This document shows, in pieces, positions 1-64,000 of a stretch of 64,000 bases of DNA. The translations under genes were made by a program, and so were the position numbers. The DNA comes from Chiloscyllium plagiosum (taxonomy: Eukaryota), in contig NC_057715.1 in NCBI RefSeq assembly GCF_004010195.1, forward strand, positions 12,784,409 to 12,848,408, read 5' to 3'. Within the stretch, counting starts at the first letter, position 1; the number at the start of each line of letters is the position of its first letter. The notes under the pieces were generated by a model. That model was not told the DNA's origin. It made no database searches and saw nothing but the letters and a program-made list of their open reading frames with translations.

Positions 1-316
1 CAGAGTCACTGCCCTAAACTAAGGAGACTCGAAATCTCCTGATTATGCATATTTGTTTAACCAGCTAGCCCAGAGGCAGTGTCCTTAGCTGAGGAGACTC
101 TAAATCTCCTGGATAAATATATTTATTTAACCAGCCAGAACAGAGTCACTGCCCTAAACTGAGGAGACTCAAAACCTTCTGCTCACATAATTCACCAACC
201 AGCCCAGAGGCAGGACCCAAAACTGAGGAGACTATAAATCTCCTGGTTATATATATTTAACCAGCCAGAACAGAGACAGTGCCCTAATCTGAGGAGACTC
301 TAAATTTCCTGGTTAT
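1..316. repeat. Minisatellite, unit about 64-70 bp, about 4.5 copies (probably extends beyond the window start)
   Basis: Unit cagag..actgccctaaactgaggagactc.aaatctcctg...atttaaccagcc restarts at about 1, 71, 141, 205 and 271. Confidence 0.9.
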
Positions 317-740
317 ATGGAACGGGTTCAGAGGATGTTGCCTGGTATGGTTGGAAGATCGTATGAGGAAAGGCTGAGGCACTTGGGGCTGTTTTCATTG
401 GAGAAAAGAGGGTTTGGGGGTGACTTGGTAGAGGTGTACAAGATGATTAGGGGTTTGGATAGGGTTGACCATGAGAACCTTTTTCCACATATGGAGTCAG
501 CTATTATGAGGGGGCAAAGCTTTAAATTAAGGGGTGGTAGGTATAGGACAGATGTTAGGGGTAGATTCTTTACTCAGCGAGTCGTGAGTTCATGGAATGC
601 CCTGCCAGTAGCAGTGGTGGACTCTCCCTCTTTATGGGCATTTGGAGGATAAGGAGGTTGTGTGGGTTAGGTGGGCTTGGATCGGCGCAACATCGAGGGC
701 CAAAGGGCCTGTACTGCGCTGTATTTTTCTATGTTCTATG
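317..740 (+). mobile_element. CR1-clade LINE (HER1-like) 3' fragment
   Basis: ORF 317-652 reads ERVQR..MLPGM..SYEERL..LGLFSLEKR..GDL.EVYKMIRGLD..RGRFFTQRVV..WNALP, the CR1 ORF2 C-terminus; ends in a ttctatg tail. Confidence 0.93.
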
Positions 741-3740
741 AAACAGAGGTTATTCGGGTATGGTGATAAACCGGGTAGATATCTGGCGTATCTATCATCC
801 ATCAGAGAGTGTGCTGGTACTCTCACTTGCGACTCCAAAAAGATTAACGCAGCATTCAGGAAATTCTACTCTAGTGTTGTACCAGTCGGAGAGCTGTGAG
901 GACAGATTGGTGAAGATGGAGTCCTTTTTTAAGACCCTTGGAATTCCCAGGTGTAACTTCAGAGTAGGCGTCTCTTTTGAATGCCCCTCTGACAATACAA
1001 GAAATACAAAAGGCGGTGAGGCAGCCCAAGAGTGGTAAAGCACTTGACCCAGAGCGAGTTTTATAAAGAGTTTATAAACATGTTGGCCGGCCAATTCTGG
1101 ATATGTATGATTATTCGTACAGTCAGGACTGCCTCCCATCCTCTCTGAGAGAAGCAAATATCTCTCTTATTCTCAAGACAGGATAAACTCAGAGGATTGG
1201 ACTTTATATAAGCCCATATCGCTATTAAACGTGGATTTTAAAATTTTGTCGAACATGTTGGAGTTGAGATTAGAGAAGATCTTGCCCTCCATTGTAAAGT
1301 AGGACCAGACAAGTTTTATTCGGGGTCAGAGGTCTTCTAACAATATTAGAAGGGTACTGAATATGGGTCAGGTATGCAAACAAGAATCAATTCCAGGCTT
1401 GTTGGTCTCCCTGGATGCAGAGAAAGCGTTTGATCGGATGGACTGACCGTACCTCTTCTATGTCCTGGAATAATTTGGTCTTGGAGAGGTCTTTGCCAGG
1501 TGAGTGGCAGTGTTACATAGCGACCCTAAGGCAGCAGTTCTCACTAATGGTATACAGTCTGACAATTTTAGTATTAGAGGCAGTCAACAAGGGTGCCCCC
1601 TTTCATTATTGCTATTTACATTAGTGATTGAGCCGTTGACAGGGGCTATCTGGAGAGACCCCAATATAATTGCCCCGGAAGTAGGATGAGGAGGGCATAA
1701 GATTACCATTTATGCAGATAACATTCTTCTTTCTCTAGCTAACCCAACAGTATCTGTGCCCCGTTCAATACAAGTCATCAATTTATTTGGTTCTTTCTCG
1801 GGGTAGAAAATCAATTTTATGAAGTCGGAGGCCATGCCTATGGAGGGTCTTGTTTGAGTACCCGATCTTGGAGGTGGAGTCCGATTCCTTCTCAGGTGGT
1901 CACAGGGAGGTTTCCTGTATTTAGGCCTTTTTATCACCCCGGCCTTTGATCAATTATACAAAGCTAATTTTGTGCAGCAGCTGGAGAAGATAAGACAGGG
2001 CCTTCAGCACTGGGAGGATCTTCCAGTATCCTAGTTGGGTAGAATAGCTCTGGTCAAAATGAATGATCTTCCTTGTTTGTTATATCCCATGCAAACACTC
2101 CCTTCAATACTGCCCAGGCAGGCACTACGGAGGCTTTACAGTTAGCTCGGTTCTTTTATCTGGCGTGACAGGCGGCCTCTTATTAAGCTCACCAAATTGC
2201 AGCTTCCACAGGGGGTGGTGGGTGTGGACTTGCCAGATTTTAAGAAATATCAATTAAGTTCCCTCTTATCCTATGTGGCTGATTGGGCTTGCCAGGACCT
2301 GAGGTCAATACGGCTGGACATCGAGGCCTCCCAGGCAGAATGCCCCCCTCATTAATTTGTTTATGGACAAGATGAGGACTGGAATGGAGTATTGCAGAAA
2401 TCTGATTGTCCTTAATACAGTTAAAGCATGGAGAATGATGCAACAAAGTGAGGGCAATTTACAAAAAAACTTCCCCTTTTACTCCCATCGTAGGAATGCC
2501 AGGATTCCAGCTGGGATCGATGTATTCTGGCTTTAGGCTCTGGGAATCTAGAGGAGTTTTCTGTTTGGGAGATTTATTTGAGGGGGAGGTCCTGATGTCT
2601 TTCAAACAGTTGAGACAGATATATGAACTATCTAGGAGGGACCTCTGGTTATTTTCAGATTAGGGACTTTACATAGAAAAAGACAACATTAATGGTTAGT
2701 CCCTATAAGTCAGATGTGGAGAGGAGGGTACTCTGGTCCACAGGTATTCTTTCGGTCAGCACCCTCTATCATTTATTAGGAGGTAGTGTCTCGAAGGACA
2801 TTGAGCGGATCGGGATCTGGACTCAGGAATTGGGGGTGGAGATCTCATTAGAGACTTGAGAGGACATCTGGGAGAACGTAAGGAAGATTTTGATTTGCAA
2901 TAGAATGCAGGCCGTGCAACTGGAGGTGCTCCATAGGACTTACCTGGCACTGGAGTGGCTTGTGAAATTTAAGACAGGAGCGTCTCCGATGTGCTCCAAA
3001 TGTAAAATGGATATTGGTACTCTTACTCATTGCTTGTGGTCATGGCTCAAGCTTCGTAGGTATTGGGATGCTATAGCGAATGTCTTGGAAGGGGTCCTGG
3101 GAACCACGGTCAAGGTAGAGCCGGTGACCCTCCTCTTGGTTTGCCGAATCGCCCCTCTTTTGGGCACGTGCAGGAAGAAACTATTTAATATTCTTTCAGA
3201 TTGTGCAAGGAAGAACATTCTGATGAGCTGGGTGTCAGAGAATTGCCCCAGGACTCTCTGGGTGGTGTTGGTTAGTTATGGAGCACATCCCCCGGACCTC
3301 CTTCCAAGTATAGTGCACCAGAAAACGGATGTTTTATAGGACATGGCAGCCCTTTTTGAACTATATAGATGCAGACTTGTCAGCTATATTGGTCAGGGTC
3401 TTTGTGTAGCCGTGAGGACTGTGTCTAGCCGGGGCCCCTGGGAGGAAGAATTCCGAATGTATACGGGTATGCCAACTGATGCTCCCGGTGATGGAGGGCT
3501 TTGGTGCATTTACGCTGAGTGTTATAACTTAATTTAGTTTAATTTGCCTTGGTTCAATTTGATTTAATTTAGTTTTTTTTGTTTAATTTATTTATTGAAT
3601 TATAATATGTTTGTGGAGTAGAGTAGTAGTTTGTTTGCTATTATTGTTGTTCTATCACAAGATTGTTATACTTTTGTAGTAATTGTATAATTTTGTAAAG
3701 AATTCAAAATCTTTTTCTCAATAAAAATATTTACAAAAAA
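741..3740 (+). mobile_element. L1-clade LINE, 5'-truncated, disrupted ORF2 (RT and C-terminal Cys domain) plus AT-rich 3'UTR
   Basis: Fragments GDKPGRYLAYL, YKPISLLNVDFKIL, SLDAEKAFDR, RGSQQGCPLSLLLFTLVIEPL, IYADNILL, CSKCKMDIGTLTHCLW with stops and frameshifts; ends aataaaaatatttacaaaaaa at about 3720-3740. Confidence 0.9.
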
Positions 3741-3869
3741 TACCATAATTTATGAATGAAGAGTGTTTTGTTTCAAACCTCATAGTTTGACCAATCAAAT
3801 TACATTGGAACACAATGCCTTACTTGCCTTCTAAAATAAGAAGACATTGAGGTCTAGGCAATCTTTGTA

Positions 3870-4345
3870 ATGTATTTTCAGGGAGTTTGGTCTTGACCGT
3901 AGCACCATACTAGACAAAACATCCCATTTGATAGACATTCCATCTGACACCTTCAATATTCACTGCCTCTACCACTGATAGACTGAGGCAAATATGTGTC
4001 CCATCTATGATTTACGGTACAAATCACCAGAATTTCTTAGACAGCACATTCCAAACTTATGACCCCTACTATGTTGAAGGACAAAGACAGTACACACATT
4101 AGATCACCACACCTTGCAAATTCTCTTCCAAGCCATACACCATTCTAACTTGGAAATTTATTTCTTTTCCTCCACTGTCACTGGGGCAAAATCCTGGAAA
4201 TGCCTCCCTCATAAAATTGCAGATGTACAGACACAACACAGACTGCAACATTTAAAGAAATAGGCACATCACTCATTTCTAATGGGTAATTAGGAATGGG
4301 TAGTAAATGGCAAGCAATGTTCACATTATGTGAGTGAATGTTTAA
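3870..4345 (+). mobile_element. Decayed 3' end of a second CR1/L2-group LINE family (family B)
   Basis: Shares ...cactggg(t)caaaatcctggaa... and the 3' tail with copies at about 14.8-15.15 kb and 23.1-23.55 kb. Confidence 0.75.
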
Positions 4346-5149
4346 ACAAAGACAAAATAAGGTTTCCATACAGATACAGCAATTAATTAGGAAAACCTAA
4401 TGTTCTTTGTTTATTGCAAGGAGCATTAAATATAAAATTAGAGTTTCTGCTTCATTTACAGAAGACATAAGTGAGGCACCATCTGGAGTATTGTAAACAG
4501 TATTGATCGCAACTTAATTTACAACTGGATTTGGCAGGACTGCACAGTATTGATCAGATCAAAGAGCTTTGATTATCATTTGCAAGTACGTCCCTTCTTA
4601 AGTAACAAGATCACAACCTAACATGGTCTCACAATACCCTATGCAATTTGTATGAAGATCTCCCCACTTGTATATTTAATCCTCATTGCAATCCATTTGC
4701 CTACCTAATTACTGTACCTACCTGATAATCTTTTTTGTGTTTCATATTCAAAGACACTCACATCTCTATATACCACAGTATTTTACATTTTCTTTCTGTT
4801 GTATTGATATAATGCTCATAACAATTAGTTCCTATTTCATCATAAGAGTGTACATCCAGCATGCCACATATTACTGCTGTATATAGCAATGTATCAATCT
4901 ACCAGCATATTGTAAGCAGTAAAAAAAAAACTTGATGAGGCTTCAGCAATTTTAGTTTAAAGTGTAATTATTTCTAACTTATGGAACAAGAAGACAATGC
5001 TCTCCGTTTAAATAATATTTTGTCTTTATTCTTCCTGCCAAAATGGACAATCTTAAATTTTCTCACAATATATTCTATATGCCATTTTTTTTTGGTCACT
5101 AACTTAATTTTTCTATACCTTTGTGCAGATTCTTTGTATCTTTTATGTT

Positions 5150-5545
5150 ATGCAGGAAGGTTGTGCAGGTTGGACCTATAGTTATTAGACTTTAGAAAAA
5201 TGAGGCGGAATTTAGTTAAGACACGAAAGACTCTGAGAGGGCTTGACAGGTCCAATGCCTAGAGAATTATCATCCCTGTGAAGAAATCTTGAACGAGGAG
5301 GCACAGTTTTATTGTCAGGTGAGGAGAATTTTTTTTCTCTCAATCATTAATCTTTTGAATACTCTCTCCCAGTGAGCAGTGAAGGCTGGGTCTTTGAATA
5401 TACTTAAGACTGATTGTTCTGAGTTTTGATTGACAAGGGAATCATGGATTATGGGGACATGCAGGAAAGTGGAGGCAAGGCCACATCAGATTAGTTATGG
5501 TCCTATTGACTGTAGGCGGAATGGCCTTCCCCTGCACTTATATGA
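5150..5545 (+). mobile_element. Old CR1 3' fragment
   Basis: Degenerate match to the CR1 ORF2 end and 3'UTR seen in younger copies. Confidence 0.7.
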
Positions 5546-5599
5546 TATTGCTCACAAACGACTATCCTACTACTTCCACAGTCATTTCTTTTAAGACTG

Positions 5600-7850
5600 T
5601 AGATTTTAAGTCTTCAGGTCCTCATGAATTCCTAAGTCACATCATTTAAGGGACCAATGCTTACTCTAGTTATTCTATTTTATATATTTGTAGAAGTTTT
5701 AAAGTCAGCTTAATATTTCTTCCTACTTTTCTCTCAAACTGTAATTGCTTCCTTTTACTGGCATTTCTTGCTGGTTTTGAAAACTTTCCCTATCTTCTGT
5801 CATACAACTAGTCTTCACACATTGGATGCATTTTATTTCCATTTGATATCTTCCTTAGCTTCCTTAGTTAGCCACAGATGGTACATCATTCTCATAAGTT
5901 CTCCCTTTCTCAATGGAATATAATTTTGTTGAAAATTGTGCAATATCTTCTGAAATGAGTTCCATTGTTTCTCTACCATCCTGCCTTTTCACCTTTCTTC
6001 CCAAACCACTTTTGCCAACTCTGTCTTTGCACCATTTTAATTGGCTTTAAACTTAAGGCTCTAATTTTACACCTATATTTTTCACATTCAAACTGTGCTA
6101 CCATTGCCTTTGCTTTCCTATGAGGTCATTAATAATCCTTCTCATTTCATATTGACAAGTCTAACTTAGCCTGCTTCCTGGTTAGTTTCAGAATTTATTG
6201 TAGTAAGAATAGTCCTGAATATACTCTATCAATACATCCTGCAGGCTATCTTTGATTTTTCTAACGTTAAAGACTAAAATGGTCCATACTATTATTGGAG
6301 TACTTTTGCTTTCAAACAATCTTCCATTATTCTTTGTTTAATAATTATTAAGTTTTATTTTGTTCTATCTAAAACCAACATATCCTGTAATTGTTTTTGC
6401 TGCTGTGTAGACCTCTGAGGTTTGTGTGTGACAGTGACTTTCAGAAATGGAAGTGCATAGAGATTTCCAATGGCTATATGGCCAGCAGTTTAGGGGGTCA
6501 AATTGCCCGTAACTACTGTTAAGGAACCTACAAAATGATTTCACTAATAATGTCCTTTGTTTACTATTTCTTATCTCCACCACTTAATACAATCGTGGCT
6601 GATTCTAATAATTTCTCAATGATATACTAAATTAACTGGTCTGTTATTTCATATTTTCTGTCTCCCTCCCTTGTTGGCTAAGGGTGTTATACTGCTATTT
6701 TTCTAATCCAGTAGAACCTTTCATCCATGGAATTTTAGAAAATTACAATTGATGGTTCTATTATCTCAGTTGCCACTTTCATTAAGACCTTAAGATATAT
6801 GGTCAACAGGGCTTGGAGACCTTTCCGCCTTCAATCTCTGAGTTTGCGCAGTAATTTTTCTCTAGTGATGATGATTGTTCTAAGTTCCTCCCTTGCTATA
6901 ACGTCTACACTACTTGTAACTAGCTGCTAGTGTCCACCACCTTGAAAACTAAAGCAAAACATTGATTTAGTGACTATGCCACATCTGCTATTCGCCTTTG
7001 ATAATATGGTATGCCTTAGTTTTGTCTTTACATTACCTTTAACTTCCTTGCTTACCAATGGATGTTATTTTTTTCCTCCCTCTTAAAATATTTCTTCCTT
7101 TCTATAATATACTTTAATCAGGAGCAATTAAGAATCTCATTAAACCACTGCTACTGTTCTTAAAATATACAACCTTTTAGTCTTCCTGCCCAGTCCACTA
7201 GGGCTAGTAGATTCCAAATGAAACTACTAGTTTCACACACTTTAAAAATAAACTTTCTGCTTTTCTACTCTTACTACCGAAGTAAATAGCCCCCTATTTT
7301 TCCACATTATAATCCATCCTTCACCTTGTTGTCCTCTCGCTTCACCAAGATATGTGTTTTTGGAGCCTGTGTCCTCCTCAGAGCTTACTTGTCCACTTAG
7401 ATTTGTATTATCAGCAAACATTAGCAGGGATACAAATGGTACTGAATCTGAATTATTAACATTGATTATAAATAGCCAAGGGCCAGCTGATTCTTGTGAC
7501 ATTCCATTTGCCGCTCCACTCCCATATTGCTGACTTGAAAATGTACTATTTGCCCTCAATTCTTGCTTCCTTTTCATTAACCAATCCTCTATCCATTGCT
7601 CCATGTTACCTACAATTCCATGAGCTTTAATTTGGTGTAATCTCATGGCACCGAAACAAAAGCCTTTTGAAAATTCAAGTATACTTCATCTATTATTTCC
7701 CCTTTATCTACCTGACAAATTTTACTGCGTAACCCTCTAATAAATTTATCAAATGTGACTTCCCTTTGTAAAACCATGTTAACTCTGCTTGATAATGGTA
7801 TGATTTTCTCAGTGCATTGTTTTGACTTCCTAAATTTCTGGAAGTGAATT
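5600..7850 (-). mobile_element. Old CR1 ORF2 remnants (patchy)
   Basis: Minus ORF 7242-7646 has HQIKAHGIVGNMEQWIEDWL and MFADNT (FADD-like); upstream ccatgtt..ctttgtaaaacc matches the HGF.KG motif. Confidence 0.7.
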
Positions 7851-8514
7851 GTCCCATTATTCTAGATAATGAAAGAAAGATTTGGACTTACCTTTCCTTG
7901 TAATGTTTCGTTTACTTGTATGTTTTAGGATTTCTAGATTGAGGTAGTTTGATAAGAGAGATTTTGGGTGCAGTTTGCTCCACTGTGACATACTGAGGTT
8001 GTACCACAGTGATATCATGAATGGGAATTGTCAGCAGAACCACATTCATGATGTCACAAGATGAGGTCACCCAAATCACTTCACACTCCTCTGCATTGAC
8101 TTTTATCTGTTGTTGGGCTTTCCATTTCACTGGGCCCTGCAGTATATTGCTATTCTTGTCATTTCCATGATTAGGTCATCTGTAGTCTTTGAAGTAAGTC
8201 CTAAATATCCAAGACCAGGTCATAAATATGTATCAAAAGTGTAATGCTCCAAATACTAGTACCTGGATACTTCTATCTAGTCTGAAAAACACACCACCAC
8301 TACTTTCTGCTTTTGTCCCACAGTTTTTTTTACTTATTGATATAAGATTTCATTTTAATCCTATATCTTTTAATTAGCTAACAATTCTAATAGGTGCTTC
8401 TTACAAAACACCTTTTTTGAAAGCCATATCCACAACACTAACCTGACTAACCTCATCAATCCTCTCCATGACTTCAAGAACTTAATCAAACGAGTGAAAC
8501 ATTTTTGAAAAATT

Positions 8515-8840
8515 TGCTCAGGAGATAAGAGTGTCACTGGTTAGGCCAGCATCTATTGCCCAGAGGGAAATTAAGAGTCAACCACATTGCTGTGGGTCTG
8601 GAGTCACATGTAGGCCTGACCAGGTAAGGATGGCCGTTTTCTACCCTAAAGGACATTAGCGAACCAGATGGATTTTTCTGAATAGTTTCATGGTCATCAT
8701 TAGACTCTCAGCTCCAGAATTTTATTTCATTCAAATTCCACCTATCTGCTGTGACAGGATTTGAACCCAGGTCCCCCTAACATTACCTGGGTCTCTGGGT
8801 TAACAGGCCAGCAAAGGTACCACGAAGCTATCACCTCCCC
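8515..8840 (-). mobile_element. tRNA-headed SINE whose 3' tail matches the family-B LINE tail
   Basis: Minus strand begins ggggaggtgatagc..gtggta, has B-box gggttcaaatcc and ends gggcaatagatgctggcc..ccagtgac like the LINE tail at about 23500-23530. Confidence 0.75.
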
Positions 8841-8908
8841 ACTTTCACTTTAACAACTTGTTGATAACTTTTATTTATTAGTGCATAATTTCCCAAGTGT
8901 CAAATAAT

Positions 8909-9261
8909 TTAGACACGGTGGCTCAGTGGTTAGCATTGCTGCCTCATAGCGCCTTAGACACGGTGGCTCAGTGGTTAGCATTGCTGCCTCATAGCGCCAG
9001 AGCCCGGGTTCAATTCCCGCCTCAGGCTGTCTGTGTGGAGTTTGCACATTCTCCCCGTGTCTGTGTGGGTTTCCTCCAGGTGCTCTGGTTTCCTCCCACA
9101 GTCCAAAAATGTGCACGTTAAATGAATTGGCCATGCTAAATTGCCCATAGTGTTAGGTGTAGGGGAATGGGTCTGGGTGGATTGCTCTTCGGAGGGTCGG
9201 TGTGGACTTATTGGGCTGAAGGGTCTGTTCCCACAATGTAAGTAATCTAATCTAATCTAAT
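8909..9261 (+). mobile_element. HE1-type V-SINE with duplicated 45-bp head
   Basis: A-box tggctcagtgg, B-box gggttcaattcc, V-domain gtgtggagtttgcacattctccccgtgtctg..gggtttcctcc, CR1-like tail, (taatc)n end. Confidence 0.93.
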
Positions 9262-10058
9262 AAAGTACTGAATAAGTGTTTCCCCAGCAATGGTTATACG
9301 ATATTGAGCTGTAACTTCTCTTTATTTCAATGCTTTTTTTAAACAACTGTGTAATATTTGCAATCCACCAATCCTTTAAGCACCTTCCATATTAAGGAAG
9401 GATTGAAAGATTTAGACCTGCAAATTTTCCATCCTTACATCTCTCAAAAGCCTAGCATGCATTCCACCAGGACCAGGTGTTTTTCTCCTTTGAGGACTGC
9501 CAGTGTTTAAGTAACCTCTCTTTATCTATTTTTGTCCAATCCCTCATCAAACCTGCCTCCCCTCCTTTACTGTCAATTTGGCAGCATCAGATTTTAAACC
9601 ACAGCCCAGGGACTAGTCAATAGGTTGTCTGTATCTGTAAGCATCCTGGTCTGATGCATGATCTAAACATTTTCTTTAAAAGTCATCTGCAGCACAGACA
9701 ACTGACCGTGAATGCCTTGCAATCAATAAAATGCATCACTTAGGTAGATCATGCATTGCTCTCAACATGCACAAGACCAACAAGACATTTCTGTGAAGGT
9801 GCCTCCTCTTCAGATGGGTGCAGCCCTGCGGAACAAAGAATGAGATCATTTGTTTATTCTGTTTGAATTATTCACAGAAACACCATAATGACCTTTGGGG
9901 AAATCCAAAGTTGCAACTATAATTGACATGTCTTGAATGTAATAGACTCAGTTTAGTTGCTGTTCACTCCTCTACCCTTTAATATCCCTCCTAGTCTAAT
10001 CCTACTCTTTAGCTATAATCCACAGATCTGCAGGCACTAACAAAACTTGAGATAAGGT

Positions 10059-10276
10059 CATATTTTGGAGATACCGGTGTTGGACTGGGGTGGACAAAGT
10101 TAAAAATCACACAACACCATGTTATAGTCCAACAGGTTTAACTGGAAGCACTAGTTTTTGGAGCTCCTCCTTTTGTGTCCTCCATAACCACCTGATGAAG
10201 GATCGTCGCTCCAAAAGCTAGTGCTTCCGATTAAACCTGTTGGACTGTAATCTGGTGTTGTGTGATTTTTTTAACT
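10059..10276. mobile_element. Palindromic PLE-derived element with hammerhead-like core
   Basis: Inverted arms aaagttaaaaatcacacaacacca.. / ..tggtgttgtgtgatttttttaacttt; cacCTGATGAaggatcgtcgctccAAAAGCTAgtg at 10189-10223; flanking 12-bp direct repeat ttgagataaggt. Confidence 0.8.
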
Positions 10277-11149
10277 TTGAGATAAGGTGTTAACCCTGCA
10301 ATTGGCAGGTTGACAGTTTGTAGTACATACCTAAAAGGGGCATGCAAGTGATAATGTGTAGAGTGCGGGTTTACGTACTCTGCAATCATCCGCTTACCTC
10401 AAGAAATGATTTATTCACCACTACATTCTGTTCATTTAATCTGCCAACACAAAATCCTATCAGGAGTGGCTGACTTTCTGTCCCAAATGCTCTTCTGCAC
10501 GTTCTTTTCTAATTGCATACCAAAGGATCACCTGAGGAACAGGAACCATTAGGATGAGAAGGAGATGGCATAGATACTTCTTACTGTAAACGTCACAGAT
10601 ACCAACTATTCCTTCAAATTGCACCATACTCCATCTCATGTTCACTTTTACAATTAGGCTGAGAGTATCAAAAGGAAGAAAGTGTAGACTAAAATTATTT
10701 CATCCTTTCATGGACTTGTAGAGAAGTAAATAATTGACTGTGTAACACATTTTTAAATGAAAAAGGCTGAAATATTGCACCTCATTTCAGGTAATAGATT
10801 AGTTTTGTGGCATAACATTCAACCTATGCTCATATTTACTGCGAAACTCCAACCATAACCTACAGCAAGCCAATTTTTGTTCACTTTTCCACAAAAATCT
10901 GCTTCAAAACTCAATAAATCTTGTTCTCACCATATAACATGATTCACAATACTCCTTCAATGATTTTCCCAGTGGTGTCATTGGTATAAACCACAACCAC
11001 ATCTGAGTTAGTTGGAGAGGGTGTCATGTCAATCATTCAAATACCGACAATAAATGTTCAAAAATATCGGATTAAAAGCAAAGTTAGTTAAAATACCTTT
11101 CTCTGATCAGATGGAATACTAAATGAACAAATATTGTCTTGACTGAGTC

Positions 11150-11680
11150 ACAGAAACATAGAAAATAGGAGCAGGAGTAGGCCATTCAGCTCTTCGAGCT
11201 TGCTCCACTGTTCATTATGATCATGGCTAATAAATTAACTCAATCACCTGTTCCTGCCTTTCCCATGATATCCCTTAATCCTTTTAGCCCCCAGTGTTAA
11301 ACCTAACTAATTTTTGAAATCATGCAATGTTTTGGAATCAATTGCTTTCTCTGGTAGTGAGTTCCATAGGTTCACCATTCTCTGGGTGAAGAAATTTCTC
11401 CTCATCTCAGCCCTAATTGGTTTACCCCTTATCCTTAGATTGTGAACCCTGGTTGTGGACTACCCTGTCATCAGGAACATCCTTCCTGAATCTATCCTGT
11501 CTAGTCCTGTTAGAATTTTATGGATTTCTGAGATTCCTAACCAACTGAACCTCTCAATAGTCAGTACTGTCATCCCAGGCTGGTAAGCTTGCGCCGCACC
11601 TCCTCCATAGTAAGAAAATCCTTCCTCAGATAAGGAGAGCAAACTGCACACAATATTCCAAGTTCTCTTGCTATGAAGGC
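11150..11680 (-). mobile_element. CR1 3' fragment
   Basis: agaaacatagaaaataggagcaggagtaggccattcagc tail; KILTGLDRIDSGRMF on the minus strand. Confidence 0.85.
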
Positions 11681-11759
11681 CATCATTTATCACATCATTC
11701 TGACTGAAATGCAAAATGTGATAGATTTTAATTGTTAACTTGTACTTGTGGCTATTTCT

Positions 11760-12700
11760 ACCAAGCGATCTGTTGTCATGGCGTGCCATGCTCACCTGTC
11801 TTGATTCATTGTCTCATATTCACAGTAACTCAACTGTAGCTGCTCTGTGATGTCAGTCATTCCACTACCCTGAGCTCGACTCCTCTCTCTGCAGTCTTTC
11901 ACTTTACTCTGAGATCTCCGTAGACTTTCAACTCTGATCGAATGGCCAACATACTGAAGTTTTTTTTTGATGTTGCTTTTTAAGAGTTTATCTTCCTTCA
12001 ATTTCAAGTATCTCTGAATTGTCTATCATCTGTATGTGATTATTAACATGTATCTTAGCATCATCCATATTTAAAAAGTCTATTTTTTCTTTCTAAGATC
12101 TTTATTGTCCTGCTCTCTGAGGGCTGAAGGAAAGTGGATCGAATATAATGAGTAATGAGCTTTTTCCAGGTTACAGGTTTTCTTGAGTTTTCTTGTCATT
12201 GACACATTCTTCATCTTCACAAAACTTCCAGATATCTCTACTTGTGACTTCCATACTGCATCTGCCATTTGGTATTCTTATTTTTCTTAAGTAAACACAC
12301 ATCTACTTATGAGAACTGCAGATGATGGAGATCAGAGTCGAGAGTGTGTTGCTGGAAAAGCACAGCAGGTCAGGCAGCATCCAAGGAGCAGGAGAATTGA
12401 TGTTTCGGGCATAAGCCCTTCATCAGGAATGATAATGAGCTTTTTCCAGGTTACAGATTTTCTTGAGTTTTCTTCATTCCTGATGAAGGGATTATGCCTG
12501 AAGAGTCTGTTCTCCTGCTCCTCGGATGCTTCCTGACCTGCTGTGCTTTTCCAGCCACCACATATCGACACACATCCTTTTATTCCAATTTAACACCAGC
12601 CATGTCAATCTTCACTAGTTTCCTCTCAAGTATTTGTTCCATTACCATTGTTTGTAAGTTCAGTGTTCATTTCTTGATGAACCATATTTTAAACTCCTAG
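11760..12700 (-). mobile_element. Ancient RTE-like LINE remnant, interrupted by a PLE palindrome
   Basis: Minus ORF 11792-12007 LLKSNIKKKLQYVGHSIR...MTDITEQLQLSY...QDR resembles the RTE-type ORF C-terminus (KRKLQYFGH...W.D.I...AQDR). Confidence 0.65.
12311..12567. mobile_element. Palindromic PLE-derived element; loop contains a copy of flanking DNA
   Basis: Left arm ..gctggaaaagcacagcaggtcaggcagcatcc..tttcgggcataagcccttcatcaggaatga is the reverse complement of right arm tcattcctgatgaaggg..cctgctgtgcttttccagc. Confidence 0.9.
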
Positions 12701-13679
12701 ACAGTATCAGTAAGAGCGACCACCACACAATCTTTGTGGAGACAAAGTCCCGACTTTGCATGAGAAACCTTACTTTATGTTGCGTGGCACTATCACTGTT
12801 CTGAGTGGTAGAGCATCTATCAACTCAAGACTGGGCATCAATAAGGCATTGTGGACCGTCAGCAACAGTAGAATTGTAGTGCAACACATTCTGCTGCCTT
12901 ATGGCCTGGCATATCCTCACCCTATCACTACCATCATCTTGGAGGTCAATCCTGGTGAAACAAAGAATTCAGGAAAAGTACCAGGAGTGAACAGGACTAC
13001 CTATGTGTCAAATAGCATACACAGCAAATGATAGATGGAACTAAGCAATTCCACAAGCAACATTCTAAGCTCTGTAGTCCTGCCACATCCAGTCATGAAT
13101 GACGATGGACAATTAAACAACTAATTGAGGAGGAGGCTCCACAAACATCCCCATCTGCTATGATAGGGTCCCCACAAGAACCCAAAATATCAACTGAAGC
13201 ATTTACAACAGTTTTCAGCCAGAAATGCTGAGTGTATGATTCATTTCAGCTTCTTTCAGACATCCCCAGCATCACAGATACCAGTCTTCAGCCAATTTAA
13301 TTCACTCCTTGTGATATTAAGAAATGAAGGCACTGGATTGTTGCAAAGACAGGGATCTGCAAAGATATGGACCTGACAACATTCCGGCAGTAATACTGAA
13401 GACTTTTGCTCCAGAACTTGCTGCTCCTCTAGCCAAGCTGTTCCAGTACAGTTACAACACTGGCATAAATCTGACAATGTGGAAACTTGTCCAGACGTGT
13501 CCTGTAACGAAAAGACAGGGCAAATCCAATCCAGCCAATTACTGTCTCAAAACTAGTCTCAATCATCAGTAAAGTAATAGAAAGAGTCATCAACAGCGCC
13601 ATCAAACAACTCTTGTTTAGCAATAACCTGCTCACTGCCATTTAGTTTGGGTTCTACCCATAGTCCATGTCCAAATGCA

Positions 13680-13980
13680 GCAAGACTTAGAACCCAGGTT
13701 CAATTTCACCCTCAGGCAAATTGCATATTCTCCCCATTTCTGCGTGAGTTTGATCCGGATGCTCCAGTTTCGTCCTGCAGTCCAAAAATGTGCAGGTTAG
13801 GTGGATTGGCCATGCTAAATTGCCCATAGTGTCCAGGGACTTTTAGATGGATTAGCCATGGAAAATGCAATGGTACAGAGATAGAGTAGGGAGTTTAGTC
13901 TGGTTGGGATGCTGTTCAGAGGGTCAGTTTGGACTTGTTGGGCCAAATAGCCTGTTTCTACACTGTAGAGATTTTATTGT
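13680..13980 (+). mobile_element. HE1-type V-SINE (decayed)
   Basis: caggttcaatttc B-box, V-domain, ggattggccatgctaaattgccc, CR1-like tail. Confidence 0.85.
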
Positions 13981-14347
13981 TTCTCTGAAAATGTTCAAGG
14001 TCAAGTTGATAAGTGGTAAATAACTTTTGCATCACACAAGTGCTGGTAATGGCCATCTCCAACAAGAAGGAATCTAACCATAGCTCCTTGACACTTGATG
14101 ACATTACCAACATGGAATCTCATACTATCTTGAGGGCTATCATTGACAAGAAACTGAACTGAATATATAAATATTGTGGTTACAAGAACAGGTCAAAGCT
14201 TGTAAGCCCGCTATGGGTAACTCAACTCCTGACTCTCCAAAGCCTGTCCACCATCTACATGGTACAAGTCAGGTGTATTCATTCCCATTTGCCTGGATGA
14301 GTACAGCTCCAACATTACTCGGAAATGTTGACACCATTCAGGACAAA

Positions 14348-14752
14348 GGTGAGGACTGCAAATGCAGGAAATCAGAGTCTAGATTAGAGTGGTGCTGGAA
14401 AAGCACAGCAGATCAGGTAGCATCCGAGGAGCAGGGAAATCGACGTTTTGGGCAAAATTCCTTCATCAGAAATGAAGGCAGGAAGCCTCCAGGGTGGAGA
14501 GATAAATGGAAGGGGGGTGGGGCTGGGGAGAAGGTAGCAAAGAGTACAATAGGTGGATGGGGGTGGGGATGAAGGTAACAGGTCAGAGAGGAGAATGGAG
14601 CAGATAGATGGGAAGGAAGCTTGGCAGGTAGGACAGGTCATGAGGATGGTGCTGAGTTGGAAGTTTGGAAGTGGGGTAAGATAGGAAAGGGAAATGAGGA
14701 AACTGGTGAAGTCCACATTGATGTCCTGGGGTTGAAGTCTTCCGAGGCAGAA
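14348..14752 (-). mobile_element. Penelope-like element 3' end: GIY-YIG C-terminus, pyrimidine-rich UTR and decayed hammerhead
   Basis: Minus strand at about 14752-14695 reads FCLGRLQPQDINVDFTSFLIS, matching the PLE endonuclease C-terminus (..LGTL.P.G.N.); continues into the same terminal arm as the palindromic elements. Confidence 0.8.
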
Positions 14753-15423
14753 GTAAAGCAGTCTGCTTGATTGGCACCACGTTCACAAATATTCACACTC
14801 TCCACCATTGATGCTCAGTAGCAGTAACAATATCCACTGCAGAAATTCACAAAGGCTCCTTAGACAGCACCTTCCAAATCCATGACGACTTCCGTCTGGA
14901 GGGACAAGTGCAGAAGGTGCTTTGAAACACCATCACCTGCAAGTTCCCCTCCAAGCTGCTCACCATCCTGACCCCCCTCACTGTCGCTGATTAAGATCCT
15001 GGAATTCCATCCCTAAGCGCATTGTGGGCCTACCTACACCAAATGTAGCAATTGAAGGAGGCAGCTCAATGTAGCAATTGAAGGAGGCAGCTCAACACTA
15101 CCTTCTCACGTAGCGACAGGCTGGCCCAGCCAGTGATACCAATTTCGCATGAATAATGTTTTTTTTTTAAATCTATGCCAGTAGACAATAGAGGAAGTAG
15201 TAGAACACAGGTCTTTGTGGGAGATAGGCAAAGTAGCAGCGACAGACTGATTGTGAGGTACTGGAGGGGAGGTGATGGGCAGTTACGCAGTTGGAGCAGA
15301 GGGGTCATTGATGTTCTTCACACAGTGCTGTGCATTCCTCCATATGGCTGTATCCTGTGTGGCAAACCCGAACCAGCCCGACATGTTCTGGTATCGTGGC
15401 CTTCACCTATCAGCCCCATCCTG

Positions 15424-15554
15424 GGAGAAAGTGAGGACTGCAGATGCTGGAGATCAGAGCCAAAAGGTGTGGCGCTGGAAAAGCACAGCAGGTCAGGCAG
15501 CATCTGAGGAGCAGGAGAGTCGATGTTTCGAGCAGAAGCTCTTCATCAGCCCTT
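15424..15554 (-). mobile_element. PLE terminal arm with hammerhead-like core
   Basis: Minus strand CTGATGAaGAGCttctGCTCGAAAcatc; flanked by tatcagccccatcctg (15408-15423) and tatcagccctatcctg (15555-15570). Confidence 0.85.
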
Positions 15555-15799
15555 TATCAGCCCTATCCTGTCCAGCAGATCCTCCAGGGACCTGCCCACA
15601 TAGGAGGGCTCCAATTTCCCCCTCTCTGCCATGTCTAGGGAAAATGTCAGGATTATCTGCAAACACACCAGCATTGAAGATGATACAGGTGCAAGGTATG
15701 CTGGATATCCACTGAGTGGTGACTTAAACTGGGAATGGGTGTGGCATGATGGGGTGGAATTGAAAGACATCATGGGATGGGATAGGTTCTTAATTAGAT

Positions 15800-16400
15800 G
15801 AATTTGGTAAGACAGAGTGAGATACTCACTAGACCTTGCAGTGATAAACTATTTTTAAAAAACACAACATGCCTTGGACTTAGGCAAGGACAAATGAGGA
15901 AGCTATTAGCTTTAGTGATGATAATAAACTAGGTTTAGTTAACAGTCTAACATTGTAGGAACATTATCAAGGTCACATTTGAAAGGGAGAAATGTGAAAC
16001 ATCTATAAAGATCCTAGCTTTATATAAACTTCAATAAGATGAGTCAGAGACTGTTCACAGTTAATTGAAAAAATCTGACAATGGGTAAAACGACAGAAGG
16101 TCAATGGGAAATGTTCAAACAATAATTTAATGTCATATAAAAGCAATTTATATCTCTAAGAGACAAAATCCCTACCTACCAGGATGAAATCAGCCATGGA
16201 CAACAGAGATAAGAAATAACATAGAACTAAAAGAATAAAACGAAGATGCAAAAAGAGTTATGAATCTTGGTAATTAAGAGCGATACAATAAATATGGACA
16301 GAAGAGCTGAGAGGGACTATGGAGAAACTTGCAAGCAATATCAAAATGAGTATGAAGATGATTTTAATTAGGAACAAGAGCAATGTCAGGAGCAATGTTC
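15800..16400 (+). mobile_element. Old CR1 remnant (endonuclease-RT linker)
   Basis: A-rich degenerate CR1 ORF2 similar to 34100-35200. Confidence 0.55.
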
Positions 16401-16781
16401 TTGCTGAACCCAGGCAAAGCTTACACAAGTGGCGTCTTAACAGGTACAAAAGGAACATTAGCTTTTCAGGGATGTGTGAAATGCAGACACACTTCCCATC
16501 ATCCCAAAGCTTCCTCAACCACCAGTGTCTGGGTTTGAACTTTCAGGTCTTGGACTCTCCTAATTATTGAAACAGCAAACAACAGAAAAGCAATTGCTAC
16601 AGGCATTTGGTATCCTGAGAATCATATTCACCTTTAATAGTTTCTCCTAACTTGTTTTCTTCATTGTCAATTTTTGCTATTTCTTCAGAATTCAGGTTCC
16701 TCAGTTCTCTTGTGCAAATTATCTCACCTACTTTTAACGATTTAAGTTGTCTGATTTTACTAGTGAGATCAACCCAATGAT

Positions 16782-16923
16782 ATTTTAATCTTTTTTATTA
16801 ATCTATTTTTCAAACCAATCTGTTCAGAGATCTTAATCCACATCTTTGAAGCAAGTGGGACTTCAACCTGGGCCTCCCATTCAAGGGGCAGGGATACTAC
16901 CACTGCACTACGAGGGCCTTCAG
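16782..16923 (-). mobile_element. Short (about 110 bp) tRNA-derived SINE
   Basis: Minus strand A-box tagtgcagtgg and B-box ggttgaagtccc; same family as 42.7-43.2 kb; 9-bp direct repeat cccaatgat (16773-16781 and 16924-16932). Confidence 0.75.
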
Positions 16924-18679
16924 CCCAATGATGAACTCTGCATATTAACCAGAAATGTCTGTTTTCAACTTATGAATATTGGCATGATTAAAGGTGGTAT
17001 GAGTGTGCAGTGTTGTCTAGGAGTTATTGGATAAGTGTCAAAAAGGGGTCAAAACTATGGAGTGACATAAGCTACCACCACATTACCCTCAGTCAAAATC
17101 TCTCTCCCAGACAATTTTTGGAGGAGATGGAGAGACAAAGAGAGACACAATCTAGAGTCCTGCCCATTACCACCTCCCCACTATCCTGCTTTCTGTGTTC
17201 CCTGCATTGTCTTGCTGTCCATGACTGCTGACCCAAGGCATGGGTGGGAATGGCATCAGATGGAAGGAGTTGTGTGCTCTCCGTCTTGTATTCTGTCTCA
17301 TCTACTCAGCCCTTGGACTCTGCTATGGTCTTTGATGTACACAACCCGGTTTTCAGGGCTCTGAATGATCTCTAATGTATATTGAAGGACCTTCTCTACC
17401 TGCATATTCAATGATGGGCTCCTAGTTGCTAGCTACAACCTTCTGAAAGTTGTGAGTTCCTATGACCCCAGCTCCAGAGAAAAGACTTCAGGTCGTTTAG
17501 GGGTGAGACCAGTGATTGAAAGTCCCATCCTGATCCTACAGGCTAGGGAAAATCCAATAAAAGATCACAATGATTCTGTAGCTCATCTTTTCTTTCCTTA
17601 TATCCTTCAAATTGCCAGAGAAACTCACTCAAAATATTTGAAGGTGCTGCCTGCCTTTCAGGTGAAACCATAAAATGCAGTTCTGTAAATTTATAAAACA
17701 GATGGTTAAGAATGACCATTTCAGTGTGAAAAATCTATCCAGAAAGAAAGTGAGAGAAAACCTCTGCCAAAATGCCTACACATACGGCAGTGCTTGTTGA
17801 TGTCTTGCAATACATGCTTAAGGATTAGCTCAATTTTTTCCCCTCTGGAGTAATGTTTGGGCGCTCCACCTGCTCACCTGAAAGAATCAGGAGCTGATTA
17901 AAGTTACAAAGAAATGGTGCTTCCTCATTAATTTTAATTAGAACCAATTTTCTCTCTGAACTCCAAAGTCCACAAAAAGTGATGAGAGGAAATGGGACAT
18001 ATTTAACCTCCTTTTCCCGAGTGCATAAATATTTTATTCTCTCCAACATCGCCCAGTCCTTTCACTCCTCTCTCTTCGCATTTTTATATAACACCTATTG
18101 AGATTTAACTTCTCTGTTGTCCATGGTGAAGCAGAAAGATAGATCTCCTGGAATGTTGTATGTTGGTACATCTTTCAGAATAGGCATGAATTTCATAAAT
18201 GGATAGATTATCTATGTTTGTTTAGGTTTTTGTGAAATGTTTAGGTCTGTCGGGAGCTGAGACTGCCAAAAGCCACATGATATGCTGCAGCTTCTGAAAA
18301 CATTCTGTGTTAACTTGTTCAAAAAAATAAAGCAGTAAGTTTGTAATATCATCATGTGTATAAACTGGGCATAACAAGAAGGATACAAAATACGTGTTCA
18401 TAACTTGTGCTATTTCCATGATTCCCATTACTAATTCCCCTATCAGCCTCTAAGGGACAAATGTTCACCGTTGTCATTATTTTGTTTCTTTATATATTTG
18501 TAGGAGCTTTTATTGTCTGTCTTTATATTTTGCTAGTTTTCTTTTGTACTCTAATTTTTCCTTTCTTTTAAGTCATCTTTTACTTGTGTCTAAAACTTTT
18601 CCAATCTCCTGACTGACTATTAACCTTTGAAAGAAAAAAACATTTAAAGTTGCAATTTTCATAATCCATAATCCATAGT

Positions 18680-19000
18680 TGCATAATTCCAACCAAACCT
18701 ATCTCCAAACTCAAAGACCGAGGACTCTGCTTACCCCTCTGCAACTGGATCCTTGACTTCCTGACCTGCTGACCACAATCAGTAAGATAGGCGACAACAC
18801 CTCCTCAATAATCCTCAATACGAGTCCCCGGCAAGGTTGCGTACTCAGCTGCCTACTGTACTCCTTATACACTCATGACTGTGTGGCCAAATTACACCTC
18901 AACTCCATTTGCAAGTTTACCGGTGACAACTCCATTGTAGGTCAGATCTCAAACGACAGGAAAGAGATTGAGTGCTTAGCAGTATGGTGTAAAGAGACAA
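18680..19000 (+). mobile_element. Rex1/Babar-type LINE RT fragment
   Basis: Translates to LCNWILDFLT...QGCVLSCLLYSLYTHDCVAK..SICKFTGDNSIVGQIS, typical of Rex1 RT. Confidence 0.8.
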
Positions 19001-19114
19001 CTGCCCCAAACTTTAGTCCATCTCTCAGCACTATGCCAGACTGCAACACTCAAGCAAGGTCAACGCTTTATGCTAGAAGACTGGCAGGTTTCAGGCAAAC
19101 CAAGGAGCATCTTG

Positions 19115-19372
19115 GGTGGCACGGTGGCACAGTGGTTAGCAATGATGCCTCACAGCGCCAGAGACCCGGGTTCAATTCCCGCCTCAGGCGACTGACTGTG
19201 TGGAGTTTGCACATTCTCCCCGTGTCTGCATGGATTTCCTCCGGGTGCTCTGGTTTCCTCCCACAGTCCAAACAAAAATGTGCAGGTTAGGTGAATTGGC
19301 CATGCTAAATTGCCTGTAGTATTAGGTAAGGGGTAAATGTAGGGGTGGGTTGCGCTTCGGCGGATCGGTGTG
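19115..19372 (+). mobile_element. HE1-type V-SINE, 3'-truncated, abutting a PLE arm remnant (about 19377-19445)
   Basis: ggcacggtggcacagtggttagc..gggttcaattccc..V-domain, followed by ctgtgcttttccagcaccactctaatc. Confidence 0.9.
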
Positions 19373-20479
19373 AACTACTGTGCTTTTCCAGCACCACTCT
19401 AATCAAGAATCTGGTTTCCAGCATCTGCAGTCATTGTTTTTACCGAAGAAACACCAACACCCCAACCTCAGCCACAGTAACCTGCTTACATTTACATTAT
19501 AAGGTAAAACTGGAAAACTTTACTGAACCATCCAATGGATTGTATGATTATTGCAGAACCAGCCAGTGAACTTACCCTATTAACCATGAATCAACTAGTA
19601 GAATTTGCTGTTTATTGGAGAACTGGTCAAATGATTTACCAGATAATGTTAAATAGGTGTTTGGAGTCACTACAAGTTTTTTTTCTCTTCCCAACTGAGG
19701 ATTAAGACAAAAATACTGTCTTGGAAACAGATACTAAAAGTGACAGCCACGAAGATCTTCTCAAGTCACATATCAGTGAGATGGGCAGATACAAATCCCT
19801 AGATTTGCCAAATTGGAGTCGGTTCTTAAACATTCCGATCTGAATTTCATCAGCACATGAAAGTATACTCCATGGAATTTAAAAATGATATTGTAGAAGT
19901 TTTGTGGAGCTTACTGAAGATTTTATAATTGAGCTTTGGGATTTCTCCCATTTCTATAATTGCTGATGTTTAATCTCAGCTTTCAAGCATTTTATCAAAT
20001 ATGAACAAAGATCTGTTACAACTACTTAATGAATCATTTCCCCAAACATGTACCTGTCAGCTTTTCCAGCATCTGCAGGATCTGTTCCAATTGTTTCCCT
20101 GGTGATAATGGAGCTCTCCTGAAACATTTTATACAAAAGGTATGAAAAAGTAAGAAAAATGTAATAAGAAATGTTATTGTCCATTGCACTTGAGAACCAA
20201 ACCAATCAGGTTTCAGATCTCTTGCTTGTGTCACTCTACCATTTCTGGGTTTCACCCAAGGTGATTTGTACAGTTTAAAAATCAGAATGATTGAATGGAG
20301 CTTAATCCCAGTGAGAGTGCAGAGTTGGAAATTATGTGAACTCAGTTCTGAGGTTAAAATCACAGAGTTGCAGACTTGAGCATTGCTGCTAATATTAGCC
20401 CCAATGAGAGAAATTCAACTTGATTGCACCGCATGGGTGGACATTTGAAGATTATTACTGGTACCTTAGAAATTCTAAC

Positions 20480-21830
20480 ATCATGAAGAATAGGTGTGGA
20501 TGTAGGCTATTTAGCACATGAAGCCTGTTCTACCATTCACTAAAAGCATTATTGATTTGCTTATGACCTCAACATATTCCCGGTAGACCTTCAGGGTGAT
20601 CAAAGATTTGTCCAATTCAACCCTTAAAACATTAAACAACACAGCATCAACTGCGCTCTGGTTTGAGAATTCCAAGGGTGACCAACCCTCAGAGGGAAGA
20701 AATTCTTTCTTATCTCTGTCTTAAAAGAAAAATCCCTTATTTTAAACTGTATTCAATATTCTAGATGCCCCATAAATGGAAATATTCTCTCAGCAGCCAC
20801 TCTGTCAAGTCCTGAGGATCTTATGTTTCAATAAAATCATCTATTCCTCAATGAGTATAGACCCAACCTACACAGTCTTTCCCATAAGACAACTCCTTCA
20901 TCAGAGGAATCAACCAAGTGAACCATCTCTGAACTGTCTCCAATGTTAGTATATCCCTCCTTAAGTAAAGTAACCAAACTATATTTCATTTACCTTCCTA
21001 ATTACTTTCTGTTCTCGCATGCTAGCAGTTTGTGATTCATGTATTAGAGCACCAGCGTCCCCCTCTGTATTGCAGGAGTCTCACACCATTTAATAATATT
21101 TAGTTTTCTGTTTCTTCTCTCAAAGTGGACAAGCTCACACTTTCCCACACTTTACTCCATTTGATTTTTCTTTTGACTACTCACTTATCCATTCTTTGTA
21201 GACTCCATATCCTCCAAACAAATTGCATTTGTTACTTTTGTATTTATTGTCAGCATGTTTTTCTACAATACAGTTGGTCCCTTCAACCAAGTCATCGATA
21301 TAGACCATAAATAGTTGGGCACCAGTCTTTGTGATATTTCATTAGTTATAGTTTGCCAACCTGAAAATGATTAATTCATACATAAGTCTTTGATTCCTAT
21401 AAGTTAGGCATTCCTCTTTTTACGCTAATATATTACTCCCAACAGCATGAGCTCATACCTTGTGTAGTAACCTTTTATGTGACATCTTATTGAATGTTCT
21501 TTGGTAATCCAAATACAATTGTGTAAAAATATAACACTAAAATAACGCTGCATACAATACTGGTTCCCCTTTATCCACTCTGCTTGTTACCCCCTCGAAG
21601 ATACTAAACAATTTGACAAACACAACTTTCCTTTCACAAAACCAAGTTGCTTCTACCTGAATGTGTGATGATTTTATAAATAGCCCACTATTATATCTTT
21701 AAAAATGAATACTGACATTTTCCCATTGACAGATATTTAAATTAATTGACTTACAAATACCTGCTTTCTGTTTCCCTTCTTTCTCAAATTAAAATGTCAC
21801 CTTTCTAGTTTTCCTATGCATTATGACTGC
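20480..21830 (-). mobile_element. Old CR1 fragment(s)
   Basis: CR1 tail at about 20480-20560; RT-region sequence (ggttccccttt, ctttcacaaaacca) further right. Confidence 0.7.
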
Positions 21831-21899
21831 AATGTTAATCCATTTAACTTTATTTCATACTTTTTCTAATTTATACCATTAATCAATGTAACTTGTTAC

Positions 21900-22030
21900 T
21901 TCTTTATTTCTCTTTTTTTTAATCTAAGACTTGGACTAAGGTACTGAGGGGATACATTGTAAACTTTTCACTGTACTCCTGTACTTCTGTACTTGAGTAC
22001 ACATAACAATAAACGTAATTCTAATTCTAA
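21900..22030 (+). mobile_element. Rex1-like 3' tail fragment
   Basis: cttttcactgtact...ttgagtacacataacaataaa plus (aattct)n; same tail as the minus element at 58640. Confidence 0.6.
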
Positions 22031-22059
22031 AGGACATTTTCAGAATCAAGAGAATTTTG

Positions 22060-22500
22060 GAACTTGAGTCCACGAGCGAGGGTAGCACACCTTGCGCAGA
22101 ACAACCCAACACTTCCTGACCTGATATACTGAGGGACAGTACACTTTTGGAGATGTTTCAGGAACTTTCAGGAGAAATATTAAAATGAGGCCTATTCTGC
22201 CTTCTCAGATGAAAATGAAAGATCCGTGACAGAATTCAGTGAACAACAAAGGAGTTCCCTGCAGTGACCCGACCAATATTCATGCTTCAACCAAGACCTA
22301 GGTGAGCTGACATGGTCGTTTACTTCATTGCTTTTTTTGGGAGTTTCTTGTTCACTAAGAGGCTGCTGAGATTTTTTATATTACAGATGTGACAACACTT
22401 CAAAAGAAAGAAAAGTCTTGCATTTATATTGCTGCTTTTTACCATGAACAAAATCACTTTGCAGCCAAATAAGGTGCCGTTGCAATGTCAGAAAGCACTT
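22060..22500 (+). mobile_element. Deu-domain SINE (SacSINE1/AmnSINE-related), with a short opposite-strand tail remnant at its 3' side
   Basis: ggagttccctgcagtgacccgaccaatattcat..ttcaacca..cattgct..gggag..ggctgc..attaca..gtgac.acacttcaaaag matches the Deu-SINE body. Confidence 0.65.
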
Positions 22501-22784
22501 CGTTGATTGCTTGTAAAAACAATTTATGACATCATTGTGAAAGTTTATCTCCATTCCCTTTCACTCCATTGAAGTACAGCAAGGTTGTTCCCGTCAACAT
22601 TTCTAAACTAACTTCAGTAAATTACTTCAAAAAGGCAGACAATGTTCGAACAACTAATTACAGACTATAGGAGACTGAGACCCAGGATGGAATTTCTCTG
22701 CAAACCCAAACTAATGCCAGGACAGGGTTGTTAGACTGGTCTGCAGGGGAACCAGTGAGCTGCTTCATCAATGATGATGTTCAT

Positions 22785-23555
22785 GACTCCTCAGATGCTG
22801 AAGCAGTCCATTATCAAATGCAACAAGACTTGGACAATACCCAGACTTGGACTGACAAGTGGCATGTGAAATTCGTACCACACAATGACAATCTCCAATA
22901 AAGGACAATCTAACCACTGCCCCTTGACATTCAATGGGGTTACCATCACTCAATGCCCCACTATCAACAACTCACCATATAAACATATTGGTGGCAAGAG
23001 CAGGTCAGAGCCAAGGAATACTGTAGCGAGTAATTCACCTCCTTACTCCCCATAACTTGTCTGCCGTTGACCAGGCACAAGTGTGATGGAATAGTCCCCA
23101 CTTACCTGAACAATACTCAAGAAGCTTGACACCATCCAGTACAAAGAAGCCTTCTTGTTTGACACCACATCCACAAGCATCCATTCCCTCCATCCCAATG
23201 TTCAGTAGCAGCAGTGTGCGCAATCTACAAGATGTACTTAAGAACTTTATCCACAATCCTTATACTTCCAAACCCATGATCATTTCCATCTGGAAGGGCA
23301 AGAGCAGTAGATACATGGGCACACCATCATCTGCAAGCTACTCGCCATCAGGTCTTGGAAATATATCACTGTTCCTTCATTGCCACTGGGTCAAAATCCT
23401 GGAATTCCCTCACTCAGGACATTATGGGGGTACCTACAGCACATGGACTGCAGCAGTTCAAGAAGGCAGCTCATCACCACCTTCTCAAGGGCAACGAGGG
23501 ACGGGCATTAAATGCTGGCCAGCCAGTGAAGCCCAATCCCACAAGTAAATAATAA
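22785..23555 (+). mobile_element. Family-B LINE 3' part
   Basis: gacaagtggca..ttcgtaccacac; FIATGSKSWNSL...QQFKKAAHHHLLKG; tail gggcattaaatgctggccagccagtga. Confidence 0.85.
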
Positions 23556-23589
23556 TAAAAATTGCTTTGGAAGAATCGCTAGCAAGATT

Positions 23590-24330
23590 AACAATTATTG
23601 CCCATACCTAATTACTCTTCAAAAGGTGAAGAACATTCCTTAATTACTGCAGTCAATCTGATGTAAGCATACCAAAAGTACTGTTAGGAAGGATGTGCAG
23701 AATTTTGACCAATTGACATTGAAGTAACAGTGCTGTAATTCCAAGTTAGGATGGTGCACAGCATGGTAGGGAATTTTACAGGCACTACACAGCTGCTTTC
23801 CTATCTATCTTGTTATTGGAGCTTAAATATTTGGAAAGTGTTGTTAAAAGAAGCTTGGCAAGTTGCTGCAGCACATCTCACACATTCAACATGCCTCAGC
23901 TGCTGGGTGCCAGTGGTGAAGGGAGTAAATAATTTCAATGGTGTGCCAATCAAGTTGGTTGCTTCTTTTTGGATGCTGTTGAACCTCTGACATGCTGGTT
24001 GAATCACATTCATTGTCAGATAATACTCATCACATTCTGGATTTGTGTCTTGTAGACAGTCAGCTGGATTTGGGGAGACTGGGGTGGGTTACTCACTGCA
24101 GAATTCCCAGTCCTTGACAAATGTTTTTTTATGTTGATCCAATCAGTTACTTGCCACTTATCATCTTAAGATTACTTTCATGACTTAGGATAGATTGATG
24201 GGATTGTCATTGATTAGACAGGATTGTTAATTGGATGGCATCACTCCCTGCATTTTGGTGTTAATTTTCTTCTGGGCAAGTTGTGTGCATTCCTGGTCTG
24301 CTTAGTAATTCCATTCAAGATGCCAAACGA
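23590..24330 (-). mobile_element. Family-B LINE 3' part, tail-to-tail with the previous copy
   Basis: Reverse-complement match to 22950-23550 (RFNSIQKEATNLIGTP versus KLDTIQ.K...L). Confidence 0.75.
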
Positions 24331-24842
24331 CAATATGAACTCATTTGTATAACGACAGAACGTTCCCACGCAGAAAGTGGTCATATTAATTAATATATTT
24401 CCTCTACATGAATGAATCATCATATTGTGGTAGTAACTATAAAGTCAATACGGGATGAATCATCCGGCTAAAATGGGTTCCTGAACTAGAGCAATGTAAA
24501 ATCCAAACTAGCCTAGGAAAACAATAACTAAATGAGGTCTGTGTAAATGAGTACATTCTTCCAGAACAAAACAAACAGAGAAACAATTGGAGTGTGCAAA
24601 GTTGAGAGATTTGCATACTTGCTAAGTGAAGTTAGTTTAGAATGAATGGAGACTTACTAATAAAAAAGTAAAACTGTGGCTGATGATGGAATAGCTCTAT
24701 GGGGTGAATGGTAGCTATTGTCCTCAGGAGGTAATCTTTCTCTTTCACGGGACAAGAGGGTGCACCTGTCATTTTTTCCTGTTCAGTTACCATGTTCTTA
24801 AAGCGTTGGAAGCAAGACTGCAGCTTCAGCTATGTTATCCAA

Positions 24843-24861
24843 TGTGGCCCTCTAGTGGCCA
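24843..24861 (-). promoter_or_regulatory. CTCF-like binding motif
   Basis: Minus strand TGGCCACTAGAGGGCCACA versus consensus TGGCCACCAGGGGGCGCTA; core CCACTAGAGGGC intact. Confidence 0.6.
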
Positions 24862-25061
24862 CAACTGTTATTAGAGATTGATGTTATTTGACATCAGCTT
24901 TATATTTGCTGCCTTTTTGTAGTTATTCATAGAATGTTGGCAACATAGTCAAGGCCAGAGCTTATTGTACACTCTTACTAGCCCTTGAAAGGGTGCGGCT
25001 GAGCTGTCATCCTGGACTGTGACAGTCCAGGCAGTAAATGTTTCGGTGCTCTAAGATAGGG

Positions 25062-25712
25062 TGTCACAAAGCTACTCCCTTTTTTTCTAAAAGCTGTTCC
25101 TTGGCTCAAGGAGACTTTGCCCTTGATTTCTTTCGGAGGGGCAATAAACCAGGCAGGACTCCAATTAGTCTGGTTTGGTACAGAGATGAAAAGGATTTTG
25201 AGAGGCCTTTTGTTTATATGCAAACAGATGAGACTTCAGGCCAAAGTGGTCATGCTTTAGAAGTGACCTGTATAAAGAGACGGGAGTGGTCAGCTGTCTA
25301 GCTGAGCTGAGCTGAGTAGCTTTTAGTTCAGTCTTGAACTGGGAACTTTAACTGGGAGCTATGTGGAAACTCTCTTTCTTTTCTGCCTTTCAACTTCAAC
25401 CTGTAAGCATGTGTTCCATTTATACTGGGTGTTAAAAGGAATTTGCTTATTGGGACTGTTGTATGTATTCGGAACAGCATAATTAAATCAAGCTGGTTAG
25501 GTTGAGTTCTGTATGCGTTCTTTATTCTGTTCTTTGTGTTTCATTGTGTAATTTTGTGAATAAATGTTTTTGTCTGTTTCAAAATCTAGTAGTTAACCTA
25601 GCTATTTTACTCTGGGTAATTTTCCCTGTACACTTACCGAAACAAATTGCAAACTTAGGTCTAGGGCTGTCTGCTTAAGAATGTTTTGAGTGGTCTGGCC
25701 TGGTCCATAACA
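25062..25712 (+). repeat. 5' LTR (651 bp)
   Basis: tgtcacaaagcta...ccataaca; aataaa at about 25559; direct repeat of 30768-31413. Confidence 0.96.
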
Positions 25713-25715
25713 GAC

Positions 25716-25746
25716 TGGGGGCTCTTTGCAGGAATTTAAACTGCGA
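25716..25746 (+). promoter_or_regulatory. Primer-binding site, tRNA-Pro type (decayed)
   Basis: tgggggctc..ggaatttaaac 3 nt after the LTR; the tRNA-Pro PBS is TGGGGGCTCGTCCGGGAT. Confidence 0.8.
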
Positions 25747-25812
25747 GTGGTGGGCGCTAGTGTCTTTATTTCAAGTGTTGGTTTGGTTGAGTAGACAAAG
25801 CTTGGGATAGTA

Positions 25813-27180
25813 ATGGCTCTTTCAGTCGCCAAAAGTTTTCTGGATGTGGATGCAGTGACTTTGGAAATTTCGCAAGAACTGAATATGACTCAGTTGCAAG
25901 AATTAGCAGAGAAGCTAGAATTGGAACTGCCTGCTTCTGTAAGGAGCAGTAGTTCAGCATTTAAACTTGCTGAAGAAACCATCAGAAAGTACAGAGATGG
26001 CAAGAATTTGATCCCAGATGAAGCAGCTTGAGTTAGAGGTGAGAGATAAGGAAAGGGCAGCAGAAATTAAATAGTTTGAGTTACGATTAGAAATAGAAGA
26101 GAGGGAGAAAGAGAGAGCAGCAGAAGAGAGAAAAAGAGAAAGCAGCAAAAGAGAGTGAAAATGAGAGAGCAGAGAAAGAAAAAGAGAGTTTTTGAACTTC
26201 AAAAACTGACACTTGAAAAAGAAAGTCAGCTTAAAAGGCTGGAGATAAAACCTGAGGGTAGGCTTAATGAGGAAGAGAATGAGGATGAGCAAGCCCCTGG
26301 TAGGCAGAAGCCCAGTGAGAAACTGTTTAAGTGTGTTCAAGCATTACGTAGATTTGATGAGAAGGAAGTGGAAGTCTTTCTCATCTCATTTGAAAAGGTG
26401 GCTAAACAAATGCAACGGCCAGTGGCAATATGAGCTTTGTTGATCCAAATTAAACTTGTAGGTAGACCTAATGAGGTATTCGCATCCCTATCAGAGGAGG
26501 TGTCTGGGGAGTATGAGGAAATGAAAAAAAACATTTTATGTGCATATGAGCTTGTACCAGAAGCCTATAGACAATGTTTCAGGAATCTAAGGAGGGACTC
26601 GGGTCAAACATATCTTGAGTTTGAAAGGAACAAACAGAATAATTTCAATAGATGGATAAGAGCTTTAAAAATCAAGCAAACCTATATTGCCCTTAGAGAG
26701 GTAATTATTTTGGAAGGATTCAAAAATTCACTGCCTGAAATAATGCAAATTCATGTGGAAGAGCAGAGAGTTAAACAACAAGGTTAGCAGCTGAAGTGGC
26801 TGATGATTATGAGCTGGTCCATAAAACAGTCCATGAGGGATAGAAATTGGAGGCAAGGAGAAATCCTCATGTGGAAAGGGAAAGGTAGATCTCAGTGAGG
26901 ATCATAAGGATAATTTATCAAAGGGTAAAAAAGAAACCCTTCAGGGGGACAAAGAACTTAAAAAACTCCGGTGTTTTCATTGATTTTGTGTGGCCCACTT
27001 TATTACACAGTGTTGGTGGGCTAGGAGAAAGGTAGATGTAGGAAAACCAGACAAGCCTGGAAGTTTTTTTGGACTAGTAACAAAAAGCACAAGGGACATT
27101 AGACAATTGCCTCAGAGTGTACAAGATGATCAGAGGTTGATTAAGGAGGACGTGCCAGGTCTGCTTAAAAAATATACATG
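25813..27180 (+). pseudogene. gag (coiled-coil region, SCAN-like capsid domain, decayed Zn knuckle)
   Basis: ORF pieces 25813-26031, 26155-26433, 26437-26787; PEAYRQCFR...RWIRA...IILEGFKNSLPEIMQIHVEE; CFH*..HFITQCW near 26970-27015. Confidence 0.88.
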
Positions 27181-27470
27181 AAAAGGTAAAGTTTATTCAC
27201 ATAGGCCAGGAGTAATAGGTAAAGAGGTTACAATATTAAGGGACACAGGATCCTCTCAGTCTGTAATGCTGAAAGATGAGGAGATATGTACTCCTGAGAG
27301 TCTATTGCCAGAGAAGGTACTGGTAACAGGAATTCATGCTGAGTAAAAAAGTGCTCAATTATGTAAAGTGAGGCTAGAGAGTCCAGAGAGGAATGGAGAA
27401 TTTGTGGTAGGGTTATGGACAACTCTCATCTCCAGGAATACAATTTGTCCTTGCATATGATATAACCGAT
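27181..27470 (+). pseudogene. Aspartic protease domain of pol
   Basis: ILRDTGSSQSVML, catalytic DTG at 27242-27250. Confidence 0.88.
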
Positions 27471-27879
27471 TTGCTGGTAGGCGTGCTGCCTACTCTAGTT
27501 GAAATTCCAATGGAGACGCAGGCAACTGAAGACCTGGAGAATGTTTATCCAGGAATTTTCCCTGAATGTGTGATCACAAGATCACAGAGGCACAAGCAGA
27601 AGCAGGAGAGATCAAAAGGCACAGATAAGAAAGCAGACATAGAGTTAGTCGAAACATTCTTTGATCAAATGTGTGTGACAGAACAGGAACAACTAGGTAA
27701 ACATGCAAGTATCTTTTGCTCTGCTAAGCTGATTGAATTACAGCAGAAAGATGAGGAGTTAAACCAGTTTTTTCAAAAGGCATTTACAAAGAAAGAAAGT
27801 GAATGCATTCCTGTGTGTTATTACTTAACAAATAGGTGTCTCAATGAGGAAATGGAGACCGTCACACATTCAAGCAGAT

Positions 27880-29075
27880 GAGAAATGGGCAGAAATTCAT
27901 CAAATGATTTTGCCAGTACAGTAAAGAAAGGAGGTGCTGCGAGTGGTGCATGTGCTACCACTTAGAGGTCATTTAGGGCTGAGGAAAACACAAGCTAAAA
28001 TACAAAGACATTTTTACTGGCTTGGACCACACAAGGATGTAATTGAATTTTGCCAGACGTGTCATACATGTCAGCTAATCGGAAAACCACAGGCAGTAAT
28101 AAAACATGCACCTTTAATATCTATTCCAGCATTTGAGGAACCTTTCACGAGAATCTTGATTGATTGTGTAGGTCCCCTACCTCAAACAAAAAGTGGGAAT
28201 AAGCATTTATTAACAATAATGGATGTGTCGACTAGATTTCCAGAGGCAATCCCATTACGCAACATTACAGCTGAAAGGGTTGTAGAAGAAATACTTAATT
28301 TTTTTACGAGATACAGACTTCCAGTAGAGATTCAGTCAGATCAAGGATCAAACTTCATATCCAAACTATTGAAGGAAGTTATAGACAACTTGGGAATAAA
28401 GCAATTGAAATCTTCTATGTACCATTCGGAATCGCAGGGAGTGCTAAAGAGATGGCATCAAACACTGAAGACCATGTTGAAGGCTTATGGTCAGGATTAT
28501 CCAGAAGCAATTGAAATCTTCTATGTATCATTCGGAATCGCAGGGAGTGCTAAAGAGATGGCATCAAACACTGAAGACCATGTTGAGGGCTTATGGTCAG
28601 GATTATCCAGATGATTGGGATAAGGGAATTCCGTTTGTACTTTATGCGATCAGAGATGCACCGAATGAATTGACCAAATTCAGTCTGTTTGAATTAATTT
28701 TTGGGCATGAAGTAAGGGAACCATTAAAATTAATTAAGGAGAAATTAATAAGTCAGAATTCAGAGACCACCCATTTGGACCCCAAATTTTAGGGAACAAT
28801 TAAATAGAGCTGGAGAGTCGGCTAGACAGCATTTAAACATATCACAGCATACAATGAAATAAGAAGCAAATCAGAAATCACAAATTCACAATTTTGCAAT
28901 TGGAGATAAGGTATTGGTGTTATTTCCAGTCACAGGTGAGCCTTTAAAAGCAAGGTTTAGTGGACCGTATCAAATTGAGAGGAAATTGAGTCAGGTGAAC
29001 AACTTGATAAGGACTCCAGACAGTAAGAAATCTCACAGAGTGTGTCATGTGACTATGCTCAAAAGGTATTTTGAC
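27880..29075 (+). pseudogene. Integrase (HHCC, DDE, GPY/F) located upstream of RT
   Basis: H..GHLG..KT..FYW..CHTCQ; ILIDCVGPLP; IQSDQGSNF; ESQGVLKRWH (E to K); RFSGPYQI..HVTMLKRY. Confidence 0.95.
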
Positions 29076-29308
29076 AGGGACGGAAAGCAAGAGGAGAAGG
29101 TGTTAATGATTACAGCACAGAAGGAAGAACCAAGTTCAGAGGATTCTGAATTGGACATTCCTCAAATCAAATTGGACAATGAGAGAGTTGTCAAAAATTG
29201 GGATAAATTATTGTGTTACCATCACAAGAAAATCGAAATGACCTGAAAGAGTTATTACTATCACATGGGGAGATATGTGGAAATAAACTGTGAATTACTA
29301 ACCTAATT

Positions 29309-30590
29309 GTGCATGATGTCGATATAGGAGATGCTGTTCTGATTAAACAACATCCTTATAGGAATAACCCTCTAAAGTTGGCACAGGTTCAGAAGGAAAT
29401 AGAGCGCATGCTCCAAGATGGCATAATCAAAGTGAGTTACAGTGACTGGAGCTCACCCATAGTCATGGTGCCAAAGTCAGATGGTACCCAACAGTTATAT
29501 GTGGACTATCGCAAAGTCAATGCCATTACAAAGACTGATGCATATCCAATTCCATGGTTGGAGGACTGTGTTGAAAAGGTGGGATAAGCAGCTTACATTT
29601 CTAAGTTGGACTTGCTTAGAGGCTACTGGCCAGTACCTCTGTCAGAGAGAGCGAAGGCAATTTTCGCTTTCGTAACGCCAAATGGACTATATCGGTTCAA
29701 AGTCATGCCATTTGGTATGCAAAACGCTCGAGCCACATTTCAGAGACTGACTAATAAGGTCACTGCCGGATTACCCAATTGTGCAGTGTACATTGATGAC
29801 GTAGTGATTTTTAGTCACTCATGGAAGGAACATTTACAGCATTTATCAGACTTGTGCGATTGATTTTGGAAGGCAGGCTTGGTGGTAAACATAGCTAAAA
29901 GTGAACTTGCCAAAGCCCAAGTCACCTTCCTGGGCCATGTTATTGGATCTGGACAAATGACCCCACGGGATGCAAAAGCGAAAAGTAATTGGGAATTTTC
30001 CTACACCGTTGACGAAAAAAGCAGTACTATGGTTCCTGGGGTTGAGTGGATTTTACTGAAAGTTTGTGCCGAATTTCAGCAGTGTGGCTGCTCCACTCAC
30101 CGAATTGTTAAAAAAGGACAATAAGTTTCAGTGGACAGTGGACTGTCAAAAGGCATTTGACAGCCTTAACACTGTGTTAACCATTGCCCCAGTATTAGCC
30201 ACACTGGATTACACAAAGCCTTTCAAGGTGCCTGTCGATGTCAGTGATGTGGGTGTCAGTGCGGTGCTCAGTGAGGATGATGAGGGACTAGAAAGACCCA
30301 TTGGGTATTTTTCGAGGAAGTTGAACATTCATCAACAGAAATATTCAATGGTGGAGAAAGAGACTTTAAGCTTGGCGTTAGTATTACAATATTTTAGTGT
30401 TTGTATTACCAGCAATGCATCTGAGACAATCGTATACACTGATTACAACCCAATGACATTTGTGGAAAAATTTAAGGACAAAATGCCAGACTGTTTAGAT
30501 GGAGTTTGTTGTTGCAGCCATTCAATTTGACAATTGTGCAGGTGGCAGGTCACGACAATGTAATTGCCGATGTGTTATCGAGACTTGAAT
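29309..30590 (+). pseudogene. Reverse transcriptase and RNase H
   Basis: IKQHPYR, WSSPIVMVPK, VDYRKVN, DLLRGYW, MPFGMQNA, YIDDVVI; RH VDVSDVGVSAVL, YFSRKL, EKETL, YTDYNP, DNVIADVLSRL. Confidence 0.95.
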
Positions 30591-30767
30591 GAGATACAGA
30601 GGCATTTGGCGGTGGTGTGTCATGGACTGAATTTGCATATGGTTGTACATGTTTGCATGTTTAGAGTTAGTATAGTGAATATGTTTGTTCAGACTACGAA
30701 CCGGGGTTTTGAAGGGTTAAAAATGAAGCCATCTTTTGGTATTGATGTTTTTGTTTAATGGAAGAGG

Positions 30768-31413
30768 TGTCACAAAGCTAGTCCCTTTTTTTAAAAAAGC
30801 TGTTCCTTGGCTCAAAGAGGCTTTGTCCTAGATCTTTTCAGAGGGGCAATAAACCGTGCCAGACTCCAATCAGTCTCATTTGGTACAGAGATGAAAAGGA
30901 TTTTGAGAGGCCTTTTGTTTAGGCCAAACAGATGAGACTTCAGGCCAAAATGGTCATGCTTTAAAAGTGACCTGTAGAAAGAGAGGGGAGTGGTTAACTC
31001 TCTAGCTAGCTGAGCTGAGCTGTTTTTAGTTCAGTGTTGAACTAGGAAGTTCAACAGGAGCTGTGTGGAACCTCTCTCTCTTTTCTGCCTTCAACTTCAA
31101 CCTGTAAGCATGTGTTCCATTTATACTGGTTTCTAAAGGGAGTTTGCTTATTGGGACTGTTGTGTATATTCTGAACAGCATAATTAAGTCTAGCTGGGTA
31201 GGTTGAGTTCAGTAGGGGTTCTTTATTCTGTTCTTGGTGTTTCATTGTGTAATTTTGTGAATAAATCTTTTGTCTATTTTAAAATCAAGTAGTCAACCTA
31301 GCTATCCTACTCCAAATAATTTTCACTGTACACTTACCGAAACAAATTGCAAAAGTTAGGTCTAGGGTTGCCTGCTTAAGAATGTTTTGAGTGGTCTGAC
31401 CTACTCCATAACA
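30768..31413 (+). repeat. 3' LTR (646 bp) preceded by PPT ggaagagg (30760-30767)
   Basis: tgtcacaaagcta...ccataaca, roughly 85-90% similar to the 5' LTR by eye. Confidence 0.96.
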
Positions 31414-32239
31414 AGGGAGTTCCAGAATTTTGAGTAAACTATGTGTGGTCAGGATGGCATGTGTCTTGGTGTTGTTATGGAATGTTTGAAAGGTTGCAAT
31501 GAAGAGAAAAGTACGGCCAAAAAATTAGAAAGGATGTTGATGATGGATATATGGAGATGGTGATTCTATGGAAGCTCAGGAAATGTGATTTACCTGGTTG
31601 GAGATGGCTGTTACCTGATGATTATTCAGTGAGGATCTTACTTGGAGTTTATCCAGGTTTTATCGCAAATGGTCACAAGTTGCTTCATTGCCAAAAGAGC
31701 TGTACCTGGAACACAGTTGTGGATGATTACGAACAAGTCAAACTGCTTATTCAAAAATAAAACTTTGTAGATGCTTGAAATCTGAAATCAAAACAGGAAA
31801 CACTGAACAATCTCAACAAGTCAGGCAGCAATTGTGTGAAAAGAAACAGTTAACAATTTAGGCTGATGTTATTTCATGAGAATTGGAAAAATTTCAAGTT
31901 TTAAGCAATTGGAGAGGCCGGGAGAGTGGGAAGGACAGAACAAGAGAGAAGGGTTCTGATAGCAGAAGGCAAGCAGAACATATTAAAGAAGGCAAAAAGG
32001 TCAAAAGTGATGGTGGACCAAAGCAAAGGGAGGGGAGATGTTAGTGAAACAAGAAACAAAATATTTGGTTAAAGGAGGACAAAATGCCAACAGAGATGAG
32101 AGTTTTGAGTTAATTATGGAAAGCCAACACATATTTGAAAAAGACAGATCATGGTTGACTAATTTGTGTGAATTCTTTGATAAAGGAACAGAGGAGCTTG
32201 TTTAGGGAATGGATTTTAAGAAAATATTTAATAAAATGT

Positions 32240-32447
32240 TAAAAATAATACTGTACCAGGTTATGGTCCAACAGGTTTATTTGAAAGTCTAGCTTTCAGA
32301 GCACTGCTCCTTCATCAGGTGGTTGTCTGATAAAGGACCAACTGTGCTCCAAAAGCTAGTGCTTCCAAATAAACCTGCGAGACTATAACCTGGTGTGGTG
32401 TGATTTTTAACTTTGTACACCCCAGTCCAACGCCAGCATCTCCAAAT
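32240..32447. mobile_element. Palindromic PLE-derived element (same family as 10059-10276) with a near-intact hammerhead core on the minus strand
   Basis: Minus 32322-32289: ccacCTGATGAaGGAGCagtGCTCTGAAAgcTAg; second decayed core on the plus strand at about 32327-32362. Confidence 0.85.
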
Positions 32448-32579
32448 TTTGATAAAATTCCATGTTAATGGCTGGTTAACAAAATTTCAGGAAAGTGAGT
32501 GTCTATTCAGATTTTTAAATGACAAGAAATAGCAAGTTATGGTGTCAATTTATGCACTTCGATAGGAAGATTAGAGATG

Positions 32580-33550
32580 TAGACTATTTTGTCTATGGGG
32601 AAAGGTTTCAGAACTCTGAAGCACAAAGGGACTTTGAAGTTTAGTTTAAGATTCTCTTAAGGTTATTATGCAAGTTCAGTTGGCACTTAGGAATGTAAAT
32701 TCAATGTTAAAATTTATTTTAACAATAAAACTGAGCAAACTGACCAGGGCATCATGGTATAAGAGGCTATTGAAGTGAGGCAAGTTAAGAGTAGTATACT
32801 AAGGGATAATGTCATTCAGGGGATTGACACTTCACTGCATAGAGAACAAGAATTAAGTGAACATGTCAATTGCCTTGTGTCAAGGTTAAGGACACCTCTT
32901 CAGGGCTGGAAGGTGTAAAAAAGGTGTTTGGCATGCTTGCCATCATTGCTCAGTAGATTGAGTATAAGAGTTGGGACGTAATGTTGCAGTTGTACAGGAT
33001 GTTGGTGAGACCACTTTTGGAGTACTGCATACAGTTCTGGTCAAACTGCCATTGGAAGGATACTATAAAATTGGAGAGTGTGCCAAAAAGATTTGTAAGG
33101 ATGTTACCGGGACCAGATGACTTGAGTTATGACGAGAGACTGAATAGGCTGGACATTTTTCACTGGAACATAGGAGGTTGAGAGGTGACTTTATAGAGGT
33201 TTATAAAATCATAAGAGGCATGGATAAGGTGAATAGCAAGGGTTTTTTCCCTACGATAGAGGAGGTCAAAACTAGAGGGCATAATTTTAAGGTGAGAGGG
33301 AAAGCTTTAAAAGTGAAGGACAACTTTTTCGCACAGAGGTTGGTTCATATGTGGAATGAATTGTCAGAGTAGGTGGTAGATGCAGATACAGTTATAACAT
33401 TTAAATGATATATGGACAGGTAAATGAATAGAAAAGATTTAGAGAGTTATGGGTGAAAAGCAAGCTGATGGGACTAGATTAATTTGAGAAACTTGGTCAG
33501 CATGGACACGTTGGACCAAATGGTTTGTTTCCAGACTGTATGATTCTATA
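32580..33550 (+). mobile_element. CR1 3' fragments
   Basis: MLQLYRMLVRPLLEYCIQFWS, RGDFIEVYKIIRGMDKV, FFAQRLVHMWNEL; tail ctgtatgattcta. Confidence 0.9.
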
Positions 33551-34099
33551 AAGTGGAGTGGGGGGTGGGGAGGAACGATTTCGTTGCCATGGGTACATGT
33601 TGAGCCTAAGAAAGAGGTATGTTGAAGGTATATGAGCAGCTAGGAAACAAATTAAAAAGCAGTAATCAATAATTATTTTCTTCTTGAACCACAAGCTAAT
33701 TAGGATAAGAAAAATAAGACAAGAGAGTTCAGAGCAAGTCTCAAAGATTTGGTGTTGGAGAAATAGGTTTTGATTCATGGGACACTGGCACCAATACCAA
33801 GGAAAAGATTTGAGATGCCAAGCTTGAGATGCTAGTAATACTGGTGGTGAACTGGGGAGTCTACAACTGTTAAATAATTTGAAGAAGTTTGCAGGGCAAT
33901 CTTGCCAGAGCTAAGATAAAGGCTTAAGATAATCAACCTTTATACAAATCTTTGAAACAGTACTCAGGTCAAATGGTTAACCTTTCAGTCTTTGGCAGCC
34001 ACCAGACTTCAGTTATTCATTTTGGATGCCACCAGACTGGAAGTAAAGTTAAGTTTGGGTTAAAGTATAAGCATCTGTATTTATTGTACTTTTAATATT

Positions 34100-36850
34100 T
34101 TGAATATAACTGACTAACTAGTGGGAAAAATATAGAAGAACAAATTTATAAGGAAATTACCGAGGTGTGTAAAAATGTAGATTAGATATAAATTAGTAAC
34201 TTTAATGTTTCTAATAAAAACATTGAAAGTAGTTGTGTAAAGGACACAGAGAATGCCTACAGGGTGTTCACAGAAATTTCTGCAGCCATATGTTTGCAGT
34301 CCGAAAAGAAAAGAAACATTGTTAGAAACAAAAACAGAAATTGTTGGAAACTTTCAGCAGGTCTGCCAGCATCTGTGGACAGAAATCAGAGTCAACATTT
34401 CAGGTCAAGTGACTCTTCCTCAGAACTCCTCGGGAGCACTGTTAGACTTGGTTCTTAGGATCAAAGTGGGTCAAATGGATCAAGTATCATAGGGGAAATT
34501 TAAGTAGTGACTACTTTTACATTATAACATTTAGTTTGGCCATGGGAAAGGATGAAGAACAATGCAAGGTAAGAATAGTTAACTTGAGAAAAACCAACTT
34601 AAATGTGGTAAGAATGGACCTTGGCCAAAAAAACTGGAATCAAATATTGACAAACAAAGCAATAATTGAACAATGGGTTGCCTTTAACAGGAGATAGTTT
34701 GAGCAAAGTAAAGGTATATTCCCCATGATGGGGAAAGGTGGGTCAAACATATCAAGAGGTCCATTAGTAGTGATTAAAGATTAAGAAAAAAAGTATGCTT
34801 CAAACAGGTGACAGGTGGATAATACAACTAAGAGCCAGACTGAATATGGAAGGTTCAGTGGCATGGTGAGAAAACAAATAAGAGAAATAAAGTACAAAAA
34901 AAGAATGACAGCTAACGTAAAAGGGAGCCCAATGTCCCCTGTAGGCATATAAATAATTTTTAAAAGGGTCAAAAGAAGAGCAGGGCCAATTAGGGAGCAA
35001 ACAGGGATTTACACCTGGGGTCACAGGCTATGGTTGAAACATTAAATAAATACTTTGAATTTATCTTTACCCAGAAAGAATATGTTGTAAAGGTTGTGGC
35101 AAAAATAGAGATAATGCAGACTCTTGAAAGGCTTAAGAGTGAAAAGAAGGAGCAATAAAGTGGGCTGTCTTTATTTAAAGTTGATAAGACACCAGAACAA
35201 GATGACCATGAGACCATGTGACATGTGAGCAGGATTAGGCCATTTGACCCATTGAGTCTGTTCCACCATTTTGATCATGGCTGATATGTTTCGCATCCCC
35301 ATCCTCCTGCCTATCCCCATAACCCTTGATCCCCTTACCAATCAAGAACCTATCTATTCCTGACTTAATATTTTCAATGACTTGTCTCCACACCCCTCTA
35401 CAGCAATGAATTCCACAGATTCACCACCTTCTGCCTGAAAATATTCCTCTTTGTCTCATTTCTAAAATCTCATCCCTTCAACCTGAGGCTGTGCCCTCGA
35501 GTCCTAGTCTCTCCTATTAGTGGAAGCATCCTTTCCATGTCCACTTTATCCAGGCCCCTTAGTATTTCATAAGTTTCAATCAGATCCCCTCTTACTCCAT
35601 CTAAACTGCATCAAGTACAGACCTGGAGTCCTTAACTACTCTTATCCATCTGAACTCCATTGAGGACAGACCCAGATTCTTCAACTGCTCTTCATATAAA
35701 AAGACCTTCATCCTTGGGATAATTCTTGTAAACCTCCTCTGGACTCCCTCCAACACCAGTACATCCTTCTGTGCACATGGAGCCTAAAACATGGTCATAA
35801 TGTTCCAAATGTGGCCCGACCAGAGCCTTATACAGCCTTGACAGCACATTTCTGTTCTTGAATTCTCACCCTCTTTAAATGAATGATAGCATTGCATTTG
35901 CCTTTCCAACTGCCAACTGAACCTGCATGTTAACCTTAGAATCCTGAGATTCCAAGTCCCTTTGGGCTTCAGATTTCTGAAGCCTTTTCCCATTTAGAAA
36001 GTAGTCTATGCCTCAACCAAAATGCATTGTCTCACACTTTCCCACATTGTATTCCATCTGCCACTTCTTTGCCTATTCTCCTAGCCTGCCAAGTGATTCT
36101 GCAGCCTCCCTACTTCCTCAACACTACCCGTCCCTCCACCTGCATTTGTGAGCTGCAAACTTAGCAACAATGCCCTTAGTTCGTTCATCCTGATCTTTAA
36201 TATATATCACGAGTAGTTGTGCTCACAACACAGACTCCTGCAGGATTCCACTAGTCACCAGCTGCCATCCTGAAAATACCCTCTTCATCCCTCCTCCTTG
36301 CCTCCTGCCAGTCAGCCAATCCTCTATCCATGTCATTGCCCCTAACACTATGGCTCATCTTTAGCAGCGTCCTGTGTTCTGGAAATCCAAATAGATCACA
36401 TCCACTGACTCTCCTTTGTCTAACTTGCGCATTACCTCTTCAAACATATTAGCCATGATAAAGTGAGGACTGCAGATGCTGGAGGTCAGATCAGAGTCTG
36501 GTTCAGGAAAAGGACAGCAGGCCAAGCAGTATCCAAGGAGCAGGAGAATCAATGTTTCGGGCATAAGTTCTTCATAAGGAATAGGGTTTGTGGCCCATAA
36601 GCCTCATTCCTGATTAAAGGCTTATGCCCAAAACTTTAATTCTCTTGCTCTTTGGATACTGCCTGACCTGCTGTGCTTTTCTAGCACCACACTCTCTTGC
36701 AGATCAGTCAGGCATGACCTCCATTGGAAGGCACCCAAGGGTACCGAAGGTAGTGAGATTGAGGAGGCCCTGACCATAGTTTTCCACCTTCCTTAGACTG
36801 CATCTGGTGCTGGAGAATTGAAGACATTATACCCTGGTTCCAAAAATGGT
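34100..36850. mobile_element. Nested CR1 cluster: old plus-strand CR1 (about 34100-35207, resuming 36728-36850) split by a minus-strand CR1 (about 35208-36727), each containing a PLE insert (about 34325-34428 and 36462-36695)
   Basis: DKTPEQD at about 35183-35205 continues as HPRV..EIEEAL at about 36733-36775; minus CR1 tail accatgagaccatg at 35206; PLE arms as elsewhere. Confidence 0.8.
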
Positions 36851-36859
36851 CCTTCACCC

Positions 36860-38800
36860 ATTCCATTAACTCTTGCGCACTAATCCCATGTATTCACCAT
36901 GTGGCCAGTCTCAGGAAGCAACAGTCACCAAACCCCACACCCGTCACCTCCAGGCTGTTCCTGCAGCCGGCACTTGGAAAAGGGGCGTGCAATCTGATAT
37001 CCTTCCTCGCATGTTTACCTCTTCGCGTTTCGACGATGATAAACCGATGACATAGGTAAGGTTCGAATGTCAATGACACAACCACGCCGGAGACACTGCT
37101 CAAAAAACAAACCTCGTCTCTATGAGAACGGCATACTTCTGTCAGATTTCTGGGAATTCCTAATGTCTGGGACACAACTGTTGTTAGATGTGCTGCTCCT
37201 CATTGCCTGGCCTGTTCCGGTGACGACCCAGGCTTTTACGGAGATTGAAGCAAAAATCGGATTCAAAATAGGATTCGTGGAGAAACACTGTTACTTCCAT
37301 TAACCTGGCAATAAAAAAATGGGAAAAATAAACAGTTGTATCAAACTAAAGCGTCCAAAGCACAAATACCAGTGTTGGTTCCGTGTCACCAGTCCATCGC
37401 TGCAATACCCCGCTGAATATTTGGAAACTGCGGTCCAGCTGTTGAAACTTCCCTGGTCAGAATGTGGGACTGACAGCTCCACCCAGTGACTGGGTGGACT
37501 TCAGGAGCTTGCAGATTAAAATCAAATTGAGTGGCGCGTCGTGTGCCAGCGGATTTGTGTAGGTGGTCAGTCTGTCTGACCGCTTCTCCCCACGCCCACT
37601 GTCGCTCTCTTGAGATCTGCTGATAGATCTACAAGATTTACAAAAGTAAAACAGCCACTGAGAGAGGGAAGACGATTGGCGAACTAACAAGTGGCACTGC
37701 CAAAGCAAATGTATTCTCTGAAGGAGGATGTGCATTACTAAGCGCGGATTTTATTGATCATTTCGGTTAAATAGCAACATTGGATGGAACGCAAGAACAA
37801 CCAGCTCGGGTGGGAGAATAAAAGCAGGAACTGCATCAATATTTAAACATCCGGCATCATCTCTGGAGAAGCGGCTGTTTGTCAGTGCAGGCCTTGGAAG
37901 TGGGGAAATTCATCAGTATCCAATTCCCGAGAAACGCGTCAGAGACACCAGAAGCAGAAATCTCCAGTAGAATTCCATTGTGAAAACTGCACAAGGGGGA
38001 TAGAGACCGTGAGAGTCCTTCTCCCCTTCTCCACGGATTCACTGAGTATGAAGCACTTCATAAAAGCTGCTGTGAAGTCACAGTTCCTTCCACAGTTCAG
38101 AAGCAGAGATATAAATAACCGGGACTTATGCATCCCATCTCTCCCCAAGAACTCAGTCAACATTGGACCAGTCCCCACTGATAAAATATGAAAGTGGATG
38201 GTTTTCCTTTCAGAATTAGTGACAGTTAACGTGCTGCCAGGATTGAGAAAGAGAACTGAGAGTAAGATCCAGGAAACACTGCAGCCATGGGAACAGACTT
38301 GAGTATAATGCCCGTATCATATCACCTCCCGTTCTTTCTCTCTATTCCGTCCCCCCTCCCCATGTCTTCCCCCCCACCCGTTGCATTTCTTTATATTTAC
38401 ATCTCTCCGGTGGGGTTTAACCGCGCTTGTTCTCATCACTTCTTGTTAGATGGCAAAGCAAACAAAGCACAGCAATGGAGGTAATACTATCCCAGAATGC
38501 ACAGAGCTTCTGAAACCTCTCTATTACACAGAGTCAGTCTGTTAAGAAAGCATCTGCTCATGCTCCAGCGAACGATATCGATTTGAGCAGCTGAAGGTGA
38601 CTCCCCGAGAGATTTCCCGAGGTAGCTCGGGGGAGTGTGGAGAGTTGTTGTGAGTTTGGAAGCCCAGGGAGTTTCGCAACGGCGAATCAGTAACAAAGCT
38701 AGCCAACAGGGAAATGTGGTTTTGACCCGCTCAGCACTCCTTGGGTAACTATTCCGGTACATGAGTCGGATTTATCCCAAGTTAGTCTCTGTCTCTCAGA
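36860..38800. promoter_or_regulatory. CpG-enriched unique region, candidate promoter or first-exon region
   Basis: About 65 CpG by hand count in about 1.95 kb versus strong depletion elsewhere; CCACGCCC box near 37590, ATTGG near 37675, TATAAATA 38110-38117; no recognisable repeat. Confidence 0.5.
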
Positions 38801-40314
38801 TAGTTTGGGGGTGGGGAGTGAATTTCCAGTGCTTACAACTTATGCTGTTCTTTCTAGTTGAGTTTGACGATGTGGAGAGGATGGGGCCATACAGGGATTT
38901 GGAGTCGAGGGGGAAATTTTAAATCGAACCATTGGAACTGAAAATACACCAAGTGTTTGGTGGGTGGGGTGGGGGAGTCAATGAGGGGTCACGGTGGGAG
39001 TTAGTAAGGGGATCACTGTCAGTAATTGGGCAGAAAGTTTATAGTTACCCAGGAGTTAGACGAGGATTTTTGTGTCAAACCTTTCCTGAGCAACTATTAA
39101 AATTTGTAATTGGAAGGATCTGAACTCTGACTCCGTGAATTGGAAGCTTTGAAGGAGCAGGGCAAATGATCCAAGTCAGGACTTGCAAAAGGTCCTAACG
39201 TGCCGCTTGGATCATACATCTGGTCTCCAACAATCTGGGGATAAGAGGTTCTTGGACCATACTTAGCTGGGTGTGAATGAGCCATGCTGAGACTTATAAC
39301 ATGGTCAAAAGAGTTTAGCTGGCTTCAAGTTGGTACCAGATAGGATACTGGATGCTGCCAAGGAGTGGCTTGGAATGGTTAAGTCTAGATGTGACAGAAC
39401 AGATACAAATCAATACAACACCAGCAATATGGCAAACTCTTATACACTATTCTTGTTGACTTCAAAATGCAGATCAATAATTTTAAACACCCAATTTAAA
39501 ATCTTTGGCCATTTTGACAGTCAAGAGGGATATAAATGCAAATGGTTTCTGAGCATCTGATCAAATTTACCTTTATCTTTAAGCCTGCGCAACACATAAT
39601 ATGCTACTCCTCTTTCAATCTCATTAGGAACATGAAACTTCAGAACATCATTTTGAATCCTAGCCACTGCAAGTTGAGTACTTTTGGGGATAATTTTCTT
39701 TTATCTATGATCAGCATATTTTGAAAATGGACTGAACAGTTAAATTATACAATTACTTTTCAACAATTCTAACTCTGAAGCATTATCTCAGGCACATAAA
39801 TGACAGAGTCCACACAATACAAGTTTCTACTGGATAACATCCACCATCAAAATGAGCTGGCCCATCTTGATCCCACAACAGTCTTCACATTCACAGCTTC
39901 TTTCTTAATGGTACAGCACCTATGACATTGCCCTCCCTTATCCCAACTGGGAGCCTGCAGAGTGGGACACATTGGATCCTCCTATTCTGCCTCTGTTAGT
40001 TTTAGAAAGGATCTGGTAAAGAAAAAAGGTTAAATTTATGCCTTGTTTACTAGTGTTGAGCAACCTCAGCTGACTATGGCCCAGATCATCTTGTCTCCAG
40101 CTCATTGGAGACCACATGTATGATCCAAGTTGCATGTTGGACCCTTTGTAAGTACTGTCACAGGTCATTTTCCCTGCTCCACAATGATAAAGCTACAAAT
40201 TCTCAGCATCAGAAAGTTCAGACCATTCCAGTTACTTACCTTGATAGATACCCAGGAAATGTTTGATGGAAGATTCTTAGTCTAACTCCTGGGTAACTAT
40301 ACAACTGAATGCCC

Positions 40315-40810
40315 ATTTACTCACACTGATCTCTGACTGACTCCCACCATGACCCCTTATTAACCCATCTGAGACATCCCTCTGACTCCCACCACTGGAT
40401 TGTCCCAACCTGAACTGATTAGACCCCACCACCCAACTCTCTTCCTGACCCAATCTGATGCATCCTCCACCTGACTGTGCCCTATTGCTGCTGAGTTCCT
40501 GACACCCCATGTCCTGATGTCCCCAATCTGCCAAACCTTCCTGACCTGATTCAACCACTAACCTATCCATCCAACCACTTATGCACTGACAGATCTACCA
40601 CTGTAAGCATCTACCACCCCACTATTTCCCCCACTTGTCACCCGACCTGGCTGCCACCCTATCCATCTCATGTACATACCATTCTACCCAGTTGCCACCC
40701 TTAACAAGTGCCACCTTACCTACTTAGCACCCTAGCAATTTGACAATAAACTCAGTTACTGCCACACTCACCTGTCATTCTGCTTACACACCCATTCATC
40801 TTCAAACACT
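40315..40810. repeat. C/A-rich low-complexity degenerate repeat
   Basis: Recurrent ctgactcccacc, cctgacc and ccaccc motifs with strong strand bias. Confidence 0.6.
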
Positions 40811-41920
40811 TACCAAAATATGCAACTAGTGCTATAAAAGGGAAGCTTAGTTCTATGCAGATTCTCTTCACCAGTCCCTTTATGAATGCCTAACGGATGG
40901 AGTTCTTCTGAATTGTCCATTGAAGTTTGGACAAAAGAATATTGTATGCAGCATGTAGTCCTCTGTTTGATTGTGATCAGAAAAATTAGGCCAACTTTTC
41001 AGCTGCTGGCAAATTCCCACCCAGTCAGGGACCTGCTTTGTCACACTAAAAACGCAGAAAAAAGGAAATTGGCCTGAAATGTTGATTCAGTTTCTCTCTC
41101 TACAGATGCAGCCCGACCTACTGAATGTTTTCCAGCATTTTCTGTTGTTACTTCAGAGCTTCAGTTTCTGCAATATTTTGCTTTTATGTTAGAAAATGTA
41201 TCAATTATGGAATATGCATGAAGGCATCCAGAAACATTTCAGATTTCCATAACACTAAGAAACAACGAGAGGAAAAGCTCACCATATTCATATCACCTAT
41301 TGCAATTGTTTAGTGCCTACTGTAGAGAAACAGATAAAGCCTCCCCGGAAGAGTCATCTTAAGTGAGTCCTCAATTAATATTGCTGTCAGCACCTTAGAA
41401 TAAATGAATCCTGTATCATCCATAACATTGCGCATACACACTGTTGTTATCTCTAAAGGGTTAATCTATCTGAGACAATGAAACGCCAAAAAATTCCCAT
41501 CACTTTATGTCAATTTATGTTTTGACGAGCTCTGCGTGTCTGTAAAATGTCTGTAATTTATCGCCCACTCACTGACGTTGTCTGATGCTAATATCTCACT
41601 AATTTGCAGGTCATCTGCAGTTTCATTCATCACTTTTTTCTAACAATGCTACTCTGATTCTCTGCTTCACAGATGAGGCGCTTATGGTTTCATATTTAAT
41701 ATGATTGATCACAGGTAATTGCCTCAACGTTACTCACTTCATTGCTCAGAGTGATCATCCTTCAACTCTAATGATTGATTGAAAATAATATTCTGTCAGA
41801 GTGCACCAACTCCCAGCCTGACCATAACCTTTGCGTAGCCCAGATTGATAATCTGACTATAACTGATGTGCAGTCAGTATCTGGCCACAACTGGAATGTT
41901 AACATAGGCTATAAGTTGAT

Positions 41921-42256
41921 TTAAATGGGACGGGAGGCTGGGGAGATGGTAGCAAAGAGTACAATAGGTGAATGGGGGTGGGGATGGAGGTGATAGGTCA
42001 GAGAGAAGGGGGTGGAGTGGAAAGGTGGGAAGGGAGATTGGCAGGTAGGACAGGTCATGAGGNNNNNCGTCTCCCCAGCCCCCACCCCATTTATCTTTCC
42101 ACCCTGGAGGCTTCTTGCCTCTATTCCTGATGAACGGCTTTTGCCTGAAACGTCGATTTTCCTACTTCTCGGATGCTGCCTAACCTGCTGTGCTCTTCTA
42201 GCACCACTCTGATCTAAACTCTGGTTTCCAACATCTGCAGTCCTCACTTTTGCCTG
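41921..42256. mobile_element. Inverted PLE 3' fragments spanning a 5-N gap, with hammerhead core
   Basis: Purine-rich arm matches 14500-14645; plus strand attcCTGATGAacGGCttttGCCtGAAAcGTCgatt at 42123-42158. Confidence 0.85.
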
Positions 42257-42710
42257 GCTGTCGAACTCTCTCCAGCGATTGTTTTGGACTTGCCTGACTG
42301 AACAGAATTACTCTTCGATTTTTGATGGAAGTGAGTAGACAAAAACTAAACCCTATTAATCAGTTAACATGATTTGAAACACCTTTTATCGAACCCATGT
42401 TGCTACATTGTCTCCAGGCAATTGTGGCTTTTACTCGTTACACACACTTCATGACCCATCGGATTCAAAACTCCTTTCATGTAGTTTTTGAAGATGTTTA
42501 ATTCCCTTTGCAAGTTGCAATAATCCTTACTTAGCTCAACCTCTCATTTATTAACAACTTAATTTAATTGTCATAATTGAATCTTTGAAAATGTGAGACC
42601 TGCAATGTATTAATCTTGACTTTAACAGTCCCAGAAATTTATTTTGACATAGAGTTTCCACTCAGCAAGGTGCACCCCATTTCACCTGTCAGACTTGGCT
42701 CATTACTGAA

Positions 42711-43188
42711 GATATTTCTTGTCAATCTGTTCAGACATATTATGACAGGTCTAGAGCAGATGGGAATTGAACTTGAGCTTTCTAGGCCAGAGGTAGTGAC
42801 ACCACCACTACAACATAAGAACTTCTTTGGCTCATTACTGAACACCATCTCTAAGACATTATCCCTGCTGTGGAAGTCTTCAATAAGCTATATTGGGAAG
42901 TAATCTTCTTTTTCAAATCAGCCAGTTCACAGATGTTGATATACAGTTCTGAAGCAGGTGGGACTTGAATGCAGGCCTTCATAGCCCAGAGGTAGCACTG
43001 TGTCAGAAGAATCCTTCAGCTCTACTTTTTTTCAACAATATAGTGTGACTTTAGCTTTTTTTAAAAAAAAAATTCAAACTATTTTTCTAACCAACCTGTT
43101 TAGGGATGTTATTTCACACATCTGGAGCAGTTGGGACTTGAACTCAGGCCTCCTGGTCTAGGGGTAGGGACATTACCACCATGCCACA
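42711..43188 (-). mobile_element. Cluster of three short tRNA-derived SINEs
   Basis: Copies at about 42711-42826, 42908-43015 and 43082-43188; minus A-box tggcatggtgg, B-box gagttcaagtccc; direct repeats ttggctcattactgaa and ggaagtaatctt. Confidence 0.8.
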
Positions 43189-44267
43189 GGAAGTAATCTT
43201 TGATTGTTTCAATAAATGATTCCTGGTGCCTCCTGCCTTCTCTGGTTTGCTCAGTTTTAAGTGGAAGATTGAAATTTGCCATCATCTCCCTCTCCCTCTT
43301 GTTTTGACTGCAGCTGCAGAACCTTTTGCAATTCCACCTCCAATAGACTTGAACTAAACCCCAGAAGTTTATTTCACTTTATGACAACTTGAAGTTGTAG
43401 TCAGTTTGCATACTTTTTCTCCTAACTCATACCTGAGTTTTATAGGCGCTGAATGAATAACATAAGGTGTTGTGGTGCACAACAGCACACTGTCCCAGCA
43501 AAACACTACCAAAATCAACAATGAAAAAATCCATTAACCTAAAATGTTGCACATCCTTCTGCATGTAAAAGGAGTTGGTTGTGGGGTACAGTTTCTGTAC
43601 CATTTCCCCTATGTGCTGCCACCTAAGGGTGTAAAGGGTTTTTCACCTGCACGAACTCTGAAGCAGCAACTAGATTTAGACTATTTTATAATATCAGAAA
43701 CATGGCACTTTGCAGTGACATTAAATTTGCCTGTACAACTATTGGGTTATTCTTAACATTCTTGCACCCAGCTATATTTAGTGAGGCCTGGAGAAAGTTA
43801 TGCTGAGTCTGGAGAAACTCAATTCTCAGTGGCTTCTTTTTTCTGTTTGTAGCAGTAGCACAAATGAATGGAGAAAGTCTGACTGGACAACTTAGAATGT
43901 GTTGTTCATTCCACCAAGGCTTATCAACCTAGAAAGTTTATATAGAGAGCCCTGACTGTCACTGGCTAAGATGCATCATTCCCAACAACGCTCCCAGCTT
44001 CCTTGCTCCAAACCTTGAGGTTACTAGGGAGTTACCCCAGCTTTTAATGAAGAATTGTACAGTTATCCATTTTCAATAGTAATTGAACTATGTGTAGCAG
44101 TTAAATCACCATTGCCACAATTTGCTTTTGTCACTCACTCTTTCCAGGCAGACTCATGTGTCCATTGCCAATTAGCCAGGAAGTAATTCATGATAGATGC
44201 CTTCTGCTTGTGACATTTTTATTATTTCAACCATGCACAGAATGGCTGAGTGGTAATTAGGCTATAC

Positions 44268-44491
44268 CCGTAGAAACAAATTAAATGCCACTATGTCCTC
44301 TGCAGACAGAGGGGAGAATTGATTTGTAGAGACCCAAGGGACAGCAGATTTTTGGCATTCTGGTGTATTTTCTTCGTTGTCTGGATATATCTGGTGTAGC
44401 ACTGGAAAAGAAGCTCTGTCAGAATTTCCAGGATCGTTGCTGCCCAGTACAGGTGACAAAATGTCATTATGCGAGAAAGGTTTCTGCGTTC
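44268..44491 (-). other. Candidate internal exon (unassigned)
   Basis: Long polypyrimidine acceptor cttcctcttcatcttctttgtttcttacacttctag, open frame TQKPFSHNDILSPVLG...IVAFNLFLR, weak donor cgg|gtatag; no recognisable protein. Confidence 0.25.
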
Positions 44492-44635
44492 TAGAAGTGT
44501 AAGAAACAAAGAAGATGAAGAGGAAGGACATGGCTGCCCACCTCCATATTGGGAGGAGGATGTAATTGACAGGAGACGAAGCAACAGATTAGACTGTAGG
44601 CAGAGAAAGGTGACAGCAACTGATAGCAACAAAAA

Positions 44636-44775
44636 CAGTTCTGAGGAAGGGTCACCGGACCAAAAGCAATAATTCTGATTTCTCTTCTCAGATCCTGTCA
44701 GACCTGCTGAACTTTTCCAGCAATTTCTGTTTTTGTTTCTGATTTACAGCATACGCAATCCTTTTGTGTTTTTTT
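44636..44775 (+). mobile_element. PLE-derived arm, third family (CTGAGGA-type hammerhead, decayed)
   Basis: cagttCTGAGGAagGGTCaccgGACCaaaag; reverse complement of the 34325-34428 family. Confidence 0.75.
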
Positions 44776-46389
44776 TGGCACTTGATAGCTGTGTGCTTTA
44801 GTAAATAAAGGTGACAAACAAAATAAACCCCCCACCCACCCACTGCAGTGAAGTCCCTCCCACCACTCCAATGTGATGACTTCAAGCAGGCACTTATTGC
44901 AATGGTGTGAGCTTCTGCTGAAGAAAATACAGATTTAGCATGCATACATTAACAGTATACTGTCATACATTAATAATAAATCCACAGTGACGGCAAGAGT
45001 GATTACCAAATTATTTCCCATCAGATAGACAAGAATCTTAAAACCTAATCTACTGGAAATAATGTTTTCATGTATCTTATAGATTGCAAAGTCCTCACTG
45101 CTGTCAGCTTGCTATGTTTTCAAATGCCTGCTCTAACAGCATGGTATCTATTATGGTAATGTCCATCTACCATTTGGGATGCCTGGACTAGATTCACTGC
45201 GAGCAATCATTCTTATTGATCCTTGTCTAATTTATTGATACTAAAACAGGGAAGGATGCTGACACAAAGTCTTTGGTAGAAAATTGTGTCAGTTATAATA
45301 AATGGAAAATGTTTATTACATAGTACTTAATAGCTAGTGACATTACATCTGAGATACATGAGAGTCCTTGGTAAGACATCACGTTAGACTTAAGAGTGAG
45401 TACACATCATTAGTACAGAATGTAGACATAAGAACAACAACAGGGGTCAAGAACAGTCCAATAAATCCTGATGGGCAGAACTTACCTTTTGATGTCAGTT
45501 AGTACTTTCAACTACTAACTGCTTTGTCCAATATTTTAAATTTACCAACAGAAATTTGAGATATTCAAAGATTTGGTAAGATGCTGAGTGTGGTGCAGGG
45601 GAATCTAACATGCATTAAACGAAAAATCACCAGGAATTTGATCCTGCAACAGCGAAGGAGCAGTGATTTTTTTTACTTCAAAATGACATATGACTTGGAG
45701 GGGAACTTGAAGATGGTGGTGTTCCTATGTGTCAGCTGCCCTTAAAAGTATTAGAAGTCCATGGGTTTGGAATATGCTGTTGAAGGAGGTATGGCAAGTT
45801 GCTGCAACGTATCTTCTAGGTTAAACACTTTTGTCTTTGTGCAGCAGTAATGGAGGAAGAGGAGAGAGAGGGATGTTTCCTCCTTCACCAGCAGATGCTT
45901 TTGCCATATTGTTCAAACACAAAGCTTTAGCCTCTTGTTCAAGAACTAGTTAAGAAGTTGTTATTATGCTGAATACTCCTAAACACACACAACTGGTCAT
46001 GGATGAAAATGGCAAAAATCTGACACTGAGCAAAATTGTCTTGCACCCAAGGAGCCTGGTGTCAAACCCTCTTCTTCACTGCTTGAATAAGACAACATTG
46101 TAAATGCAACAGACAAAGAGTTCTGGTAATTAGTTTCTATTATTAAAACTGCAACATCATCTTCAACACACCCTTGGCTTAAAACTGTATCTTTTCCTAT
46201 TTTCAGTCCACTGTCCAAAAAACTAAAAATGAATTTTACATTGTGAAAGTTGAGAACTAATCATTTTCGACATGTGGATCTGCTTCATAAAATACAGCAT
46301 ACCTATGATGAATTAACTGAGCTAATCTTGCTGAAGGAATTTTAAAATTGCCTCCTTTTTAAACTGAGAATGTATAAAGAGGAGCAAAC

Positions 46390-48455
46390 ATAGAATATAA
46401 GACATTACAGCACAGTGCAGGCCCTTTGGTCCTTGATGTTGCGCTGACCTGTGAAACCAATCTGAAGACCATCCAACCTACACTATTCCATTATCATCTA
46501 TATGTTTATCCATAGAACATAGAACATAGAACATAGAAGAATACAGCGCAGTACAGGCCCTTCGGCCCTCAATGTTGCGCCAATCCAAGCCCACCTAACC
46601 TACACTAGCCCACTATCCTCCATATGCCTATCCAATGCCCGCTTAAATGCCCATAATGAGGGAGAGTCCACCACTGCTACTGGCAGGGCAGTCCATGAAC
46701 TCACGACTCGCTGAGTAAAGAACATACCCGTACCATCTGTCCTATACCTACCCCCCCCCCCTTAATTTAAAGCTATGCCCACTTGTAATAGCTGANNNGA
46801 ACTCAATTCCTCTACCAATAAAAGCCAGTACGCCATATGCCTTCTTCACCGCACTATTTACCTGGGTGGCAACTTTCAAAGACTTGTGTACATGGACACC
46901 AAGATCCCTCTGCTCATCCACACGACCAAGTATATATCCAATGACCATTTAAATGCCCTTAAAGGTGGCAAGTCTACTACTGTTGCAGGAAGGGAGTTTC
47001 ACATCCTTACTACTCTCTGAGTAAAGAAATTACCTCTGATATCTGTCCTATATCTATCACCCCTCAATTTAAAGCTATGTCCCCTCATGCTAGCCATCAA
47101 CATCTGAGGGAAAAGGCTCCCACTGTCTACCCTAACTAACCCTCTGATCATCTTGTATGTCTCCATTAAGTCACCTCTCAAGCTTCTTCTCTCTAACAAA
47201 AACAGCCTCAAGTCCCTCAGCCTTTCCTCATAAGACCTTCCCTCCATAGCAGGCAACATCCTGGTAAATCTCCACTGTACCCTCTCCAATGCTTCTGCAT
47301 CCTTCCTATAATGCAGCGACCAGAACTGTACACAATACTCCAAGTGCAGCCACACTAGATTTTTGTACAGCTGCAACATGACCTCATGGCTCTGAAACTA
47401 AATCCCTCGACCAATAAAAGCGAACACACCACACACCTTTTTAATAACCCTATCAACTTGGGAGGCAACTTTCAGGGATCCATGCACATGGACACCGAAA
47501 TCCTGCTGCTTATCCAAACTAGAAGAATCTTGCCATTAGCCCAGTACTCTGTGTTCCTGTTGCTCCTTCCAAAGTGAATCACCTCACACTTTTCCACATT
47601 TAACTCCATTTGCCACCTCTCAGCCCAGCTCTGCAGCTTATTTATGTTCCTCTGTAACCTGCAACATTCTTCTGCAATGTCCACACCTCCACTGACCCTA
47701 GTGTCATTCCAAATTTACTAACTCATCTTTCTACACACTCATCCAGGCTATTTATAAAAATGACAGACAGCAGTGGCCCCAAAACAGATCCTTGTGGTAC
47801 ACCACTAGTAACTGAACTTCAGGATGGACATTTCCCATCAACCACCACCCTCTGTCTTTTTACAGCTAGCCAATTTCTGATCCAAACTGCTAAATCACTC
47901 TCACTCCCATGCCTCTGTATTTTGTTCAATAGCCTGCTATGGGGAACCTTATCAAATGTTTTACTGAAATCCATACACATCACATCAACCACTTTACCCT
48001 CCTGCACCTGTTTGGTCACCTTCTCAAATAACTCAATAAGGTTTGTGAGGCACAACCTACCCTTCACAAAATCGTGTTGACTGTCCCTAATCAAATTATT
48101 CCCTTTTAGATAATTATAATTCCTATCTGTTATAATCCTGTCCAACACTTTACCCACAACTGAAGTAAGACTCACTGGTCTATAATTACTAGAGTTATCT
48201 CTACTCCCCTTTTTGAACAAGGGGACAACATTTACTGTTCTCCAGTCTTCTGGCACTATTCCTGTAGACAATGACAACATAAAGATCAAAGCCAAAGGCT
48301 CTGCAATCTCCTCCCTAGCTTCCCAGAGAATCCTAGGATAAATCCCATCCATCCCAGGGGATTTACCTATTTTCACACTTTCCAGAATTGCTAACAACTC
48401 TTCCTTATGAACCTCAATCCCATCTAGCCTGATAGTCTGTATCTCAGTATTCTCG
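46390..48455 (-). mobile_element. HER1/CR1 LINE 3' 2 kb (RT largely readable) with a second CR1 3' end nested at 46513-46934
   Basis: KSPGMDGIYPRILWEAREEIAEPL..NYRPVSLTSVVGK..QHDFVKGRLCLTNL..MDFSKTFDKVPH; LEYCVQFWS; nested copy has a (tagaaca)n tail and tatcca on both sides. Confidence 0.95.
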
Positions 48456-49299
48456 CAGCTAGAGTGTGAATACTGAGTTACAGTTTATTAGACTAGACAG
48501 CATTATCACGGTGGTGACAGCTAGAGAAGTCACAGTTGCTACAATAGCTTTGACTTAACTCATAAATCTAACTTGGACTAATTCTTTCAAAAATAAGAGT
48601 GATGCTAAAAGAAGAAAGCTGGATAAAAATAAAGTCACATCCAGGAAGCAGCATGCAAACAAGGGTGTGAAAAGTATACTCCAAACCCAAAAAGGGAACC
48701 CAAGAGTCCTGTGAGTTCCCGCTGCAACAAGGAGGACATTTCCAGTTGAAATGTTAGAGATTAAGGTATGGTTCACATACACCGGGTCAGGACTGAGAGA
48801 GGACTCCCGGCAGGGGACACAGCAGATTCCCACAGGCAGCCTTGCTACAAAATCTTGGGAGCATTTGCCTTGTGTATGACGCATCCAGGCAAATCCCCTG
48901 CAAGCTGCAGGAGTTTTGTGGTCTTGGGAACGCTATTCCTGCATCCCTCCCTGAAATCAAACAAAGTCTATTGCTTTATGCAGGGACCACTCAATTCTCA
49001 ATGTCAACCTAAAAGTAACTTATGAGTTACTACCTTAGCTACATGGTGTTAAAACTAAGAACAAACATGGGACAACTGGTTAGTTCCTCCCAGGAACAGT
49101 TCTTACATTCTGATGATGTTAGTTAACTCTTTCCGAAATTATACATCATTACACAACATTAACTTGTCATATCATTTGTCTCTTTGTCTCTTTGTCTCCT
49201 ACTCACAGCTTGTATTTTCACTTGGCTATTACACATTAGCAAACTGAGATACGTTACATTTTGTCTGTTTGTCTACATTCATTATTGTAGATTGTAAAT

Positions 49300-49730
49300 A
49301 ACTGAATCCCCAACAATGGATACTTCAGCGTTCCATTAATCACAGACTACCATCTTGAAAATATAGTTTTCATGCCTACACTCAGAGTCCCATCTGTTAG
49401 CTAATCCTCTATCCATGCCAATATATTCACCCTAACTCTATGAACCCTTATCTTTTCTATTAACCTTTGTGTTTTATCTTCTCAATTTCCTTTGGAAATG
49501 TAAATATATCATATCCATAGGTTCCCTTTTACCTATCTTACAAGTTGCATCCTTAAAAAATGTTTAATGTATTTGTCAAATATGATTTCCCTTTCATAAA
49601 GTCATGCTGAATTGTATGATCATGTTAATATTTTCTAAGTGTATATTAAAACTTCCTTAATAAGGATTCTAGCACTTTTCCATGACTTATCAGGTGAACT
49701 GGCCTAGAATTCTCTGTATTCTCTCCCCTG
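49300..49730 (-). mobile_element. Old CR1 RT fragment
   Basis: ggttccctttt..tttgtcaaatatgatttccctttcataaagtcatgctga matches the QHGF.KG region on the minus strand. Confidence 0.65.
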
Positions 49731-50041
49731 TCTGCAGTGGGACATATTTCATTTGCATGAAGATTGCCTTTTGAATCCGGCGTAGGCCCCAACATTTTCC
49801 CTGACAAATTTCTTTTATGTGTTTAGTAAATATTCAGGGTTCTCTCTAATTTTGCCTGTTAAATGTATGAGCTATTCAGTTTCAATGTTTGTGTGGGGTG
49901 AGGGGAGATGCAGGTGGAGTGTAGTCATGGCTTGTATAGGGGTCATATTCATTTGTTGCTGTTCTGTTTCTATATGTTTTTAGTCGGTATGTCTTTCTCT
50001 AGCCTGTGTGTATCTGTTCTGTCTCTGATCTGTGTGTATCT

Positions 50042-50047
<6 letters not shown>

Positions 50048-50072
<25 letters not shown>
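50048..50072. repeat. (TC)n microsatellite in a TC/TG-rich tract
   Basis: About 12 TC units. Confidence 0.9.
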
Positions 50073-51332
50073 GTCCAATTTCAGTATGTGTGCCTGTGTC
50101 TGTCTGCCTAATGGCAGAGAATTGAGGGGAACACTGTCTCAGAGGGAAGGGAAGCAGCAGTGATTATTTCCACAGAGCCCTGTCTCTCAATGAATGGCTC
50201 TTTGAATACATGCAATTAGCGGATGAAATGAAGTTTTGACCACAATTCTCCTTTCGCACAGTGAAGGAAAGGCTGAGTGGTTGCTGTTTATATTGTGCCA
50301 GGGCTTCTTATTCATAGACTCCTTTGACGAGCTGGGTGGTGTTCCCACTGGCAATGGGAAGAAGCTCTTTCACATCCAGCTTATTACATGGCTAATTAAC
50401 CAGGAGCGTTGGGCTCTTGTTGGAAACTGTCAACAAGGAAGCAAGCATAGCTAACTGGCACAGCTTGTCACTTGCATAATGCATGTAAACAGAGATAGTC
50501 TGTCACTGAATTTGATTAATAGACAGGAAAATCATAAACTTGAGAAAACAAAACTTGATAGCTCTTGCAAATGTTTAATATATTTTATATTCCAGAAATG
50601 CTGTTCTAGATAGTCCTCCTATTTACTTTACTTTAATTGCAATCATTTTTCAAGTGTGCCAGCAGGAAATACCCTGATCTGTTTCATTTGTATTATCAAA
50701 CAGGGAGAAACAAATAAAATCCTATACCTCACTGATGGAACCAGCCTGTGTAATATGGCAAAACAAAAAGGCAAAACATAAGTCTGCAGGTACAGGAAAT
50801 AAAAACCAGCCTCCCCTTTAATGTGTTGGAAATACTCAGCTGGTCAGGCAGTATCTGTGGAGAGACACAAAATTACACAGCCTGGGTTTGAGGCACCAAC
50901 AGTGGCAAAGGCTGAGCCAATTTGAGGGTCAGATGAGGACCAGAACCATTGGTTTGGACACATACTTACACTGAAAACAGCAAGTTGAATTGCTCAAGAA
51001 TCGCCTTTGAAGCAGCTTCTGTTGGTGGGTCCACAGACCATCTCATAAAAAGACAGGGAACCATTGTTTTAAGAATTTGGCCTGATGACCTGTAACTTAT
51101 CCATTTTTTACATGATTTGATTAGAGCTGGTAGTACCCGACTCAAAGCCTGCTCAGGAAGGCCTTTTCTGATGATTCAACTTCACCTCAATTCCAAGAAA
51201 TGGCTGACAGCAGCAGGAATGAACATTCAGGGCTGAGTGAAGACATTTGAAGTATTGAATTTTATTTATCAGGTGTATGCATTCCCCCTTTAGCATGACT
51301 TGTTGGACCTCTTAAATGAATATAATTTATTA

Positions 51333-51830
51333 CCATAAGACCATAGGACATAAGAGCAGAAGTAAGCTATTCAGCCCATCATGACTGCTCCACCATTCAA
51401 TGAGATATTGGCAGATCTGATAATCCTCAACTCCACTTTCCTGTCCTTTCCCTATAACTTTTGATTCCCTTACTGATTAAAAATCTGTCTATCTAAGCCT
51501 TGAATGTACTTACCAACCCAACCTCTATACCCCTCTGTGTGAAAGAATTCCACAGATTCAATACCTTTTTGGAGAAGAAATTCCTCCCGATCTCTGTTCG
51601 ATATGCATAACCATCCTCCACCCCCACCCCACTCTGAGATTATGCCCTTTAGTCCTAGACGCTCCTGCGCACAAAGGGGAAACCACTTTTATTTATATAC
51701 CCTGTCAACCCCTCCATAAGAATTTTGTATGTTTCAATAAGGTCACTTCTCATTCTTCTAAACACCAAAAGGTACAAACCCAACCTACTGAACCTCTCCT
51801 TATAAGACAGCCCTTCTATTCCCAGATTTG
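51333..51830 (-). mobile_element. CR1 3' fragment
   Basis: (ccataaga)n tail; GLSYKERFSRLGLY..RMRSDLIETYKIL. Confidence 0.85.
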
Positions 51831-53817
51831 ACCCTAGTGAATGTTTTGCCACTTGTCTGCCCATTCTGGTAACCCTATCTATGTCCTATTGCTGTCCATT
51901 GGTCTCATTCTCACTGTTTACTCAACTCCAAGTTTAGTATTATGGACAAGTTTTTGAAATGTTATTCTGCATTGTAATATTTACATTTTATACACATACA
52001 TTTTATATATATATCTGTAAAAATGTGTGTGTATCAAAGAAGTCCTAGCACAAGCCCTTAGAGAACATCACAGCCTGAAAAATGATCATTTATCATAACT
52101 TGCTGTTTTGAGTCCTTAAGCAAACGTTAGCATGGTTAAAGTTAGTTTTAAAAAATGTATCTGATCTTATAAAACCCTGCTTGCAAGAAAATCTGTATAG
52201 TAAGATGATTACAAAATAACTGACACTAACCTTCTCACACATAGGACAGTTAGGATGCCAAAACCAATGTCTGGACAGTTCAGGGCACTTTGTGGTACTT
52301 TGCTATTAAAGTATTAAGGATTGTTTTGGACCGTTGTGTGTTGAAGAACTATGTCCTAAAGGAAAGACTATCCCTCCATCCACAGATATGATTGCACCAG
52401 AAATCAATGAATGCAAGGTCCTAGCATGAATGTTGCTGGAACTATGCTTCATCAATCATGGAAGGAAGCCTTGCCTGCAGTGGCCAGAATAGCTACAGAG
52501 AAGCTGGTGGCTGATTTGGTCATCGAGAGTGACAAAATCCTTCATCCTGCCCAGGAAATCAGATAAAATAACAAGTGTGATGGGAATTGGAATATGTATT
52601 ATGCTTATGAGATATGAAAAAAGATAATAATTCTTTAGAATAGCTATACTTCCTCTTTAAATTTTAAGCTGAACCTATCCAAACCAAAACATGGTCTGAT
52701 GCCAGTTGACCACAATTTATTAAAAGTCCCAACCATTTGTCGCAAGAGCAAGTTCAGGCAGCAACCATCCGGAATCCATCTCCCACACAGTAAGCATTGT
52801 GGTCATAATTTATACAAAGGAACAGTAGAACCTATGGGAGAAATCTTACCAGAATCAGTGTTTTATTTTGTCAAGTTTTATGAAGAATTTCTCTCCATGA
52901 TGCCGAGTGAGTTTTCTCATGTTAGAGTCCGAACCCTGTGCGCCATTCCTTTATGACATGCTATTCTTCATATTCTTCCACGTCTTAGGAGGAAGGACCC
53001 ACCACCATTGGACTTTGGGGATTCCTGATGCAGAGCCATAGTGTTGTGCATCCTGTCAGTACAGAGCTGCTGTGAATGGTTCAATAAACTTTCCCTGGCC
53101 ATGGCAGACCAGGAGAGATTGGTGCCCTACTTTGCATGGAAAATCATGGCTGATTTGGACATTGAGAGTGACAAAATCTTTCATCCTGCCCAGAAAATCA
53201 GGCAAAAGAATAGATGAGATGGGAATTGGAATGAGTGTCATGCCCACAAGTTGTGAAGAAAGATCATACAGGTCCCCATAGATGGGGCAGTTTAGTGGAG
53301 GGCTATCTGAAGTTGCTACCTGGGTCACTGTATTCTCCATCATCTGGAGAAATGCCCAGCAATGTGGACAGAAGTTCAATGATCTTCTCTATTCTGATAA
53401 AGCCATCACCTTCTCACACTCATTCTAATGCTGCTGCACCCAGCTCCTACCAGCTCTCATGGTCTACCACTCACAAGATTGAGTGCCACACCTTCCCAGG
53501 CAACTGACTGCAGGGATAACAGAATCAATGGCAAGACAGCAGCATTGCTATTTTCTGCCAGAAACATTTATAACTTCGTCAGCTGTAGTACAGCCATTAC
53601 CTCTTGTTGCGTAACTGTGTTTTCTCACTAGTCAAAGCTAGTGGACAGAGACAAGGTCTGCATGATGTAGCCAAATTGCTGTGCTGGTGCTGTAACTACC
53701 ATTAAGTGGCTTCTGGATGTGTCTGATTACATTCCTGCTGTAACCAGACAGGTTGTTGTCACTATTGTGTACCCACCTCCAGGACATGGGTTGGAGAGTC
53801 AGTCTGCTGCTTTCTAA

Positions 53818-54112
53818 TGCACAGTGGCTCAGTGGTTAGCACTGTTGCCTCAAGCACAGAGACCTGAGTTCAATTCCAGCCTTGTGTGACTGTCTGTGTG
53901 TAGTTTGCGCATTCTCCCTGTGTCTGCATGGGTTTCTATTGGGTATTCCAGTTTCCTCTTACAGTTCATAGATGTGCAAGTTAGGTAGATTGGCCAAGGT
54001 AAAGGTGGACTTATGGGAATAGGGGTGCATGGGTGGGATCGTGTTCGGAGGGTTGGTGCAGACTTGATGGGCCAAATGGCCTCTTTCTGCACTGTAGGGA
54101 TCTATGATTCTG
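53818..54112 (+). mobile_element. HE1-type V-SINE
   Basis: gtggctcagtggttagc, gagttcaattcc, V-domain, CR1-like tail. Confidence 0.88.
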
Positions 54113-54503
54113 ACTCTCACACCTCTCACATGGGCTAGAAAAAGTCTGTCCATTTTTAAGTATATCATCTTCATAATTATCCCTGAATACCCTCACAGAT
54201 CGTGAACTACTAATTTTATGTTTGTGGAATGTCACACTTCACTCTAATGATCAATGATTCCACATAGAAGATGTTTTTGTTTAAATTAGTTTGTTTACCT
54301 TTGTTTTAGATTCTATCTTAATCCAACCACAATACAGTAATTCATTTTTCTATCTGAAATTTTCAATTAAAAATAAAGGATATTAGGTACTTTTCAATCT
54401 CCTGGTTTGTTGTGCATGAGTTCTTCAATGCTGTATCTGTAAGCCGAGTTCATTGCTGCTGCATATTAGGGCATGCCTTTGACCTGATGCCAGTCTGAAT
54501 ATA

Positions 54504-54673
54504 GGTGAAAGTGGGTACTGCAGATGCTGGAGATCAGAGTCAAGATTAGAGTGGTGCTGGAAAAACACAGCAGGTCAGGCAGCATCCGAGGAGCAGGAAA
54601 ATCGACGTTTCGGGTAAAAGCCCTTCATCAGGAATGCCTGACCTGCTGTGCTTTTCCAGCACCACTCTAATCT
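54504..54673. mobile_element. Asymmetric palindromic PLE-derived element with well-preserved hammerhead core (minus strand)
   Basis: Minus 54635-54600 attcCTGATGAaGGGcttttaCCCGAAAcGTCgatt; 18-bp direct repeat tgatgccag(t/c)ctgaatat at 54485-54502 and 54674-54691. Confidence 0.9.
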
Positions 54674-55964
54674 TGATGCCAGCCTGAATATGTTATCCAG
54701 AAAGAAGGAATATTCACAGAGAGCACTGTGTCTTTATGGGTTAATGAGCAGCTTGCTTGAAGGTCAGGCCTTGCTTCATCACTGACTGCAAAATGTAAGT
54801 CTCTATAGCCAGAATGTGGGTATTTACTAATTAAGTATTTGTTGAAATATAAAGAAACTTGTGACATTAAGAATTAATATCAATGTAAAATAGCTTTCTC
54901 ATTCTACTTGAAATTAGGACTGAGTTGCAAGATCAGAGAACTGTTACAGGGGGTGACTTAAAATCTGCAACTAAGCTAGTTATATTTAAGGATAATGATC
55001 TTTAAAATACTTTATGCAATTAAGTAGTACCAGTTAGATGAGAGGCGTAAGACCCCATTTATGCTTAGTTTTCCATTGTACACGAAGAAGATTTTTGACA
55101 AGGGAGCAGGTGAAAGCTGAGTCGAACTCCCTACAGAGACAGTGTGTGTGTTCTGCTTCAGAGTGAGACCCCAGGTCAACCTGCCTCACTTAGCATTGCC
55201 ACCTCACCAGATAAAAGCTGCTGATTAGCAATTGTAATGAGCAGGTGTGAGGGCCCTAACTTGGCTTCTGTAGTTAGAGGCATAGAGAGTGGCTTCTCTA
55301 TATTGTGTTTGCCTTCCGTGTGTGCCAACTCAAGCCTCAGGTTTTGAAATATGTGTAAGAAGCATTTGGAAATATGCACAAATATACATCTGCGTACATG
55401 TGTGTTCGCGTGTCTGTGTACATGTATGTATAAAGCAATGCTAATTAACACAGCTTTCATTCCTCCTACCAACCTTTATCTGAACTATTGTTAGCTTATT
55501 TTTAAAACCCTTCCTCCCGCACAAGGCTATGATAGGATCAGCTTGTCAAACACGTTCTACCTCATTGGCTTTCCATACAGATTTCCATGGATTTTCCTTT
55601 TGTACCATGAAAACATAACAGCAACAATTAGCTGCTCACTAATCTCTTCCCATCTTCAGCAGCTGAAAAGGTTTTAGAAGGAGGGAGAAACAAAGAGTAA
55701 GCTGGGCTCTCGGTTGCTATGTGACAGTGCCATTTCTTATACACACAATGCTGACAATTCTCCATGCTCTCACCTCTCACCCAAAACAGAAGCATTTCTT
55801 TTGAGCACAACAGATCACCACTTACTACTCATCCAGTTCAGTAAGAAACACCAAGAGAAAAACAATATTTAAAAGGTGCTTAGCTTGGTCTGAGTCGAAC
55901 TTGTCAGCAACCCAATATATTAATACAGTTTCCTTCATTTCATGTAATGGTCATTATTTCTGAC

Positions 55965-56340
55965 ATTGATGCCACTTAGTTATTCGCATTCTCACTTCTG
56001 GGTCAGTGGTTTTTTATATTAATGCACCAGGACTGCACTGCCAGAGATGTTCTTACTTTAGAAGACATTAAGTCTGCTGAATAGCTAGAGGTAAAAGGTC
56101 TGATAGCATTGCTCCCAAAGAGCTGTTGAACTCTTTCCAGTGTCTTGCTACCATCACTAAAATTAGGTTATCTGGTCATTATCTTGCTGCTGTTGAAAGA
56201 TATTGCTGTGTGTGAATTGGTTGCTGACTTTTCCAGCACTGTAACTGTGACTTCAAATTTAAAAATATTTAATTGGCTGTAAAGGACTTTGGGATGCCCT
56301 AAAATTTGTGCAAGGCATTAAATAAATATGAGTCAATATT
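55965..56340 (+). mobile_element. Deu-domain SINE (SacSINE1-like)
   Basis: catcactaaa..ttatctggtcattatc..gctgtgtgtgaattggttgc..gtgact..attggctgtaaag.actttgggatg.. Confidence 0.75.
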
Positions 56341-56354
56341 TTAAAATTAGAATT

Positions 56355-57000
56355 ATTATGAGGCATAAAGAGGCCATTCAGCCCACCATATTTGCATTGC
56401 TTCTCCGTATGAGTATTGTCTCTTGATGCCATTCTCCTGTCCTTTCCCAGTAACCCTGACTTTGTTCCTTTTCAAATAAACATCTAATGCCCTTCTGAAT
56501 GCCTCAATTGAACTTGCCTCACCACACTCCCAGGCAGTACACTCCAGGTCCGAACTAATCACTGTGAAAAAGTTTTTCTTACCTTACACTTGCTTCTTTT
56601 GCAAATTCCTTTAAATCTGCACCCTCTTGTTCTCTATCTTTTTACTAGTGGTAACAGTTTCTCCAATTGTACTCTGTAAAGACACTTAATGATTTTACAA
56701 ACTTATATCAAATCTTCTCCTAGCTTTCTCCTCTGTAAGTAAAGTAGCCCCTGTTTCACCAGATCATCTCCATAAGCCAAGTCTCTCATCCCTGGAATCA
56801 TACTTATAAACCTCTTCTGCATTCTTTCCAATGCATTTAAGCCCTTCCTGAAATATAGCACCCATAAGTGCACACATAATTAGTGTCATGGAAATGTTCA
56901 GCAAAACCTCTTTGATCTTGTCCTCTATGCTCCTATTAATATAATATAAGATAACATATGCTTTAGCAAATGCTCTTTCCACCTACCCTGCCACATTTGA
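56355..57000 (-). mobile_element. Old CR1 3' fragment
   Basis: gaggccattcagccc tail; EASSIEAFRRALDVYL; degenerate KAY..L..INRSIE. Confidence 0.75.
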
Positions 57001-57084
57001 ACTAAAAACAGCAATGCTGGAAAAACTCAGTGAGTCTAGCTGCATCTGTGGAGGGAGAAACAGAGTTATTGTTTTGAGGAACTT

Positions 57085-57800
57085 ATCCTTGAAGTGTTCA
57101 AAACTGCGCCTGTGTTGGTGGAAGAGTATTTTGAAAGTGATGCATGACTTAGCAACCAAACAGGTTGTTTTATCATTAATGTATCAAACGTATTGAGTAT
57201 GTAAGAGCTGCACTTACCCAGACAGGTAGAGAGTATCCAATCACACTCATGACTTATGTTTGGTCGGTGACGGACAGGTTTTTCAGATTAGAAGTAAGTT
57301 GATCACCACAGAATTCCAAGCCTTTGACCTGTTCTTGCAGCCTTAATATTTATAGGCCTGGTCCTACTCAGTTTGTGGCTAACTGTTATCAGCAGGGTGT
57401 TGATAGTTGGAAATTCAGTGATGTTAATGCTGTTGATGCCTTGATGAGGCAGTTGGATTATTTTTTGTTGGAAATTCTTATTGCTTGCCATTTGTGTCAT
57501 GCAAATGTTACTGTCTGCCTATCAGCCCAAACCTTAATGCAAATGGACACAGACATCTTCAATATCTGAGGTGCCGTAAAATTTGAAATTAGCAGCGAAC
57601 ATCCCCAATTATGATCTTATGGTGGAGGGAAAGTTATTCACAAAGCAGCTGAAGATGATCGAGTCCAGGACACTGCCCTGGGCAGCTCTGGCAGTGATGT
57701 GATGGGACAGAGATGATTGGCCTCAAGCAACCACAACTGTCTTCTTTATGGTTCCAATCAATGGAGTGTTTTCACTTGATTCCTAATTGACTCAGTTTTG
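57085..57800 (-). mobile_element. Family-B LINE fragment
   Basis: Reverse-complement match to 22800-23200; gatgatcgagtccaggacactgccctgggc corresponds to PQGSVL.P.IF. Confidence 0.7.
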
Positions 57801-58529
57801 CTCAATATATTCAAGGGGAATGGAACATGGCACTTTGGCATAAATTTTGCAGTGAGAATGTCAGTTTAGTTTAATCTGACCAAGTGGACATATAGGTTTC
57901 TCATGCTTCCACAGGTTTACAAATGCAAATCTTGGAGGAACTCAGCTCCACACCAAACACATTTCAAAACTTTCCTAGTGAGACTATTAATCTGTTTTGA
58001 TGCTAGTCTTTATTGGGAATCAAGTGTAGTCAATACAGAGAATCTGATGAATTAACAGGATGAAAAAAGACACACCAAAGAAATCGTGAATGGAAGGAAG
58101 TATTGGATGACATTCTGAAATGTTCAGGTAATAATAAAGGACAGAATTAAAAGCCTGTATTTCAAAATAATGATATAAATACGATATAGAAAGAAAAAGG
58201 GCAAATGTTGACTTTAAAAGCTATTTGATTGCATAAGTAATAGTTCATCATCAAACATGTTAAATAGTATTCACAGAGTGATCACAGAACATTCACCCAG
58301 CTCTGCAGTTGAGTAGACTTTATTATAATCGTATTACTGTGAGACTGGATCCCAAGAGTTAGTATGTGACTAGTATAATTCTTCGTGTGTTACAGTATAA
58401 GCTGTATTGCAATTTGAATGCATTGTCAGTCACACTATTACTGAGTGCAATTGTATTATAATTTAATGGGATAAATTTATAGCTCATTGGCAGATTGGTA
58501 AACAGAATATTAGACATAATGCTGAGGGC

Positions 58530-60570
58530 ACCGTGTTGTATAATTGACGGTGAAGAAGGTTATCTAAGATTACAAGAGCTTTTCATCAATGGGCTGAAGA
58601 GTGGTAGATGGAGTTTAGATTGTTGGATTTACATTTAGATTTTTATTGTCATGTACTCAAGTACATAAGTACAGTGAAAAGTGTATAATGTCGCCACAAA
58701 TGGCACCATCTTAGGTACAAAGGTACCTTGGTACAAAACAGTAAAAGAAACAAAGTTTCAAGCATTAAGCATTACCTTCATAGAATAAATAGAAAAATAA
58801 AGAAATAAGGTAATAGTTAAACATTAAAGTCCTTCTTAATAAAAACTATAAAAATGAAGTTCAAAGTTCAACAGACTTTGATGAATCATCTGCTTAGCTT
58901 GCTCTCTGGGAGGCCTCAGCTGCCTGTTCTTGACAATGCTGCTGCAGATATTGGGGGACCTCCCTCACTGCCAGCTCTTCTCATGTTGGGCTGTGGTGTC
59001 ATCACTGCTTCTGCTGACACTGACACCACCCCAATGTCTTCCTGCTGCCTCTGAAACATGCCTGAGCAGGACCCACTTGCATGCCAAGGTGCCACTACGC
59101 CAGGCTAAGAGACTGGGCCAAGACCCCACCACATTTGGCTGCGGCTGCCGAAAGACCAGGATAAGACACCGCTATGTCCAGGTGAGAGACCACCATGTGC
59201 TGTCAAGAGGCTGGGCCGAGAGGCTGTCACAGGCCACTGAGAGACCAGGCCAAGGGACTGCTGAGAGACTGGCCCAAGAGACTGTCACTGACCGGGCCAG
59301 GCCAAGAGAACTCCTTGCTGAATGTGCGTGGAAGCCAGGAGTGAAGAAAAGAAGAAAATAAACGCTAAGAGAGAAAAGAGAGAAAGAAATGTACAGAGCA
59401 GATGAGCTCTGGCTGAAGTGTCCTACTCTGCCACCACTATCTTGGATCCATTTTGGATCTTGGTTTGATTTGGATAAATTTTATTAGATTACTTACAGTG
59501 TGGAAACAGGCCCTTCGGCCCAACAAGTCCACACCGCCCCGCCGAAGCGCAACCCACCCATACCCCTACATTTACCCCTTACCTAACACTACGGGCAATT
59601 TAGCACGGCCAATTCACCTGACCTGCACATCTTTGGACTGTGGGAGGAAACCGGAGCACCCGGAGGAAACCCACGCAGACACGGGGAGAACGTGCAAACT
59701 CCACACAGTCAGTCGCCTGAGGCGGTATTGAACCCAGGTCTCTGGCGCTGTGAGGCAGCAGTGCTAACCACTGTGCCACCGTGCCGCCCACAAATGTAAG
59801 GTATTACATTTTGGTAAAACAAACAAGCACATGATTTAGACAATAATTGGTAGGGCCCTGAGTAATGCTGTAAAACAGAGAGACCTCGGGGTTCAGGTAC
59901 ATAATGCTTTTCAATTTGCATCACAGGTAGACAGGGTGGTTAAGAAGTTGTTTAGTGCCTTCATTGTTTGGTTCTTTGAGTATAGGAGTTGGGATGTCAT
60001 GTTGAGGTTATACAGGTTGTTAATGTGGCCTCTTCCAGAATACAGTTCTGGTCACCTGCTGTGGCAGGATACTATTAAACTGGAGACAGTTTAGAAAAGA
60101 TTTACCAGGATATTGCCAGGAGTGGATGGTTTGAGTTATAAGGAGAGGCTGGATAGGCTGGGACATTTTTCACTGAAGTGTAGGAGGTTGAGGGGCGACC
60201 TTATAGAAGTTTATAAAATTATGAGGGATATAGATAAGGTGAATAGCAAGGGTCTTTCCCCTAGATGGGGAAGTTCAAAACTAAGGGACATATTTTTAAG
60301 GTTGAGAGGAGAAAGATTTAAGAAGGACATAAGGGACAACTTTTTTATGCAACGAGCGGTTTGTATGTGGAATAAACTGTCAGAGGATGTGATGGATGCA
60401 GTTACAGTTACAACATTTAAAAGAGATTTGGATAAATACGTGAATAAGAAAGGTTTGGAGGGACATGGGCTAAACACAGGCAAGTAGGGCTATTTTGGTT
60501 TGGGAATATAGTGGGCATGTTGGACTGAAGATTCTGTTTCTATGCTGTATGATTGTATCACTCTATGTCA
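58530..60570 (+). mobile_element. CR1 3' part interrupted by a Rex1-tailed element (about 58620-59450, minus) and an HE1 SINE
   Basis: WAEEW.MEF before the inserts, KC.VLHFG after; ORF 60113-60487 is a CR1 C-terminus. Confidence 0.88.
59481..59790 (-). mobile_element. HE1-type V-SINE, full length, young
   Basis: Minus gggcggcacggtggcacagtggttagcactgctgcc.., CpGs largely retained, tail ctgtaagtaatctaat. Confidence 0.95.
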
Positions 60571-61429
60571 TCAAGAATCTGTCTCAGCTCTTTTATAATT
60601 TTATATGTAGCAATATGTAGCAGAGTGGCAGGTGTGTATGGTTACTATTTTGGGTGGTCTGCCACTCTTGAGCCTGGTGAGCACCCTAAAGTTGCCAATT
60701 AATGGCCACTAAAGGATCACGTCCTGTCACCAGCTAATGTTTCCCAAATCAGACAAATGCTGGCGCTGAGTATGAAATTGTATGAGCTGATGGCAGGCAT
60801 GGAGGTGCCTATTTTAAGGACCTTCTGGGCCATTGGACATACCTCCCTCCAACCCTAGGACTTGCCTTTTGATAATTCCTCTCCTAATGGTCTGCTGTCC
60901 CAGCCCTCCCCCCTCACCCCTTTGCCCTCCTTGCTATGCCTGAGCAGTCTTGTCTAATGATACCCCAATAATTGGTGTCCTGATTCAATGATAATCTCCA
61001 CTAGGGCTTGATTGAAATGACAACAGTGGCCACCAGTCCTGGTGTTCTTGTTAGCACCAGAATGATGCCAACCATCTTCTTGACCAACAGCTCCGGTAAA
61101 TGAGCCTTTTTCCTCTCATAAAGATGAAAAGTCCACCAAGTCACTTCATGTCCCAGTAACTATTAAAGGACAATAGCATCTGGCAAAGTGGAGGGGTCTA
61201 ACTTAGTGTTGAAGTGTACACTGGTGAGAGAGAGGGTCAATGAGGGGCAATGCTCCAATATAACATCTTGGTCTGTGCATTAGAGAGACCATTACAATGC
61301 AACATTGTTGCAGTGCATTATAGGTGTGTAACAGTGTTGTTGCTGCTTGTAGCTACAGAATATCGGCTGTTATGGTAAATCCATCTATCTGTCTCACCCC
61401 ATCGTCACGCATCTGTTGTATTTAGTCTG

Positions 61430-62070
61430 CAGTCACTTTGGAACATCCATCATCCAATTATACGCAGGGAAATCTCCCATTCTGCTGCTCCCCCCCTTTG
61501 CCATCAGAAGTGTTGTCCTTAAGCTCTGATCAAAATCCGAAACATTCACATTTTCTTTTCTGGCTGTCAATTTTTCGAGTCCTTCTCGTTTTTGCAATTT
61601 CAATTACCTCTTTGTTTGATAATGGTCTGTATATGGAATTTTTTCGCATTTATTTTAGTGTCCACATTTCAAAGCTTCAGATATTTACCTCCAAATTTCT
61701 GAGGCAAGCAGAAAAATGGATGGAATGAAGTATTTTTTGAGATTTTTTCTTTATACAAGTTTGAGTTTTCTTATTAGCATATCCTTCACGAAATTCCTTC
61801 TGGATATATTTGTCTTTTGACTTCAACACCACATCTATCATCCTCTGCTATCGTTTGTCTGAAATGACAATCCTTGTCTACTTGTTCCTATTAACAACAT
61901 ACACTTCAATCTTATACTTTTGTCGTTTTTGTGTTCATACTTAACCCACTTTCAAAACTTCTGGATGTCACGTTCCAGCTATTATAATACATCGTGACTG
62001 GATTACAATACAATGCGCGATGCTGTGTATCTGTATCTTATGTACAATTTTCAGACCGCTGAGCAGGTCT
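61430..62070 (-). mobile_element. Ancient RTE-like LINE RT/C-terminal remnant
   Basis: Minus strand fragments GLSMNTKTTKV, EQVDK..QTIAEDDRCGVEVKRQI, FEMWTLK*M, SNKEVIEIAK, QKRKCECFG match RTE-type motifs (EDGRC..EIKRRI, EAFEMW, NEEVL, KRK..YFGH). Confidence 0.7.
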
Positions 62071-62738
62071 CAAACAATATCTTTTCATTAATAGTTATAG
62101 TTTGTTCAGTCAACCTGTCGGCGAGTTGAGCGGTTGTTATCGTTCCTGTCACAGGGGGGTGCTATGATTTCGTTCACTGCAAACTGAGTTCCTGACTAAG
62201 CCGACAGCTCTCCAGATACCTGCAGCATTAGTTCTCGGCTTTTTCCTGGCATTATATTCGCCGCAGGGATTGTGTTGTTCCCCTACTTTCTCATCTCGTG
62301 CACGTCTAAAAAGGTTAACCATTATTTGTCTGGTTAGGTTCCGCTGGTAGGTTATTGGACTATGATAAGCGTCATAAATGAAAATACCTTTGAGAATTTG
62401 TTTTCCCTATTTTGTGTGATGGAAACGGTTTTTTTTTGCAGATTTTACGTTTAACTAACATCAGTTATAGATTTCTCTTCCCATGCCTTGTACGGCGCAA
62501 AGATGAACATATTAGGGTTCAAACTGATCGAGCAGTCTTGGAACTTGGTATACAGAGACCACAGGACACTGGTCTCTGTATACAGCTCCTATACTGAGCC
62601 ACTGAACACCAGAAAATGGAGATCTACTTAGGATCTCTGTCCCTTTATATTGCTACATGATTGCTGGAGTCTCCGCAATGGTGACCCCATTCCAGCTTCC
62701 AGTGGATACAGCTAAATTATTTCCCCCCAACCCCCGAA

Positions 62739-63790
62739 ATAGAACATTATAGCGCAGTATAGACCCTTCGGCCCTCAATGTTGCGCCGACCTGTCATACC
62801 AATCTGAAGCCCATCTAACCTACACTAGTCCATGTTCGTCCATATGCTTGTCCAATAACGACTTAAATGTACTTAAAGTTGGCGAATCTTCTACCATTGC
62901 AGGCAAAGTATTCCATACCCTTACTGCTCTCTGAATAAAGAAACTACCTCTGACATCTGCCCTATATCTATCACCCCTCAGTTTAAAGCTATGCCCTCTC
63001 ATGCTTGCCGTCACCATACTTGGAAAAAGGCTCTCCCTGTCCACCCTATCTAACCCTCTGATTATCTTATATGTCTCTATTAAGTCACCTCTCAACCTTC
63101 TTCTCTCCAACGAAAACAGCCTCAAGTCCCTCAGCCTTTCCTCGTAAGACCTTCCCTCCATACCAGGCAACATCCTAGTAAATCTCCTCTGCACTCTTTC
63201 CAAAGCTTCCACGTCCTTCTTATAATNNNNNNNNNNNNNNNNNNNNNNNNNNNNNNNNNNNNNNNNNNNNNNNNNNNNNNNNNNNNNNNNNNNNNNNNNN
63301 NNNNNNNNNNNNNNNNNNNNNNNNNNNNNNNNNNNNNNNNNNNNNNNNNNNNNNNNNNNNNNNNNNNNNNNNNNNNNNNNNNNNNNNNNNNNNNNNNNNN
63401 NNNNNNNNNNNNNNNNNNNNNNNNNNNNNNNNNNNNNNNNNNNNNNNNNNNNNNNNNNNNNNNNNNNNNNNNNNNNNNNNNNNNNNNNNNNNNNNNNNNN
63501 NNNNNNNNNNNNNNNNNNNNNNNNNNNNNNNNNNNNNNNNNNNNNNNNNNNNNNNNNNNNNNNNNNNNNNNNNNNNNNNNNNNNNNNNNNNNNNNNCTTC
63601 TTAACAACCCTGTCAACCTGGGTCACAACTTTCAAGGATCTGTGTACCTAGACACCAAGATCTGTCTGCTCATCTACACTACCAAGAATCTTACCATTAG
63701 CCCAGTACTTTGCATTCCGGTTACTCCGACCAAAGTGAATCACCTCACACTTGTCTGCATTAAACTCCATTTGCCACCTCTCAGCCCGGC
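62739..63790 (-). mobile_element. Young HER1/CR1 3' fragment spanning a 370-N gap (63227-63596)
   Basis: YKKDVEALERVQRRFTRMLPGMEGRSYEERL..RGDLIETYKIIRGLD..; RWQMEFNADKCEVIHFG. Confidence 0.93.
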
Positions 63791-64000
63791 TCTGAAAGTA
63801 AGCTGGGACATTGTGTCCTTTCATCTCCCCGCAAACAAGACCTTTATAGGGGGACCTCAAAGAAGCTTGGGTTTCATCACATTGAGTCCTGAGAAAGTGA
63901 AGGGTTGATAGGGAGGCAATAATCATGGAAGGATTTATAAACAAAGATCAGAATTTTATAACCAAAAGGTTGCTTGATTGGTAACCAGTATAGGTCAATG

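Follow-up and report, generated by a model that had tools for sequence, protein, structure and literature searches.

The hammerhead-like motifs dispersed through the window, a stretch of 64,000 nucleotides of the Chiloscyllium plagiosum genome, belong to stubs of 90–135 bases that are, on sequence grounds, the terminal segment (ribozyme plus tail) of protein-coding Penelope-like elements (PLEs) and have no body of their own. We propose that these stubs are run-off cDNAs of the first 90–135 bases of the element mRNA, probably copied from uncleaved RNA, and put the probability of this reading at about two in three.

An earlier note on this DNA had pointed to eight hammerhead-like motifs, and all of them were found where it placed them, with C3 of the CUGANGA box at 10192 (+), 12426 (−), 15549 (−), 32318 (−), 34423 (−), 42127 (+), 44641 (+) and 54631 (−). 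The descriptor search that the note had proposed as a check (strictly, CTGANGA, a stem II of at least 3 bp and GAAA) gave 7 matches in the window, well above the mean of 0.39 (maximum 5) in 100 block-wise dinucleotide shuffles; with AAAA also permitted there were 11 matches compared to a mean of 0.87 (maximum 5). In 571 kb of sequence we counted 69 descriptor matches with 4.65 expected. The motif at 34423 is missed by the strict descriptor because of one stem mismatch, and the strict matches at 19695 (+) and 58044 (+) fit none of the families and resemble chance matches. The count of about eight cores in 64 kb was too low: the eight are real, but the window holds 19 family arms, and damaged cores at 12480 (+), 14469 (−), 36578 (−), 36610 (+) and about 32325 (+) had been overlooked. 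A 70-bp tandem at 1–313 was also considered; it has CTGAGGA with no GAAA box after a stem and is therefore not a hammerhead.

The core features, together with the link to open reading frames (ORFs) in families A, B and C, support the identification of the motifs as minimal type-I hammerheads of PLEs. Such ribozymes (min-HHR) have been published from the pLTRs of metazoan PLEs (Cervera and de la Pena 2014, PMC4209133), and the motifs share with them, as described there, the type-I core, the extra nucleotide between 9 and 10.1 (present here after A9), the G10.1–C11.1 pair and a palindromic 15.2–16.2 with no helix III. Among ungapped copies from an unbiased sample (1.16 Mb, 120 stretches of 10 kb) the core boxes are intact in 60/93 of family A, 23/39 of B and 3/8 of C. 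The cut triplet has C at N17 in A, A in B and U in C. Stem II reads GGGC/GCCC in A, GGAGC/GCTCC in B and GGGTC/GACCC in C, and its first pair is G-C or G-T in 84/93 A, 33/39 B, 8/8 C and 35/39 D copies. The palindrome that replaces helix III, as the note had it, is ACGT in A and AGCT in B; its pair is C-G in 54/93 A copies, the remainder being mostly CpG decay, and G-C in 36/39 B copies. The short stem I that had been thought possible consists of 2–4 complementary pairs, shorter than in the min-HHR of PMC4209133 and different in every family (first pair C-G in A and B, T-A in C, A-T in D), and by prediction it hardly forms (pairing probability 0.00–0.11).

The proposed covariation of stem II stands between families, where pairing is kept, and is a handful of evolutionary events. 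Within families no pair covaries, and the unbiased copies (93 of family A) contain no compensatory change at any pair. Stem pairs were tallied by structural position; MAFFT cross-family alignments misregistered families B and D. The GAGC/GCTC stem at 15549 had been taken as covariation and proves to be a private double change, with A-T in 1/93 unbiased family A copies (p = 0.15). Decay within families is only neutral and mostly at CpGs, in line with the CpG decay noticed before: in family A, 19 % of CpG positions are changed compared to 4–6 % of other core or stem positions. Two motifs had been credited with a full core. This is correct for 54631, which, like 32318, retains the core boxes, the stem II base pair and the palindrome, but not for 42127, where G10.1 is C and C11.1 is T and the conserved 10.1–11.1 pair is consequently gone. 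The motifs fall into three families, the minimum counted earlier; A and C share a tail and are relatives, not independent families.

Families A, B and C could each be traced to the terminal repeat of a PLE with reverse transcriptase (RT) and GIY-YIG endonuclease. In all three families pieces of ORF precede the ribozyme; in family A the ribozyme and tail are also found directly upstream of the ORF start, with the first ATG about 165 nt downstream of C3, and in four long copies (L207, L209, L215, L222) ribozyme and tail continue into the ORF. The family A ORF of copy L188 matches Pfam RVT_1 above the cut-off (E = 7e-7) and, below its cut-off, GIY-YIG (E = 1e-3), and the family B endonuclease matches GIY-YIG (E = 0.0035). 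The best atlas match was GIY-YIG/HTH_animal/RVT at 0.97; a PDB sequence search returned no match. In families B and C the protein is seen as endonuclease or RT fragments only. A CX2-5CxxC linker separates RT and endonuclease in natural copies of A (L188), B (L199) and C (L201), and on this Cys linker and the vertebrate range we presume the families to be Neptune elements. Also present, as in EN+ PLEs, are a pLTR with hammerhead, an optional 30–40-bp tail and an adjacent inverted copy.

Ribozyme-bearing copies are abundant, as the earlier note had supposed, with about 156 core-bearing arms per Mb in the unbiased sample, and the genome is estimated to hold several hundred thousand stubs. Published counts are about 4,000 in coelacanth and about 9,000 in Xenopus (PMC4209133); the copies described there are likewise mostly solo remnants of truncated PLEs with some opposite-strand pairs and several families per genome. 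The parts of that paper considered here contain no 5' or 3' end map and no shark, whereas we map both ends. The discovery of the ribozyme is in itself ordinary, such PLE hammerheads having been described in 2014; the value lies in the scale and the end maps, as copies in this number are a natural record of PLE insertion products.

In family B, the arm at 10066..10172 (−), with a long 3' tail and a decayed core, is the left half of a head-to-head pair whose right half is 10180..10279 (+; C3 10192, G12 changed to A, short 3' end). Also in family B, 32235..32326 (−; C3 32318, core boxes intact, start at −8, short 3' end, predicted cut after 32290) is partnered with 32327..32447 (+), which has a decayed core and a long tail. 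In family A, 12310..12432 (−; C3 12426, GAAA intact, G16.2 changed to A, long tail) begins about 6 nt upstream of its C3 and is paired with 12474..12561 (+; C3 12480, damaged core, short 3' end). The spacer between these arms (12428..12474, +) is a 96 % copy of 12147–12194, about 150 nt outside the insertion, and is likely templated filler. Damaged cores are found in both arms of the family A pair 36460..36582 (−; C3 near 36578, long tail) and 36604..36693 (+; C3 near 36610, short 3' end). The best-preserved core is that of the family A arm 54504..54636 (−; C3 54631, start at −4/−5, long tail, predicted cut after 54604), paired with an inverted partial arm (54635..54676, +; tail only, short 3' end) and flanked together with it by an 18-nt target-site duplication (TSD). 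The single family A arm 15424..15549 (−) starts at C3 itself, without the 5' strand of stem I, and has its private stem and a 16-nt TSD. A longer family A copy at 14346..14758 (−) comprises the last endonuclease ORF codons (tblastn match 14758–14693), pLTR, the core at 14469 (G12 changed to A) and a long tail; another, 42070..42250 (+; C3 42127, core boxes intact, G10.1–C11.1 lost, long tail), has about 60 nt of pLTR and, across a 5-N gap on its 5' side, an inverted family A pLTR piece (41936..42062, −). Family C contributes the single arms 34324..34427 (−; C3 34423, start at −4, one mismatch in stem II) and 44636..44775 (+; C3 44641, G12 and U16.1 changed, start at −4/−5). Fragments are a family A tail without ribozyme (19371..19444, +), a family C-like tail without intact core (41069..41157, +), an old A/C-type tail (50823..50862, −) and an old family C-like tail (57004..57073, −).

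The 3' ends of the stubs form two clusters, at about +84–98 and +118–131. Head-to-head pairs combine a long-tailed with a short-tailed arm in 48 of 51 cases compared to 25.5 expected (p = 1e-11), and single arms are long or short in ratios of 33:35 (A) and 15:16 (B). A TSD of at least 9 nt is found in 13/50 single copies compared to 3 % of shuffled flank pairs. EN+ PLEs, as described by Craig et al. 2021 (PMC8557442) and Arkhipova et al. 2013 (PMC3846280), resemble the stubs in their 5' truncation, partial tandems, TSDs, adjacent inverted 5'-truncated copies, palindromic junctions and a 30–40-bp tail often at one end only. The parts of these papers considered here explain the one-sided tail by endonuclease resolution and palindromes by self-priming on an antisense template; unlike them, we count the one-sided tail in stub-sized pairs. 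The long plus short pairing is also compatible with fold-back copying and endonuclease resolution.

At the other end, 141 of the 269 unbiased copies found by the tail alone have 5' ends at −20..+7 of C3. Only 9/269 end within 2 nt of the cut site, with about 9 expected (7/165 in A, 0/58 in B and 2/46 in C, against local backgrounds of 5.0, 0.8 and 3.4), and the genomic junctions show no footprint of cleavage at the predicted cut site. In long copies, promoter-like motifs lie at −35..−37 in A (TTTATC), −32..−34 in C (TATAAA), −38..−40 in B and −48 in D. For a fourth family, D, with its TATA further upstream, a shift of 5' ends to about −18 was forecast before the copies were fetched. Eleven of the 39 D copies are short, five of them ending at −17/−18 and one at −2; D differs from A with p = 5e-5, the D copies being top-identity matches, not a random set, and 9 of the 11 short ones inverted junctions with ends uncertain by a few nt. 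Family B has a median of −4 and no shift (B versus A, p = 0.66), which counts against the TATA+30 reading because a TATA at −40 predicts one. At least three B copies ending at −3 resemble, by eye and as an exclusion after the fact, long copies of an unreferenced subfamily; a test for shared upstream flanks (0/54 shared) misses diverged subfamilies, as these copies show. In family A the pile-up extends over −8..+6, broader than a sharp start site would give, with a few copies ending at −19. For a putative cap-derived extra G there is no significant excess (11/19 compared to an expectation of 0.42, p = 0.13). In one A subfamily a G precedes the start in 5/5, noticed after the fact and with both arms of the same pairs included. 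One polyA single-cell run, of a library type blind to circles, gave reads of both strands, with no clustered RNA ends on either. A spliced leader of the D. virilis kind, with a 3' splice site immediately before the core, was rejected, since the flanks of single stubs are unrelated and share no exon; a bare start just before the core is indistinguishable from a transcription start site.

In the cycle that we propose, a TATA-like box in the upstream repeat would start transcription about 30 nt later, 4–8 nt before the core in A and C and 18 nt before it in D, the ribozyme forming the 5' end of the mRNA. The element protein would prime reverse transcription at two internal sites about 35–40 nt apart, as the literature and the two 3'-end clusters suggest, and priming at the site copy nearest to the mRNA 5' end would yield a 90–135-base cDNA running off the RNA end. 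This stub cDNA would have no TATA box and would therefore be unable to transcribe itself. One complex may prime both target strands from the two sites, with both cDNAs or one being kept. Once inserted, the copies accumulate changes mostly at CpGs and without compensation. If the ribozyme is active at all, this would matter in the parent element and would require dimerisation or assistance by protein. More tentatively, and with clearly less confidence, we suggest that the stubs could be a genome-wide footprint of the PLE cycle: the hammerhead would be the capped mRNA 5' end at about TATA+30, on a single uncleaved RNA, one protein dimer would use two sites to prime both target strands and give long plus short palindromes, and the ribozyme would be a 5'-end switch (decapping or translation control), not a processor of unit-length insertions.

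Another explanation sees the stubs as PLE insertions with ordinary 5' truncation, primed at the transcript 3' end, the RT stalling or switching template at the 5' edge of the ribozyme, for instance at stem I, at a protein-bound or dimerised ribozyme or at a neighbouring hairpin. We consider this unlikely, though it is the most serious alternative: the pile-up at the ribozyme edge is alike in families A, B and C, some A subfamilies and family D have short hairpins immediately 5' of the core, and the few A copies ending at −19 fit it as well. However, D has the same ribozyme geometry, yet only 1/11 short copies end near −4 and 5/11 at −17/−18; the upstream hairpin spans about −19..−5 in A and −18..−4 in D, but the peaks fall at its opposite ends; and stem I is hardly predicted to pair.

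The earlier note saw retrozyme-like non-autonomous PLE derivatives. In a fuller form of this view, the stubs would be independent retrozyme- or SINE-like elements that are transcribed, cleave themselves as dimers, circularise and are amplified from masters of their own. The very high copy number, defined ends and TSDs agree with this, as does one unit-length head-to-tail pair, 113 nt apart (in L123). Non-LTR retrozymes, as described in Li et al. 2026 (bioRxiv 10.64898/2026.07.22.740005; see also Cervera and de la Pena 2020, PMC7229834), also have type-I hammerheads related to those of PLE pLTRs, from which they derive, are non-coding, include dispersed monomers and occur in a cartilaginous fish; they are, however, tandem units each with a ribozyme (Li et al. 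2026), whereas here we find solo or head-to-head PLE ends. The window has no tandem units and the 180 core arms no array of at least 3; same-strand neighbours within 1 kb number 19 in this set, 11 of them from different families. Furthermore, stubs run into pLTR or ORF in long copies, without a private body, inverted junctions differ from copy to copy, and both the excess of 5' ends at the cut site expected of cleaved monomers and compensatory change within families are absent. We regard the independent-element reading as already largely refuted and highly improbable. It is hardly credible that the motifs arose by chance or are hairpins other than ribozymes. An Rfam scan of the window found no hammerhead match at E ≤ 5, folding z-scores are unremarkable (−0.2 to −1.1), and the predicted MFE structure forms no hammerhead in the monomer and the cofold no active dimer, although for stems this short such folds say little. 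Against chance stand the excess of descriptor matches in the window and in the 571 kb, the conservation of core boxes, bulged nucleotide, G10.1–C11.1 and palindrome across families with differing stems, and a position that agrees with published PLE ribozymes.

The run-off reading is close to what has been described for PAc, a Poseidon PLE of Anolis (Frangieh et al. 2024, PMC11167929), which in vitro primes internally at two adjacent sites and extends both strands, with unprocessed RNA as the main substrate and a protein-assisted ribozyme. As observed or proposed here, the ribozyme lies just upstream of two RT start sites, by which the optional tail is defined; extension takes place on both target strands, uncleaved RNA is used and RNA-seq reads ending at the cut site are lacking. 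The PAc ORF starts inside stem II, in contrast to the more distant first ATG of family A, and families A–C carry the Neptune/Nematis Cys linker. The portions of that paper considered here describe neither run-off stubs nor the long plus short rule. A putative TATA and Inr are described in a rotifer pLTR (PMC8557442, PMC3846280); D. virilis Penelope is described as having a TATA-less internal promoter (PMC2377424), so the TATA layout is not general. What the PLE hammerhead does, and where the one-sided tail and inverted repeats come from, are treated as open questions in the field (PMC8557442, PMC11167929), and two claims now become testable: that the ribozyme is at the mRNA 5' end and uncut in the template RNA, and that priming of the two target strands falls to the two RT start sites. 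For annotation, such repeats should be labelled PLE ends, not retrozymes, SINEs or miRNA hairpins. In the Rfam scan, the head-to-head pair at 12381–12526 scores E = 0.009 against a miRNA model.

We located all eight hammerhead-like motifs of an earlier note in the window, which has a vertebrate-like composition (GC 40 %, CpG o/e 0.24), comes from a 3.56 Gb assembly and is rich in repeats, among them RT fragments of LINEs and the remnant of an LTR-type integrase/RNase H. Its repeat types suggest a shark-like fish as host. A strict hammerhead descriptor matched seven times in the window compared to 0.39 in 100 shuffles, and 69 times in 571 kb of unbiased genome compared to 4.65 in 20 shuffles; an Rfam search of the window returned no hammerhead match. 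The best-preserved cores have their C3, the first C of CUGANGA, at 54631 and 32318; the earlier claim that the copy at 42127 keeps a full core is wrong at G10.1-C11.1. Signed positions within copies are counted from C3. In total the window holds 19 ribozyme-plus-tail copies (arms) of families A, B and C spanning 2,224 bases, ten of them forming five head-to-head pairs. The 70-bp tandem repeat at 1-313 (4.6 copies) has CTGAGGA without the hammerhead GAAA box.

Genome searches yielded the best 40 of 2,647 (A), 768 (B) and 1,247 (C) candidates. Some copies extend upstream via a pyrimidine-rich pLTR, the terminal repeat of Penelope-like elements (PLEs), into an ORF; a natural 492-aa frame carries RT and GIY-YIG domains, and copies of all three families have the CX2-5CxxC linker, a mark of Neptune/Nematis PLEs (PMC8557442). 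An intact core and tail continue straight into the ORF in 4 of 19 loci sampled at the ORF start, inverted ribozyme-plus-tail ends often flank long copies, and the window copy at 14346-14758 extends to the final endonuclease codons. As copies run into a PLE ORF with RT, GIY-YIG and linker, the short copies of 90-135 bases (stubs) are PLE ends, and we put the probability that the motifs are PLE ribozyme stubs at about 0.95. The retrozyme reading, in which they are non-autonomous ribozyme elements, failed when tested on the core-bearing arms. This kind is already described, solo and opposite-strand copies included (PMC4209133), and Repbase entries may already contain these families. In the literature covered, mostly open-access papers, we found nothing on shark PLE hammerheads or on stubs running from TSS to priming site. 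The feature is real and adds a new member to a known kind; two quantitative regularities in it open the PLE mechanism to test.

To estimate abundance, we sampled 120 unbiased stretches of 10 kb from large contigs (1,155,427 non-N bases). A tail-anchored search found 287 arms, 286 of them assigned to a family, with at least one arm in 100 of the 120 stretches. The density is 248 arms per Mb (bootstrap 211-287), and 156 per Mb (129-184) for those reaching C3. Scaling from the sample gives roughly half a million core-bearing arms in the whole assembly, compared to about 4,000 reported for coelacanth and 9,000 for Xenopus (PMC4209133).

The proposed covariation of the stems holds between families and fails within them. 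Ungapped unbiased copies (93/104 A, 39/44 B, 8/19 C), leaving out those with indels or more than 9 differences, contain zero covarying pairs within A, B or C, and the GAGC/GCTC stem cited as covariation is a 1-in-93 event. Between families, stems vary in sequence and length with pairing retained, the palindrome pair switches from C-G to G-C, with stem I also changing in register; this is real structural conservation, though it rests on few ancestral events. The suggested CpG decay is borne out, changes clustering at CpGs (19 % compared to 4-6 %), and in family A both G12 and the palindrome sit within CpGs. All features are retained in about 45 % of ungapped copies (43/93 A, 17/39 B).

We scored 5' ends for 269 arms, with 17 at N gaps or edges excluded: 55 extend past -20, 141 start at -20 to +7 and 73 further in. 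Nine start no more than 2 nt from the predicted cut site, where the local background is about 9, and there is therefore no footprint of cleaved RNA. With a larger reference panel the family A pile-up persists and is broad (94/165 at -30 to +7, 32 being single arms). Long copies have TATA-like boxes at -35 to -37 (A), -32 to -34 (C), -38 to -40 (B) and -48 (D), and families A and C share an initiator-like TCA at -4. Family D, found outside the window, tells a start site from a ribozyme edge, and a short-copy start near -18 was predicted before its copies were fetched. Among 39 of the 40 top matches (the query's own locus being excluded), 28 extend past -30 and 11 are short, a scarcer class than in A, starting at -29, -18 (four copies), -17, -12 (two), -10, -9 and -2, which differs from family A (p = 5e-5). 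Family B starts do not differ from those of A (p = 0.66), which counts against a TATA-linked shift; some family B copies at -3, though, look like long copies from a subfamily outside the sample. A test for cap-derived G at the 5' ends did not reach significance. In family A, the ORF frame at about 1375-1550 (ORF sense) of loci L207 and L215 is open through the tail and the entire ribozyme, some 55 codons ahead of the first ATG, possibly reflecting a non-AUG start upstream, or chance; families B and C, by reading, have stops in this region.

About 2 % of a polyA single-cell RNA run (X19) was compared to L215:1050-2000, giving 2,059 reads, about equal on both strands over ribozyme and tail, with 94 % continuing into dissimilar sequence and no position in this interval with clustered molecule ends. 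This pattern fits passive transcription of stubs within host RNAs. The 331 loose ends at -4 match the DNA pile-up and are confounded by subfamily differences.

The identity of the stubs, their ends, the pairing rule described below and the decay are observed, whereas the TSS, the run-off step and twin priming are inferred. Most likely the downstream copy would receive its TATA box from the pLTR of an upstream copy; for Penelope a similar tandem promoter, though TATA-less, is described (PMC2377424). The PLE mRNA would start with the 4-nt stem I strand of the ribozyme, hammerhead cleavage being putative in this scheme. Internal priming at the first site pair would yield 90-135 nt of run-off cDNA, and ordinary long insertions would arise when the 3' copy of the sites is used. 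Stubs lack the TATA box and decay. We consider it probable that the stubs are such run-off cDNAs.

The 3' ends fall into two clusters separated by about 35-40 nt, much as two RT start sites delimit the tail of PAc, a Poseidon PLE of Anolis (PMC11167929). An adjacent inverted arm accompanies 139 of the 269 arms, with junctions varying from copy to copy. Where both arms were scored (51 pairs), 48 combine a long and a short arm, two are short+short and one long+long, compared to 25.5 mixed pairs expected if independent (p = 1e-11); the window pairs are long+short in 5/5. Among single arms, long and short forms are equally frequent in A and B, and C has 8 long and 23 short. The one-sided tail is known qualitatively, and in PAc both strands are extended by a protein predicted to be dimeric (PMC8557442 and PMC11167929, respectively). 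Two models fit the long+short pairs: twin priming, in which the two sites serve to prime both target strands and to which we give even odds, and fold-back copying followed by endonuclease resolution. The short-only single arms speak for the proximal site being used independently. TSDs flank 13/50 single copies compared to 3 % of controls, and two window copies have TSDs of 16 and 18 nt.

The pair-centre spacer at window 12428-12474 is a 48-nt, 96 % copy of 12147-12194, flanking DNA that lies beyond the insertion at a distance of about 150 nt; it looks as though the RT had briefly copied sequence near the target. Same-strand stubs also lie directly behind another stub's tail, 134 nt apart in L185 (-6961, -7095) and 113 nt apart in L123 (+5110, +5223); such doublets could be seeds of retrozyme-like tandems.

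Family D loci (L079, L156, L231, L285-L323) have a 6-bp stem II and TATAAA at -48; the family is probably Poseidon-type, going by a C-terminal motif in L088. At least two additional hammerhead-tail families have other stems II (L111 at +4344 and +1542, L155 at -4332, L046), and young family A subfamilies (L101, L106, L111, L145, L107, L146) have a CTGAAGA core and nearly identical pLTRs. Among neighbouring repeats, a broken LTR-retrotransposon remnant at window 27411-30530 has its integrase (27925-28614) ahead of RNase H/RT (30060-30530), both on one strand, contains a 106-bp duplication at 28399-28611 and is bounded by a 91 % direct repeat (25389-25570 / 31090-31271). A tRNA-headed SINE-like family, which may resemble the shark HE1 SINE, occurs at 8909-9259, 13721-13832, 19115-19346, 53815-54016 and 59475-59738; at 8909-8998 a 45-bp segment is duplicated exactly. 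LINE fragments, probably CR1/L2-type, lie at 332-740, 46525-48484 (RVT_1 at 47822-48484) and 62807-63696.

What the first reader, a model, noticed from the sequence alone, without database searches (positions are those of the whole stretch)
12153..12567. Palindromic PLE element has captured 42 bp of neighbouring host DNA as its hairpin loop
Seen: the spacer between the inverted arms (12433-12474, taatgagctttttccaggttacagattttcttgagttttctt) copies 12153-12194, exactly 280 bp upstream, with one mismatch. The source is flanked by aatga(g) and (g)tcatt, the same words that end the element arms (ggaatga / tcattcc), giving microhomology at both junctions. Other palindromic copies (36.5 kb, 54.6 kb) have only element-derived spacers. 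Inference: microhomology-guided template switching onto target DNA during PLE integration, or Pol-theta-type templated repair of a cleaved hairpin. The result is local sequence bracketed by two opposed hammerheads, a possible route to transducing host DNA.
Basis: partly seen in the sequence, partly recalled or inferred. Interest (0 to 1): 0.75.

Follow-up and report, generated by a model that had tools for sequence, protein, structure and literature searches.

The report
Flank DNA patch inside Penelope palindrome
A small, dead, mirror-image insertion of a Penelope-type jumping gene has its two halves joined by 42 bases copied from the DNA next door; it looks like an ordinary repair patch, not a device for moving host DNA around.

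Summary
The repeat is real: 12433-12474 matches 12153-12194 at 41 of 42 bases, far beyond chance. It is present in another study's run of the same species and in a related species, at single-copy depth. The claimed microhomology is only approximate: it needs a 1-base and a 2-base skip, and the left word is half of a 7-base tandem repeat that the relative has once. All 5 palindromes in the window have the tail, and their short arms end at a fixed family position. This is the known Penelope inverted structure. Best reading: two cDNAs grew inward from a staggered cut, both ended in AATGA, and a templated patch from a flank segment bracketed by AATGA...TCATT bridged them. A later repair of the palindrome centre is not excluded. 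Transduction is unsupported: the hammerhead cores are damaged and lie on opposite strands, and no further loop copies were seen. The scan noted a similar 236-base capture elsewhere in this genome (unchecked here). A new example of known processes.

The parts
12146..12159 (+). Tandem TAATGAG x2.
   Evidence: window sequence; 7 bases left out at 12146 in X10, not in X15, X5 or X8 (table 4)
12153..12194 (+). Source segment in unique T-rich flank, ending 101 bases before the left target-site copy
   Evidence: T fraction 0.50 within flanks of 0.40-0.41, window 0.30; single-copy depth at 12173
12196..12200 (+). TCATT, complementary to the AATGA-3' end of either cDNA; inferred priming or re-annealing site
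   Evidence: such a word lies this close to a segment end at 0.7% of 63,532 positions
12295..12310 (+). Target-site duplication, left copy
   Evidence: 13 of 16 identical to 12568-12583; P 7e-6 at fixed position; 2.2% of 1484 random window pairs reach its sliding-search score
12311..12432 (-). Long arm: 3' end of a hammerhead-bearing Penelope-like repeat, with a 26-nt tail (about 12311-12336) that the other arm lacks
12399..12426 (-). Minimal-hammerhead-like motif of the long arm; core words intact, but the ACGT palindrome has decayed to ACAT
   Evidence: read from alignment A1; no Rfam hammerhead match
12433..12474 (+). Loop: same-orientation copy of 12153-12194. A at 12457 in the window, G (as in the source) in organism C.
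   Evidence: (table 3, place 12457)
12474..12569 (+). Short arm without tail; 84 of 95 aligned bases identical to the long arm, plus 2 gaps; its last 2 bases are shared with the target-site copy
12480..12507 (+). Hammerhead-like motif of the short arm, core damaged (GAAA reads GAAG; changes in stem II)
   Evidence: alignment A1; stem II does not form in the fold
12568..12583 (+). Target-site duplication, right copy

Best explanation
The palindrome (12311-12569) is one Penelope-like insertion made at a 16-base staggered cut. Both 3' ends of the cut primed reverse transcription, one at the outer start site (long arm with tail) and one at the inner start site (short arm), so two cDNAs grew toward each other. 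Both stopped at the same point just 5' of the hammerhead core and ended in ...GGAATGA-3', so they could not pair with each other. One end annealed to a matching 5-base word in the left flank, 100-150 bases away. It was extended over 42 bases until it reached the complementary word, let go, and annealed to the other cDNA end. The simplest path is the bottom-strand cDNA pairing with TCATT (12196-12200) on the resected left end, as in polymerase-theta templated insertion; a template jump by the element's own reverse transcriptase would leave the same trace. The copy is an old dead fossil and has not spread. SHOWN: the repeat, target-site duplication, tail asymmetry, imperfect end homologies, single-copy state and presence in a relative. 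INFERRED: priming from both ends, the order of steps, the enzyme, and that the patch was made during integration.
For: Target-site duplication 13 of 16; comparable duplications at 4 of 5 palindromes in the window. In 5 of 5 palindromes of two families the short arm ends at a fixed family position (21-26 nt past one anchor in three, 36-40 nt past another in two) and the long arm runs 26-37 nt further. This matches the two start sites and the extension of both DNA strands shown in vitro for the anole Penelope element (PMC11167929). Both arms end at the same base. Places 12430-12432 are among the best-supported loose-end and joint positions for family copies in all four runs (tables 5, 7), so the inner junction looks like a native cDNA end. 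The source is bracketed by AATGA/GAATA and TCATT; each word occurs at under 1% of positions. Flank-templated insertions primed by minimal pairing are the described polymerase-theta signature (PMC12426944). Loop composition fits the source flank.
Against: The loop looks somewhat too young. It differs from its source at 1 of 42 bases, and probably at 0 of 42 in the ancestor of organisms A and C. The arms differ at 11 of 95 and the target-site copies at 3 of 16. The chance of 0 early mismatches is 0.44 to 0.002 over my range of age estimates, and 0.15 to 0.04 for the middle ones. Both end homologies need skipped bases. 42 nt is longer than typical polymerase-theta insertions (generally under 25 bp). 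The motif tolerances were chosen after seeing the junctions. No empty site was found, and no endonuclease or reverse-transcriptase frame was confirmed for the family.
Confidence: 0.55

Rival explanations
1. Later repair. The palindrome integrated first with another centre. Later the cruciform or hairpin centre broke, both ends were trimmed back to AATGA, and end joining patched them with flank DNA.
For: Loop-source divergence is lower than arm-arm or target-site divergence. The arms form a very stable hairpin. The 36.5-kb copy shows that arms can extend further inward.
Against: The junction lies where many family copies end (tables 5, 7). The age difference is not significant for the lower age estimates (P 0.44 and 0.15). 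The patch is already present in organism C, about 3.4% diverged (36 differences in 1047 contig letters, table 8).
Confidence: 0.22
2. Single cDNA with snap-back. One cDNA jumped from the RNA's end onto the flank, copied 42 bases, folded back through TCATT/AATGA onto itself, copied itself to make the short arm, and was joined to the target by 2 shared bases.
For: Explains without further assumptions why both arms end at the same base. Snap-back onto the cDNA, or less often onto nearby target DNA, is seen for R2 protein (PMC11371274). Short arms share 2-3 bases with the target copy in three palindromes.
Against: It predicts scattered outer ends for the short arm, but 5 of 5 end at a fixed family position. 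The top-strand cDNA would have to invade duplex flank. The purified anole element extends both strands.
Confidence: 0.17
3. Reverse direction or homogenisation. The flank segment was copied from the loop, or the two were kept alike by conversion.
For: It would explain the low divergence between loop and source.
Against: The loop would then have no known origin. Its T content matches the flank around the source. A search for a reading frame that could give the direction found nothing.
Confidence: 0.04
4. A working route for transducing host DNA: the two hammerheads release or mobilise the captured loop.
For: Penelope terminal repeats have mobilised host DNA in a rotifer (PMC3846280). Ribozyme cleavage was not needed for insertion in vitro, so a minus-strand transcript with loop and tailed end could in principle be copied.
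Against: The motifs lie on opposite strands and are damaged and buried in a hairpin. Depth at 12457 equals single-copy flank depth: 14.1 versus 13.4-18 in X15, 34 versus 31.9-34.7 in X10.
Confidence: 0.02

Closest known systems
Inverted pLTR insertions of endonuclease-bearing Penelope-like elements with a one-sided 30-40 bp tail and target-site duplication (PMC3846280, parts 1-3 of 5 read; PMC8557442, passages; PMC11167929, main text read)
   Same: Head-to-head terminal fragments, tail on one arm, short target duplication, hammerhead-like motif near the inner ends.
   Different: Here only about 120 + 96 nt of the element end are present, and the centre is a copy of DNA from the insertion's own flank. 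The rotifer cases capture unrelated or kilobase-long host DNA; the parts read do not trace it to the local flank.
Polymerase-theta templated insertions (PMC12426944, passages)
   Same: Short insert copied from DNA flanking a break, primed by minimal pairing, then re-annealed.
   Different: 42 nt is longer than usual (generally under 25 bp); the ends being joined are retroelement cDNA; the enzyme cannot be identified from sequence.
L1 twin priming (PMC10760644, passages), R2 snap-back junctions (PMC11371274, passages), and template-jump extra bases at LINE 5' junctions (PMC2666801, passages; stated there as unpublished data)
   Same: Inverted retroelement sequence and extra templated bases at the 5' junction, sometimes from nearby target DNA.
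   Different: L1 twin priming gives non-overlapping inverted parts (recalled); here both arms are the same sequence and end at two fixed family sites.
Minimal hammerheads of metazoan Penelope-like elements (PMC4209133, parts 1-2 of 4 read)
   Same: Core words, extra base before stem II, short palindrome in place of helix III; opposite-strand pairs close together are reported there for Schistosoma.
   Different: Both copies at this locus are damaged; activity was not tested.

Membership tests
Penelope-like element insertion | Inverted, 5'-truncated terminal copy next to the main copy | tested here: met
   arms 12311-12432 (-) and 12474-12569 (+)
Penelope-like element insertion | 30-40 bp tail on one side only | tested here: met
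   26 nt here, 34-37 nt in the other four palindromes; slightly short at this locus
Penelope-like element insertion | Short target-site duplication | tested here: met
   13 of 16; no empty site found to prove it
Penelope-like element insertion | Minimal hammerhead motif in the terminal repeat | tested here: met
   CTGATGA-A-stem II-GAAA-CGTC in the consensus of alignment A1, compared by eye with PMC4209133; Rfam gives no hammerhead match
Penelope-like element insertion | Parent element encodes a telomerase-like RT plus a GIY-YIG endonuclease | tested here: inconclusive
Polymerase-theta templated insertion | Insert copied from sequence near the junction | tested here: met
   41 of 42, source 101-142 bases from the target site
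Polymerase-theta templated insertion | Short homology at both ends of the copied segment | tested here: inconclusive
   5-base matches with 1- and 2-base skips; the left one depends on the ancestral state of a 7-base tandem repeat
Polymerase-theta templated insertion | Dependence on POLQ | not testable with these tools
   needs genetics or biochemistry
Retrozyme or hammerhead-released transducing unit | Two intact ribozymes on the same strand flanking the cargo | tested here: not met
   opposite strands, damaged cores
Retrozyme or hammerhead-released transducing unit | Cargo dispersed in further copies | tested here: not met
   single-copy depth at 12457 in X15 and X10; contigs can miss rare copies

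The most novel reading that the evidence does not exclude
Penelope palindromes are regularly made by two cDNAs primed from both strands of one cut. When their identical inner ends cannot pair, a measurable share are bridged by local DNA chosen because it is bracketed by the family's end word and its complement. The centres of the many palindromic copies in this genome would then be a natural record of the unresolved last step of Penelope integration, readable from sequence alone.
Probability: 0.3. Interest if true: 0.55.

Novelty: new member of a known kind. Interest (0 to 1): 0.3.

Why it matters
How Penelope elements form their inverted structures is still called undefined (PMC8557442), and the steps after priming are not yet validated (PMC11167929). 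A centre whose template and end homologies can be traced says something about that missing step. One old locus cannot settle it. Over 100,000 contigs per run were laid on this stretch, with hundreds of palindrome-type joints, so a genome-wide test is practical. As a way of moving host DNA, this locus matters little.

Tried and rejected
Genome-wide test of loops: not possible, since no genome is held. Family motifs found 0 matches in metagenome contigs and 0 in viral contigs.

Empty site: none. Contigs of organisms A, B and C run from the flank into the arms on both sides (table 8). Runs X5 and X8 of organism B have depth 0 at 12457; that is missing cover, not evidence of absence. Only 4 of the 24 listed runs were laid, all contigs. 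The tool left out 42 difference rows and, for each run, some counts. Small indels at the two loop junctions in the relatives would be hidden under the depth of other family copies.

Assembly artefact: rejected (X15 depth 14.1 at 12457 with no other letter; an X10 contig covers 12457 at 46 letters from its end). Loop as family consensus: rejected (table 7).

Rfam: 0 matches at gathering score in the window. At E up to 10, 9 sub-threshold miRNA or snoRNA matches, none a hammerhead; I read them as hairpin-driven or chance.

A pre-formed stem-loop at the source as the reason for capture: not supported (-1.1 kcal/mol; 186 of 200 shuffles fold as well).

Direction of copying from a decayed reading frame in the flank: 1 weak sub-threshold Pfam match in 6 frames, 0 homologues.

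Endonuclease identity of the 14.4-kb copy: 0 families in 8 frames, 0 hits, Atlas scores at most 0.76.

Dating: inconclusive. The age values were my hand estimates, because the automatic count for the short arm was inflated by a misaligned stretch.

Literature: 10 searches. In the listings and the parts read I found no paper describing local flank DNA as the centre of a Penelope palindrome. The library lacks most subscription papers, and no supplements were read (those of PMC3846280 and PMC11167929 may hold such cases).

Full report
Observation. The 42 bases between the arms (12433-12474) repeat 12153-12194 at 41 of 42 positions, 280 bases apart. Nothing else in the window exceeds 24 of 42, and 1000 shuffles of the 2-kb flank reach at most 27. 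Of 5 palindromic repeat copies in the window, only this one has a centre that matches its own flank.

Is it real? X15 (organism A, a different study from the best holder) has contigs over 11750-12338 with 1 difference and 12533-13050 with none, and depth 14.1 at loop position 12457 with no other letter. X10 (organism C, about 3.4% diverged: 36 differences in 1047 letters of three contigs) has a contig that covers 12457 at 46 letters from its end, which takes it across both loop junctions. It reads G there, the letter of the source. In C the source instead differs at 12173. So loop and source were probably identical in the common ancestor; 42 table rows were not shown, so this is not certain. 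Organism B enters the arms from both flanks but has no cover at 12457. No contig spans the whole palindrome, and no empty site was seen. Loop depth equals flank depth in X15 and X10, while the arms draw over 100,000 contigs per run. The loop is therefore neither family consensus nor spread; family copies continue past 12432 with GGCTTGTGGGC (table 7).

Junctions. The microhomology is imperfect. On the left the source reads AATGAG|TAATG and the loop GGAATGA|TAATG. On the right the source reads TTCTT|GTCATT and the loop TTCT|TCATT. One and two bases are skipped. The left word is half of a tandem TAATGAG that organism C has once (table 4). I cannot tell which state is ancestral; one unit needs fewer events and still gives GAATA against GAATGA. 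With tolerances chosen after the fact, the right word occurs at 0.7% and the left at 0.5% of 63,532 positions, and both together at 4, three of which I count by hand as this source and loop. The homology is thus unlikely to be chance, but it is looser than reported.

The insertion runs from 12311 to 12569 between two copies of a 16-base target (13 of 16; P 7e-6 at fixed position; 2.2% in a sliding null). Four of 5 palindromes have such duplications; the 36.5-kb copy has none above chance. In 5 of 5, from two families, one arm is 26-37 nt longer at its 3' end, and the short arm stops at a fixed family position. This is the inverted copy with a one-sided tail described for Penelope-like elements (PMC3846280, parts 1-3 of 5 read; PMC8557442, passages). 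For the anole element, purified protein cuts and extends both DNA strands and starts at two RNA sites that bound the tail (PMC11167929, main text read). The family motif fits the minimal hammerhead of PMC4209133 (parts 1-2 of 4 read) by eye; Rfam has no match. I could not confirm the parent's endonuclease, so the Penelope label rests on architecture and motif.

Mechanism. Best reading (0.55): both ends of a staggered cut primed cDNA, and the two cDNAs met with identical AATGA-3' ends at a point where many family copies end (tables 5, 7). Such ends cannot pair. One annealed to the flank word, copied 42 bases up to the complementary word, and re-annealed to its partner. This is the path described for polymerase-theta templated insertions (PMC12426944, passages), though these are usually under 25 bases. 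A jump by the element's own enzyme cannot be told apart. Against it, the loop is closer to its source than the arms (11 mismatches in 95) or the target copies (3 in 16) are to each other. The chance of no early mismatch is 0.44 to 0.002 over my age range, so a later repair of the palindrome centre keeps 0.22. A single cDNA that jumped and snapped back, as R2 cDNA can (PMC11371274, passages), keeps 0.17; the fixed short-arm ends argue against it.

Transduction. Not supported. The two motifs lie on opposite strands. The short arm's core reads GAAG for GAAA, and the long arm has lost its ACGT palindrome. A transcript folds into one hairpin of -158.4 kcal/mol, z -16.65. The expected cut site, after 12507 or 12399, would separate the loop from the element's 3' end (inference). 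No extra loop copies were seen.

Known and new. Each ingredient is known: Penelope inverted insertions with tail and target duplication, host DNA caught between Penelope repeats in a rotifer, twin priming (PMC10760644, passages), extra templated bases at LINE junctions (PMC2666801, passages), and local rearrangements at L1 insertion sites (bioRxiv 10.1101/2024.12.14.628481, passages). PMC6155905 (passages) gave background only. Ten searches did not show a paper on local flank DNA as the centre of a Penelope palindrome; the library is incomplete and no supplements were read. The scan itself noted a 236-base capture of the same kind elsewhere in this genome (e1-7789279), which I could not check. 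Verdict: a real, well-supported fossil of a known kind of repair at a known kind of insertion; interest 0.3, more if a genome-wide survey shows it to be regular.

Noticed in passing
window 10047-10288: Palindrome of a second hammerhead-bearing family with a 12 of 12 target duplication and a 34-nt tail; its roughly 15-nt centre matches neither its flank above chance nor the other copy of the family.
   Followed up: partly
window 32227-32458: Second-family palindrome in the opposite orientation; target duplication 10 of 11, tail on the right arm, no host spacer.
   Followed up: partly
window 54485-54691: Palindrome with a 17 of 18 target duplication, arms 98% complementary over 42 nt, short arm sharing 3 bases with the target.
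   Followed up: partly
window 36458-36696: Palindrome whose arms run further inward and meet with a 1-nt loop; no target duplication above chance.
   Followed up: partly
window 12503-12509: Four changes within 7 bases of the short arm, in the hammerhead core; possibly a local template switch or error-prone synthesis.
   Followed up: no
window 14350-14780 (-): Longer family copy whose frame ends in a stretch resembling the recalled end of Penelope GIY-YIG domains; no database support.
   Followed up: yes
window 48416-48504: Inverted repeat with 37-nt arms (78%) and a 15-nt loop, not matching other repeats in the window.
   Followed up: no
window 12231-12272: Organism C has a cluster of small indels next to the source (-2, -2, -1, +2), besides the 7-base difference at 12146 (table 4).
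   Followed up: no
public runs, laid on window 12350-12560: Other family copies show joints with 4-39 extra letters between the two sides; 12 were listed and 788 not shown. They are the raw material for a genome-wide survey (table 5c).
   Followed up: no
window 28399-28611; 25060-25712 and 30766-31413: A 107-bp near-tandem duplication (98%) and a 650-bp dispersed duplication (88%).
   Followed up: no
window 29789 (+) and 21302 (-): Broken frames with YIDD reverse-transcriptase-like motifs.
   Followed up: no
window 42063-42067, 46796-46798, 63227-63596: Runs of N; the first lies inside a family copy whose two sides point in opposite directions.
   Followed up: no
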